From positions 1,054,001 through 1,118,000 of the forward strand of contig CM102289.1 of NCBI GenBank assembly GCA_046563655.1: DNA of 64,000 nucleotides, written 5' to 3'. Within the stretch, counting starts at the first letter, position 1, and each line of letters begins with the position of its first letter. A program made the position numbers and the translations under genes. Positions 1 to 64,000 of this stretch are shown in pieces. The DNA is from Yuukianura sp. NJ FZ-2021 (taxonomy: Eukaryota). The notes beneath the pieces were generated by a model, which ran no database searches, had not been told where the DNA came from, and worked only from the letters and a program-made list of their open reading frames with translations.

Positions 1-32
1 TTTTAACTTTTAACTTTTAACTACTTCTGGAG

Positions 33-2429
33 GTGTCAAGACCTACTGGAGGGTGGTACGGAGTCAAAGATGCGCGGGAATTCGGAGCGAGTTGTGCGCA
101 GCTAATTAGTGAAGGTACTTCCATCATTGGTGAAGAGGATTGTCTCTACTTGAATGTCTACAAACCAAAGGTTATTTTTTTTTATATAAATTTTTAAAAT
201 ATGCTAATTTCAATTCTTAAAAATTTTGATTTTAAAAAATTATGCAGTCGTGTAGAAGAAAACATCCAGTCTTGGTTTTTATTCATGGTGGTGGATATGT
301 TTCCGGAAGTTCAATTGAATACGGCGGTGGATATTTAGTAGGTGAAGGGATCGTGGTGGTTACGATAAATTATCGAGTAGGAATTTTGGGTACTTTGAAA
401 CTCCACATTTCAAATTTCAAATTTGAGCAAGATAAAACGTTTTTTGAAATTTTTTTGGAAATTTAAAGTATGCTACTTCACGCGGTTTATTTAGGATTCC
501 TAAATACTGGCGAAGGGCATGCGTATGGTAACCAGGGAATGAAAGATTTCGTCCTGGCTTTAAAATGGGTGCAACAAAATATCGGTAATTTTGAAACATT
601 TCACACAAATCAGCACTCTGTTTTTTTTTGAAAATTAATTTTTGATGCTCATTTGTCCAAATTCAGAATTTTTTGGAGGAGATCCAAATTGTGTCACAGT
701 CAGTGGCCAATCTTCTGGCGGTCCATCGGCACTTATGCTAACAATTTCTCCGCTAGCAAAAGGTTTGTACTGTGAGGTGCACTGCTCAAATCCTGCAAGA
801 CAAAAAAAAATTAAGATCCGAGTGGGTCTCGAATTCACATCTCTTCAATCCGATAAGAGCTCTAACCACTGAACTATCTGGTTCTAATCATACAGGATAG
901 AATCCGCCACTGTACTCTAAATATTAAAATTAAGGATAACTTTTAAAATTTTTAGAAATTTGTAGCACTGTGTTTTTCAAAACCAAAAAACAAGAGTTGC
1001 TAGTTTCAAAATTTTAAAAATTTGATTTCCACAGGACTATTTCATAGAATTTATGCCATGTCGGGTGACTTTTTGAGCTTTTGGGCGTTTACTGAAGACA
1101 CAACAAAAACTGTACAAGCGACCGCAGAAGCGCTTAACTGCAGCACAGCGGCTGGAAACGCCGGCTTAGCCGATTGCTTCAGAAAAGCACCACTGGAGAA
1201 ACTCATTCCAGCACAAAGTTCCATCGAGGTACCACAAAAAGTATTTTTTTACTCTAACTTCCATATCAATTCTAAATTTGAATTTTCAGTTTTGGTTTTT
1301 GCAAGACTTGTCAGAAACTCCATCACTTGAATTGAAAAATTATGAAAATCCAAATCCATTTTTGGATAAACGTCCAATTGACCTCGTTCGGGCAGGAAAT
1401 TTTGCAAAAGTTCCGATTGTTCTAACAACAACAAAAAATGAAGGATTCTTCATTGCTGCAAGTAATTAATTTAACCCTAATGTGATAATTAACTTCAGTT
1501 TAATTAACTTTTATTTAACTAATTGAAATTGGCATTTTGTTGTTGAAGTGATTTCTAGAAATCCGTCGTTATTGGCTGTTGTGTCAGACAGATTTGAGGA
1601 ACTCGCTCCCATTCCTCTAGCCTTGAGCAATTGCAGAAAAGAACTTGCCGCTAAAAGCTTGAAATTTTATTTTGATAATCAAAAAGTTTCGAGAGCAAAC
1701 GAGCGAAATTTGAGCAACTACATGGGCGACGTTTGGTTTACGCATGGAATTTACAGAACTGCTCGCATGATGAGTCGGCACACTTCGGTGTACACGGGCG
1801 TTTTCAATCATCGCGCCAAAACCTTTAGTTTTTTAAATTCGATTGGCATTTACGACGATATTGATGGTTAGATGAAAAACTTCACCTTTTCCCTCCAAAA
1901 ATTTGGAAAACTTATAACATTTTCGAAAAAAAATTATCAAAGTTTCCTTTTACATATTGAATCTGAAAGAGTATATAATACTATGTATTTTTAAAATTTT
2001 GAAGTTCTTCTTAGATATTGTTACGCACATTGATGACCTGTCCTACATCTACGAACCAACGGGATCCGTACTTCCACCATTTATTCCACTTATCAATAAT
2101 GTCACTGATCCAAAAGATGTTGAATTTTCAAAGAAAATGGTCAAATTTGTTGCAGGATTTGTAAAAACGGGGTACGCAAACTCAACGTTATGTTCAAATT
2201 TGGCCCCAAAATTAGAATTTGTGTTGAAAATTTATCTGAAACTTTCAGAGTTCCACATTTTCCTGCTCAAAATGCTCCCAAATGGAATCCAGTTTCAAGA
2301 AGAGAAGCGCGAACGGGCGATATCGGCTGGTTCCAACTTCAAGACGAACCGAATATTTCAAATCCATTTAAAGAAAGAATGGCGTTTTGGGACAACGTGT
2401 ACAAAAGCTGTCAAGTTTCACCGTATTGA
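33..2429 (+). CDS. Type-B carboxylesterase (carboxyl/cholinesterase family), multi-exon, 5'-partial
   Basis: Exons encode [16 protein letters not shown] (oxyanion hole), [31 protein letters not shown] (catalytic Ser), TTKNEG (Glu) and VTHIDDL (His). GT-AG introns; stop at 2429. Start coordinate approximate. Confidence 0.9.
771..911 (-). mobile_element. Short element with internal tRNA-like cloverleaf, in a carboxylesterase intron
   Basis: 4-bp TSD GTAC (767-770, 912-915). Minus strand reads AGTGGCGG...GATAGTTCAGTGGTTAGAG...TTCGAGACCCACTCGGATC-T-run...CCTCACA, with ends like those of 48869-49113. Confidence 0.7.
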
Positions 2430-2553
2430 AAAAGAAAAAACCTTTATTTCTTCTGCTTTGAATTCATTCTATTCTTAACTAACAATCACCAATTACAATG
2501 TAATTAAACTTATTCCAATTTAAAAGCCAAACAACAGTAGCCTAGCTTAATAT

Positions 2554-2810
2554 TCAAAAAAATATTTGGTAGCTTGTGTTTATCGCCAAAATTTTCGAAC
2601 CCAAAGCAAGTTTGGTTGTGGCAACTCTAAATGGCACTATAAGAGTAGACAGCTTGGCAATTTCCCTCGTACATTCATAAATCAAATATTTTACCTCATA
2701 AACAAAAATTACAACACAGAGCCTTACTCCTGCAAAAAGTAAATAGAAAGATGTAATAATATTGTCACTTAAACTTAATTTTGAAGGCGGAGACAACAGT
2801 CTCTTATTTC
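2554..2810 (-). pseudogene. Inverted C-terminal fragment of the neighbouring ionotropic-receptor gene
   Basis: PSKLSLSDNIITSFYLLFAGVRLCVVIFVYEVKY matches PSKLNLSGNIITSFYLLFAGVCLCVIIFLYEVKY at ~6150-6255. No upstream exons recognisable. Confidence 0.75.
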
Positions 2811-3310
2811 TCAGGCAACATTGCAACTGGAAAAAAGACGGGATTTGCTGGCAAATAAGAAGCCGTATTAAAATAGTAACGTTCCGACATCGGTTTAATG
2901 TCTATTACATGATTAATAACATTTAAGGTAAACCTTAAAGAATTGTCATTCTTTGTTTCACTAAAACACAGGTCTGGGTTTAGAGATTCAGATTTGTCAC
3001 TTCAATTCATTTTTCATTCAAGAGTCGATTCTAAATTGACAAGAAAAAATTGGTGTAAACATGCGACAAAACCAATTTCAAAGTTTACCTCCATTGTTTC
3101 ATTGCAAAGTAGCAAACACTACCGTCCAAAGATAAGTACTGCGTCTGAACAACAACGTATCACGCAATTTAACCGCTCTTGTCTATTGTGTAAGTCGTAA
3201 TATTGTGCAAAACGTTTTGAAGAAAACACATCATTTTTACAGTTCGTGCCTCACCTTTTTTTAATTACTCAACTTTGCTTACACACACTTATTTACAACT
3301 TAGACCCTAC

Positions 3311-3738
3311 GAGCCGAAATTATAGGGGTAGCAAAAAGTTAATGTTTTCTTAAAAACAAAAAGCTACCTGATGCTTCGACCTTGTCTGTCTGTATGTCCG
3401 CCCGTTTACGGCAATTATCTTTATTCTTACCGATTAACGATTAGAAGTAAAAGTTGACCTTTGACCTTTGACCCAGAAAAATTATGTATTCCCAATTCAT
3501 ATAATCTACATAAAAATTGTTTAGCTCGACGACACAAACGACTTTTGTAGAAGTCATTTTCCACAATACTGGACATAAAACGGGTTGACCTTAACCTAGA
3601 TTCCGGAAATGTTGAGTCGTTCCAAAGTAATTGAAGGATTGGTGGCTGGACAGAGTGACAGACAGACATGTTCTTTGCATAAAGTAGCTTTTTGTCCTTA
3701 ACAAAACTATCTTTTTGCTGCCCCTATTATTTCGGCTC
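3311..3738. mobile_element. MITE-like element with terminal inverted repeats and GTCT microsatellite
   Basis: GAGCCGAAATTATAGGGGTAGCAAAAAG is mirrored by CTTTTTGCTGCCCCTATTATTTCGGCTC. Internal AAAGCTAC and TGTCTGTCTG motifs are also mirrored and resemble 63107-63620. Confidence 0.6.
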
Positions 3739-3951
3739 AATAAAGTTTTTGGTTGTAGAGAAAGATGAAGGTGTGGTAATTAAAAAAATTGCATCACGAC
3801 CAGTTGAAATGATGTTTTCTTCAAAACATTTTGCACAACATTATGACTTAAACATTAGACAAAGGCGGTTAAATTGACTGGTACGAGCTTGTTTTGCCAG
3901 AGTACTTAGGGTTTGCCCTTAATTTTTGGTACTTTGCCATACAAGGAAGCA

Positions 3952-6393
3952 ATGGAGCTAAATTTTGAAATCGTTTCTCTTCTAAGTTTCTATCAATTTG
4001 TTGTTGTCAATTTAGAACTGACTCCTGAATCAATTCAACTGACAAACCTGAATCTCCTCGTAGATCAGTTTCCAAATAGTGACAATTTGCTAGTACTACC
4101 AAGCTACAGACACCCAGAAATCACTCAAGGATTTAAAGCCCCAGTTAAACTTTACTACGTAAACACAAAAAACAGTATTCATTGCGGTAAATCCATAGAG
4201 AGTGTGGCGATCAATTTCCTAAATATGCACTATGGTGAAACGGTGAACAGACCAAATAAGCTTAAATATATTCCTGTCTTTCTCCTCTTTCCCACCTTTT
4301 GGTTTGATAAAATGGTGAGACAAAATACAGTAAAGCCCAAAACATGTTTCAATGCAGCCAAGAGTGATAAATATTATCTAATGATTACATTAAATGTTAT
4401 TATTCATGTAGTAGACGTTAAACCAATGTCGGATTATTTTGAGGTTGGTCCTTATGTACGAATGAATCCTGTCCTGGTTTTCCCAGTTGCAATGTTAAAC
4501 TGCAATGGAACTGATTGCAACACAACAGTTATTGACACTGTATTGTTCCAGTACGAGTTCCGCTTTGTTGAAACAAATTTTACCGAAATCCCATTTTCCG
4601 TCCCTGTAATGCAAATGATAGAGCATGTACTCAAGAAAGCGCAGCAAACATATTATTATCATAGGCCGGAAAAGGTACATAACAAAGCGGAGTATCATCA
4701 TAGGACGGAAAAGTATGTAAAAATAAAAGGAACCAACTTAAATCCATTCAAGGGATTAAAAATTGGACGAAATTTATCACTCCTTGACTATCTGCTACTT
4801 CTGGTTCACGAAAACGTTGAAATTTTTATGTCTTCATACACTGCAAAAAGGCTAGAAAATTCTGGACCAAATACGGACCTTCGCTTGAAGTATGAAATTT
4901 TTCAAAGTAGAGTATCTTTCGAATCAATGTTTTGGGTAAGTGACAGATTTATGGTAATAATGGGATCGCATAAAGTGAATTTCCTAACCTGTGATGGTAC
5001 AAGTAAAGTAGTAACGTTTGAATTTTATGCCGCACCATACGACAAGTATTGCTGGTTTAGTGTAATCATCGGATGTTGTTTAGTTTCTTTGACTTGTACT
5101 GCATTCTATGTCAAATATTCCACTAGTTTGACGGTAGAAACATTTGTTTCCTACTGGATGAACTTTTTGTTTGTGACGACGCTCACTTTAGTTGACGTTT
5201 TTCAAAAACTTCGGCAACAACGAAATGGAAAAGACGATACAAAGTTGATGATGTGTGTTTGGGCTGTTATGTTCGTTGTTTTGACAAATGCTTACCGAGG
5301 TGTTGTAGTTTCATTTCTAGCTTCTCAGTTACCCATTAGCCAAACATATTTTACAGCAAAACAGTTGCAAGATTTTGTTATATTTCAAGATTCGGATACG
5401 TATGGACGCTATTTTTTTGAACATCACATTCTAAGTAAGCACTTCTCTACCGCTTACATCAATAGTACGGACCTAGAAACCCAAATTGTCTGTGATTGTG
5501 TCCTACGGAAGCATCAATATCATTCAACTGTTCAGGTTGAAGCCATAGACAATCCGGCATTCCAACAAATGGTCAAGCTAAGTAAAACAAACCGTGCGAC
5601 ATGTCGAACTATGTCTGAAGTGTATACAAAGACAAACATTGATCATTTATTTCCTGGACTACATTGCGACAAGTATCAAATAGCGGCCAAAAAGGAACTG
5701 AATGGACTTGATACACATTTCCCTCTACCAAGCAAGTTCATAGTTGCAGAAATTGTTTCACTTGTCCAACATTTGGTGTACGAATCTGATATCAAATTTG
5801 TAGTTACAAAATTAGCCCAAATTCTTTCTCCTTGTACAAAAATGGCTTTTATGGGCCTAGAGGCTACCTTGGATTTGTTTTTAGCCAATTATGAAAATAT
5901 GCAAAACTCAAAATCTAAAAACCAAATAGTACATGTTCCCAGTAGGCTTAAGTTTCGGAAAGGAAATGAGGCAATTGCTGAACTGCTTCAAGGCTACGTT
6001 ATTGATAAGGAATATGCATATATAAAAATTCAAAAACTTTTGGAGGGAGGAATTTTTCACCTTTGGGAGAAATGGCAACCAGTGCGGAATCCAACTGCTC
6101 GGGATAAGATTATGAAAGAGAATGTGAAAACTAAGAGCCTGTTGGTGCTGCCTTCAAAACTAAATTTAAGTGGTAACATTATTACATCTTTCTATTTACT
6201 TTTTGCTGGAGTGTGTCTTTGTGTTATAATTTTCCTTTATGAGGTAAAATATTTTATATATACTTATATTATTATATATATTTACGAATGTAAGAGAGAA
6301 TTTGCCAAGCGTTCTACTCCAGTTGTGCCATTTGGAGGTGCTATAACCCAACTTGTTTTGATTCCAAACATTGTTGCGCCCAAGACAGACTAG
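3952..6393 (+). CDS. Divergent ionotropic receptor (IR)-like chemoreceptor, single exon
   Basis: Uninterrupted ORF with a hydrophobic N-terminus, FLTCDG..F.FY.APYD..W before M1, WAVMFVVLTNAYRG (M2/M3-like), LLEGGIFHLW and KLNLSGNI..FYLL before the last TM. ATG at 3952 chosen. Confidence 0.75.
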   Translation: MELNFEIVSLLSFYQFVVVNLELTPESIQLTNLNLLVDQFPNSDNLLVLPSYRHPEITQGFKAPVKLYYVNTKNSIHCGKSIESVAINFLNMHYGETVNRPNKLKYIPVFLLFPTFWFDKMVRQNTVKPKTCFNAAKSDKYYLMITLNVIIHVVDVKPMSDYFEVGPYVRMNPVLVFPVAMLNCNGTDCNTTVIDTVLFQYEFRFVETNFTEIPFSVPVMQMIEHVLKKAQQTYYYHRPEKVHNKAEYHHRTEKYVKIKGTNLNPFKGLKIGRNLSLLDYLLLLVHENVEIFMSSYTAKRLENSGPNTDLRLKYEIFQSRVSFESMFWVSDRFMVIMGSHKVNFLTCDGTSKVVTFEFYAAPYDKYCWFSVIIGCCLVSLTCTAFYVKYSTSLTVETFVSYWMNFLFVTTLTLVDVFQKLRQQRNGKDDTKLMMCVWAVMFVVLTNAYRGVVVSFLASQLPISQTYFTAKQLQDFVIFQDSDTYGRYFFEHHILSKHFSTAYINSTDLETQIVCDCVLRKHQYHSTVQVEAIDNPAFQQMVKLSKTNRATCRTMSEVYTKTNIDHLFPGLHCDKYQIAAKKELNGLDTHFPLPSKFIVAEIVSLVQHLVYESDIKFVVTKLAQILSPCTKMAFMGLEATLDLFLANYENMQNSKSKNQIVHVPSRLKFRKGNEAIAELLQGYVIDKEYAYIKIQKLLEGGIFHLWEKWQPVRNPTARDKIMKENVKTKSLLVLPSKLNLSGNIITSFYLLFAGVCLCVIIFLYEVKYFIYTYIIIYIYECKREFAKRSTPVVPFGGAITQLVLIPNIVAPKTD

Positions 6394-7374
6394 TATACTT
6401 ATTTTGAATATTAACTTAGAAAATTACCAAAACGTGTTAAATTCAAATTTACAGGTTATAGGCTATCCTATAAAACGTACAGGGTTAGTGAATTGGAATG
6501 AACTATTAACTACAATTAATTAGCCAACGCGTGAAGTAAACGCATGAGATTTGTTAATATATATATATTAACTGTATTCCACAATTGACCAGAACGAACC
6601 GACTTTTGAGGAATTCGTGCGTTATTTACTGAATACCGATCTTGTGCAGTACTCTGGCTTTCAGTCTACTACTCTTGTACTCCATGTCGACTTGACTACA
6701 CATTTATTGCCACTAAAAACGTTCATAACTGACCAACGTTGCATAATTGAAGCCACCGGACGTTTAGTAAATCTTAGTTATTGTTGCGAGAAATAAATGC
6801 AGCTTTGGTTTTCACCACTTCGTTTGAAAACTTAGAGATGCCTGGGCGGGAAACGGGGCATACTTTTAAACTATGCCCCTTTCCGGTTCAACAAAATATT
6901 ACACAGACACACCACCTCTCCCTATTATAAAAGTTCTACCAATAGATTCTAACACTAGATTTGGAAATCGCACACCTTGTACAATTGTTAATAAAAACAA
7001 ATTCAAAATTCAAAACAGTCGATTCGACTCGTTCATATTTATCATCAGTTATAATAAGTCGTTTCAACTTAACACTGATTGATTAGATATGTTTTTCAAT
7101 GACGTTGACTGAATCCTTAGCCTTTAATATGATCAATTGGCCAATGTGGAATCACAAATCCATTTAGAGAAAGACTTGAATTTTGAGAAAACTTGTGTAA
7201 AAGGTGCCAAAGGTGAAAGTAGAAGGAAAAAAGAACTTTAATTACATTTAACTTTTTAGCAGAATTAAAAGGTGATTAAGATTGAAAAGTTGAAAAAAGG
7301 CGATTTTGCATTATAAAGGCTTGCGGCGGGAAGTGTTTAGGAAGAAGTTGAGGGAGGGAGATTAATTAGTAAAA

Positions 7375-9477
7375 CTAATTAAAAGTTAAAGTTAATTTCA
7401 CAAGTAAAGAATTCATTGGTCCAGTTGCGTTGCTTCGACATATGACGGCGGTGGATCCTCCAGAGCTAAAATTCAAAATAAAAAATTTCCACNNNNNNNN
7501 NNNNNNNNNNNNNNNNNNNNNNNNNNNNNNNNNNNNNNNNNNNNNNNNNNNNNNNNNNNNNNNNNNNNNNNNNNNNNNNNNNNNNNNNNNNNTTTTCAAT
7601 TTCAACTAAAAGTAGTGTTCATTTCATTTCAAACCAAAAATAAATTTACATAAAATTACATAACAAAAAGAGATAATTTTACCTCTGGCATCGTCTCGCT
7701 CTACGGACAAGTAGGATGGCAGTGACGAAATGGATCCTGCAAAAAGACAAAATTTTTAAAAAATGCTAAAATTGAAGCTGAAAACTTTGAATTTTTAAAA
7801 TTTAAGTGTAATTACGTCTGTGGTCAAGATTTGTACTGCGGAAGGGAGCGTTGTGATGGGAAGGGCGTTGACGCAGACGCGGAGAGAGGGAATCACGCGA
7901 ACTTGTGAAAGAATTGCTACGCACTTGCGCCGTAGACGCGTGAAAAAAATCAAAGTCATCAATCCCTATAGTTCCCAACATTACTCCAACTTCACCTTTC
8001 ACATTTTCCATAAAACCGGACGTAACCAAGGTGACCTACATACAAATTTCAAAATTTAGCTTTTTCCAAAATTCTCAAAATGTTTGATTTTTTTTGGAAA
8101 GTCTCTTCTTATTACTCGTAGTTTGTAGTTGACGGAGAGATGTTGACCCTGAATACTTATAGGAATGTCGGCTGGAACTTGCAAAACGTTTTCCCAGCAC
8201 GTTGTTGTGTGTGCCAAAATTGGACCCCCGTTGACCTTGACTACAGTTTCAGAAGAAGAGCGTTTCATCGAAGACAGAGAAAATTTCATTTCCTGAGTCA
8301 AAGTTTCAAAAAATTAGTTTTTTCAAAAGTTCCAAATTTCGAAATTTTACCTGAACTAGTTTCAGAGAAGTAGCAGTGATAGGTTTGCTAGAGCCATTGT
8401 TAATGTCCACCGTGAAGTGAATGAATTCCATAATCGTGAATCCTTTCTTGTGCAAACTGAGAGTAAACCGAATTGGACTTTTGTTACGCGAGAAAAGAGC
8501 GCGAATTCCTCCGGAATTATCATTGACCAAGAAGAGAGGACCGAAAAGTTCGGGGAAAACGGTAAGATCTAGCTTTGGCTTAACTACGAACCCAGCTCCG
8601 TATTCTTCTGATAGGAACAGATCCATGTCGTCTAAACTTTGCCCAACGACCACTTTCCGACCACTCACGACCGCTTCGACGTAGTACCGAACCGATCCGA
8701 ACGGGCCCGAAAATGTCGGTAAAAGTTTCGACGGTAAGTTGAACGTGAACGGATACCAGTAGTTGTCATCCGCTGAAAATTTTATATGTATTTAAACTAT
8801 TTGTGTATAAAACCTGATTACCAAGAATGTCAAAAATATGTGCTAAAACCCCCCAAAATATTGAAAAAAAAATATTTTTTTTAAATCACCCAAATATTTA
8901 CTGATTTAATATTAAGAGCGCATGCAGATAAATAAATATTTAGTAACAAAAAACCACAAACTTTTTTTTTGTTAGCATTATGGACATGGAGACTAAATAC
9001 TTCCGACATCCCTGCTTAGTATACATAATACATTATATATAAATTAATATTTTATGATATATTATATTTTATAAGCATATTCATATAGTATTTAAATTCA
9101 CCTGAATCATCGGGAACGGTGAGCGGCGCAAAACTCTCTTGCACCAGATATGCTTTAGTAGAGGAACGGAAGTCGTTTCCAAAATTTATACTTTCACAGC
9201 CTATCAGCCTCGCTAACAGGCCTACATAACCAACAGCATATGCTCCATGTTACTTTATATTATTAATATATAAAGTATTTAATATTTATATATAGTATAA
9301 AATATTTAATATGTAATATGTACCGGAAATAGGAGCACGGCTGATTGCCTTGAAGTAAACTTTTCCAGAAACGGTATCACCAGGATCGTAAATAGGCGTT
9401 TGCTTATCAAATTCACAAGCACAGTAAATTCCTGTTGGCAGATTTGCTCTCAGATAGCCCGTGTTTAACATTGACAT
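7375..9477 (-). CDS. Alpha-arrestin (arrestin-domain-containing protein), multi-exon
   Basis: IYDPGDTVSGKVYF; YPFTFNLPSKLLPTFSGPFGSVRYYVEA; LHKKGFTIMEFIHFTVDINNGS; QVPADIPIS..SVNYKLRV; VMLGTI; LPSY motif. The 3' end is uncertain because of the N gap. Confidence 0.8.
7493..7592. other. Assembly gap (100 N)
   Basis: Run of exactly 100 N. Confidence 0.99.
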
Positions 9478-10662
9478 TTTCCACAACCTTTTAACTTGTT
9501 TCAAATTTCACAGGTTTCAGATTTCAAATTTCAATTTACATTTACGAAATAATTGTGCAAGAAATTTCTTTTGTTTTACCTTCGTGAACATTTTGTAGTG
9601 AAAGTGAAAATTTTCCTGACGTGTTTTCAAACTCAAGTGGACAGAATATTGATCGCTTCCAAACAAAAACTGCACGCAAAAACGCACGCATCTTTTTCAC
9701 AAAAATACTCTCTTTTTTTCTCAAATTTAGAATCCAATATTACACAAGTTCGAAAGATCATTCCAATTTTTTAAATTTTCGGACTAGTTGTGTTGTTTTC
9801 TTTTAAATTAAATCATAATCGAGCGGTATTGGAAATTTTAGTTTCATGTTTTTATAAAAGTATTTTTTTGTCAAAGTCTTAGCACATAAATTAGCCCATT
9901 AGCCTTAAGTAAGTATTATGCATTAGTATTAGCATTAGTAAGATGCCGAATTTAAATCTTCTTAGCGTCTAAAACACATTTTACGGAAGGCGGATTTTCG
10001 CGTTTTTTTTTTACCTTTGACTGGCTTAAATTCTCCACTTATTAGTTTAAGTTACAAAATGACCTTGAGTTTGAAATTTGCAAAATTTGAAATTAGCGCT
10101 GTGTAAAGTGTAATTGAATAGCAAAAATTTATCTGACAAGAGAAAAAAACTGTAATGCAGGAACACGTCAGTTTCTTCGAGGTCAGTGATAAAAGTAGTC
10201 ATGCAACATGTATAATTGGGAGGTCATTTTGTACTTTGGTCTGACGGGGATTTATTTAACTGTAAGAAGTAAATTACACTTAAGAAAAGTTTGCAATATT
10301 TTTGTCATCAAAATAAAATTTTATCAAAATTAGATTTGTGTTTCCTGGATCTGTTTTTCCAAACCAAAATGGGATCGGTCTAAATGGAACACACAAGCGT
10401 GTAATGCTCACGTCGACGAAAGAACACCACTTTTACAAAAATAGAAAAATTATTAAATTTTTTAGTAATTAGCGATTTTTCATTTAAGTTTGTCGAAGTT
10501 TTATATTCATAGACTCAACTCAAACAGATAAGTTTCATTTTTAAGGCGGGTATTAGAATAATATCGATGTTTTGGAAAAGTCAAAGTTAATGACAGAGAT
10601 CTCACAATAATGTACAATTTGATGGGAAATGTTGATTGTTATTGCACCTAATAAGTTGCGCG

Positions 10663-12859
10663 TTACTTGCATGAGGTTGAGGCAACATAGTCATCCAGGA
10701 GATGATTCCAGTCGTAGCCGTTCCCAGTAGGAGCATGCGTAGAAGGAAGCAAAACGTGACGCCAAAAAGTTCTTCCACTTTGGTCCAAACCTAAGAAGAT
10801 TTGCCAATTTCGTCTCCTCCCTTTGTCGTATGGATTTGAGAACGACTAAAAATTCAAAACAAACGTTAGCACAATTAAAAAAATTCCGATGTTGACGAAT
10901 TTTTATATTTGTATTTACATCTCCCAGTCGCTTCTTCTGCGCAACGTTAATGTGCGACTCGATGCTCGTTTCTCCTTTGCTAATGAGTTTACCATGCCAG
11001 TAACACAGGATACCGAGGGCAACGGTAGCACCTGTAATGAAAAAGATTGAAAATGAAGCAAAACGTTGCAAAAACGAATGAACTACTGCTTGTTACTTAC
11101 CGATAATTAGCAGTGCTACGTAGTAGATCATTGTGACTACGACTGTTTTCGAGGCTGGAATGCCAAAAAGAAGCCGAGCATGGGCAACAGCTGATGAAAC
11201 AGCATCACTAGAATCGTCATTTGGAAAGTACATTGGAGACATAAGTTTTGAGATCCGACTAAAGCTGGAGAGCGAGCGAACCGGACGTACTTGAGACTGA
11301 TTTGAAAATTCTTCATAGGTAAACGGAAGTATATCTTCGTCCAAGACTATTTGACGATAGGCTATCGGAATTCCAAAGATCATCAGAAACACGCAACCAC
11401 CGATGATGTACGCCATGGACAGAAAAAAGTATCGATGATTGAAGTGGCCAATGCAGTTGTTCATCCAAGCTATCAAGAAAAAAAGGAAACTGTGTAGAAA
11501 TACGAAGCAAAACCAGCGATGTATGAAGTCGGGTGATTTGCAGTTATCCGACCCGAGTTGAAACGGGGAGGTGGGGAGTGGGGAGTGGGGAGGAGTCCTC
11601 CCCACTCCCCGTCGCAGGTTCCCATGGTTGAAACGGGGAGTGGGGAGTGGGGAGTGGGGAGGAGTGGGGTGTGGGGAGGAGTGGGGAGGACTCCTCCCCC
11701 ACTCCCCATGATATGTTACGGTTGAAACTGGGAGTGGGGAGTGGGGAGGAGTGGGGAGTGGGGAGGAGACGAAAACTCTAATGTGTGCTTTACCAAACCT
11801 AACTCCGCGCCTGCGGCGCGGGCCATTGAACAAACGCATTACGGATAAGTCTGAGATTGATAAGGGTAATTTCCGTCATGCGTTTTGTTCAATGGCCCGC
11901 CGCAGGCGCGGAGTTAGGTTTGGTAAAGCACATGCTAGTGATTTCGTCTGTAGGTTAGGCTGTGCCAATGAAACGGGTTAAGTTTGATTTTGTAACATTT
12001 CAACACTCCTCCCCACTCCCCACTCCTCCCCACTCCCAGTTTCAACAATGGTAATATAGGACGGGGAGTGGGGAGGAGTCCTCCCCACTCCCCACTCCTC
12101 CCCACTCCCCACTCCTCCCCACTCCCTACTCCTCCCCACTCCCAGTTTCAACAATGGTAATATAGGACGGGGAGTGGGGAGGAGTCCTCCCCACTCCCCA
12201 CTCCCCACTCCTCCCCACTCCCTACTCCTCCCCACTCCTCCCCACTCCCTACTCCTCCCCACTCCCAGTTTCAACAATGGTAATATAGGACGGGGAGTGG
12301 GGAGGACTCCTCCCCACTCCCCACTCCCCACCTCCCCGTTTCAACTCGGGTCGGATAACTGCAAATCACCCTATGAAGTCTTTTGAAGGAACTTACGACA
12401 ATGATGGTCCATTTTTAGATAGCATCTGTTGCATATTGAACAGTGATGAGTTCTAATTGGCTTTGGTGAGATACATTTCTTGCAAATCGTGGCACTTGAG
12501 CACAAGTTAGGATTCGATGGAAGACCTGGAGACACCCTGACTCCTTGGGTGTAATTGAAAACGACATTGAGTAGAAACCAGTAGCCAATGACTATGAGCA
12601 GCACTGTTAAGCTGGGACTCTGTTCCCAGTAGACAGGGATTCCAAGGAGATGGGCAATGATTACAACGGATCCGATGAGGACATAAACAACACAAACGAA
12701 CAGTCTTCCGATGTACGCAGTCGTGTGGTCCACTATGTAGAGGAGAGGCTCTATACAAGTGTCCATGGCGTAGGCCCATGATAAGCATGAGTTGTAGAAT
12801 AACGTTTTGAACCAAAGTGTAAGTAGCTGCTTGACCGTTAGCTCGTCCCTGGCTGCCAT
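10663..12859 (-). CDS. ZDHHC16: DHHC palmitoyltransferase, ZDHHC16-like
   Basis: [45 protein letters not shown] across intron 11470-12396; [41 protein letters not shown] tail typical of ZDHHC16. Confidence 0.85.
11531..12371. mobile_element. Non-autonomous Mutator-like/foldback element in ZDHHC16 intron
   Basis: ~80-bp TIRs starting GGGTGATTTGCAGTTATCCGACCCGAG; exact 9-bp TSD TATGAAGTC (11522-11530, 12372-12380); GGGGAGT arrays; internal inverted repeat ~11783-11930. Confidence 0.85.
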
Positions 12860-13927
12860 GGTTCAGTTATTCATACGTGCTGAAAATGTAAACACAAGGT
12901 TTTATTGAATTATAAAATTGTATGTAAAATTATGAAATTGGAATTATTTACATTTTGATGCTAAACTCCCTTAACGCGAGCCATCACCCCCACCCAAAGA
13001 GTAGCGATCAAGACACCAAATATGTCAGTTCATAAAAACTTCTGGTTGAGTCAGTTAAGTGCTAATTATAGTTAACTAAATTAGTGAAAAAAAGGTAAAC
13101 ATAGAATAAACTTTAAAATTTACCAATGGTCTTCCCGCCACAACTTATTGAAATACTTATTGAAATTATTATTGAGTATGTGCGATTGTTCGAAGAAATC
13201 AGAAAATTCCGAGGATTAGACACTGCTCTACAAAATCAAGAACATTTAGAATAGAAGTAAGCTCTACCGCACATTGTTGTATCCACGTAATATAGCCAAT
13301 CTCCGGCTGCATGAGTTGGCTACAATGCTTAATAGTTTAACATTGATTAGTTACGACAAGCTAGTTGTTGCTAGGTTGCTACTTCTTGATGTACAGTTTG
13401 TCATAGCCACGGGCAATAGACCGGCTACAATGCTCGAATCAAAGGAAGATCGTTAATCGTTAGCTTCCCCGCAAAAACTCGTTGGTTGAAGTAAAAATTA
13501 ATTAGCGTCATTTCAACAGCAAATTGTATCTATCCTAGCCATCTTTCGTGTCTGTAACAGGTGGCTACAATTGTGTGACAACTGATGTGAATGACTTACA
13601 CTAAGGTAACTGCAAGTGGCAACCTAACTTTTCTTACAGTGCAACCATTAGTTGCCACACAGTACCTTTACATGGTTACAGCGACTCGAGTTAAACCTTA
13701 CAAAAACCTATGACTTTTTTTTTGTACATTTTTCCGTTTACAAATTTTGCAAGGTGCAGGCAGAGCGAACATGCTCTTTTTCATTGCCGCATGTTCACTT
13801 GTTGTCCGTTGGCTGTCGAGATTTGATCATCCCATTGCCTGTCCATTGCGATTTGAGAATAAACAGTTCATTTGTAGTAAATTAAGTCGAATCTCATCGA
13901 TATCTCGACTTACGGAACAAAATTTAA

Positions 13928-15855
13928 ATGGATAAGGAAGCAATGGCGGCGTACTGTAACTTTCAGGTATGGTAAGGGTTAGGTAAGAATCCAAGATAAA
14001 TTGACTAATTGTACTTTTATAGATAAGTCCGCCAAAAAAGAATGGAGGTGCAGAAGGGAATCGTCGAGCTGCACGAGAAAATGAACTGGCACGCCCACAG
14101 TACTTGATTTTGGGCGCCTTCACTTCCACGCCGAAGTTACACTTTGAGAGATTACAAGTTGGTCTGACCAGAAATCGCGTCCTTGTAGTTCGTAATCCAA
14201 CTAATCTAGATATTTGGGTAAGTACTTTAGAATCTTGGAAACGGACAGTTTACCCACATTGCTCTAATCGGTGCTTTATTTTTTCCAGTTTGAGTTCACT
14301 AAGATGCCACCGTCCACGTTCGACATAACATGCAATGAGACTGCCTCTGGAGTGTCACCAGGATTCGAATTGGAAGCTGGTGAGAAGGTGACGATTCCAG
14401 CTCAAGGTCAACTGACCGTTACCATCAAATGGTCACCAACTCAAGAGGGTCGCTGCTTTGAAGTTCTCAAATGCAAATCCGGACTCAGCGCTGTTACTCT
14501 TACAATTCATTTGCTGGGTGAAGCCGAACCTGGACCGAAAGTTGCCAAAGGGAGATCAGGTCTTCTCGGTCGTCGTTCGGCTTTGGGCTCCAATTCAAAT
14601 CTCTCGGCAGCACACTCTCTCACTTCTTTGAATTCATCTGCATCGGACGAAGTTGTATTTCAGGTATAAATTGACTAAATATCATGCTTTCTCTCGATTA
14701 CCCCACGGAATTAAGCCGACTCGTGAGTAAAACTATACTCTACGTGTGTGCTCTTGCTGGGAACACAAAGCGAGGCATGTGTAGGAATGCTTTCTTTACC
14801 AATGGAGGTCATTCCAAGGTTGCTATCGAACAATTAACTTGATCAATTACTAATTAAGTTACTTTTAGTCTGTCTTTGGCTCAAGTTTTCATCATTAGAG
14901 TCTAAACTTAAACTTGTTTCTCTTCTCGTTGTTTTAGGCAAAGCCGAAGGAGCTAATCCGTGAAAAAACGTTTCCGGTGAGTTGTTTTTTTTTTTATTGT
15001 ACTGCGGCAGTACTGCTTTCCAAGTACTTTCTAAACCCCACTGTATTTAAGCCGACTTGTAAAGTAAATCAGTACTTTATGAGTGTGCTCTTGCTGGGAA
15101 CAACAAATCGAGGCATGTGTAGGAATGTTGTCTTCATCCATAGAGATCATTCCAAGGATGCTATCGGATAGTTACTAAAAAAAAATGATAACAAATTGAT
15201 TTTGATTTTATTCATTTCATTTGATGTGTTTTTCATAAAATAATTTCTAAAATGTTGTTTTCAGGGTACATCGTTTGAGCAAACACAAATCCGCCGCAGC
15301 GCTACATCTGGACTGAACACAGATTCTGTTCTTCCTGCTGTCTCTTCCGTGTCATCTCCCTCACGTCGTGAAACATACCTCGTGACTCCAACGGCTAACA
15401 AAGCTCCTCTTTGCTTTGACATTTCAGCAGCACTGTCTAGTTTTGAGTTGAAGTTTGATGATGACGAGTTCAAAGAAAACGAAGCTCCTTTGTCAGACTT
15501 TGTGGACAGTGCAGGGCGAGAGGCTTTCTATCAAGATGAAATCCAGGAACAGCTTTTTGTGGACAACGATTACGCAGAATTGCAAACTGATATAAGTACA
15601 AATGAACAGAGAAGAGACTCTGCTTCGTCCATGTCAACTACTTGGAACCATAATTCGGGCGATGATACCCGTGAAACTGGTCATGTCCAAAGTCCACTCA
15701 CTTATGTCTCAAAGTACCCCAATCTCATGATGGATCCATTCAATGATCAAGTCGACCTGCAAGATGAACTGCTGGAAAAAGGCTTCGCTCAAATTAATTC
15801 TCTGCTGGACTTTTTGAAAACGAAACCAAAAAGAAGTGAAAGTTCCTCAACTTAA
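13928..15855 (+). CDS. Abnormal spindle/ASPM-like N-terminal (ASH-domain) protein, apparently truncated
   Basis: Exons 13928-13966, 14023-14217, 14289-14663, 14938-14976 and 15265-15855 join in frame. LILGAFTSTPKLHF..RNRVLVVRNP and KWSPTQEG resemble the Asp ASH domain. RRETY and DPF motifs present. Confidence 0.65.
14701..14835 (+). ncRNA. Candidate box H/ACA snoRNA (copy 1), intronic
   Basis: Hairpin, hinge ACACAA (ANANNA), second hairpin (GGAATG/CATTCC with internal loop), then ACA plus 3 nt; ~135 nt. Confidence 0.6.
15036..15173 (+). ncRNA. Candidate box H/ACA snoRNA (copy 2), next intron
   Basis: Paralog of 14701-14835 with a compensatory stem change (GAGTA/TACTC to AAGTA/TACTT), hinge ACAACA and terminal ATA plus 3 nt. 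Confidence 0.55.
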
Positions 15856-16054
15856 GTAAACTTTATGCAACAATTTTAATTTTTAAGTCTAATCAATTTC
15901 GTAAACTCCTTTTTTTTTTCACTTTTGTTCACCCTCATTTTATAACTCGTAAAATTAAATGCTACGAAGTTTTTCAATTTTCAATTTTTTTTTCAATTTT
16001 TTTTTAAAAGGACGCCGTTCATTTTTTTTTCTTCTGGAGAGATTCAGCACAGAA

Positions 16055-16245
16055 TTACTAATTACAGCTAATACAATTAGTAATTACAGCTAATTCATTA
16101 GTTATAACTGCTGATACAATAGTAATTACAGCTGAAACAATAGTAATCAAGGTAACTAAACATAAATAGAAAGCGCGTGTGTATTTATGTTTAGTTACCT
16201 TGATAGTAATTACAGCTAATTCATTTGTAATTCACTCCTAATTCA
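16055..16245. repeat. TAGTAATTACAGCT tandem repeats around a 23-bp inverted repeat
   Basis: ATCAAGGTAACTAAACATAAATA ... TATTTATGTTTAGTTACCTTGAT (~16146-16204) flanked by ~17-bp repeats. Confidence 0.6.
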
Positions 16246-16254
16246 TGAATTTTT

Positions 16255-16827
16255 TCATTCGTATCTCGTAGTTACAAACATTGTACTTCCTTTAGGATTT
16301 GTAGAAGTGTATGGTCCGTGTTTCATTCCTGGAGGTGGACAGGCGTAGTGGTTGACTCCAAACGTTTTGTTCAAGCTCAGGTCAGTCACGTCACCATCCA
16401 GGATCAGAACTTCTTCCCAAAATGTATGCACGGCCGGCTCCTGCGATTGCGCACGGGCCTTATGACTTAAATAACCTGCAGAATTTTATTAATTACTGAA
16501 TAAGTACTTAAACTAAATTTAATTACAATTTAATTAGGTTTGCACGCACCGAATGGAATGTGGAAGAGGAACGTGGAATCGCCCGTTCTGGGGTCGTCTG
16601 CAAAGTTTTCATTCTGACCATCGTCGTTCCTTCTCCCACTTCCGTCCAACCATAAGTGTCCAAGTCCGTGAACTCAAGAGTTGGCTATTCAAAATTTCAA
16701 ATTCACCAAGTCACATTTCCAACCTCAAAATTTTAACACTTTTTTAATTGCCAACTATGCCAAAGGTTACTTTTGATAGCGGTTTCTCTTGACCAGACAC
16801 GGGAGAAGTCATGCTGATGCTGAACAT
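16255..16827 (-). pseudogene. ChrR-like cupin (microbial-type), 3 exons, with a 1-bp frameshift
   Basis: Exons 16771-16827, 16550-16684 and 16255-16475 encode LSKPTLEF..W; DDPRTGDSTFL; VHTFWEEVLILDGDVTDL..YACPPPGMKHGPY. Total 413 nt, one base short near 16601 (pseudogene or sequencing error). Confidence 0.65.
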
Positions 16828-17400
16828 TTTATCTCAGAGTCCTTTATTGCTGTTAAATTTTGTTACGACTAAAAACTAATTTTTAGTTTCGGTTTTTTTG
16901 GAAAAACGAAACAGCGTGGTATGATTGGCATTTTTTTGTATGTGGAGAGAGCAAAACCAATATTTGATAAGATTAGAACACTTGATTTATAAAGTGTCGC
17001 CTAAAAAGTCCATTTTTGACAAACACTTAACCGAAATGCTTCAAAGAAAAACTTGTTCAAACAACTTTTTTCATCAAATGCCAAATATACTGTGTTTAAG
17101 AATTGAAAAATCCAGTGTTAAAGAAAAACACATCGAATTTTTTGTAATGTTGCAACACATTTCATAAATTTTACGATGAGCCATAGGTTTAACGGTAAAT
17201 TGAATTTTTTTGAAACATTTTTTCTGCCTGTAAAAAGAATTGCGTATGTAAGATATAAATCTGTGTGTCTGGGATCGATTCATGTTTATTATCATTGACT
17301 CACGATGCCAATTGGTAGAAATTTAGCAGCTCAACACCGTCAGCAAAGTTGACAAAAAATTTGGTACCAAACTTTGAGCAAAACAAGATTCAGTGGTGAC

Positions 17401-18257
17401 CAGAGGTGGTAGCCCGCAGGTAAACCTGCGCAGGTTGCAGGCCAACCTGCAGCACGTGCAGGCGGGCTCAACCTGCGGTGGATTTTTGCAGGCTGCAGGC
17501 GTGCAGGTTTTTATTTGGAAATGTTGCAGGCGGGCGGGTTCGGCCTGCAATGCTCTGCAGGCGCCTGCAGGAGCCTGCATTTCGCCTGCAGGCTGCGGGT
17601 TGTGATTTTTTGAGAGTTTATTCTCAGAAACTTCAAGAAAAGACAGAAACGAATAGAAAAATTACTTTGGAATGTTGAAGAATTAAAGTCAATGGAACTA
17701 TGCAAACTTTTTGCTGCACATTAGTTGCACTATAGGGCCTTTAAACAATAAATAATGAATCCGGAGGCAGAAATATGGTTAAGTAAAGTTGGCCTTACAC
17801 TTACCCGTGTAGGCAACGCAAGATTTGACAGTATAACTTTTGAGGATTTTTTTATGTGCAAGGATCCAGAATTTTTAAAAGTTAAACAAACCAAAAGTAA
17901 GGTAGCAGTGTCGTAAAACAATATATTACTAGGAATTTTTCTCCCTACGTGTTTGGAAAGGACAACCGACAGATAATCGAGGGTGATTGAGTAATTGCCA
18001 TTATACGCAAACGAATTTACGCAGTAGTTGTAAGTGTATATTAAAATTTTCGTAGATTACAGTTCGTATAAAAAAATTGCAGGCTAACTGCAGGCAGCCT
18101 GCGCAGGCTGCAGGCTGGCCTGCCGAAGAGCCTTGCAGGTGCAGGCGTGCAGGCTGCCGATTTTCGATAATTTTGCAGGCTGCAGGCGTGCAGGCTAAAA
18201 ATTCCTGCAGTGCAGGCGGGGCAGGTTGGGGAAAATAGTTGCAGGCTACCACCTCTG
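17401..18257. mobile_element. Non-autonomous hAT-like element
   Basis: TIRs CAGAGGTGGTAGCC / GGCTACCACCTCTG; exact 8-bp TSD GTGGTGAC (17393-17400, 18258-18265); subterminal CTGCAGG arrays. Confidence 0.85.
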
Positions 18258-19372
18258 GTGGTGACTGCGATTCTCGAAAAAAAAATTCTCCTCAGAATTT
18301 GATACTTTTTGTCTCGTCTGCGTTGAAACAAGGTTAAAATTTGCAAACCATGGCACAGATGCCTGCGTTTCAACTGTTTTTCATTTGTTTTTTTTTCTTG
18401 TGTTTACAGTTGCACTTCAGACATCAGTGTTACCTCAATGATTCTACGATCTAGAAGTGAGTGACCCAGTGAACTCTTCCCGCCAAATGTCGGTCAGTGG
18501 AACGCAGAATTTATTACTCCCGTTCATTGTCATCAGAGTGGCAGCTCTAACGCCATCGATGGCATTTGACACCAAGTACCCCACCTTAAACTTTGAATTT
18601 TCAAAAACAGAACTAAAAATTTAGCTAAAATGGACAATTTATTGTTCGAAGTGTTTTTTTTTAAGTTCTTAAGACAAAGACAAGAGTTTGACCACAATGA
18701 CAGTCCAAATGTCCATGCTTACGCGGGACATGGAACATGCGCAAAACGACTAAAACGACCTCGCCCTATCTAAGCGTATTTTGCCAGAATCTGATCAAAA
18801 GAAAAAAGAAAATGAAACCAGTCAACTACAGCGACGATTTCGGACTGCAAAATAGTCAAAGTCCTGGAGGTTATGCATTACACCCATCGTCACCAATAGT
18901 CCCGCAAATTCTCACCCAATTTTAAAATTTTTATACAACGGCTAGCAATCTTTCAACAAAATCAATACCTTCAGAATATTATTAATTCAGCCTTCTAATG
19001 TAAATGTTATGTTATTTCCAATTTATTTTTACGGTTTAACTTATCGTTTTGCAGCTCGCTGTGATCGGTAGCTTGCGGAGAAAACAACGTAAAGTTTCTT
19101 ATTACTGGACTCACACTTAGTACACTACCCAAAACGTTAAGATCCCTCCAAAACTTTTAGGTTTGCGGTGTCTTCCGACAAAAAAAGTTACAAAACGGGT
19201 TATTGTAATAACTAATTACATTAAGTATATTATTAACAAAATTCCTTTTATTTTACGTTTAAAAGATGTATTTACTATATATATTATTTATAAGCTTTTA
19301 TAAAACATACAATAAACAGTGTTGTGTTATGTTTATGTTCTATGAAAGTATGTAACTTGTGTCTGAATCAGC

Positions 19373-21330
19373 TTATTCTGGGTTTACCGTATTATACATT
19401 AGGCAGAACCCAAATGGGGAAGTTGTGGGCTGCGGATAATCACCTCTAATAGTTTTTCCGCAGTTGCAGTGATACTGCATCCTTAGCTGAGCAGGCATTT
19501 TTGAGAGTTGGCAATCGCTGAATGGTGTGAATTGTAGCGGTCCTACGTTGCAAGCAGGCGGTGGGGACATCCACTTGTGGTTCATGATAATTGGATTAAA
19601 TAGGTCATCTGGAGCAGTTTCAAATTTTGCAAAATCTTCTTTAACCGTTTTGACCAAAAGTTGATTCGAAGGAGCTTTCGTTATTGGCGGAAAATACCCG
19701 CCACAAAACGCACCGAATCCAGGGACAGCCACGTAACTCACTTTATCATAGCAACTTTGAGCCGTACCACCGTAAGGACCGTAAAAACTGGTTGTGAAAA
19801 AAGTGTTATAATTAAACATTGGTGGAGTCGTCGGAGGCGTAGAGTCGATCTCGCACATTTCCCACTAAAATTTACAGGTACAACGAATAACTTAGAAAAC
19901 ATGTACAATTTTTCCGCCGCAATTTATATGAGCATTGTGAAGTGACGAGACACATACTGTAATAGTGGATCTGGAAGGGGTTTTTCCTCCGACGCAAATT
20001 GTGTACTCGAGCCCAGCAATTTGATATCCGCTCTTTCCTCCATTACCGAAACTTTGAACTCGACCCATTTCCGCATTGTAGTTGAGCAAGCAGTGATCGT
20101 CAACTAAATTTTTTTGGAGAGGAATTTCGAATTTTAAGCTAACAAATTTGAATTTTTAAACAAAATTTGACTTTTTTTTTAATAAAATTGTACCTTTTTC
20201 GATAGAGTTGCAGTCCACGTGTTGGATTTTGACCTCAAATGGACTCTTTATTGTGCTGCGAAAATTGAGTCGGATTCCTTCCGAAGCACCGTATGACAAA
20301 TACACTTGAAATAAAAAGAAATGTAATTTTACAAATTTTTAAAACCATATTTAAGCATTGCATTTTGAAACTTTCTAAATGTTGATGAGATTACGTGGTT
20401 GTGTAATTGGACCACACAAGGTCAATGATTTTACAGTGATCGACCCTGTGGCCAAAAACGCTTCTTCCATGCACATTCCTTGGTCATTCGGCGGTTTAAA
20501 TGGAAAACTTTTAAATTCCACTTTGATTTGACAGGATCCTTTCATCTGTAATTTTGAAAAAAGTGTGAAAATGTTAAAAAAAAACAGTTTTGTACTTTTC
20601 CGGTTTGTTTGTACTCTTGGCAGAAGAAAGTAGTTTTCTTCAAAGTTGTTGTTTCCACGTAGGAGAGCAACGCGTTCATTTACAGTCACTGGAGCTTGAT
20701 TCGCTGTTGGCATAACTATGGCTTGATTTTATAAAATACAATAACATTACAAAAAAACTTATTAAAAAATTAGTTCATTTTAAAATTTTATTCAAATGTA
20801 TTCATATTTCAACGTACGTAGACAACACACGCCTGCGTCATACATGCCACATGCACCGCCAAGGGTTGTTCCATTACTACGGGTACATTGTCTCCTGCAA
20901 TCAAATATTTTTTCACACTTTCAATTTTATTCCATTTGAAATTTTTTTCGGAATTATTTTCCAATATTCACTTACGCTGGTTTACAAACTCCAGCATCCA
21001 TGTTGTCTCCCCAGCACAAAGTTGGTGCTATGGTGGCTTTAACTGCAAAAGTTTTGGTTGTAAAAGTTTTATATATTTTTGTCTTTAAAATTTGGAGTTT
21101 TATTTTGGCTCACAAAGGACTCTCGAGTCCCTGTTCTCTGGACTTATTTCGACGTCATCTCCTCGTGGCGACTTCAGTGCAGCTCCGAAAACCAAAAGTT
21201 CTAGAATTGTAACAACTTGAAGCAATCTGCGCACGTTCTTAACACAACCATGATAGAACATTGTAAGTAAATCGCTATTCACTTGTGAGAAAGTACTAAG
21301 CAAAATGAAAAAACAACGGAGGCTTTTCAT
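19373..21330 (-). CDS. Secreted cysteine-rich CUB-like domain protein, multi-exon
   Basis: Signal-peptide-like MKSLRCFFILLSTFSQVNS; CQIKVEFKSF..PP..GMC..LCG; CLLNYN..GRVQSF..LEYTIC; CYDKVSYVAVPG..FCG; GFCLMYN. This pattern resembles arthropod CUB-like proteins. Confidence 0.6.
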
Positions 21331-21586
21331 TTTATACTTACAGAAGTGTGAAGTTTTCAAAAGTGTTAATTCTACTAATGCCATCTTTGACACGATTAAA
21401 ATTGTAAATTAAAAATTTACACTCTGCCAACTTTGTCCTATAAAACAAAATTGAAGCGTTATTTACCGTATGCTAATTATCACAAATTCATGTCGTGGTA
21501 AATTCACCGAACCCAAACTTTAAGCACAATGGCAAAGTCTGCACATAAAATATAAATTTCAAAAAATGTCTTTGAAATTTATTCAT

Positions 21587-23393
21587 TTAGGTATTTTTTT
21601 TCTGTTTCCGTTTTTTAATTCGTTGAATAGTTTTTGTTGTAGTTTTTAGTGAATTTTGGGTAAGCACAATTAGGTTTATGAGACAGTCAAAGAGAAATCG
21701 GAAGTATACAACTGGCGTTTTTCTCTTCATAACAAAAAATCCTGAAATTTTGATTTCAAGCGGACGCAAACTCCGAATTGTTTGAACTTCGCCATCTTTG
21801 GCACTTTTTTGCCAATTTAGAATGACTTGTTGACTGGATGTGTACACTGCAGCACTCGTCAGAGCAACAGTCAAATGTATTCCAGTCGTAGCTACCAGAC
21901 GTGAAAGAAATGTCAAATATAACGTTTTGTCTAAATTTAAATTTCTCCCGCGAACTACAAAGTAGGCTTGGTGTGTCCAAGCCAAACTAAATAGAAATAC
22001 AACCGTTGGAGTATGCACAGGAGAAAAACAGAGGTTGTACATTTGGTTTAGAAGTTGGTAGAGTCTGTAAGTTTCAACCCACTGATTCAACCTATACAGG
22101 ATGTAGAAAATGAAAATAAAATTTAATTCCAAACAAAATTTGTACTCCATTTAAGTTAAGTTGTAGTTTTCACCTTAGTAAGTGCATTGCCTTGATCAGG
22201 ACACCATATACACAACACTGAACAGTATGAGAAAAACTCCGAATCCTACTAAGAAGTAGAGTAGGTATGTGTCCATCACAGAGAACAATAAGATCCAGCA
22301 TGCATTTCCATAATGTTCAGGTACAAAATAGTTACAAGTGAAATACCGCCCGGGGATTTACCAATTTGAAAATAAAGGCAGTTCCAAGCTTATTGACACT
22401 AATTAATGTAATGAGAATCTTTGCAAATTTGTCTACGCGCTTCCATGCTGTGCGAAACACTTGCTCATATTTACCTGAAAGTCAAGAAGTGTAGTCAGTG
22501 CTATGGTTTCAGTTGAGTATATAAAATATCATATTATAAATAATGCATATTATAAATAATACATGTATAGCATATACTATGCAGTATACACGAAAATTAA
22601 AGTACAGGGAGCATTTACACACTCTGCATATACAGCGTATACTAAAAAAAGCACACATATATTGCAAGTGCATATCTCTTGCATAGTAAGTGCTTAGTAA
22701 TGTAAATAGTATAGGTGGAGGTATTGGTATTGTACGCATATCACATACGTATATCACATATCACATATACGTATATCAGGTACGTATATCACGTGCGTAA
22801 ATATGTATAGCTGCATGATATGTACAGTAAGTGCTTACTGAGTATATGCAGTAGGTATATCTGGTATATAATAAGTATATTAGCAAATAGCATTTATATA
22901 TGTTTAAGATTTTGTATATGAAATGGTACGTACCTTCCATAACGCCTTGAAGAAATATGATTTGGTTAAAGGTGAACGCAAATTCCTGTTGTTTAAAAAC
23001 AACTCCTCAGTGTATCACCACTGACATGAGGTAAAAGACGACAAAGAAAACTGCCATGGTTACTTCGGAGAGGTTAAGTTTTAAATTTGTGTAAAAGTAT
23101 TGGAGCAGTACAAAAAGAAGAGACAAGAGCTTTAAGAAAGTTAAAAGCGTAAAAGTCAACCAAACAAAAGCTTTGGCTTTGAAACCAAAACGACTTTCCT
23201 ACTTTTGTCAAATTCAAATGGAATAGCATTTAGACGGGCCAGAAATGTCGTCAGTTTAACAATACTTCCAATTCGGTTAACAGTATCACTCTGTTGCGAG
23301 GACCATATTTATTAGTAAGTACTTTTTCGGTTTCAAAATTTGTTTCAAGTTCTCTTGCATCCGAATGACTATCCATGGACTAACTGGAAACAT
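21587..23393 (-). pseudogene. Gustatory/odorant-receptor-like 7TM chemoreceptor pseudogene
   Basis: Paralog of 52340-53734 (IRSLRPLEIKISGFFVMKRKTPVVYF..LINLI). Exon 1 has a frameshift near 23178 and an in-frame TGA at 23007-23009. The 5' limit is approximate. Confidence 0.65.
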
Positions 23394-23528
23394 TTTGTAT
23401 TAGTGACGTATATTATTTATAGTAAGAAAAATTATATTTAATATATATTACTCAATATATAACAGTCAACACAAAAAAAAATGGTAACACCTGCGGAGAA
23501 TGTTTTCAGTTTAAGTCGTCTCCGCAAG

Positions 23529-24100
23529 CGTAGCAGGTCATAAGAGCTAATCCAAAAAGAGCTAATCCAATAAGAGCTACTCAATAAGAGCTAAAAAAAA
23601 TAAGGGCTACTCCAAAAAGAGCTACTCCAATAAGAGCTAATTTCAATAAGAGCTAATTTCAATAAGAGCTACTCCAATAAGAGCTACTTTCCATAAGAGC
23701 TACTTTAGTTAAAGTAGATTTCCTGTTATTTTCCCGCGCCGAAGGCGCGGCGTTAGGTTATTTAATTGGCAATACTGTTTTCTGCTTTCAATACGAAACC
23801 TTTAGGGCATCTGTGATGCCCTTATGCAAATTACGAATGTGTCTTTAAATTTCGTTAGATGAATTCTCTTATAATGATTAGGCTAGCGTTGTTGGCCATG
23901 TTTAAAAGCGGGAAGATAACAATTAGTTTGCACTAATTACAGTAGCCCTTATGGAAAGTAGCTCTCATTGGAGTAGCCCTTATTGAAATTAGCTCTTATT
24001 GGAGTAGCTCTTTTTGGATTAGCTCTTATTTTTTTTAGCTCTTATTGAGTAGCTCTTATTGGATTAGCTCGTTTTGGTTAAGCTCTTATGACATGGAACC
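23529..24100. mobile_element. Foldback/MITE with AATAAGAGCTA subterminal arrays
   Basis: GTCATAAGAGCT.. arrays mirrored by ..AGCTCTTATGAC; flanking direct repeat (C)TCCGCAAG (8-9 bp TSD); internal CGCGCCGAAGGCGCG hairpin. Confidence 0.8.
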
Positions 24101-24968
24101 TCCGCAAGTCACTCTTTTGAAACCAGAATTCACATGATTGAAATTTAAAAATCCATTGACTTCTGATAAAAGAAGAACACAAATGAACAGAATTGCTCAA
24201 GAGGTGTACCTCGAGCGTCTTTTTTTTTTTTGAAAAGTGGAGTGCAGATTTTTAAAAAATTCCACCCAGACAAAGCCGCAAATTAAGTTTGAAGTATTTA
24301 TTTCAATTCTAGCGGGAAACTTTGGTAAAAGGTTGATTAATTTTTTTTTGTATTGTGGAAAATTGAAGCTGGAACAATTTCCATTACGGCTTTACCATAT
24401 CGATGATGAATTCGAATTGCAATGATGTAAAGCTACAGTTTGTCGATCTATAGCGTGCATATTTCCTGAAAAAAGTTTCCCAAGTTTACACAATGCAAAC
24501 TTTCCTCAATTTATTATATTTAAAGTAATATGTTGCGAAAGTTACCATACATTTTTTTAAATTTCATTGCCATCAGAAAAAGTTGCGTGAAAAACTCACC
24601 GGGTTCACATCCACCAAAGGAAGCCCAGAAATTCTGTCTCAATTTTGAGAAATTTCAAAAATCAAGTTAGAATTAAAAAAGATATTCTCTGCGAAAAGTC
24701 TAAATTTTCTCTAAATTTTGATTTAAAAAAAAAGAGAGCGAAGGTGAAACCCACCATTAAAGTTGTAAAGTGAGTTTTGAAATATAAATTTTGTTTGCAT
24801 CACGATTTTTAATTCTTGGAGTAAGCGAAAGAACCAACCCTAAAAAAACCTTAAACGTTATTTAGAAAATCGGATTTTAATAGTAAACATAAAACATTAA
24901 AAACTGTTTCAAAAGGAAATATTTTGTTTTTAGATTCCGTTTATTTTTTTTCCATTTTTTTTTAAATT

Positions 24969-26531
24969 TCAAGCCGGTACAATTTTAATTTTTGCTCCGC
25001 CGTATCTAAGGTTACATTGTGCATAGGTGGCATAGTTTAACATTTGGCCATCCATTATTTCTCTAGTTGCGTTAACAAAGTCAGCAAGGCCTTGTTCCTC
25101 CGGAAAAGCTTCAACTAATCGGCGCATAAGTATTTCAATATCAAAAACTAAATTTCGAGTTTGTTTCAGTGCCGTATTGAAAGCCTGCTCAAGTGAAGTC
25201 CCTTCTCGTACGATACTGCGCAGAATACAATTTTCATTGGTAGCTTCTTTCCTAATGTCCTTCTCAATTCCCATCAAGTCGTTCAGCATTCCAGCAAAGT
25301 CTGCTGCTGCCGTGTCCAAAAGTTTAAACAGAAGAGATTTCCTGATTTTCTTGGGAATTGGAACGTCGCAACGCAGCGCATGGACGGCATGCACGAGTGG
25401 AGCAAATCCGACATCGTAGATGCGAATGACCCTCTGCATGTCTTCTGACAATGGCATTGGATCGTGGAGCCGATAGCGTAGAGCTACAGAGCCTGCTCCG
25501 AGGTGACAATGCTTAATGACATACTTGAATCCGTCCGGCAGAACGCCATTTGGAAATTGTCTCCGAGCTTTTTTGATGAAATCAAGCAGCCATAACTTTA
25601 TGACTTCCGGAAGTGGCAGTAGGGCGGTTAGTTTTTGAAAAAAGGCTTCGTCTTGTTCTTCTGAACAGGAGCGGATAGTGTCCCATTCAGGACAAAAGTT
25701 GTCAATGATCATGCGCGTCGTTGCGGAAGGATCGCTTTCCAAGTTTTCCAAGTCCTCTGTGTAGTCATCTATGACGAGAGACATCACAGTCATGGCAATG
25801 GCCGTTTCAAATTCAGGGGACGCCACGTCAACATGCGGAACAGAAAATGTGGCAACAAAGATGCCACCTAACATGCTTTTGTACAGATCCGCTTCGTCCT
25901 TGTCTTCCAGAATTGGACGGAACTTGTCAATGTTCTCATTCAGAATCTTAGTTTGCTCTTCTTTGGTCAGCTCATAGTAGTTAGAAATTGGCATAGATCT
26001 GAAATGTTCATGCCATTTCATCGAATGAATTATCACGAAGTTAATCACCAAGACTGAATGTCTCCGAAACGAATTGCAATGAAAGTTGAATTACCACGAA
26101 ACGAATTACAACGAAAGTTGAATTACCACGTATGTTGTACTACCACAAAACCCCAACAATGGCCTGCTTTATGAAACCTATCGTCCCGTTTTCGGCGTAG
26201 TAACCCATGCTACGTTAGCGGGATATCATGGACTTTCGTAGTAATTCACTTCGTAATAACTCTTTCGATGAAATGACGTGCTCTCGCATAAAGTGCATAG
26301 CATAGATATCAAAATTAACCAATTAATTGAATTTCCTTTCTTTCTAATTAATGTAACCGATCATGAAACTTACTCTTGTGTATGAAGAAGTGGAATTTCT
26401 CCACGGAGTTGTTCACATTTCCCATAGATTGGATGATCAATAGAACCAAAATCAAAAATTAATTTTAATTTTCCTGGCGGACTTTCTGTAATACCCGTGA
26501 GGCGGTAAGCTCCATCTTCAAGTGAAACCAT
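24969..26531 (-). CDS. Microbial-type class I terpene synthase TPS1 (395 aa, 2 exons)
   Basis: Exons 26374-26531 and 24969-25998 (1188 nt). Motifs DDYTE, IRIYDVG (effector Arg), NDLMGIEKD (NSE/DTE-like) and C-terminal RY. Confidence 0.85.
26009..26280. mobile_element. MITE-like insertion in TPS1 intron
   Basis: CATGCCATTTCATCGAATGAATTATCACGAAGT is mirrored by ACTTCGTAATAACTCTTTCGATGAAATGACGTG. Absent from the 74-nt TPS2 intron. Confidence 0.6.
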
Positions 26532-27292
26532 TTTTATGCCAATTTTTAACACCAAATTTTAGGGGACTGGAAAGCAACAACTGAAGTAGAGAACAAAAGT
26601 TGTTCCAATATTTATTCATTTGGGGAGCAGGAAAAATGTTTCAAGGTCTTCCGTCATCAACTGGGTTTTTTGAATCCTTAAAACTTAAAAAAACTTGCTT
26701 TAAAACCAGTTTTTTTATACATGTATTCTCAAAAGATATACTGAGAGTTTTACTGAAGAGTTTTCCAGAGGAACACAATTAAAATCAAAAACTTCCTCAA
26801 TTAATATATTAAAAATAATGTTGTAAAAATAATAAATTAAAAATCATACATTTTGTTAATTTCAAAGCCATGAGAGAAAAATGTATGCCAAGGGCTTTGC
26901 ATCCAAATTTGTCATTGAAAGTCCAAAAAATCATGAATTTTTTTGTCAAGATTATATTTGGATGTGAATTTTGCACAATTCCAAAATCCAATTTTTCAAC
27001 AATTTTCAATTTGAAGGTTACACCTCTAAATTTTAAATTACCTTTCAAACCAATCATTATGTAGCGTTCATCATTTATTATGCTTTATTATTATTGCATA
27101 CTATAATATATTAATATGGAATATATATACAATCTCACTTATCATATATAACAATTTTCTCGAAAACCGTTAAAGATTTACCGAAACAAATAAAGTAGAG
27201 AAATCTTCCATTCGAGCATCAAAAACTACTTTTAAAGCAAACATTTTTTTATTTTGGAATCTGGTTTATATTAAATTTCTTTTTTGTAAATT

Positions 27293-28554
27293 TCAAGCCG
27301 ATACAATTTCAAGTTTTGCATTGCCGTATCTGTATTGAAGTCGTGCAGCAATGACATAACCTAACAATTGTCCATCAATTATTTCTTTCGTTGCTTTAAT
27401 AAATTCAGCAAGACCTTGTTCCTCCGGAAAAGCTTCAACTAATCTTCGCATCAGAATTTGAATATCAGAAACTAAATTTTGAATTCTCTTCAATGCTGTA
27501 TTAAACGCATGCTCAAGTGAAACCCCTTCTCGTACCACACTTCGCAAAATGCAGTTTTCATTTGTAGCTTCCTTCACAATGTCCTTCTCAATTCCAAGTA
27601 AGTCGTTCACAATTCCAGCAAAATCCATGGATGCCGTGTCCAAAAGTTTAAACAAAAGCGATTTCCTGATTTTTTTGGGAATTGGATTCCCATCTTGTAC
27701 TGCATGAATTGCATGCACAACTGGACCAAATCCTGCGTCGTAGCCTCGAATCACTTTTTGCATATCTTCTGACAATGGCATTGTATCGGTCTCTTTGTAG
27801 CGTAGAGCCATCGACTGCAGACTGAGTTTACAGTGGTTTAGCGTATACTTTAAACCGTCCGGTAGAATGCCATTGGGAAAATGTTGGCGCATTTTTTTCA
27901 AAAAGTTCATCATGTAGGATTTCATGGCGTCAGGTAGCGGGACAAAGGAGTTCATCTTCTCCGTAAAACTTTCATCGTTTCCATCTGAACCGTGTTTGAA
28001 TTTGGCCCAATCCACATCACATTGGTCAATGAACATGCGAGAGGCTGTGCTGGGGTCGCTTAGCAACGCTTCCATGTCATCTCCTATGTCATCCAGTGGT
28101 AGACCAAGAGCAGACATTGCAATGCCCGCTTCGAACATATCAGAGAAACAGTCTGCCCGTGGAATAGATACGCTCGTGTACAAAATGGCAAAACGAGTAA
28201 CTTTGTACAGTTCCTCCTCATCTAGAGTTTCTAAAACGGGACGGAATTGTGTAATGCTTTCATTAAGAATCTTAGTTTGTTGTTCTTCGGTCAACTCAAA
28301 GTAGTTTGAAATTGGCAAAGATCTGAAAAAAATATAACATAGCATGCATAACAGTGCATAATTGAAAATTGGAATGTATTGAACAATGCAACTTACTCTT
28401 TTTTATGAAGAAGTGGAATTTCTCCACACATTTTATCACATTTTCCGTAGACTGGATGATCAACAGAACCCAAATCAAAAGTAAATTTCAAATTTCCTGC
28501 TGGATTTTCTGTAATGCTGGTGAGACAGTATGCTCCATTTTCAAGTGAAACCAT
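27293..28554 (-). CDS. Microbial-type class I terpene synthase TPS2 (395 aa, 2 exons)
   Basis: Exons 28397-28554 and 27293-28322. Motifs DDIGD, IRGYDAG, NDLLGIEKD, RY. Same intron position and phase as TPS1. Confidence 0.85.
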
Positions 28555-29398
28555 TTTTTTAAATTTTGTGCAAAATTTTAGCGTTAGGAGTACTGGAAAA
28601 CAACGACTGCCTACGTAGCTGGAAGTTGTGTTAATATTTATTAATTCCTGTGAACAGGAAAAGGCTTTGGGTTTTTTCGAATCTAAAAACTTGCTCCAAA
28701 GAACCAGTTTTTTTTTCCGCGGTGAGAAAAAATGTTGCAAAATAGCAAGACAGAACCAGAAATATATAACTTCATGAAAACTAAAAATCCAATCTTAAAA
28801 ACAGTTTGGATGGCCGTTTTTTCTAGTTTGTTTTTGTAGAAAACAGAAATCCCAAATTCAAAGTGAACAAAATAACTGTGTGATGGGAACATTCTTGAAG
28901 TTTTTAAAAAAAAATGTATGGATAAAATTTAAATTTCTAAATAAAATGTCTATTAAAATGAAAACGTCGACGTTCACTTGATTTTATTAAAATCATCTGT
29001 GAATTTAACAATCAACTTTTGGTTTTCCAAAAATTGGTGTTTTTTTTTTTTTTTGAAAAACATGATGAAACATACAACCTTTTTGTTATTTTGCTTGCTT
29101 TAGACCAATCATAAGACTTGTTCAAATACCGATTAGATTCAGTACACAAACACTTCTCCCAAAGACGGCATGACATATCATTTACGTTTTTTTTTATAAA
29201 ATGTTTAATGTTTGTCAAATTTCAACACTCCAAATTTAATCTACCCAGCACAGCAACTATGGTTATGGTGGCCAAAAGCACGTAACTTTAGGAACTGAAA
29301 ATCAAAGCTTAACGTTTGGTAGAAGCAAGAGTTTTTAGTTTTAACTTTTTGTTAAAAATTTTGTCAGATTTTTGTTTAGAAATTGGGGATTTGCAAAA

Positions 29399-30896
29399 AT
29401 GTCAGAAAAATTAAAGTTTTTGTTTGTCCCGGTTGACGGAGTTGGTCATTTCAATGCTTGTTTTGGCATAGCTTCGGTTTTGAGAGATCGAGGTCACTCG
29501 GTGACCTTTGCAGCTTCAGAAATATGGAGAGGGAAGTTGAAAGCAATGGGATACGATGAAGAACTGTACAAAACGTCTGACGAATCGGCTGAATCGGAAG
29601 AACAAGCTGGAAAAAGGTGGGGTGAAATGATTGCCAAAGTGGCGCCAGCACTTGCAGGTCCAGTAATTGAGTTGCACAAAAAATTTTACTTAAAAATGTG
29701 GGAAGAAATTTTCATCACAGGGAAGTACATTCATGCGCAACTCAAACAAATTGTGGAACGCGTCAAACCAGATGCTATGATTTTGGACATATTTTCTCAC
29801 TGTCCAGCACTCATGGAGTCAGGTAAACACAAAAGTTACAAACTTTTGCATAAAAATACAAAATTACACAGTTGAAAAACAAAAATGTCGAAAAATTTCT
29901 ACTACTTTTAAAATTTCTTAATTTCGTGTAGGAATTCCTTGGATTTCTTCAATTTCTGTGACGCCACTAGGACTTTCGAGAGACAATGTTCCACCGGCGT
30001 ACGCCGGATTTCCAACGGAGGGAAATTCGGAAGAATGGAAAAATTTCGAATCCGAAGTTTCAAAAATTCATAGAAATTTGGAAAACAACTACAACCAATG
30101 GCTGCGTGATGTAGGCAGTAACGAAGAAGTTCAAGTGGAATTTCCGTATATGATGCAACATTCCCCTTATGCCAACATATACATGTATCCACTTGAATTG
30201 GACTACACAGCTTACCGACAACTTCCATCCACTTTTCATCGGTTTGACGCTTTTGTGCGAAAGTCAACCGAAACTTTTGAAGTTCCCGCCAAAATTCAAA
30301 ATGGACCAGGAAAACTGATTTACTTTTCAATGGGAACTTTGGGCTCAATGGAAATGGGAGTAATGAGGAAACTCATTTCAATTTTATCAAACTCTCCAAA
30401 CAGATTCATTGTCTCCAAAGGTAAAATTTCAAAATTTGTACAAAAAAGAAAATTAAAAATTCCAGTTTTTGGTTTAATTTTAGGACCAGCAGGAGATGAC
30501 CTTGACCTTGCAGAAAATATGTGGGGAGAGAACAACGTTCCGCAGTTAGCCATCATTCCGATTGTTGACCTCGTGATTACTCATGGCGGAAACAACACAA
30601 TTACGGAATCCTTTTACTTTGGAAAACGCGTTTTAGTTCTGCCTTTGTTGTTTGACCAACCAGATAATGCTCAACGAATTTTTGAAACTGGACTTGGCCT
30701 GCAATTCAATCCATACAAAGTTTCTGAGCAAGAACTGCTGGTTGCCATAGAAACGCTGCTGGGAGATGATCTGCTCCAACGCAGAATGAAATCCATCTCG
30801 CAAAGAATCCAATCCTCCAACAGCCAATCAAAAGCGGCTGATCTTGTAGAAGAAGTTGCAAGAAAACATAAACAATTTAAAAATTGTTTAAAGTAA
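29399..30896 (+). CDS. Soluble GT1 UDP-glycosyltransferase UGT1 (441 aa, 3 exons)
   Basis: Exons 29399-29822, 29932-30420 and 30484-30896. GVGHFN catalytic His, IYFSMGTLGS, signature VPQLAII..ITHGGNNTITES..PLLFDQ. No signal peptide or TM anchor. Confidence 0.9.
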
Positions 30897-31479
30897 CTAA
30901 AATCTTTTTCAAAGTGGTACTGCTAACACTTTGAACTACTGCACTTGTAGTGAACAGTTGGACTTTTAGCGTTAAAATAAAAGAACAACTTTACTACGGA
31001 AGGTTATTGACTTTTGCAGTAAGAAATTAAACTTTTATTTCAAAGTTAATGTGAAAGGGGGTTGTTGACCTCCGTAGTGCTGAAATTTACCCAGAATATG
31101 TTTTTCAAAACCGAAACTGTAAATTCGAAACTATTTAGTTCTAAAACCAAATCATTATGTCAAGATAATGAAGGTCAAGTGTAATTGTTTTCAAAATTAC
31201 TCTCTAAATGTTGTTGATTATAAAGAAATTAGATTTTAATTACTTTTAGAAACTTCGTACACGCCTGTCCCATAATTTTTTTTTCTTGAAACCTTCTCTT
31301 CTAAATAAAAAGCTTGAAAATTTTCATTCCACTTAAATTCGAAACAAAGTAGCAAGTTTGCAGCAAAAAAAAAAGAAAAGGCGGCTTTTGACTTCTTTTA
31401 GGCAGGAGATCCCGAATTTTTTTTTTAAATTTCTTGACAACTTCATAACTTTTCTTTTCAGAAATTGTGTTGTTGCAAA

Positions 31480-32946
31480 ATGTCAGCAAAGTTGAACATT
31501 TTGTTTGTGCCGATTGACTCAGTAGGTCACTTCAATGCGTGTTTTGGCTTGGCGTCGGTTTTGCGAGATCGAGGTCACGTGGTGACCTTTGCAGCTCAGC
31601 CGACATGGCGAGGCAAGTTGAAAGCCATGGGCTACATAGAAGAATTGTACACAGTGACTGACGAATCGCCTGAATTGGATGAACCAGCGGGAAAAAAGTG
31701 GGGTGACATGATTGCACAAGCAGCGCCAGCACTGGAACTTTCTTTGATTGAATTACACAAACAATTTTATGTTAAACTGTTTGAAGAAATTCACGTTCGC
31801 GGGAAATACAGTCACAATCAAGTCAAGGAAATTGTGGAACGCGTGAATCCAGACGTTATTATTGTGGACATGTTCCACCATATTCCAGCACTTATGGAAA
31901 GTGGTAATCAAAAACAAAGTTTAAGAATTTTCAAAATTTTGAAAAAATACTCCACATAACTTTCAAATTTTTTGAATATTTTTATTCTTGTAGCAATCCC
32001 TTGGATTTCTTCAATTTCAATAACACCACTAGCAATTTCCAGAGACAATGTTCCGCCACCGTATACCGGATTTCCAACGGAGGGGAATTTGGAAGAATGG
32101 AAAAATTTTGAAACTGAACTCAACAAAATTTATAAAAATTTGGAAACCAAACACAACCAATGGTTGCGTGATGTAGGCAGTACCGAAGTAGTTCAAATGA
32201 AATTTCCGTATATGATGCAGCATTCCCCTTATGCCAACATGTACATGTACCCACTTGAATTGGACTACACAGCTTACCGACAACTTCCAAACACTTTTCA
32301 TCGGTTTGATGCTTTTGTGCGAAAGTCAACAGAAACTTTTGAAGTTCCCGCCAAAATTCAAAATGGACCAGGAAAATTGATTTACTTTTCAATGGGAACT
32401 TTGGGCTCGATGGAAATGGGAGTAATGAGGAAACTGATTTCAATTTTATCCAAATCTCCAAACCGATTTATTGTCTCCAAAGGTAGAATTTTCAAATTTG
32501 GTTCAAAAAAAAATCAAAAATTTAAGTTTTTTTTTGTAATTGCAGGACCAGCAGGAGATGACCTTGACCTTGCAGAAAATATGTGGGGAGAGAACAACGT
32601 TCCGCAGTTGGCGATCATCCCAATTGTTGATCTCGTGATTACGCATGGCGGAAACAACACAATTACGGAATCCTTTTACTTTGGAAAACGCGTTTTAGTT
32701 CTGCCTTTGTTATTTGACCAACCAGATAATGCTCAACGAATTTTTGAAACTGGACTTGGCCTCCAATTCAATCCATACAAAGTTTCTGAACAAGAACTGC
32801 TGGTTGCCATAGAAACGCTACTTGCAGATGATCTGCTCCAACGCAGAATGAAATCCATCTCGCAAAGAATCCAATCGTCCAACAGCCAATCAAAAGCGGC
32901 TAATCTTGTTGAAGAAGTAGCAAGAAAAAATGTAAAGAAAATTTAA
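31480..32946 (+). CDS. Soluble UDP-glycosyltransferase UGT2 (437 aa, 3 exons)
   Basis: Exons 31480-31903, 31994-32482 and 32546-32946; same motifs, FDQ. Confidence 0.9.
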
Positions 32947-33870
32947 GTGACGATAGAGATCTACGAGAAAAATTTTAGTTGAAACCAAAAATCAAATTAG
33001 GAATTTCTTGTAGAAAACCGAAATCCCAAATTCAAAGTGAACAAGATAACTCTGTGATGGGAACGTTCTTGAAGTTTGAAAAAAATTGTGGGTAAAATTG
33101 CTAAATAAAATATCTATTAAAATGAAAACGCCGATGTTCAGTTCACTCGTTTTTATCAAACTGTTCCGTAAAAACAATCAACTTTTGGTTCTCAGAATAG
33201 AAAAAATGTTTTTTTTTAAACATGATGAAACACGAAAATTTTTTGTTCTTTTGTTTGATTTAGAACAATCATATGACTTGTTCAAATACAGATTAGATTC
33301 AGTACTCAACCACTTCTCTACAAAACGGCATAGCATATCATATACGTTCTTTAATGCTGTCTAATATTTGTCAAATTTCAACACTCAAAATTTAATCCAT
33401 TCAGCACAGCAGCTATGGTTGTCAAAAGCAAGTAACTTCAGGAATTGAAAATCAACGTTCATTTTGTGGTTGTAACTCGAGTTGTTAGTTTTAACTTTTG
33501 GTTAAAAGTTTTGTGAGAGTTTCGTTTAGAAATTGAAAATTTGCAAAATGTCCGACAAATTAAAGTTTTTGTTTGTCCCGGTTGACGGAGTTGGTCATTT
33601 CAATGCCTGTTTTGGCATAGCTTCGGTTTTGAGAGACCGAGGTCACTCGGTGACCTTTGCAGCTCCAGAAATATGGAGAGGGAAGTTGAAAGCAATGGGA
33701 TACATTGAAGAATTGTACAAAACCTCTGATGAATCGGCTGATTCGGATGAACAAGCTGGAAAAACGTGGGGCGAAATGATTGCTCAAGCGGCGCCAGTAT
33801 TTGAACTTCCAGCGATTGAGGTGCACAAACAGTTTTACGTTAAAATGTCTCAAGAAATTGTCATCACAGG

Positions 33871-36800
33871 TGTAAAAACAATGAGGACTCAATACCTACC
33901 CGGTACTGACTTCCTCCTATTTGGAATACTTGAACGATCTTTTAAGTGTACAAAACTTTATTCCGAATTCAAATTAATCAAATCAAAATCCCAATTAGTA
34001 AAAAAGAGCCAATTTTAGAAGTAAGAGTATGCTCTACCTTATAAGAGAGACAAAAGGGAACTGTCTTTTCAAAAATGGCTACTTGATGATTTCATAACAA
34101 AAAAAAAACTTATACTTATTTTTAGAACTTTTTAAACTCAAAACCCAAACAAAAGTTCCCGCCCTTCTTATCCATAACGCATAGTCACAACCCTTACACA
34201 AATAATAATTTTAACACATTTTAACTTATTTCAACCTATTTTAACATATTTTAACCTAGTTTTAACATACTCCACCTTCGATTGACGGAGTCAATTGAAC
34301 TGTTAAAAGTATTCAAAAGGAAAATTAAATATAAGAGGAAACAATACAATCATGAAATACAACTTAACTAATCAAACAGATACGAACCTTACGGGCTTCT
34401 TAACATTACGACCGCTCCTTGTCTTCACAATTTCTGATTCTGAAACTTCTTCCATTTCTTCCGGTTTATATTCTTCCGTAATCACGGTCCGCTTGTGCTT
34501 CTTTGTGGAAGTGGATGCATCCACTCCATTCGTTGTCACCGGAAAGATGACTTCTCCAGGCGCCAATTCCAGTGGGTACAAGCGTTGTATTGGGCGAGTT
34601 AGCTCTCCGCTCTCCGTTTTGACCTTGGCAACTCGATTTACTCCATCAAGTCCTGGATAGAGTTCCAAAATTCGCCCCATTGGCCAAAGTACACGCTTGA
34701 CGTCTTCACGACCGATCAAAACCAAATCACCGATTTCCAGTGGTTTTGACTTCTGCTCGTTTCCTCGTTGAATCAAAAGTCCCAAGTACTCGCTCCGAAA
34801 CCGATCCTTCAGCTCGTCTAAAAGAACACTCAAATTCTTTCGTTTAATACCCAATTTAGAAGCGGTGAGTACCTCGATCTCCGGTAAACTGGTCACCGGT
34901 AAGTCGTACAAAAACATCGAAGGAGTTAACGGAACGAAGTCGTTTGAGTCTTCGGTCACGAATGTAAGTGGACGATGATTGAGTGACCATTCCACTTGGC
35001 AAAGGCACGTCTCCAGATCCTGGTATGTCAGCTTTGCGTGTCCACACATCCGTTTCAGCAAATCTTTCATACTCCTGATGATCCTTTCCCACCACCCACC
35101 CCACCAGGGTGCTGATGGCGGGTTGAAACGCCAGGAGATCCTCTGTTGTTTTGTTTTCTTCTGGACTTCATCCCAGTCAATCAACTTGAAAAGATTAGCA
35201 GCTCCAACAAAGTTTGTCCCGTTGTCGCTGTAGACAATGGACGGACGTGTCTTCCGCATCGAAAATCTTGTGAAGGCAAGTAGGAATTCTACCGTAGATA
35301 TGGCTGGAACCAATTCGATGTGGACACATCTGTAAACCGCACAGGAAAATATTGTTATCCACACCTTTGAATTGTTCTTTAGCACCAATGGTCCGGCCAA
35401 ATCCACGCCAGTCACGTGAAATGCTGTGACATTCTTCACTCTATTTTCTGGTAATGCTGGTGTCGGTTCAATTTTCTTCGTCGATGTGAAGCGCTGGCAG
35501 ATGAAGCATGAGCGTATAACTTTCTTCACTGCCAGACGTCCCTTCACAATCCACACTTTTTCACGCAGCAGTCCCATCATGATCTGTGCTCCACCGTGAC
35601 AATTGAAAACATGTTCCTCTCGAATTAGCTGGGTTGTGATAGGATGACCATTCGGCAGTAGCACTGGAGTTTTAAATCCCACTGAGTCCTGTCGATTTGT
35701 CAATTTCGTTTTCACCCTAATCAGTCCGTATTCGTCTCTGCAGACTCGAAGCCCAGCAATCATGTTGTCACCAGTGTTGAAAGATTCTTGTTGAACCAGT
35801 AGAGACAACTTCCGTTCTGCAGTATCGATTTCCTCCACCGTCAAAGTTATGGAGTCTTCTCTTCTTTTCGTCTTCAGTGCCTTCAGAAATCGAAGGACAA
35901 ATGCCAAGATGCGAACGTTCACACTGTAACTGTTTTTGACCAAGTACCACAGCTTATCTGTGGAACAAAAAAGAGAAGTTATAAGACCTTTACGTCTTTC
36001 TGAATTAACCAGATCAGGGTCCGAATTAAATTTCTGTTCTGGCCAATCTATTTTCCCCAGTTTTAACCAACTAGGCCCCTCCCACCACTTCAGCGACAGG
36101 AATTTCCGAGGTGTAACCCCTCGAGACGGCAAGTCGGCCGGGTTTAAGTGTCCGGGAACAAACTTCCACTGTTCAACTGTGGTCAGGGATAGGATCTCAC
36201 GGACGCGATTTCCCACAAACGTGCCCCACTCGTCGTTCTTCTTAACCCATGACAGGGCCGTTGTAGAGTCAGTCCAGAACCACGTAGGCACATCTTCCAT
36301 GTCCAATGCTCTCTTAACACTTTTTGCCAATCTAGCACCAATTGAACAGCCTAAAAGTTCGAGTCGGGGAATGTTCACTTTCTTGACTGGGGCCACTCGT
36401 GATTTAGCTTGAATCAATTGAACTTCCACTCTGTCATCAATTTCGGTTCGTAAGAAGATAACAGTGGCGTAAGCACTTCCACTTGCGTCCGAAAACACAT
36501 GTAGTTGAAACTGACTTTGTCCATTCGCTTCTCCAAAGGTACATCGTCTCGGTACACTGAAATTCAGAAACATGTCACTCAGTTCACTATGCCACAAACG
36601 AAATTCCTCAACTAATTCACTTGGAAGTGGCTCATCCCACTTGCGATTCTCACTCCAGGCCTTTTGAATTAACAATTTTGGTACAAGTACCACTGGAGCC
36701 AATAATCCAAGCGGGTCAAACACTTGATGGACGAATGACAACACGACTCTTTTTGAAATCTTTTCTGGAAGTGGATCTGAAATGGAATCAACACATAAAG

Positions 36801-39800
36801 TATCTTCCCCCTTATTCCATTTCAGTCCTAGAACACTTGTCACTTCCCCCGTTTTGTCGCCAGTACACTCCCATTGTCTGAGGTCCATTCCAGCCAATTT
36901 CAAGATGTCGATGGCTTCTTGTTTGAAAATTTCAAACTCTTCGGGCGTATCGACAGACAGAACGCAGTTGTCCACGTAAATGGAGCTCTTCAGCTTTTCG
37001 ATTGTTTCCGGAAACTGCGTTTCTAACTTGTGAAAATGAAAACTGAGAATTGCGCCAAGGAGAAAGGGGCTACAGTTCATCCCGAACACTACACGGTTAT
37101 GTCGATAGATGGTCATCTTCTTGTCTTCTAGATTTTCCCACCACAAGAAGCGAAGAAAATCTCTGTCATCTTCATTGACCTCTATCATCTGGAAAGCCTT
37201 CCTGATGTCTGAGATTACCCCAACTCTTCTCAATCTGAAACGTAACAAAAGTGATGGGATCAGTTCAAGTAGATTAGGTCCCTTTTCGAGGCAACCATTA
37301 AGTGACGGCGCTCTTCCCACTTTGCAGGAAGCGTCGAACACTGGCCGAATTGGTGTAGTCTTGCTCTCTGGCTTCAATACGGCACGATGAGGAAGATAGT
37401 GACAGTTTTCCATTTTTTCTGTCACACGGGAAATCAATCCTTCCTTCTCCCACTCCAAAAAGATAAGACTGTAATCTTCTACTTTACCGAGAGCCACCAA
37501 TTTTCTTGTGGTAGATTCAAGCCGCTGTTGAGCAACTTGCAGATTCGTTGGGATTAGTACTCCATCAGACACCCACGGTAGGCAGACTGAGTACATCCCT
37601 TCGTCACGTTGTTTGACTGTCTCAATAAAATGCTGCTGCGCTCTGGAGTCTTTTTCTTCCTGAGACATGGCTTCTGCAGGATCTGTAATGCCCAGAATGT
37701 CCAGTGACCACAAGTCACAAACACTAGCACTTTGCACAGTCATACAAATCGAAGTCATTGCCAAGTTCACTTCTTTGGGTTGTTCAAATTCCCCCATCAA
37801 AGTCCAACCAAGACGAGTTTCCGTTGCCAAGAGTCCATTCTTCAATCGCTGCAACTTCCCTGTCAACAGATTAGCTAAAAGATCAGCGCCGATTAGAAAT
37901 TCAATTTCTCTTGGATTATGCTCATCAAGGTCATTCACAAAAATTTTCAAACTTTTCAGTTCTTTCAACCAGGATCCTCTAGCGACACGAGGGAGGTTAC
38001 CACAAATAGTTACCTGGTCCATGACTCTCACTTCCATCACAAACGGACTACTTACACTCCGTAGATTGACGTCAAAAATTCCGTGTGGAGTGTTCGAAAC
38101 TTCGGTCCCACCAAAAAGTTGATGGTTCATCGTGAGGGTCTGAAATGGCAGCAACTTCAAGTCCTCAGCGGTTTTCTTGAGCATATAGCTCCGTTGTGAC
38201 CCACAATCCAGAAGGGCACGAACAGTCTTGCATTTCTTTGAAGTCGGATTCTCCAACTTCACCATTAAGGTTCGAAGTACCACTTCACTGGTACAATTTA
38301 AGTTCGACTGAGTCGTTGCCGAATCTTCCTTCTTCTGTTCTGCCTTTCCCATGTTCCGTGGATTAGTAGGGCACATCAAAGGTTCATGTCGCTTTCCGCA
38401 CAAGTTGCATTTGACATTCGACTTACAAGTTTTAGAAATGTGACCTGGCCGAAGACAAACAAAACAGGCACCTTTCTTCTTTAATTTTCCGTTGCGCTCC
38501 TCCATAGTCATCTTCTGCGCAGCGAAACAATTCTTGCTTGCATGGTCCTTGTCACAAAACACACACAAAGTCTTAGCAGAGCCACTAAATAGTCCAGCCG
38601 CGGTGAACGGATCATTTCCTTGCTCAGTTGACTTCGACTTCCGAGAATCCGACCTTCTGTCAGCTGAGTCGAATCCACTTTTGGCTAATTTTCTCTGCTC
38701 CTCGTTATCGATTTCATTTCTGAGAAATTCCATCAAGAAATCGAGTTCACTCTTCGGTGGGGTCAATTTAGAGCCGTCTTGTCCAAAACTGGAACTTCTC
38801 TGCCATGCCACCAGAATTTCTTCCGGTAGACTCGACTCTACCATTGGGAATAAGAAAATTCCCATCTGCTCCACCGTCACTCCAAGAGAGTCCAAAGATC
38901 GAATGTGAGATTCAAGTCGGTCGTAAAGTGTAGAAAGCGCCATCTTTTCTCTCGATTTCATCAGAATCATCGAGATCAATTCCCGAACATAAACTTGCTT
39001 GAGAAGTTTGGGCTTCCCGTACCGATTCTGTAGTGCAGACACAGCGTTTTGGTAATTGGCCTTCGATTGAGGATATCCCTTCACCAACTCTTCCGCTCGT
39101 GATCCTTTCTGCATTGACTGGATGAGGTACGTAAACTTGTCCGCCTCGTCCAGACCTTCGTCCGTATGGATTTTTTCGTACTGGGCCCACCAACCCAGCC
39201 ACTCCTTCAATTCACCCCCGAATTTCCGAAGTTCAATTTTTGGATATTTTGTAGTCGTTTTCCGTTGTGAATATGAAGAAGTGTCGAGACTGTCACTCCG
39301 AGTGCTGCGAGGAATCGATGGATGTAGTAAGTTCTGTACTCTGACTCTTATCTCACTCACTTTGAATTCGTAATCGTGACATGAGTTCATATCTTCCTCC
39401 AGCATCTCTTCAGTAAACTCGTCATCGTCGAACAACAGATTTCTGATGGCTTCGTCAACTTCACTCAGTTTGATCGACTGATTTTCAAGAACCGGCATCG
39501 TAGCTTCGATCTTCACTAAATCGCTGTCGGTTTTCTTTAGTTCAGCATCCAGTGCATTGACCCATTTCGTAACAGCAATTCGAAGCAGCTTCCGATTCTT
39601 CTTGAGTTGATCCATCCCTCAATCTGGTCTCGTCCGGTGAGACCAACCCACGACGTAAACAGGTGGTTAATCGTTGTCGGTTGAGTGGACTTCCTTCCGT
39701 CTCTCGTGGTATCCAACTCGCCAAAATCAAAGCAAAACGAACGGTTAGATTTCCACCAATCTCACGGTAATTGGAACGGTAATCACCTGATTCAGCCCTT

Positions 39801-40495
39801 GTCCGGTAAGGGCGTACCACTACGCAAACAGTTGTTAATGGTGGTCCTTGTGTCCAAGATTCCAGCTCCCAGCGTCAGTTCAATCGCCAAAAGTCATCCA
39901 AAAATGTTCGAGGTTAGAATGAATCAAAATCAGTTTTGAATCAGAACTTAATTCACCTTAGTTAGTCCTCATCCGGTTGAGGACATACCACGATGCAAGC
40001 AAAGTGATCCGGTGTCAATGTTCAGATCCAATCGTTCGGTCCAGATCGTCAAGTTGTCCCTCAGGTTCGTTGTATTCTTAATTAGCACAGGGTCGCCAAA
40101 AAATGTAAAAACAATGAGGACTCAATACCTACCCGGTACTGACTTCCTCCTATTTGGAATACTTGAACGATCTTTTAAGTGTACAAAACTTTATTCCGAA
40201 TTCAAATTAATCAAATCAAAATCCCAATTAGTAAAAAAGAGCCAATTTTAGAAGTAAGAGTATGCTCTACCTTATAAGAGAGACAAAAGGGAACTATTTT
40301 CAAAAATGGCTACTTGATGATTTCATAACTTACAACTTATACTTATTTTTAGAACTTTTTAAACTCAAAAACCCAAACAAAAGCTCCCGCCCATATTATC
40401 CATAACGCATAGTCACAACCCTTACACAAATAATAATTTTAACACATTTTAACTTATTTCAACCTATTTTAACATATTTTAACCTAGTTTTAACA
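33871..40495 (-). mobile_element. Full-length BEL/Pao LTR retrotransposon
   Basis: TGT..ACA LTRs at 33871-34267 and 40104-40495; 5-bp TSD ACAGG (33866-33870, 40496-40500); PBS-like TGGCGACC next to the 5' LTR; PPT-like GAAGGTGGAGTA before the 3' LTR. Confidence 0.95.
34372..39615 (-). CDS. BEL/Pao gag-pol polyprotein (1747 aa, intact)
   Basis: Three Cys/His knuckles (CVFCDKDH, CFVCLRPGH, CNLCGKRH), protease LLDCGSQ, RT YVDN, RNase H FSDAS/IPRLEL, integrase (GVDLAGP, SDNGTNF, WWERII). Confidence 0.95.
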   Translation of the reverse strand: MDQLKKNRKLLRIAVTKWVNALDAELKKTDSDLVKIEATMPVLENQSIKLSEVDEAIRNLLFDDDEFTEEMLEEDMNSCHDYEFKVSEIRVRVQNLLHPSIPRSTRSDSLDTSSYSQRKTTTKYPKIELRKFGGELKEWLGWWAQYEKIHTDEGLDEADKFTYLIQSMQKGSRAEELVKGYPQSKANYQNAVSALQNRYGKPKLLKQVYVRELISMILMKSREKMALSTLYDRLESHIRSLDSLGVTVEQMGIFLFPMVESSLPEEILVAWQRSSSFGQDGSKLTPPKSELDFLMEFLRNEIDNEEQRKLAKSGFDSADRRSDSRKSKSTEQGNDPFTAAGLFSGSAKTLCVFCDKDHASKNCFAAQKMTMEERNGKLKKKGACFVCLRPGHISKTCKSNVKCNLCGKRHEPLMCPTNPRNMGKAEQKKEDSATTQSNLNCTSEVVLRTLMVKLENPTSKKCKTVRALLDCGSQRSYMLKKTAEDLKLLPFQTLTMNHQLFGGTEVSNTPHGIFDVNLRSVSSPFVMEVRVMDQVTICGNLPRVARGSWLKELKSLKIFVNDLDEHNPREIEFLIGADLLANLLTGKLQRLKNGLLATETRLGWTLMGEFEQPKEVNLAMTSICMTVQSASVCDLWSLDILGITDPAEAMSQEEKDSRAQQHFIETVKQRDEGMYSVCLPWVSDGVLIPTNLQVAQQRLESTTRKLVALGKVEDYSLIFLEWEKEGLISRVTEKMENCHYLPHRAVLKPESKTTPIRPVFDASCKVGRAPSLNGCLEKGPNLLELIPSLLLRFRLRRVGVISDIRKAFQMIEVNEDDRDFLRFLWWENLEDKKMTIYRHNRVVFGMNCSPFLLGAILSFHFHKLETQFPETIEKLKSSIYVDNCVLSVDTPEEFEIFKQEAIDILKLAGMDLRQWECTGDKTGEVTSVLGLKWNKGEDTLCVDSISDPLPEKISKRVVLSFVHQVFDPLGLLAPVVLVPKLLIQKAWSENRKWDEPLPSELVEEFRLWHSELSDMFLNFSVPRRCTFGEANGQSQFQLHVFSDASGSAYATVIFLRTEIDDRVEVQLIQAKSRVAPVKKVNIPRLELLGCSIGARLAKSVKRALDMEDVPTWFWTDSTTALSWVKKNDEWGTFVGNRVREILSLTTVEQWKFVPGHLNPADLPSRGVTPRKFLSLKWWEGPSWLKLGKIDWPEQKFNSDPDLVNSERRKGLITSLFCSTDKLWYLVKNSYSVNVRILAFVLRFLKALKTKRREDSITLTVEEIDTAERKLSLLVQQESFNTGDNMIAGLRVCRDEYGLIRVKTKLTNRQDSVGFKTPVLLPNGHPITTQLIREEHVFNCHGGAQIMMGLLREKVWIVKGRLAVKKVIRSCFICQRFTSTKKIEPTPALPENRVKNVTAFHVTGVDLAGPLVLKNNSKVWITIFSCAVYRCVHIELVPAISTVEFLLAFTRFSMRKTRPSIVYSDNGTNFVGAANLFKLIDWDEVQKKTKQQRISWRFNPPSAPWWGGWWERIIRSMKDLLKRMCGHAKLTYQDLETCLCQVEWSLNHRPLTFVTEDSNDFVPLTPSMFLYDLPVTSLPEIEVLTASKLGIKRKNLSVLLDELKDRFRSEYLGLLIQRGNEQKSKPLEIGDLVLIGREDVKRVLWPMGRILELYPGLDGVNRVAKVKTESGELTRPIQRLYPLELAPGEVIFPVTTNGVDASTSTKKHKRTVITEEYKPEEMEEVSESEIVKTRSGRNVKKPVRFVSV

Positions 40496-42062
40496 ACAGG
40501 GAAGTACACTCATGCGCAACTCAAACAAATTGTGGAACGGGTCAAACCAGATGCTATGGTTCTGGACATATTTTTTCACACTCCGGCACTCATGGAATCT
40601 GGTAAACACAAAAGTCACAAACTTATGCACAAAAAAGTCAAAATCTTTTTTTTTTGAAACTTTTTTGAGCTTTCCCGATTTTGTTTTCAAGGGATTCCTT
40701 GGATTTCTTCAATTTCCATTATGCCGCTAGGACTTTCGAGAGACAATGTTCCACCGCCGTACGCCGGATTTCCAACGGAAGGAAATTTGGAAGAATGGAA
40801 AAATTTTGAAACTGAACTCAAAAAAATTTATAAGAATTTTGAAACTGACTACAACCAATGGCTGCGTGATGTAGGCAGTACCGAAGTAGTTCGACACCAA
40901 TTTCCGTACATGATGAACCATTCCCCTTATGCCAACATGTACATGTATCCACTTGAATTGGACTACACAGCTTACCGACAACTTCCAAGCACTTTTCATC
41001 AGTTTGACGCTTTTGTGCGAAAGTGAACTGAAACTTTTGAAGTTCCCGCCAAAATTCAAAATGGACCAGGAAAATTGATTTACTTTTCAATAGGAACTTT
41101 GGGCTCAATGGAAATGGGAGTAATGAGGAAACTCATTTCAATTTTATCCAAATCTCCAAACAGATTCATCGTTTCTAAAGGTAAAATTTTAAAGTTTGTA
41201 TTCAAAAAATTTCGAAATCTGCATTCAAAAAAATCAGAAATTTCATTTTTTTTTAATTTTAGGACCAGCAGGAGATGACCTTGACCTTGCAGGAAATATG
41301 TGGGGAGAGAACAATGTTCCGCAGTTAGCGATCATTCCGATTGTTGATCTCGTGATTACGCATGGCGGGAACAACACAATTACGGAATCCTTTTATTTTG
41401 GAAAACGCGTTTTAGTTCTGCCTTTGTTATTTGACCAACCAGATAATGCTCAACGAATTTTTGAAACTGGACTTGGCCTGCAATTCAATCCATACAAAGT
41501 TTCTGAGCAAGAACTGCTGGTTGCCATAGAAACGCTGCTGGGAGATGATCTGCTCCAACGCAGAATGAAATCCATCTCGCAAAGAATCCAATCGTCCAAC
41601 AGCCAATCAAAAGCAGCCGACCTTGTTGAAAAAATTGCAAGAAAACACTAATGGAATAATACGCCCCAAAAACACAGTTTTATCACCAGGTTGAAATAGT
41701 TCAAATAGGTTCAAACTGGAATATTAATTCTTTGCGCTTAATTAAATTTAACTTCTTCAACGTGTTTCGCGTGTCAAGGGCAACTACGCACGTAATTTCA
41801 TAAGTGCATTTTACAGCTGTTATAAATAAAATATGTCTATTAAAATGAAAACGTCGAGGTTAATCTGTTTTATCAAAGTGCACCTTGACTTGACTTAAGC
41901 ATTCTGCAAGTTCTAGTTTTCAAAAAAAGATTAGGATAAATATCACGACGTCGCAGTATGATTAGTAATAAGTTCAATTTTTGATTAAAACACGAGTTTT
42001 CGTTTTCACTTTTGGCTAAAAGTTTTGTGAGATTTTTGCTTAGAAATTGAAGATTTGCAAAA

Positions 42063-43555
42063 ATGTCCGAAAAATTAAAGTTTTTGTTTGTCCCGGCTGA
42101 CGGAGTTGGTCATTTCAATGCTTGTTTTGGCATAGCCGCGGTTTTGAAAGATCGAGGTCACTCGGTGACCTTTGCAGCTCCAGAAATATGGAGAGGGAAG
42201 TTGAAAGCAATGGGATACAATGAAGAACTGTACAAAGTGTCTGATGAATCGGCTGAATTGGATGAACAAGCGGGAAAAAAGTGGGGTGAAATGATTGCTA
42301 AAGTGGCGCCAGTAATTGCAGGTCCAGTAATTGAGTTGCACAAAAAACTTTACTTAAAAATGTGGGAAAAAATTTTCATCAAAGTCAAGTACGTCCATGC
42401 GCAACTCAAACAAATTGTGGAACGTGTCAACCCGGATACTATGATCTTGGATATGTTTTCGCACTGTCCAGCACTCATGGAATCAGGTAAACACAAATGT
42501 TATAAACTCAAACAAAAATAATTCAAAATGATCAAGGAATGACGCGAATGAAAAAAAAAGTGACGAAAAAGTTGTACCAACCTTTTAAATTTTTGGGAAT
42601 TTGCAATTTTTTTGTAGGAATTCCTTGGATTTCTTCAATTTCTGCGGCGCCGCTAGGACTTTCGAGAGACAATGTTCCACCGGCGTACGCCGGATTTCCA
42701 ACGGAAGGAAATTTAGAAGAATGGAAAATTTTTGAAACTGAACTCAAAAAAATTTATACAAATTTTGAAAACAAGTACAACCAATGGCTGCGTGATGTTG
42801 GTAGTAACGAAGTAGTTCAAATGAAATTTCCGTTTTTGATGCAACATTCTCCTTATGCCAACATGTACATGTATCCACTTGAGTTGGATTATACAGCATA
42901 CAGACAACTTCCAGCCACTTTTCATCAGTTTGACGCTTTTGTGCGAAAGTCAACTGAAACTTTTGAAGTTCCCGCCAAAATTCAAAATGGACCAGGAAAA
43001 CTGATTTATTTTTCAATGGGAACTTTGGGATCCATGGAAATGGTAGTAATGAGGAAACTCATTTCAATTTTATCCAAATCTCCAAACAGATTCATTGTCT
43101 CCAAGGGTAAAGTTTCCAAATTTGTATTCAAAAAATCAAAAATTTCAGGTTTTGTTTTAATTTTAGGACCAGCAGGAGACGACCTTAACCTTGCAGGAAA
43201 TATGTGGGGAGAGAACAATGTTCCGCAGTTAGCGATCATTCCGATTGTTGATCTCGTGATTACGCATGGCGGAAACAACACAATTACAGAATCTTTTTAC
43301 TTTGGAAAACGCGTTTTGGTTCTGCCTTTGCTATTTGACCATGGAGATAATGCTCAACGGATTTTTGAAACTGGACTTGGCCTGCAATTCAATCCATACA
43401 AAGTTTCTGAACAAGAACTGCTGGTTGCCATAGAAACGCTGCTTGGTGATGATCTGCTCCAACGCAGAATGAAATCCATCTCGCAAAGAATCCAATCGTC
43501 CAACAGCCAACCAAAAGCAGCCGATCTTGTTGAACAAGTTGCTAGAAAACACTAA
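42063..43555 (+). CDS. Soluble UDP-glycosyltransferase UGT4 (433 aa, 3 exons)
   Basis: Exons 42063-42486, 42618-43106 and 43167-43555. Signature ends FDH rather than FDQ. Confidence 0.9.
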
Positions 43556-43963
43556 TGGAATAATACACTCCAAAAACAAAGTTTTATCACCAGAAAACTA
43601 AAAACATAGCGCAGAATCATAATAACTCAGAATTTTAAAAAAACTAACATTTTATTTTTGAATTAAACAAAAAAAAAACATTTTTTACGCAAAATTATAG
43701 AAAAGGAAGAAATTTAGGAACCGTTCATACTCATGCCAATCCTGTTCACAAGTTGCTCTAAAATATGGTGGTAGATTCAGCAATAACAAAACTGGAACAA
43801 AAAAAATTTTCTTTGAAATTAAAAACAAAGTTTTTTAACCTCGAATTTTTAAAATTAAATGATACCTTCGTAAATCGGCGAACAAATGTCGTTGTTTTAG
43901 TTTAAATTTTTAGTTTAAATTCAAATATCTTATACACTTTTTTTTGAACAAGCAAAAAAGGAA

Positions 43964-45487
43964 TTAAGCGGGAACAATTTTAAGTTCACTGGAACCGTAG
44001 CGAAATTGAACTTGTGCCGCAATGACGTACGCCACAGTTTGTCCATCCATAGCGTCTTTACATGCGTTAATAAATTCACTCAAGCCCTTCTCCTCTGGAA
44101 AAGCCTCTAACAAGCGACACATCAAAATTTTAATATCAGAAATCAAATTTTGAAGTCGTTTTAGTGCCGCCATGAACTCCTCTTCCAATCCCTTTCCATC
44201 ACGGACTACACTGCGTAAAATGCAATTCTCAAGAGTTGCTTCCTTCTTAATATCCTTTGTTATTCCAATTAAGTCGTTCAAGATTCCCGCGAAATCTAAT
44301 ACTCCAGTGTCCAAAAGTTTAAACAAAAGACTTTTTCGAATTTTTTTGGGAATTGGTTTAGTGTTTTGGAACATCAAAAGTGCATGCACAACTGGACCAA
44401 ATCCAGCGTCATAACCACGAATCACTTTCTGCATGTCTTCTGAAAACTGCATTGGCTCGTGTGCTTTGTAGCGGAGAGCTTGAGCCTGCGCACTCAATCC
44501 AAAATGTTGCAACCCATACTTGCCACTGTCTGGAGCTCCATTTGGAAATTGCTTGCGCAGTCTCGACACATAATCAGCTACGACCACTTTCAGTCGTTCA
44601 TCCACTGGAATCAGTTTAGTCAATTTGTCCAGTTGATCAGCATCGTACTGTTCTGAGCCATTGCGTACTTGTTTCCAGTCAATATCCAATTTGTCAATGA
44701 TGAGGCGACTTGCTGCCGAAGTGTCGCTCAACATCAGTTCCAAATCTTCTCCCGCGTCGTCAATCATTGGTGCCAAAGCATTCAATCCAGCGGCCATTTC
44801 AAATAAATCTGAAAAGCAGTCGACATGCGGACCCACCGTACAGGAAAACATGATGGCAAAATACATATTTTTCTCTAGATCGTCTTCATCCAATGTGTCT
44901 AGCAACGGACGGTATCGCGCAGTAGTTTGACTTATAAGCTTACTCTGCTCCGCTTTGTCCAAGTCGAAAAAGTTGGAAATTGGAAACGATCTAGAAAAGA
45001 AGGCAGCAAATTACTTTCAGCTCATCAAAAATAAAAATTTGTCGCATAGCTATCCGCCCTCTGTTCAAGGAACCCGATAGCTCAGTCGTTAGAGATCATA
45101 TTCACGGAGTGAAGAGTATGCGGGTTCGAGTTCCATTCGGTTATAATTTTTTTTCATGCGGCCATTCCCCATCTCTCAAGCCGTGCGAGCCCCGAGCCTG
45201 GCAGGAAGCAAAAAACCAAAGCAGCGAAAAGAAAAATAGATACGAGAGTGTCGATAACAAAAAAAATGCAAGAAACACATAGTGGCGAATATAAAAATGG
45301 CGAAAAAACATAGCCCAGAAAACACTTACTCTCGTGGGTGAAAGAGTGGAATTTCGCCACAAAGTGGACCCGTTTTTCCATAAATGGGATGATCAATTTG
45401 GCCCAAATCAAAAACTAATTTTAAATTTCCTGGTGGGTTGTCTGTAATACAGGTGAGACGGTATGCTCCATTGTCAAGTGAAACCAT
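43964..45487 (-). CDS. Microbial-type class I terpene synthase TPS3 (394 aa, 2 exons)
   Basis: Exons 45330-45487 and 43964-44990. Motifs DDAGE, IRGYDAG, NDLIGITKD, RY. Same 158-nt first exon as TPS1 and TPS2. Confidence 0.85.
45070..45142 (+). repeat. tRNA-like repeat copy in TPS3 intron
   Basis: GATAGCTCAGTCGTTAGAG..CGGAGTGAAGAG..GGTTCGAGTTCCATTCGGTT followed by a T-run. Confidence 0.65.
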
Positions 45488-45545
45488 TTTTGCCTTTGTG
45501 CAAAACTGACCAAGTATAAAATGACTTCCTTTGTAAATGCTGCAC

Positions 45546-45553
45546 TATTTATA
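45546..45553 (-). promoter_or_regulatory. Possible TATA box of TPS3
   Basis: TATAAATA on the minus strand ~60 bp upstream of the ATG. Weak evidence in AT-rich DNA. Confidence 0.3.
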
Positions 45554-46811
45554 CAATTTCTCTGGATCTAGTTTCATGTAAACAACAATGTTAAAAAGTA
45601 GTGGTGTGGGATTCCCAAAATACAGGTTTGCTATAAAAAAAAAACGACTTTGGTTACGGACATTATGGAAAGAGACTGTGAGAAGGACAACTGGGATCGG
45701 CAACTATCATTACTAGAAATCTACAACAGATTCACAAGAACAAAGTTTCCTAAAACTACACTTTGATAGCGAAAGCTACTTTATGGAATTGGCCATTCTT
45801 TTTGTCTGTCTGTGTCTATTATACAGCTGCTGCCAGGTTTCATCTCTGGCAACGTCTTGCTTATGAGAAGCATCAATATTTTTCAAACTTTCACGAATTT
45901 TGCACTGGTATAGCCAGTATAGGTGCATATCTACTTTTTCGTCATTTCATCCACGCCTGGATATCCAGTGGAAGAAATAGCCGAAATGGATGAATCCAAA
46001 TGGGCGGAGCTTTGCCCGCAGGGTATGCATAATTTGAAAATAAAGAGCGGGAAGAAATCAAAGTCACTGCAAAAGCAGCCGCAAATAGTGCTAAAGTAAG
46101 TTCTAACAACAAAATAGTTCAAGCAAAAACGAGTTAAATTGTTAATTCAAATATTCAATAATGATTAATTAAATTTACTTGAAATTCACGCGAAGTTTTT
46201 GAACCCAGTTCATTTTTTTCCATCCACGTTTAAGCATTTAGCAACAATGGGAATAGTGCCAATCCATCTTTCGCTAGTTGTGTACCATAAACTTCACATT
46301 CAAAACACATAAAATTCAAAAGCAAGCGAACCTTTTTAATGATCAACTTCTTGAAACTAAATTGTGTGAGTTTGTCCTAACATTTGTCATCTATTCCAGA
46401 TTAAGCATTTCTTTTTTCTCAATAAAAAACAGAACCTGATTCTATAATTCCCAACATTAAGTAGCGAGGAAATTAAATTTAACTAAGTAATGTCCTGTCT
46501 CAAAATTCAAAATTTTGAAAAAGGTGTATTTCAAAAAAATAAAATAAAGTCACTTGAAATGACCCTAAACCGAAGCTCATGCCAAGGATAATGTGTTATT
46601 AATTGTTTTATTATTCAAATATTTAAAAGCTATTCATTTTTACAAAAATTCTAAAGCAATTAAATTTAAATTAACCTAAATGTGGAGCTTAAATATCTCC
46701 GGTTCGTTACACAAATATTTGGTTAGAAAGAAAAGTTTTTTCTTTAACTTAAAATTTTCGATTTGGTTGTAGCAACTTGTATTTTTTTTAAATATTTTTT
46801 TTTTGCCGAGA

Positions 46812-48311
46812 ATGTCCAATAAAAAACTAAAATTTTTGTTTGTGCCATTGGAGGGAGTTGGTCACTTCAATGCCTGTTTTGGCATAGCTTCAGTTTTGAG
46901 AGATCGAGGTCATATAGTGACCTTTGCTGCACCAGAAATCTGGAGAGGGAAAATTGAAACGCAGGGATACCGGGAAGAATTGTACACAGTTTCGTCCGAA
47001 CCGATAAAAAGTGTTTCTGAACCGGAAAAAACTGTTTCGGAACCGGGCGAAAGGTGGGGTGAAATGATGAAGAAAGTTACTCCTTATTTCACCCAGCCAC
47101 CAATTGAGATACACAAACATTACTATTTGGAGGTTTTTGAAGAACTTGCTGAGCATGCGAAACTGGCTCATGCGCAGATTCAAAAAATTATGGAACGTGT
47201 GCAACCCGACGCAGTAATTGTTGATCACGTTTTTCATTTTCCGGCTATAATGGAATCAGGTACATTTTGGATCTTGTATAGCACGCACTGATGCTGCGTA
47301 TTATACGTTGTTTTTTTGAAAATTTATGAACATGATGATTTTTTTTTAATTTTAGAAATACCTTGGATTTGGTTAGTGTCCATGAATCCACTTGGATGCA
47401 CTGAAGACAAGTCACTGCCACCAGCATGGTCTGGATTTTCAACTGAAAGAGATCGAAAAGAGTGGGAAATTTTCAAAAACGAAATAGAAGAAATTTACAA
47501 AAAATTGAAAAACGAATACAACCGATGGCTTGTACAGATAGGGAGCAAAGAAAAAATTGAAAACAACTTTCCATATTTTTTGAAACAATCACCCTATGCC
47601 AACATTTACATGTACCCACTTGAACTGGACTACAATACGCAAATTGTGAATCCAAAATTTCATCAATTTGATACTTTCATGCGTCCTGCATTTCAAAATT
47701 TCGAAATTCCCGAAAAACTGAAAACCGGTCCAGGAAAACTTGTTTATTTTTCAATCGGAACAATCGGTTCAGCCGAATTGAATTTGATGAAGAAGCTGAT
47801 TTCAATTTTTTCAAAATCTTCCAACAGATTTATTGTTTCCAAAGGTACGCCAAATTCAAATTTCAGTATTTTCAAATTCAAAAACTTAAAACTTTTCATT
47901 TTTTTAGGACCCCAAGGAGATAAACTTGACCTTGGACAAAATATGTGGGGAGAGAACAACGTTCCGCAGCTAGCGATCATTCCGATTGTTGATCTCGTGA
48001 TTACGCATGGCGGGAACAACACAGTTACGGAATCCTTTTACTTTGGAAAACGCGTTTTAGTTCTGCCTTTGTTGTTTGACCAACCAGATAATGCTCAACG
48101 AATTTTTGAAACTGGACTTGGCCTGCAATTCAATCCATACAAAGTTTCTGAAGACGAACTGCTGGTTGCCATAGAAACGCTGCTTGGAGATGATCTGCTC
48201 CAACGCAGAATGAAATCCATCTCGCAAAGAATTCAATCGTCCAACAGCCAATCAAAAGCAGCCGATCTCGTGGAGGAAGTGGCAAGAAATCGTGTAAGAA
48301 AAATTAAGTGA
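46812..48311 (+). CDS. Soluble UDP-glycosyltransferase UGT5 (446 aa, 3 exons; most divergent paralog)
   Basis: Exons 46812-47259, 47356-47844 and 47908-48311; GVGHFN, FDQ. Confidence 0.9.
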
Positions 48312-48761
48312 GGCTGGAGATCCACGGGTAAACTTTTAGTCAAAAGCAAAAAAGTAATATTTTATATTCGAGCTTAATGAAACGTATTAATTTCGAGCCT
48401 ATTTCTTTTGCACTTAGAAAATTGTGTCTAGTTTTTGATTAGCAAAAGTTTTAGACTCCGTGATAAATGTTTTCAGTTTTTGGAACTTAAATTAAATTAT
48501 ATATAAAACAAAGTCGGCATTTCGTGTAGAACAAAGTTTTAGAAATAAAAGCCCATTGACCGTTGCATGACGCCGGACTGGTTAAAAAATTGTCTTCATT
48601 TAGTGGAATACGAACCTGTTTTAACTCCAAATTGTTTGACTTTTGCAGTTCCACTTTAAAGCATATCTTTACTTGATTTGAACAACGCAACTACTGTAAC
48701 TAAAACGTCGTTATAATTACAATAAAAGTTTGGTTTAAACAAAAAGTAAAACTTTGCTAAA

Positions 48762-51729
48762 ATGTGTTTGTTTTGGCTTAAGCTTTTTGTGAAGATGGTT
48801 CTCATTTTACGCATCGCAGCAAATTCAGACTTGATAATTGCTGAAAATCATCAGTTTCAAATTGCTTCTGTGGCGATTGGACAGCAAGTCCCCACTGCCA
48901 ATCGCCAGGATGGAGAGTGTACGAAGTGGCCCGTGTCTCACTCCCATCACATACACCAGTTCCCTTCCTTTGACAAGCCAGATTGAACCGGTAGCTCAAT
49001 TGGTAGAGAGCATCTTCCCGGATTGAAGAGGTGTGGGTTCGAGTCCCACTCGGTTCCTTATTTTTTCTGGCTTGTCCTTTGTTTCCCCTTTATCCCTCTC
49101 CCTAGTCCTCACACTTCTAGTACTGGAGTTCCCATAAAGTTGTTCCAGCTGAGTTCGATAGAATTAGGCTGCTCTACAGAATCGCCGATTTCGACGGGAA
49201 CGGGAAACTCTGAAAAACAGCCGATTTCGGAGGGATCAGGAATCTCTGAAGAATCGCCGATTTCGGAGGAATCACGAGTCACAAGGCAATCAGGAATCTC
49301 TGAAGAATCACCGATTTCGAAGAAAATAGGAAACTCTGACACACCGCCAATTTTGGAGAAATCAGGAATTCCTAAAAAACCGCCGATTTGGAAGGAATCA
49401 GGAACCTCTGAACAACCGCCGATTTGGGAGGAATCAGGATCAGGAATCTCTGAAGCCCCGACAAGTTCTGAAAAATCAGCCACATCTACGGAATCAGCAA
49501 TTTCAGAGGAACCAAGGGGTACAATCCACATTTTGAATTTGCATAAACTGGTAAATCAGTTTCCACACAGTGACAATTTGATACTTGCTGAAAATCATCA
49601 ATTCCAAATTACTTCAAGCTTTGCCGTTCCCATAAAGTTGTATTACATGCAGCACAGTAACGGGACTCTGGAAGTTCCTTTTAATGACCCTTATGTGATA
49701 AACCTCATGCACAGTTCTGGTAACAAACTAAACCATTTTGCCATTTTCCTCCTTTTCCTAAAAAGTATTTACGAAAAACTGACCGAAACAGACTGGTCGC
49801 CGCCTGAGAAAGGTGTTTCCATTCATCTTCTTCGTCTCAACTCCGATGAACAAGATGAAAATGAACTAATGAATTTTCGCCCTTTTGCATTCCTATTTAA
49901 ACACAAACTAAAACGAAATTCTCAAAATTTTGAAATTTTAAAAGAAAATGGTGACCTGAACTTGTACATAATTTCCGAAATATCATTTTGCTTCATAAGA
50001 ATGAACAGTGATGATAACTATTCTGGTAAATTTTACCGAATGAACACAACGCTAGCGCTGCTTGGGAAAAACTTTAGCCAAATGATTCCAACTGTGGAAG
50101 AAGAGGCAAGAAATAGTGTGTACTGGTCAGATGAAAATGTAACGGACGGAAAAATGCAAGTTTTCAAAATTTTGAATCCGTTCAAAATGCATGAACTTGT
50201 ACCAAAGACAATTGATTTTCACGCGTACATCGACGTGATTTTACATTACAAACCGGGTATTTTCGTTTCGTCTGACAAAAAAACATTAGGAGACAAAATA
50301 TTATCGATGTGGAAACACTATGGTTTCAGTTTACTACATCCTGATTCTGATTTTACAATTTTACATTTTTTCCCAATTAAAGAAGAAACGATAAAATTCT
50401 TAACTTGTGATGGAATTAGTGACTTGGTCACTTTTCAATTTTATGCAAAGCCATACACAACATACGCTTGGAGTGGAATATTAGGAACAGCAGTTTTGTT
50501 AATATGTTTTGCAACTTTCCTAGCCTATATCCAATCTAAGACTTCTCCAATTTTTGTTTGTTTTCACTTTTTATTTTTATTTTTTGTAAGTCTGATTGAA
50601 ATTCCTTTTAAACTGCAACGCAACATAGCCCGAAATTGCGTAATATTTGTAATCACTTTGTGGTTTTTGTTGACCATTATTTTGACAAATGGATACAAGG
50701 GAGTAGTTGTTTCATACTTGACTACTCCTAGACCCATTACACAAATATATACAAAGTTCAGTCAGTTGGAAAACTTTGTTGTAGTCACTAATAAGTATGA
50801 TACGAACGAAATACATGAACAACATAGTTAACTTTTATAACTCGCCTACTGACTGTTTCGTAAGCGAACTTGAGCAGATGTTTTACTGTGAATGCAATTC
50901 CACTGGCGAGTTTTATGATCCGTGTTCTGTTGAAATTTACGAAAACACTGCTTTCAAGACATTAGTAAATTTCGCCCAATCACCAAATTTTGAATGCCTC
51001 CCTGTTCCAGTAATTCCATTGGACAAACCACTTGTAGTGGATAATTGCCTCAATACTTACATGCATGTTAAGCAAAGTGAAAAAAGTACCAGCAAAACCT
51101 TTTTAACTGACTCCACTGTAAGACGTAAATTTCCATCGACATTTATACTAGCAAACTTGCCGCCAGTGTATAACATTAAACATTTCCTAGACCACAACGC
51201 TACACTTCTAAGACTTGCCCAAATTCTGTCATTTTGCACCAAAACGGCCTTTCTCGCACCGGAACCAGATTTAAATTTATTTTTAGCCTACTCTGAAAAT
51301 AAAGCCAACCGTGTTGGTACTGAAGAAAATTCGGCCATTTTCCGTAAAGGAACGGAACCATTTGGCAGATATGTGCTGGGATACAATATACTAGAGACTC
51401 ATCAGTACAAAAGATTGCAGCAACTCATGCACTCTGGAATTTATCGTTTGTTGGAAAAGTGGTTTCCCATTGTTAGACCTAATCCATTGGACGAGATTCT
51501 GAATGAGCACAAAAAAGTACCATCACTGAACCGAAAACCAAAAAAATTAAAGTTGGCAGGAAACATTATAACATGTTTTTATTTGCTTTTGGGTTGCTTG
51601 AGTTTGTGTAGTTTAGTATTTCTTTATGAGGTAAAAACACAAGTTTATAGTGTTATGGTAAGAGCGAAAATTTCATTCCGTAGGTTAAGATTACGATGGA
51701 CAGATTCGCTTATACACAATTTTCCATAA
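48762..51729 (+). pseudogene. Divergent ionotropic receptor, disrupted
   Basis: FLTCDG, LTNGYKG, LMHSGIY and KLKLAGNI motifs. The insertion at 48869-49113 adds an in-frame stop, and a 4-bp duplication near 50803-50810 shifts the frame. Confidence 0.75.
48869..49113 (+). mobile_element. 245-bp TG..CA element with internal tRNA-like cloverleaf (48985-49056)
   Basis: TGTGGCGA...TCCTCACA with 4-bp TSD CTTC. Removing it restores QIAS|STGVPIKL, matching QITSSFAVPIKL in paralogous sequence. Confidence 0.8.
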
Positions 51730-52339
51730 GACTTCTGGTATACATCTCTTATGATTGGGCGCACAAAAAACTACGACCACACTTTTTGCATTAGTATACG
51801 CTGATGATCAAAACATCGGACAACTAGGTGACGAAAACAGTACCCTTCGTCCAGAAAACTTAGGTTTTCGGGAAAATGTTTCTGGACTTATGAAAACATA
51901 CGTTTTCTGGACGCAGACTCCTGTTTTCGTCAGTTAGTCGTCCGATGTTTTGATTTGTTTTGAATTTTATCTCTCGTGCTTAAGTTTCATCCAAGTGTTT
52001 TTAAATTAAGGCCAAGAAATTGTTTTTTTTAAAGAAATGGTGAAATTAGTGTAATTTATTGTGCATCAACATGGTTTTAAAAAGAGTGAAAAAAAAATTG
52101 TAAAAGTAACCGAAATTTTTTTGAAAGTTTTGCTAAATAAAATTCAAATTTATTTAGGAATATGTTTTTGATAGATTGGAAAAACTGAATGTAAGAGAAA
52201 AACAATGTAAAAAAAAATTAAGTGACGATGGAGCTCCACAGGGAAAATTTTAGTTGAAACCAAAAACCAAATTTTTAAAAATTTGATAAAATCAGAACAA
52301 ATTTTTTTCAACATGTCCGATCTTTGAAAACCACTTAAG

Positions 52340-53734
52340 TTAGGCCAACACAATAACATTTATAAGACAATCAAAGAGGAGACTAAAGTAAGTAGCTGGC
52401 GTTGATCGTTTCATAAAATAAAAATTCGAAACTTGGATTTTGAGAGGTCTCAAACTCCGCAGAGTTCGAATTACCGCTCCGCTTGACCTTTGACCCCTCC
52501 AAGTCGAAATCAGTTTCTGACTTTTCGTGTTGACCTCTGACCCTGCCAGTGTTATAGTAAGCAGGACACTAGTTGAGACGACAATTCTGATCATAAAGCT
52601 CACGTACAGCGACATCCCAAATTTTCCATTTCTTCCGCTAACTAAAAAGTAAGCTTGGAAAACCCATGACCCTCCAACAAGTCCCACAACGGCTGGGATA
52701 TGCGCAGAAGCAAAACAGTTATTGTGCAACTGATTTATAAGTTGATAGAGGCGGTATGTTCCAAGTTGCTGTTCATCTGTGTCGGACCTGTTCAAAATTT
52801 GAAATTTTTAAATGCGAAAAAATGAAATTTTGAATATCTTTTTTTTTTAAATCTGCACTGTTTTATACATACCTAAGTAGGTCCATTGCTTTGATTGTGC
52901 CAATCAGGTACACTATGGAGTAAAAAACAAGACAAAGACCAAAAGCTATGAAAAAGTAGAACAAATAAGTGTCCAGCATGGAACAAAGCAAACTCAGCAC
53001 AAAATTTTCATATTTTTTCGGCACAAAATAGTATAAGTTGTATACTTGGCGTGGATTCATCAATTTCAAAATAAATACGAGGCCAAGGGTGTTTACAGTT
53101 GCAAAGACGCTGAGCATTTTTGAAAATTTTTGAACCGCCCTCCAGTTTGAACTGAATTTACTGCTTCCGTACTTTCCTGAAAATCATCAATGTATAGCTA
53201 AAATTAAAATTTGTGATTAGTACATTAAATGTAATCTTGAAATATTTAGCAACTTATTACATAAACTTTTGGGACAAATGGATTATGCCTACCTTCAATA
53301 ATATTTTGCAGAACCAGAATTTGGTTGAATAAGTAAGCATGAGCATATCGATTCAAAGCCACCGTAGTGTGAACCACAACCGAAATGAAGAACACAATAA
53401 TAAAAAATCCAGTCATAATTGCTTGCGTAAGTTTAAGTTGCAAATTGGTGTTCAAGTATTGGACCATGACGTAAACCACCGAAAATAATTTCAAATATGA
53501 CAAGCCAATAAAAAACAGCCAAATATTTTGTCGTCTTTTCGATACCAATATAATTTTGCCGATTTTGTCAAATGTAAACGGAAAAATTCCAAGTTTGGAC
53601 ACAAAAAGGACAAATTTTGCTATAAATCGAATTTGCGAAATTGCCAAGTCAGGGTTGTCCAGGAACTCAAACGCAGTTGCAACCCTGCTCTTCTGGATTT
53701 CTAAAATTTTCAAAAATCGGTCAGATTTTAACAT
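52340..53734 (-). CDS. Gustatory/odorant-receptor-like 7TM chemoreceptor (3 exons)
   Basis: Multiple TM segments; C-terminal TLRSLRPLKIQVSNFYFMKRSTPATYF..LINVIVL; paralog of 21587-23393. Confidence 0.65.
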
Positions 53735-54843
53735 ATTTCTTATTTTTTTAATTTCCTTTTTTCTTTTATTTGCACTCCGAAAGCTTGAACACAAAAGTGA
53801 CTGACGTGAAAAAAAAAGTAAAAGTCAAGGAGGGTGAATACTGTAGTGCAATAAACTTGATTAATTTGAATACAAAAAGTAGTATACTCGGGATTTCAAA
53901 AATGTAAGAAATGTACAGCGTATTTCACAAACTGCGTTCTTTAAAAAAAGCTATAGAGTAAGCAGATTTAACAAAAAATATAATAAGTTCCAATTATCCT
54001 TGCTTTTTTGTAAATCTTTGTTAAAAACTTCGCTGTTCTTGTATCATTTTTTCTTTTTTGTGCAAAAAAAAAACATTCGTGGTCAGTTTTTTGAGACGGC
54101 CACTGTACACCATGATTGGCTTTCTGTTAGATCTTGATTCAGTTAAACTCAATACAACTCCCAAATTGGAATTACTGCAAACGAAAGCAGGCAAATGTAA
54201 GCATAACAAATGAATGACAAAGGCGTTGTGCAGATTAAAAACTGCCCCAAACTACTTTTCTTAAAAAATAAAACACCCATGGAAGTAGGACAAGATTCCT
54301 TCAAAAATTGTTTTGATTTTTTTTTACTTTTTCATTAGCAAAAATTTCAGATCTCGTGCAAAATGCTTTCAGTTTTCGAAATTAATGGGAATTATTTAAA
54401 GTCGGCATTTCGTGTTAAACTTTTTAAAAGTTCCGCCCCCGGACATAGAATTGCGCCGAAAATTTTTTAAATTTGTTTTTCTTTCATGCAATACATATAC
54501 AAAGAAATTAATTTTTACCGCAAACTCATCGATATTTGCGATTTCGTTTTCAGGCTTAAGAGTCTTTTACTTCATTTGAACAATTTAACTATAATGAAAT
54601 CCTCTATACAAACCTCGTGTTTGACAGTTCCAAGGACTTGAAAATTTTAAAGACCAAAATTTTAATATTTTTTAAAAGGTTTAAATTTTTTGAAAACGTT
54701 TATTACGATTAGAACTAAATTTTAGTTTTCGTTTTGCCACTTGCACACGGTAAATGTTCGTGCAGAATTTGGTATAAACGACACGCCAACCTCCGACTTT
54801 ACTACCATTCACTTTAGCATTTGATTTTGAGTCATTGCACAAA

Positions 54844-57377
54844 ATGTTTACCTTATTTTTTTCCCTATTGTTATTTTTAAAAGTAAGTTTTTGTTCTAAA
54901 ATATTGAATTTGAACCACTGGTTGTCTCCTTTTTCCCACTGTCATCTGCATATCATCAGTCATGTGACTCTCGATTTTGACGAATTTGAAATTCCCGTTA
55001 TCCTGGAAGACGTTTTGTATGGTAACACAAGTTGGATTTACGACAACACAAGTTGGATTTACCAATTCGGCGGAGCTCGTATGCGGCGTGGGGAATGGGA
55101 ACGCAAGGAGCCGTTTTTGGCAAATAGTTTTACAAGATTCAACAAAACGCGTCTGATTAGCTCATCTCTGCCACTGCCTACCGACGACACTCTGACGCTC
55201 GTTCCGTTCAACTGGGCATGCGTGGTCCATGTTCTCCTGATCCCGAAATTTAAGTATCTGTATAGCGGTTTTCGGGACGCACCTGATTGGTCCAGATTCC
55301 CCGTTTCTGCTTCTTTGGTCAACTACTTCAATCCATTTGGCAGATATCAAATCCCTCCGGCTAATATCCTACTCTGGCCGAATGCAGAAATAAGGGCCTC
55401 GGGCCAATATTTCCTCTTTTTCGGTACTTTTCAAACTTTTAAGCGTCTCTGGGTAAATGCCTTCAACTTCCGGATCGGCGTTGGGCAAAACACGAGAAAT
55501 TTGTTTTTCTACTTTCCCGCCAAAAGTTTTTGGAACAAAATTACTACCTACACAACCAGTCAATGATACACATTTGTGCTCTGTGTAAGGCCCCATTCAA
55601 ATGGTTTTATATTTTGAATTTTAGTAGAGCGGGATTGGAAAAAGAGTGGAAATATTGGGAAACATGGGACAATTGCTCAGATGTTGCTTGGGACATTGGA
55701 ATTTGGCCACAAGTCTCTCTTCGTGAAAACTATGCAAGGCGATTCGGCGGGACCCCTACACATCGCCAAATTTTGAAATTCAAAAATGTTCAAGCGCGAA
55801 ACTTAAAAAGTTCTACAATCCATGTCAACTTCATCCTGACCAACCTTGTTTTGCCCAAAATGCGGCCAAATGCAAGAATCAACAAGTATGGGCCAACACC
55901 TAAAATAATTTTTGACGCCATGAATGGTCTGTTTTTTAGACAAGAAATGCAGTTTCGATTTGTCACTTGTGATGGCGCCCTACACGAAGGATTTAAATTT
56001 GATTCACTTTATTCCGCCATTGACTCCTTTACTTGGATCTGTATCTTTGCAATCACTGTATTAGCTGCTATTGTTACCAAATTTGTTTTGAAATTCCATA
56101 AAATCGGGGGTCAGTGGCCATTTTTGGACATGCTGGGGTCGTTGGTGGAGCAAAGTCTTGGTCCACTTTTGAATCCGAAGCAGTTGTGGCCACTTTATTG
56201 GATTTTGACACCTTGGCTGTTTACTACAATTGCACTGATTAGTTACTACAAAGGTGACATGACAACAGACATCACTGCGCCGATGCATGTTGCTCTACTC
56301 AAGTCTTTTGCTGAACTTGTACAGCGCAATTACACGATTTATACAAAGGGATATCCACTTCAAGCGGACTTGGATAAATTTTACGAAACAAAAGATTCAA
56401 GTGATTTTCAATATTTGACGGAACTGGGGAAGATTTGGTACACTTCGTGGTATAACTATGGCAAATTTAATACAACGGTAAATTAATGTTAATTTATGAA
56501 TTTTATTATAATTTCAAAATATTCAAAAAAAAAAATTTTTTTTTTCATCATTCCATATAAGAATTGTTTAGTAGAGTCGGAGGGTAGTTTTTCACAGAAA
56601 GAGTTGATAGCTCATTGACTAGAGTGTCTACCTAGAAAGAAGGAGTAACGGTTCGAATCCCAGTCGGTTCAATGTTTTTTTTTTGTTGTGTTTCAGAGAG
56701 AATTTGATACGATTTTGTTGATGCGAAGACAAATTGTTCTTCCGAAAAATAATGATGGATTTTTGGAGCGAATTTCAAAGGAGAGGAAAACGGCTTATGC
56801 TGACTGGGACTACAGAATACTGCCAATTGAGAAAGCGCTGCGTGCGCAAGGAAATTGTGAAGGTGGAAGGTTCCTGTCGCGCAGTAACGAAAGCATGATG
56901 AACGTAACTGTTGGGTGGTACTTGGAGCATTGGGTGGATCCAGGAATTCCGGACAGGTTGACCCACATTGCGGCGGGTGGGATTTACGAGTACTGGAGAA
57001 GTATGGAGTCCCACCTCAACGAAATCCACCTCGTACGAACCCACGGTGTGGTTAAATTTAGTGCTGCGAAGGAACTCAACCTGAGTGACAACATTGGTGG
57101 GATTTTTCTGGTTTACCTGTGCGCCGCTGTCGTGCTTTTCTTGTCCCTCGCTGCTGAGTACATCGCTGATACTGTATCTGTAAATTGGAACAAGAGGAAA
57201 AACAAAGTAGGAAAATTTGACACAGAAGAAGATGAAATTTCGAAAAATTCACAGTTAATTTTAAAAACTGTGGTAGGAGTTGTTGCGATTGAGGTGCATG
57301 ATGGAGGGGCATCCGATTCCCCCTTATGCGAAACTGTTCGTGATAGCTCAGTTGGTAGTGAGCATCTTCTGGAGTGA
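54844..57377 (+). pseudogene. Divergent ionotropic receptor with a frameshift near 55540 (or sequencing error)
   Basis: Signal peptide; FVTCDG, LGSLVEQS pore-like motif, LISYYKGDMTTDITAP, IAAGGIYEYW, LNLSDNIGGIF. Intron 56478-56696. The two 5' ORFs overlap in different frames. Confidence 0.65.
56601..56670 (+). repeat. tRNA-like repeat copy in IR intron (degenerate)
   Basis: GATAGCTCATTGACTAGAG...GGTTCGAATCCCAGTCGGTTC followed by a T-run. Confidence 0.55.
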
Positions 57378-57407
57378 AGAGACGTGGGTTCGAGTCCCAC
57401 TCGGTTC
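57337..57407 (+). repeat. tRNA-like repeat copy overlapping the IR stop codon
   Basis: GATAGCTCAGTTGGTAGTGAGCATCTTCTGGAGTGAAGAGACGTGGGTTCGAGTCCCACTCGGTTC. Confidence 0.7.
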
Positions 57408-58160
57408 TTTACTTTTTCTGTATTTATTCTTTGTCTCTCTAGCCGTGTGACTCCCCTTAAGCCTCAAAAAGTGTAAAATAGCACTTGCCGAAAAATCTAA
57501 CTGGATTTGGAGATTCTATAAATACATTGTTCAACGGTACTAAAGTTTCATCCAAAAATATAATGTTGAAGGGCCCCTTCTGAAGTGTCAAGCTCTTATT
57601 TCAAAGTCCCTTTCAGCTTCATTTTGTTGTTCAAAAAAATTTAAAAGCGTAAAACTTTTACGGGTTTTTCTATAAGATAAAACCCTAAAATATTCAAGTT
57701 CGTTAAAAATTCTAACTTCACAAATGAAAAATTCGGCTCACGATCAGTTTAAGTTTTTCATAATTTATTTCGTGTCTTGTCTACTTTCGTCCACTGCTTT
57801 CGAAAATTATGGAGTAGGAAAAGGTTTCAGTTCTTCAGTTCCAGTCATTTTAAAATTCACAGCAAATCGATACTCCAAAATCACAAGCCAGAAGATCACT
57901 AACGCAAATTTTATCAGAACCGTACGATCCAAACGCTAAATCAAAAATTTCAGTCCGCCCAAAGTTCTGGAATCCAAACGAAGTTGGTTGCGTTTCACCG
58001 CAGCATCAATTTAACAACGAATCTAAACTAAATTCCGATTCCAAGAAATTTCAAAAACAACTTCCAAAATTGGCGCCTATCTCAAATTTTCTAACTACAA
58101 CCACAGAACTACCGAAAACAAGTGGAGTTAGTTTTGTATACTTCAGTAGCTTTTTAGAAA

Positions 58161-58368
58161 TAATGCTCAACGGATTTTTGAAACTGGACTTGTCCTTCAT
58201 TTCAATTCATACAAAGTTTCTGAACAAGAACTGCTGGTTGCCATAGAAACGCTGCTGGGAGATGATCTGCTCCAACGCAGAATGAAATCCATCTCGCAAA
58301 GAATCCAATCGTCCAACAGCCAATCAAAAGCAGCCGATCTTGTTGAAGAAGTCGCTAGAAAACACTAA
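58161..58368 (+). pseudogene. UGT 3' fragment
   Basis: NAQRIFETGL...AADLVEEVARKH* without upstream exons; the downstream flank matches 41651-41957. Confidence 0.85.
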
Positions 58369-58950
58369 TGGAATAATACGCTTCAAAACCAAAATTTTAT
58401 GACAAGGTTGGAATAGTTCAAATAGGTTCAAACTGGAATATTAATTCACTGCGGTTAGTTAAATTTAACTTCCTCATCGTGTTCCACTTGTCAAGGGCAA
58501 CTACGCGCGTAAATTCAAAAGTGCATTTTACACTTGTTACAAATAAAACATGTCTATTAAAATGAAAACGTCGAGGTTAATCTGTTTTTATCAAAGTGCA
58601 CCTTGACTTGACTTAAGCATTCTGCAAGTTCCAGTTTTCAAAAAGAAAAAATTTAGGATAAATATCACGACGTCGCAGTCGTGTCAGTCCTAATACCGAT
58701 TAGATTCAGTACACAAACGCTTCTCCACAACACGGAATATCATACCATGTACGTTTAAAAAAAGTTGTCTATTTGTCAAACACACCAAATTTAATACATC
58801 CAGCCCAGCAATTATGATGTTCAGAGGCAAGTAACTTCATTCAGGAATTGAAAATCAGAGTTCAATTTTTGATTGAAACACGACTTTTTGTTTTAAATTT
58901 TGGCTAAAAATTTTGTGAGACTTTCGTTTAGAAATTGGGGATTTGCAAAA

Positions 58951-60448
58951 ATGCCAGAAAAATTAAAGTTTTTGTTTGTGCCGGCTGACGGAGTTGGTCA
59001 TTTCAATGCTTGTTTTGGCATTGCTTCGGTTTTGAGAGATCGAGGTCACTCGGTGACCTTTGCAGCTCCTGAAATTTGGCGAGGGAAGTTGAAAGCGATG
59101 GGGTACAATGAAGAAATGTACAAAACGTCTGACGAATCGGCTGATTCGGATGAACAAGCGGGAAAAAAGTGGGGTGAAATGATTGCAAAAATGGCGCAAG
59201 TACTTGCAGGTCCAGTGATTGAGTTGCACAAAAAATTGTACTTAAAAATGTGGGAAGAACTTTTCGTCAAAGTCAAGTACGTCCATGCACAGCTCAACCA
59301 AATTGTGGAACGTGTTAACCCGGATACTATGATTTTGGACATATTTTGGCACTGTCCAGCACTCATGGAATCGGGTAAACACAAATGCTATAAACTCAAA
59401 CATAATTCAAAATGATCAAGGAATGATGCAAATGAAAAAAAAAGTAACGAACAAGTTGTACCAACCTAAATTTTTGAGACTTTTTTTTGTAGGAATTCCT
59501 TGGATTTCTTCAATTTCTGCAGCGCCGCTAGGACTTTCGAGAGACAATGTTCCACCGGCGCACGCCGGAATTTCCAACGGAAGCAAGTTTGGAAGAATGG
59601 AAAAATTTTGAAACTGAACTCAAAAAATTTATACAAATTTTGAAAACAACTACAACCAATGGCTGCGTGATGTTGGTAGTGACGAAGTAGTTCAAATGAA
59701 ATTTCCGTACATGATGCAACATTCTCCTTATGCCAACATGTACATGTATCCACTTGAGTTGGACTACACAGCATACCGACAACTTCCATCCACTTTTCAT
59801 GGGTTTGACGCTTTTGTGCGAAAGTCAACCGAAACTTTTGAAGTTCCCGCCAAAATCCAAAATGGACCAGGAAAACTGATTTACTTTTCAATGGGAACTT
59901 TGGGTTCGATGGAAATGGGAGTAATGATGAAACTGATTTCAATTTTATCAAACTCTCCAAACAGATTCATTGTCTCCAAAGGTAAAATTTCAAAATGTGT
60001 ACAAAAAAGAAAATTAAAAATTCCAGTTTTTGGTTTAATTTTAGGACCAGCAGGAGATGACCTTGACCTTGCAGAAAACATGTGGGGAGAGAACAACGTT
60101 CCGCAGTTAGCGATCATCCCAATTGTTGATCTCGTGATTACGCATGGCGGGAACAACACAATTGTGGAATCTTTTTATTTTGGAAAACGACTTTTAGCTT
60201 TGCCTTTGTTATTTGACAATACAGATAATGCACAACGGATTTTTGAAACTGGACTTGGCTTGCAATTCAATCCATACAAAGTTTCTGAACAAGAACTGCT
60301 GGTTGCCATAGAAACGCTGCTTGGAGATGATCTGCTCCAACGCAGAATGAAATCCATCTCGCAAAGAATTCAATCCTCCAACAGCCAATCAAAAGCAGCC
60401 GATCTCGTGGAGGAAGTGGCAAGAAATCGTGTAAGAAAAATTAAGTGA
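58951..60448 (+). pseudogene. UGT6, with compensating +1/-1 indels in exon 2 (pseudogene or sequencing error)
   Basis: Exons 58951-59374, 59493-59981 and 60045-60448. Extra A at ~59570, missing A at ~59625, TGA at 59609-59611 in the shifted frame. Signature ends FDN. Confidence 0.75.
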
Positions 60449-60850
60449 GGCTGGAGATCCACCGGCTTTAATGAACCGTATTAATTTGGAGCCTATTTCT
60501 TTTGCACCTAAAAAATTGTCTACTTTTTGATTAGCAAAAGTTTTAGAGTTCGTGATAAATGCTTTCAGTTTTTGGAACTTCATTTAAATTATATATAAAC
60601 AAAGTCGGCATTTCGTGTAGAACAAAGTTTGGGAAATAAAAGCTACGCCCATTGATCGTTGCATGACGTCGGACTGGTTAAAAAATTATTTTTATTTCAT
60701 GGAATAGAAACCTATTTTAACTACACATTGACTTTTGCAGTTCCACTTTAAACGTATCTTTATTTGATTTGAACAATGCAACTACTATAACTAAAACGTC
60801 GTTATAATAACCACAAAAGTTTGGTTTAAACAAAAAATAAAACTTTGAAA

Positions 60851-62467
60851 ATGTGTTTGTTTTGGCTAAAGCTTTTTGTAAAGATGGCTCTCATTTTACG
60901 GATGGCAGAATCAGGAATCTACGAAGACCCGACAAGTTCGGAGGAATCAGAATCATCGGAGGAATCAGCAATTTCAGAGGAATCAAATGCTACTGTCCAT
61001 ATTTTGAATTTGCATCAACTGATAGATCAGTTTCCACACAGTGACAATTTGGTAATTGCTGAAAATCATCAATTCCAAATTACTTCGAGCTTTGCCGTTC
61101 CCATAAAGTTGTATTACATGCAGCACAGAAATGGGACTCTGGAACTTCCCTTTAATCGCCTTCATGTGATAAACCTCATGCACATTTCTGGTAACAAACT
61201 AAACCATTTCGCCATTTTCCTCATTTTTCCCAAAAGTATTTACGGAAAACCGACCACAGCAGGGCCAATCGCCGGTTGGTTGCGGCCTGAGAAAGATGAT
61301 TATGTGAGAACAATTGGCATTTCTATTCATCTTGTTGGTCTCAACTCCGATAAACAAGGTGAATGGCTACTAACAAATTTTCGCCCTTTTGCATTCCTAT
61401 TTAAACACAAACTAGAACGACATTCTCAAAAACTTGAAATTTTAAAAGAAAATGCTGACCCGGAGTTGTACATAATTTCCAAAATATTATTTTGCGTCAT
61501 AAGAGATGGCGGTTATCGGTGGTTTCGTAAATTTTACTGGATGAACACAACGAAAGCGCTGCTTGGCAACAGCTTTAGCCAAATGACAACAACTGTGGAA
61601 GAAGAGGCAAGAAATAGTTTTTACAGGCCAGATGAAAATGTAACGGACGGAAAAACTCCAGTTTCCAAAATTTTGAATCCTTTCAAAATGCATGAACTTG
61701 TACCAAAGACAGTTGATTTTCACGCGTACATCGAAATGGTTTTACATTACAAAGGGCGTATTTTCGTTTCGACTGATAAAAAGACATTAACGGCTAAAAT
61801 GTTATCGAGGAGGCACCAATATGGTCTTAGTTTAGTATATCCTAATCGACTCGCTCAAATTTTACAATTTTACCCAATTAAGGAAGAGAGGATAAATTTC
61901 TTAACTTGTGATGGAGTTAGTGACATGGTCACTTTTCAAATTTATGCAAAGCCATACACAACATACGCTTGGAGTGGAATATTAGGAACAGTAGTTTTGC
62001 TAATAATTTTTGCAACTTTGGTAGCACATGTGCAATCTCCTAAGATATCTCCAATTTTCGTTTGTTTTCACTTTTTATTTATATTTTTTGGAAGTCTGCT
62101 TGAAATTTCTTCTACACCTCAACGCAACATAGCCCGAAATTGCGTCATATTTGTAATTACTTTGTGGTTTTTGTTGACAGTTATTTTGACAAATGGATAC
62201 AAAGGAGTAGTTGTTTCGTACTTGACTAGTGCTAAACCCATTACACAAATGTACACAAAGTTCAGTGATTTAGAGGACTTCGTTGTAATAACCAATGACT
62301 ATGATAACCTATATTTGACCTATAGAGTTAAGCTTTATTATATCCATAATTTTTTCCCAGAAGAACTTTCGACTCTGTCCTACTGTGAATGCAAAATTAA
62401 TTGGATGCGTACTACAGTCCCATTTGTTGATATTTCCGTTGAGATTTCTGGGAACACTGCCCTCAAG
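60851..62467 (+). pseudogene. Divergent ionotropic receptor paralog of 48762-51729, interrupted by a foldback element
   Basis: Collinear with the paralog up to GNTALK (ENTAFK), then runs into repeat DNA. Confidence 0.75.
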
Positions 62468-64000
62468 TATGGAGGGATATTAGTAGCAAAACTATTTTAC
62501 TTTCCCCCGCCAATTAAAGTTTCCCGAATTAAAAAAGTTAACTTTCCCCCATTTATTTAATTGGCGAAAAGTTAATTTAATTGGGGAAACTTTAATCGGC
62601 GAAAAGTTAATCGGGGAAACTTTAATCGGCGAAAAGTTAATCGGGGAAACTTTAATTGGCGAAAAGTTTATTGGGGAAACTTTAATCGGCGAAAAAGTCT
62701 AAGCGTACGGTAAAAAGCGTACGCTTAGAAAACGTACGCTTAGAACAATTGGGAGAAAAGTCTAAGCGTACAGTAAAAAGCGTACGCTTAGAGAACGTAC
62801 GCTTAGAACCAATTGGGGAGAAAAGTCTAAGCGTACAGTAAAAAGCGTACGCTTAGAAAAGCGTACGCTTAGACAAATACTGATATAACTAAATATAACC
62901 TTACTCGAAACGATTAAAATTTGCATTCTATAAATTACAGAATATATTGATTATGTTGATTACAGAATATTATTTATTTTTATTATAAAATATGAATCTT
63001 ACAAATACTTTATTTCTCATATGCTTTCCTACGGTTTTGAAAAATGTATGGCGCCATAATTTAAATGATGTCTTCGTGATGCCATTATTAAGTAGCGAAA
63101 GTATGAGCTACTTTATGTTTTTCCCCGGGTCTGTCTGTCCGTCTGTGCGTCTGTCCATCTGTCTGCTGGTCAAGCTAGCTCTGGAACCGCTGGACCGATC
63201 TTCAATCTGTTTTCACATTTGCGTTTCACATGTTCTAGGGGTGCTTAATCAGTGTCCAGCTTGACCGGAAGTTGTCCAGGTCAAAGGTGAAATACTTTAA
63301 TGACGGAAATCGCACAAATGACCTCTACAAAAGTTGTTTATCTCATTGGGCGTAACAGCTTTTATAAAGGTGACCTTGACAATTGATCTACGGTTACAGA
63401 GATACAGACGATAAAAGTTGCAAAATTGCGACCCTCGTCCTACTCGGCGAATCATGACCTACTTTATGTTTTTCCCGGAGTATGTCTGTCTGTCCGTCTG
63501 CCTGTCTGCACTATAACTATACCTCCGAAACCCCTGGACCTATTTGCAATCTGTCTTCGTCATCCAGTTTGGCATAGCCTGGGGGGTGATTAATAAGGCT
63601 CCGGTTTGACCGGAAGTACACAATTTCTGGGTTGTGCACTCTAGCGTCCTTACCCTACTTACGTACGGCGTTTACAACGGTTTATTTACATTAGTGAAGA
63701 CATCATTTAAATTATGCCGCCATACATTTTTCAAAACCGTAGGAAAGCATATGAGAAATAAAGTATTTGTAAGATTCATATTTTATAATAAAAATAAATA
63801 ATATTCTGTAATCAACATAATCAATATATTCTGTAATTTATAGAATGCAAATTTTAATCGTTTCGAGTAAGGTTATATTTAGTTATATCAGTATTTGTCT
63901 AAGCGTACGCTTTTCTAAGCGTACGCTTTTTACTGTACGCTTAGACTTTTCTCCCCAATTGGTTCTAAGCGTACGTTCTCTAAGCGTACGTTTTTTACTG
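62468..64000. mobile_element. Large foldback element (runs off the window) with a nested GTCT-microsatellite repeat
   Basis: ~29-bp tandem repeats (62560-62695); AAGCGTACGCTT palindromes; near-perfect ~300-bp inverted arms at ~62771-63075 and ~63697-64000; central direct repeats CTACTTTATGTTTTTCCC..TGTCTGTC at ~63108 and ~63459. Confidence 0.8.

Follow-up and report, generated by a model that had tools for sequence, protein, structure and literature searches.

Microbial-Type Class I Terpene Synthase Genes with a Common Phase-2 Intron in a Probable Springtail Genome and Their Possible Relation to Candidatus Aquirickettsiella

Terpene synthases derived from isoprenyl diphosphate synthases (IDS) exist among insects in flea beetle, stink bug, and butterfly types. 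These enzymes make terpenes in hexapods, as do the microbial-type synthases with which they are contrasted in PMC11665903, and a remote alpha-helical isoprenoid fold is common to both. Microbial-type terpene synthases are known from springtails as well as from mites and fungus gnats (PMC11665903, PMC13638087). Of the 26 genomes in the springtail survey, 21 contain such genes, 277 altogether, with ScTC1-5 among them (PMC13638087), and the springtail enzymes FcTPS2, FcTPS5, and AfTPS2 are from PMC11665903. The origin of the family is discussed in both papers, only Rickettsia and Wolbachia were checked among the endosymbionts in one, and the origin was left unresolved by the 2026 survey (PMC13638087).

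In this report, we describe three genes, TPS A, TPS B, and TPS C, from a stretch of DNA of 64,000 nucleotides (the window). The published springtail synthases resemble these in being single alpha-domain class I proteins of approximately 400 amino acids with DDxxD, a sensor Arg, an NSE-type motif, and RY, and in their frequent introns, species-level expansions, and N-terminal extension. With 277 genes catalogued and several assayed, three more springtail-type synthases add little.

Gene Structure and Class Assignment

The three genes are located on the minus strand and encode proteins of 394, 395, and 395 amino acids, respectively (Table 1). The frames are free of internal stops, exon 1 is exactly 158 nt in each, and each gene has a single phase-2 GT-AG intron with donor GTAAGT and acceptor AG; the splicing is deduced from the sequence and from conservation across species. 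The first motif starts at residue 130 in all three proteins, as DDAGE, DDIGD, and DDYTE in A, B, and C, respectively. RGYDAG (A and B) or RIYDVG (C) is found 47 residues upstream of the second metal motif, which reads NDLIGITKD, NDLLGIEKD, and NDLMGIEKD, and RY sits 92 residues past it. An earlier note on this DNA had described proteins of ~395 residues with DDxx(D/E), RxxDxG, NDxxGxxKD, and RY, differing aspartate-rich regions, and a common phase-2 intron after nt 158, and each of these features was found as described in all three genes. Pairwise protein identity is 54–61% (54–57% for A versus B and C), and no signal-peptide-like stretch was found in the proteins. The segment IPKKIRKSLLFKLLDT, which the same note had called invariant, has the same residues in A, B, and C with codons that vary at silent sites, but it varies among the closest paralogs at other loci of this genome. 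The 16-mer was dropped as a special signal since the paralogs vary.

Table 1. Coordinates of the terpene synthase and glycosyltransferase genes in the window, and related bacterial synthases
Feature	Location	Strand	Remarks
TPS C exon 2	24969..25998	-	DDYTE from 25769, RIYDVG from 25424, NDLMGIEKD 25283-25257, RY; PF19086 31.5 bits
TPS C phase-2 intron	25999..26373	-	375 nt, GT-AG
TPS C exon 1	26374..26531	-	158 nt
TPS B exon 2	27293..28322	-	DDIGD from 28093, RGYDAG from 27748, IPKKIRKSLLFKLLDT 27682-27635, NDLLGIEKD 27607-27581, RY 27331-27326; PF19086 33.7 bits; model and fold search
TPS B phase-2 intron	28323..28396	-	74 nt, GT-AG
TPS B exon 1	28397..28554	-	158 nt
UGT1	29399..30896	+	Glycosyltransferase of mite/bacterial type with three exons; head-to-head with TPS B, start codons 844 nt apart
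UGT2	31480..32946	+	Intact frame
UGT3	33548..41651	+	Exon 1 split by Bel/Pao LTR retrotransposon (33871-40495)
UGT4	42063..43555	+	Intact frame; tail-to-tail with TPS A
TPS A exon 2	43964..44990	-	DDAGE from 44761, RGYDAG from 44419, NDLIGITKD 44278-44252, RY; PF19086 E 0.048
TPS A phase-2 intron	44991..45329	-	339 nt, GT-AG
TPS A exon 1	45330..45487	-	158 nt; codes for N-terminal beta element; homologous exon in at least 12 paralogs and in metagenome contigs L090 and L091
UGT5	46812..48311	+	Immediately beyond the range 24969..45487; head-to-head with TPS A, start codons 1324 nt apart
Ca. Aquirickettsiella predicted terpene synthases	L061, L063, L064, L067		

The first motif of class I synthases is given as DDxxD/E (PMC10563020), and the consensus quoted for the second, (N,D)Dxx(S,T,G)xxx(E,D), permits G and D (PMC4180811). 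In this class, a sensor Arg lies approximately 46 residues before the second motif and RY follows it, and all three proteins agree with the pattern. This NSE-type arrangement differs from the two aspartate-rich, DDxxD-type motifs that the IDS-derived insect synthases have in common with FPPS and GGPPS. TPS B and TPS C match Pfam PF19086 with 33.7 and 31.5 bits, over the cutoff of 23.7, and TPS A is under it with 13.8 bits (E 0.048). The polyprenyl synthase family gave no Pfam match at E ≤ 1 for any of the three. The predicted model of TPS B exon 2 (pLDDT 87.4) has a terpenoid synthase fold, and its best match is 10-epi-cubebol synthase 7zrn (Z 25.9, rmsd 2.9, 284 residues aligned). The matches listed are terpene synthases except for DabA, a prenyltransferase with a TPS fold (rank 19), and neither FPPS nor GGPPS is among them. 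Similar values (Z 24–26, rmsd ~3 Å, ~285 residues) and motif spacing like that of TPS B were found for 7zrn, Copu9 (7ofl), T-muurolol synthase (9hqd), and epi-isozizaene synthase, although identity to the solved bacterial and fungal class I synthases is 13–15%. When alignment A1 was used as a profile to search the PDB, the best 60 of 105 rows had names of terpene synthases or TPS variants (top E 1.3e-20). The ESM Atlas gave generic terpene synthase clusters only, and word-index protein searches returned 0 matches for TPS B, 2 for alignment A1, and 1 for the bacterial domain, with no named arthropod synthase among them. Cluster look-ups for 30 proteins likewise returned no organism names.

These motif, profile, and predicted-fold comparisons support the assignment of TPS A, B, and C as microbial-type class I terpene synthases, rather than FPPS/GGPPS or IDS-derived enzymes. 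The earlier note had favored the same class and had suggested an HMM search and a structure prediction as checks; PF19086 (for B and C), the fold, and the PDB profile agree with it. Grouping with FPPS/GGPPS, which it had named as contrary evidence, was not seen among the matches listed in the sequence, profile, or fold searches. The class is, however, already published for springtails, which the note did not state.

The Gly5/Asp9 Subfamily and Predicted Activity

Of 34 host rows, 29 have Gly as the fifth residue (position 5) of the second motif, as do 23 of 24 animal-like metagenome rows, and judged from these sequences Gly5/Asp9 is a trait of a wide animal subfamily, not a peculiarity of TPS A, B, and C. 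All five ScTC enzymes have Ser at this position when compared by eye, whereas TPS A, B, and C have Gly and a motif ending in Asp; the motif of the active ScTC2 likewise ends in Asp by this reading. No characterized enzyme of the subfamily was found among ScTC1-5, since Gly at position 5 is absent from all five. Two sponge papers report NDxxGxxxD in 12 of 13 characterized synthases (PMC9992776) and in 9 of 10 synthases of a second sponge (PMC13483135). These type I enzymes are active animal synthases with NDxxGxxxD, DDxxD, and RY as in TPS A, B, and C, but they come from another phylum, and are described as a clade of their own; the likeness is one of motifs. Gly5/Asp9 was dropped as a mark of lost activity, since active sponge enzymes share it. 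The unusual Gly and terminal Asp that had been pointed out earlier are thus present, but they are not a local oddity, being subfamily-wide and having a sponge precedent.

An aromatic residue 3 places before DDxx(D/E) was found in 0 of 6 subclade rows versus 13 of 13 next-nearest rows, and a Trp before the last helix turn in 0 of 34 host rows versus 14 of 14 ordinary bacterial rows. The solved bacterial and fungal synthases carry both residues, together with a Ser/Glu motif, and TPS A, B, and C do not. The absence of these two conserved pocket aromatics from the subclade appears to go beyond the available parts of PMC11665903 and PMC13638087. A roomier, less aromatic pocket would be expected. 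With the pocket aromatics lost, complex polycycles seem less likely than long substrates or simple products such as macrocycles and acyclic alkenes or alcohols. The same losses could also mean weak or altered chemistry.

Metal binding and ionization by the motifs of class I terpene synthases are established. In TPS A, B, and C, DDxx(D/E) and NDxxGxxxD would bind three Mg2+ and the diphosphate of GPP, FPP, GGPP, or a longer substrate, and the Arg of RxxDxG would clamp the diphosphate together with the RY pair. Ionization would give an allylic cation, and the reaction would be ended by proton loss or water capture. All regions that were measured have a dN/dS ratio of less than 1 (0.21–0.56, overall 0.33–0.44). 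The three genes are under purifying selection, and positive selection was dropped because the ratio is below 1 throughout. From the sequences we infer that each copy is active. The products of TPS A, B, and C may also differ, as the earlier note had proposed, but this is something that we infer and do not observe, because a DDxxD/DDxxE difference is not in itself a sign of distinct products and the dN/dS values stay under 1.

It is unlikely that the three proteins use the synthase fold as nucleophile prenyltransferases, in the manner of DabA, or as prenyl-diphosphate hydrolases that give only geraniol/farnesol-type alcohols. The aromatics that steer cyclization in the pocket are gone, DabA matches both models (Z 22.4 and 27.4), and FcTPS5 yields geraniol and farnesol only (PMC11665903). 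For TPS B, however, DabA does not rank above the true synthases, all four synthase catalytic motifs are retained at normal spacing, and water capture to an alcohol counts as terpene synthase chemistry. A related concern is raised by ScTC4, the sole inactive enzyme among ScTC1-5 and the sole one with DDxxE (PMC13638087), since DDxxE is also found in TPS A and C. BcTPS4 is inactive as well (PMC11665903), the genome contains paralogs with NA for ND or without RY, and TPS A is the weakest Pfam match of the three. At least one copy could then be catalytically dead yet conserved for binding or as a scaffold, or be heading for loss. We regard this as quite improbable, given that TPS A, B, and C retain both leading Asp residues, the sensor Arg, ND, Lys, the terminal acid, and RY, and that dN/dS is 0.21–0.35 in the C-terminal half.

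The Family in the Host Genome and the Neighboring Glycosyltransferases

At least 43 such loci were found in the genome, on seven large contigs, versus 13 on average and no more than 40 in the published springtails (PMC13638087), and many of the paralogs have degenerate motifs or broken frames. The phase-2 intron is also present in genes of two metagenome contigs (L090 and L091) that are 32–37% identical. The comparison supports an old intron, gained before the genes were duplicated, and a recent transfer was dropped because the intron and the family are both old. Integration in the host and duplication after intron gain had been claimed earlier, and the intron common to A, B, C, and the metagenome genes agrees with this. 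The horizontal origin claimed with them stands as an ancient transfer of a microbial-type family, but the transfer is not tied to the local cluster. Microbial contamination of the assembly would account for the microbial type of the protein family and is practically out of the question: it is refuted by spliceosomal introns at a common position that recur in two independent contigs from metagenomes, by the number of loci and their spread over seven large contigs, by a TPS base composition like that of the flanks, and by neighbors that are animal genes. Two mitochondrion-like inserts in the genome have the order cox1-trnL(taa)-cox2, which we take to be pancrustacean and to exclude mites. Only 2 matches to 7tm_6 were found, both weak. 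These observations, together with UGTs of the mite/Folsomia type, are consistent with a springtail, which the host probably is.

We consider it likely that TPS A, B, and C are host-encoded, soluble class I (ionization-type) synthases of the springtail microbial-type family. That family would have entered the lineage by ancient transfer, gained the intron early, and then expanded, and the local trio would stem from tandem and segmental duplication.

It is doubtful, as a supplement to this explanation, that the synthases and the interleaved glycosyltransferases, which are of the mite/Folsomia type, form a small pathway cluster in which terpene alcohols are glycosylated for storage or detoxification. 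Two TPS/UGT pairs are head-to-head, and the silent divergence of UGT5 from UGT1, UGT2, and UGT4 (0.86–1.04, 5' part) is close to that of TPS A from B and C (1.05–1.14), as if a TPS/UGT pair had been duplicated. In addition, 3 of 14 UGT clusters have a TPS cluster within 30 kb versus 0.41 expected (p 0.006), and with this window excluded the count is 2 of 13 (p 0.04). The null here is uniform placement, which ignores shared regions of expanding families, and the count omits one UGT cluster whose contig has no TPS match. A single segmental duplication, however, accounts for both pairs without selection, the window is rich in receptor-like genes and thus a general duplication hotspot, and no UGT of this kind lies close to the nearest TPS paralogs (C3 1.18 Mb and C4 9.24 Mb). 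In this one species, the linkage amounts to both local pairs and a weak excess across the genome, with no linked UGT at the nearest paralogs.

Relatives and Origin of the Family

The nearest named non-animal relatives of the family are proteins of Candidatus Aquirickettsiella, a group of bacteria living within arthropods, and were found in 3 of 21 genomes. Together with 17 others, four predicted Ca. Aquirickettsiella synthases make up 21 bacteria-like rows, and each of the two likelihood trees groups these with the animal genes, with moderate support and a thin outgroup. Like the animal genes, they have an N-terminal beta element and RYG plus a C-terminal strand; unlike TPS A, B, and C, they are intronless and have Ser5/Glu9. 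The Aquirickettsiella synthases are approximately 20% identical to TPS B (measured for close relatives of L061), and in three genomes the synthase adjoins a P450. The FDLG-type N-terminal element of TPS A, B, and C is not conserved in 14 ordinary bacterial rows, and a stretch resembling the beta element was seen by eye in ScTC1 and ScTC5. For the solved synthases the fold search was indecisive on this element, with many rows spanning residues 52–413. Multiple transfers are not supported, because the AU test leaves a single animal clade standing (not rejected, p 0.08).

No relative was found with alignment A4 in the GTDB pattern scan or in the metagenome scan, so that 4 of the 21 bacteria-like rows are placed. 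Two genome samples, 400 from Gammaproteobacteria and 401 from Pseudomonadota, contained no further close member besides G001. Viral contigs gave no relative with alignments A2 or A5, and the viral fold library gave only an Orpheovirus synthase (E 4.7e-4, 11% identity).

The apparent kinship with Ca. Aquirickettsiella is a lead on the origin of the family that goes beyond the available parts of PMC11665903 and PMC13638087. It is possible, and we propose it tentatively, that the springtail synthases share a last common ancestor with a clade from intracellular arthropod symbionts of the Rickettsiella group, that this clade is marked by a small beta-sheet combining the N-terminal element with the C-terminal strand and was exchanged between host and symbiont, perhaps repeatedly, and that the de-aromatized Gly5/Asp9 subfamily is a candidate source of the long-chain terpenes of springtails or of alcohols modified by the head-to-head UGTs. 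TPS A, B, and C themselves are modestly valuable candidates from a subfamily for which no assay was found, and new products are plausible because the motif is so far tied to sponges and the pocket is predicted to be unusual. The lead on the origin of the family outweighs these new gene members in importance.

Structure and class of the three terpene synthase genes

In genes A, B, and C, a first exon of 158 nt is separated by a phase-2 GT-AG intron (339, 74, and 375 nt, respectively) from a second exon of ~1030 nt; the predicted proteins have 394, 395, and 395 residues, and internal stops are absent. The location and intron-containing structure claimed for the trio in the earlier note were reproduced as two-exon models that are open throughout, and the catalytic motifs lie, as claimed, at matching positions. 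The first Asp of the aspartate-rich motif is residue 130 in all three, with the sensor Arg 47 residues N-terminal, and RY 92 residues C-terminal, to the second metal motif (NDxxGxxKD). Canonical terpene synthases (TPS) are reported from springtails, mites, and fungus gnats, and FcTPS2, FcTPS5, and AfTPS2 of springtails have been assayed (PMC11665903). A springtail survey describes 277 TPS genes in 21 of 26 genomes, 55% of them intron-bearing, and characterises four active enzymes; it leaves the origin of the family open (PMC13638087). A, B, and C are genuine intact genes and probable new members of this published family, most likely absent from the 277 of the survey.

The cut-off of the Pfam profile PF19086 was passed by B and C and missed by A. 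An AlphaFold2 model of exon 2 of B (29-row alignment) reached a pLDDT of 87.4, and its top structural match was 10-epi-cubebol synthase (Z 25.9, rmsd 2.9 Å, 284 residues); Foldseek was concordant, the model resembling microbial class I synthases. Terpene synthases were found in the best 60 of 105 matches to a profile from the same alignment (best E 1.3e-20). The microbial class I type proposed earlier was upheld by these HMM and structure-prediction checks, through PF19086 (B and C), fold, and profile matches, and a grouping with FPPS/GGPPS, named beforehand as the contrary outcome, did not appear in the family, profile, or fold searches. All three probably act as class I terpene synthases.

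Pairwise identities for A-B, A-C, and B-C were determined to be 57, 54, and 61%, with dS values of 1.05, 1.14, and 0.66 and dN/dS values of 0.33, 0.33, and 0.44, respectively. Residues 54-230 are the most diverged region (identity 41-47%, dN/dS 0.38-0.44) and the C-terminal part is the least (63-73%, 0.21-0.35). The 16-residue stretch that had been called invariant is identical across the trio but variable in the nearest paralogs of the genome; its silent codon differences indicate maintenance by selection or short conversion. Exon 1 of C is near-identical in protein to exon 1 of L097, a paralog on contig C3 that shares only 47% identity with B in exon 2. This near-identity, and an exon 1 dS below that of exon 2 within the trio, suggest exon 1 conversion or shuffling among TPS copies.

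A metagenome scan returned four TPS loci, two with exon 1 in view. Both carry a phase-2 intron at the same place, and their second exons are 37 and 32% identical to B. Because the site is shared by genes this diverged, the intron is, judged from these sequences, older than the window cluster and probably older than the species, in agreement with the earlier proposal that duplication followed intron gain.

The contig that holds the window is 10.2 Mb long, in an assembly of 98.7 Mb. Two genome-wide searches gave 41 and 32 TPS matches, and joining split pieces yielded at least 43 loci on seven contigs, a lower bound in which broken copies are counted. At L068 (C5, ~8.778-8.781 Mb) a terpene synthase is fused to a cis-prenyltransferase, as in the intronless metagenome protein P0041; since their TPS domains are not sisters in an IQ-TREE LG+G4 tree, the fusions may be independent in origin. 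Two intronless paralogs (L076:4713-5954 and its neighbour) carry a basic, Ser-rich N-terminal leader of 50-80 residues, unstructured in the model and resembling a mitochondrial targeting peptide, and have NA in place of ND in the second metal motif. Two multi-gene mitochondrion-like inserts on nuclear contigs (L094, C4 7.55 Mb; L095, C10 1.26 Mb), in which the frame of nad2 or cox2 is broken, have the gene order nad2-W-C-Y-cox1-L(taa)-cox2, which we take to be pancrustacean and to rule out mites. Odorant-receptor-family matches in the genome were two, both weak. The most probable host is a springtail.

Neighbouring genes in the window

The TPS genes alternate with three-exon glycosyltransferase (UGT) genes, whose closest solved relatives are UGT203A2 and UGT202A2, presumably spider mite enzymes, and then bacterial enzymes. 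In mites and Folsomia, UGTs of this kind are described as having been acquired by transfer (PMC9113151). That the TPS and interleaved UGT genes form a pathway cluster is unlikely. B/UGT1 and A/UGT5 are head-to-head pairs in which TPS and UGT have similar silent divergences, and across the genome 3 of 14 UGT clusters have a TPS cluster no more than 30 kb away, against 0.41 expected (without the window, 2 of 13, p 0.04); this count omits weak matches and a UGT cluster on contig C8. However, no UGT adjoins the nearest TPS paralogs. No paper on a TPS-UGT cluster in Collembola was found in the literature.

Four intact UGT copies have homogenised 3' ends in the last exon (dS 0.21-0.27), whereas the 5' part of UGT5 has diverged by a dS of 0.86-1.04, so that gene conversion at the 3' ends is likely. 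The sixth copy is either a pseudogene or an assembly error. The Bel/Pao element has a 1748-aa open frame, LTRs that are 96.5% identical, and a 5-bp target duplication (ACAGG). Ionotropic- and gustatory-receptor-like genes flank the TPS/UGT cluster.

Features of the window and their coordinates
Feature	Coordinates	Remark
TPS gene A	45487-43964	minus strand
TPS gene B	28554-27293	minus strand
TPS gene C	26531-24969	minus strand; exon 1 at 26374-26531
UGT1	29399-30896	plus strand
UGT3	33548-41651	plus strand
UGT5	46812-48311	plus strand
Bel/Pao LTR retrotransposon, full-length	33871-40495	inside exon 1 of a glycosyltransferase gene
Sixth glycosyltransferase copy	58951-60448	frame break in exon 2
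3' fragment of another UGT copy	~58157-58406	
Ionotropic-receptor-like genes, long, nearly intronless	3910-6393, 48987-51729, 54778-57377, 60830-62560	weak Lig_chan matches
Gustatory-receptor-like exons	21587-22150, 52340-53824	by eye; no Pfam match

Possible relation to Aquirickettsiella synthases

A HMMER search of 1.84 billion representatives gave 51 matches, the animal-like ones best; the intronless proteins ranking below them have in common an FDLG-type element at the N-terminus and, after RYG, a strand. In a GTDB genome titled Ca. Aquirickettsiella, such a synthase adjoins a P450 amid bacterial housekeeping genes. Of the 21 genomes of this genus, 3 contain close matches (E < 1e-97), against 0 of 10 others of its order; the P450 neighbour is conserved at three loci. 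The order P450 - terpene synthase - secreted phosphatase-like was observed in three genomes of the genus (L061, L063, and L064) and may represent a terpenoid pathway of intracellular bacteria. L067:1462-3777, from the same genus, encodes a class I synthase domain followed by ~390 residues, with no Pfam match, whose DDVD and QW-like motifs in our view recall class II cyclases. P0011, a 779-aa protein, consists of two terpene synthase domains in tandem, both from the bacteria-like group.

The grouping of host with bacteria-like rows was unsupported by FastTree with all 93 rows. In IQ-TREE LG+G4, run on the 62 of 93 rows that remained after near-duplicate and partial ones were dropped, the host, metagenome, and bacteria-like sequences formed one group with support of 95/93; a mixture model, run on the 40 rows left when long branches were dropped as well, gave 91/92, unstarred. 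The mixture tree splits three ways, into the bacteria-like clade, three multi-intron host genes, and a Gly5 clade that includes the window genes; a single animal clade was not rejected (p 0.08). The outgroup comprised 9-14 prokaryotic rows, with no mite, gnat, fungal, sponge, or coral enzyme among them. Two of its rows, L081 (FastTree, LG+G4) and L082 (FastTree), belong to genomes flagged as unpublished; both also entered the motif counts.

In the model of an intronless host paralog, the N-terminal element forms four strands at a pLDDT of ~96, plus a C-terminal strand. With a profile of 23 host N-termini, 13 of 21 bacteria-like rows scored positive at the corresponding position (E < 0.001 in only 2), and none of the 14 ordinary rows did; that set included trimmed or partial sequences. 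When a profile was built from the four genome-verified proteins alone, it outscored that of the ordinary synthases for just 11 of the 34 host rows. Because the bacteria-like rows, 4 of 21 of which are tied to a genome, were collected by their resemblance to gene B, part of their closeness follows from how they were chosen. The scattered occurrence within a single genus is explained as well by loss as by acquisition from a host. Judged by abstracts and search results, no paper linking terpene synthases with Rickettsiella or Aquirickettsiella was found, and "terpen" is absent from the available text of a Rickettsiella comparative genomics preprint. Rickettsia and Wolbachia have been checked for the origin, and no link was reported (PMC11665903).

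Second metal motif and active-site pocket

The 93-row alignment has 34 host rows, 24 animal-like rows from metagenomes, 21 bacteria-like rows, and 14 ordinary bacterial ones. In the second metal motif, position 5 is Gly in 29, 23, 0, and 0 of them, and position 9 is Asp in 21, 21, 0, and 2, respectively. By these counts, Gly5/Asp9 is a property of a broad subfamily. By analogy it is compatible with catalysis, because NDxxGxxxD is reported in 12 of 13 characterised sponge synthases (PMC9992776) and 9 of 10 synthases of another sponge (PMC13483135), and the general consensus permits G and D (PMC4180811). Counting against activity of the window genes, ScTC4 is the only inactive enzyme of the springtail ScTC set and also the one with DDxxE, and Gly5 occurs in no ScTC enzyme (PMC13638087).

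An aromatic residue three positions before the first Asp is present in 0 of 6 rows of the window subclade versus 13 of 13 next-nearest rows; we take this position to be F96 of epi-isozizaene synthase. Exchange at F96 is reported to redirect the product (PMC10563020). The Trp that precedes the last turn occurs in 14 of 14 ordinary bacterial, 16 of 21 bacteria-like, and 0 of 34 host rows. As far as sequence can tell, these two losses look more telling than Gly5/Asp9 or DDxxE. With both residues missing, the pocket of the window subclade would be roomier and less aromatic, and may favour simple products or long substrates. Ancestry shared with the synthases of Rickettsiella-group symbionts, together with a distinct subfamily chemistry, is a tentative and somewhat doubtful proposal for these genes.
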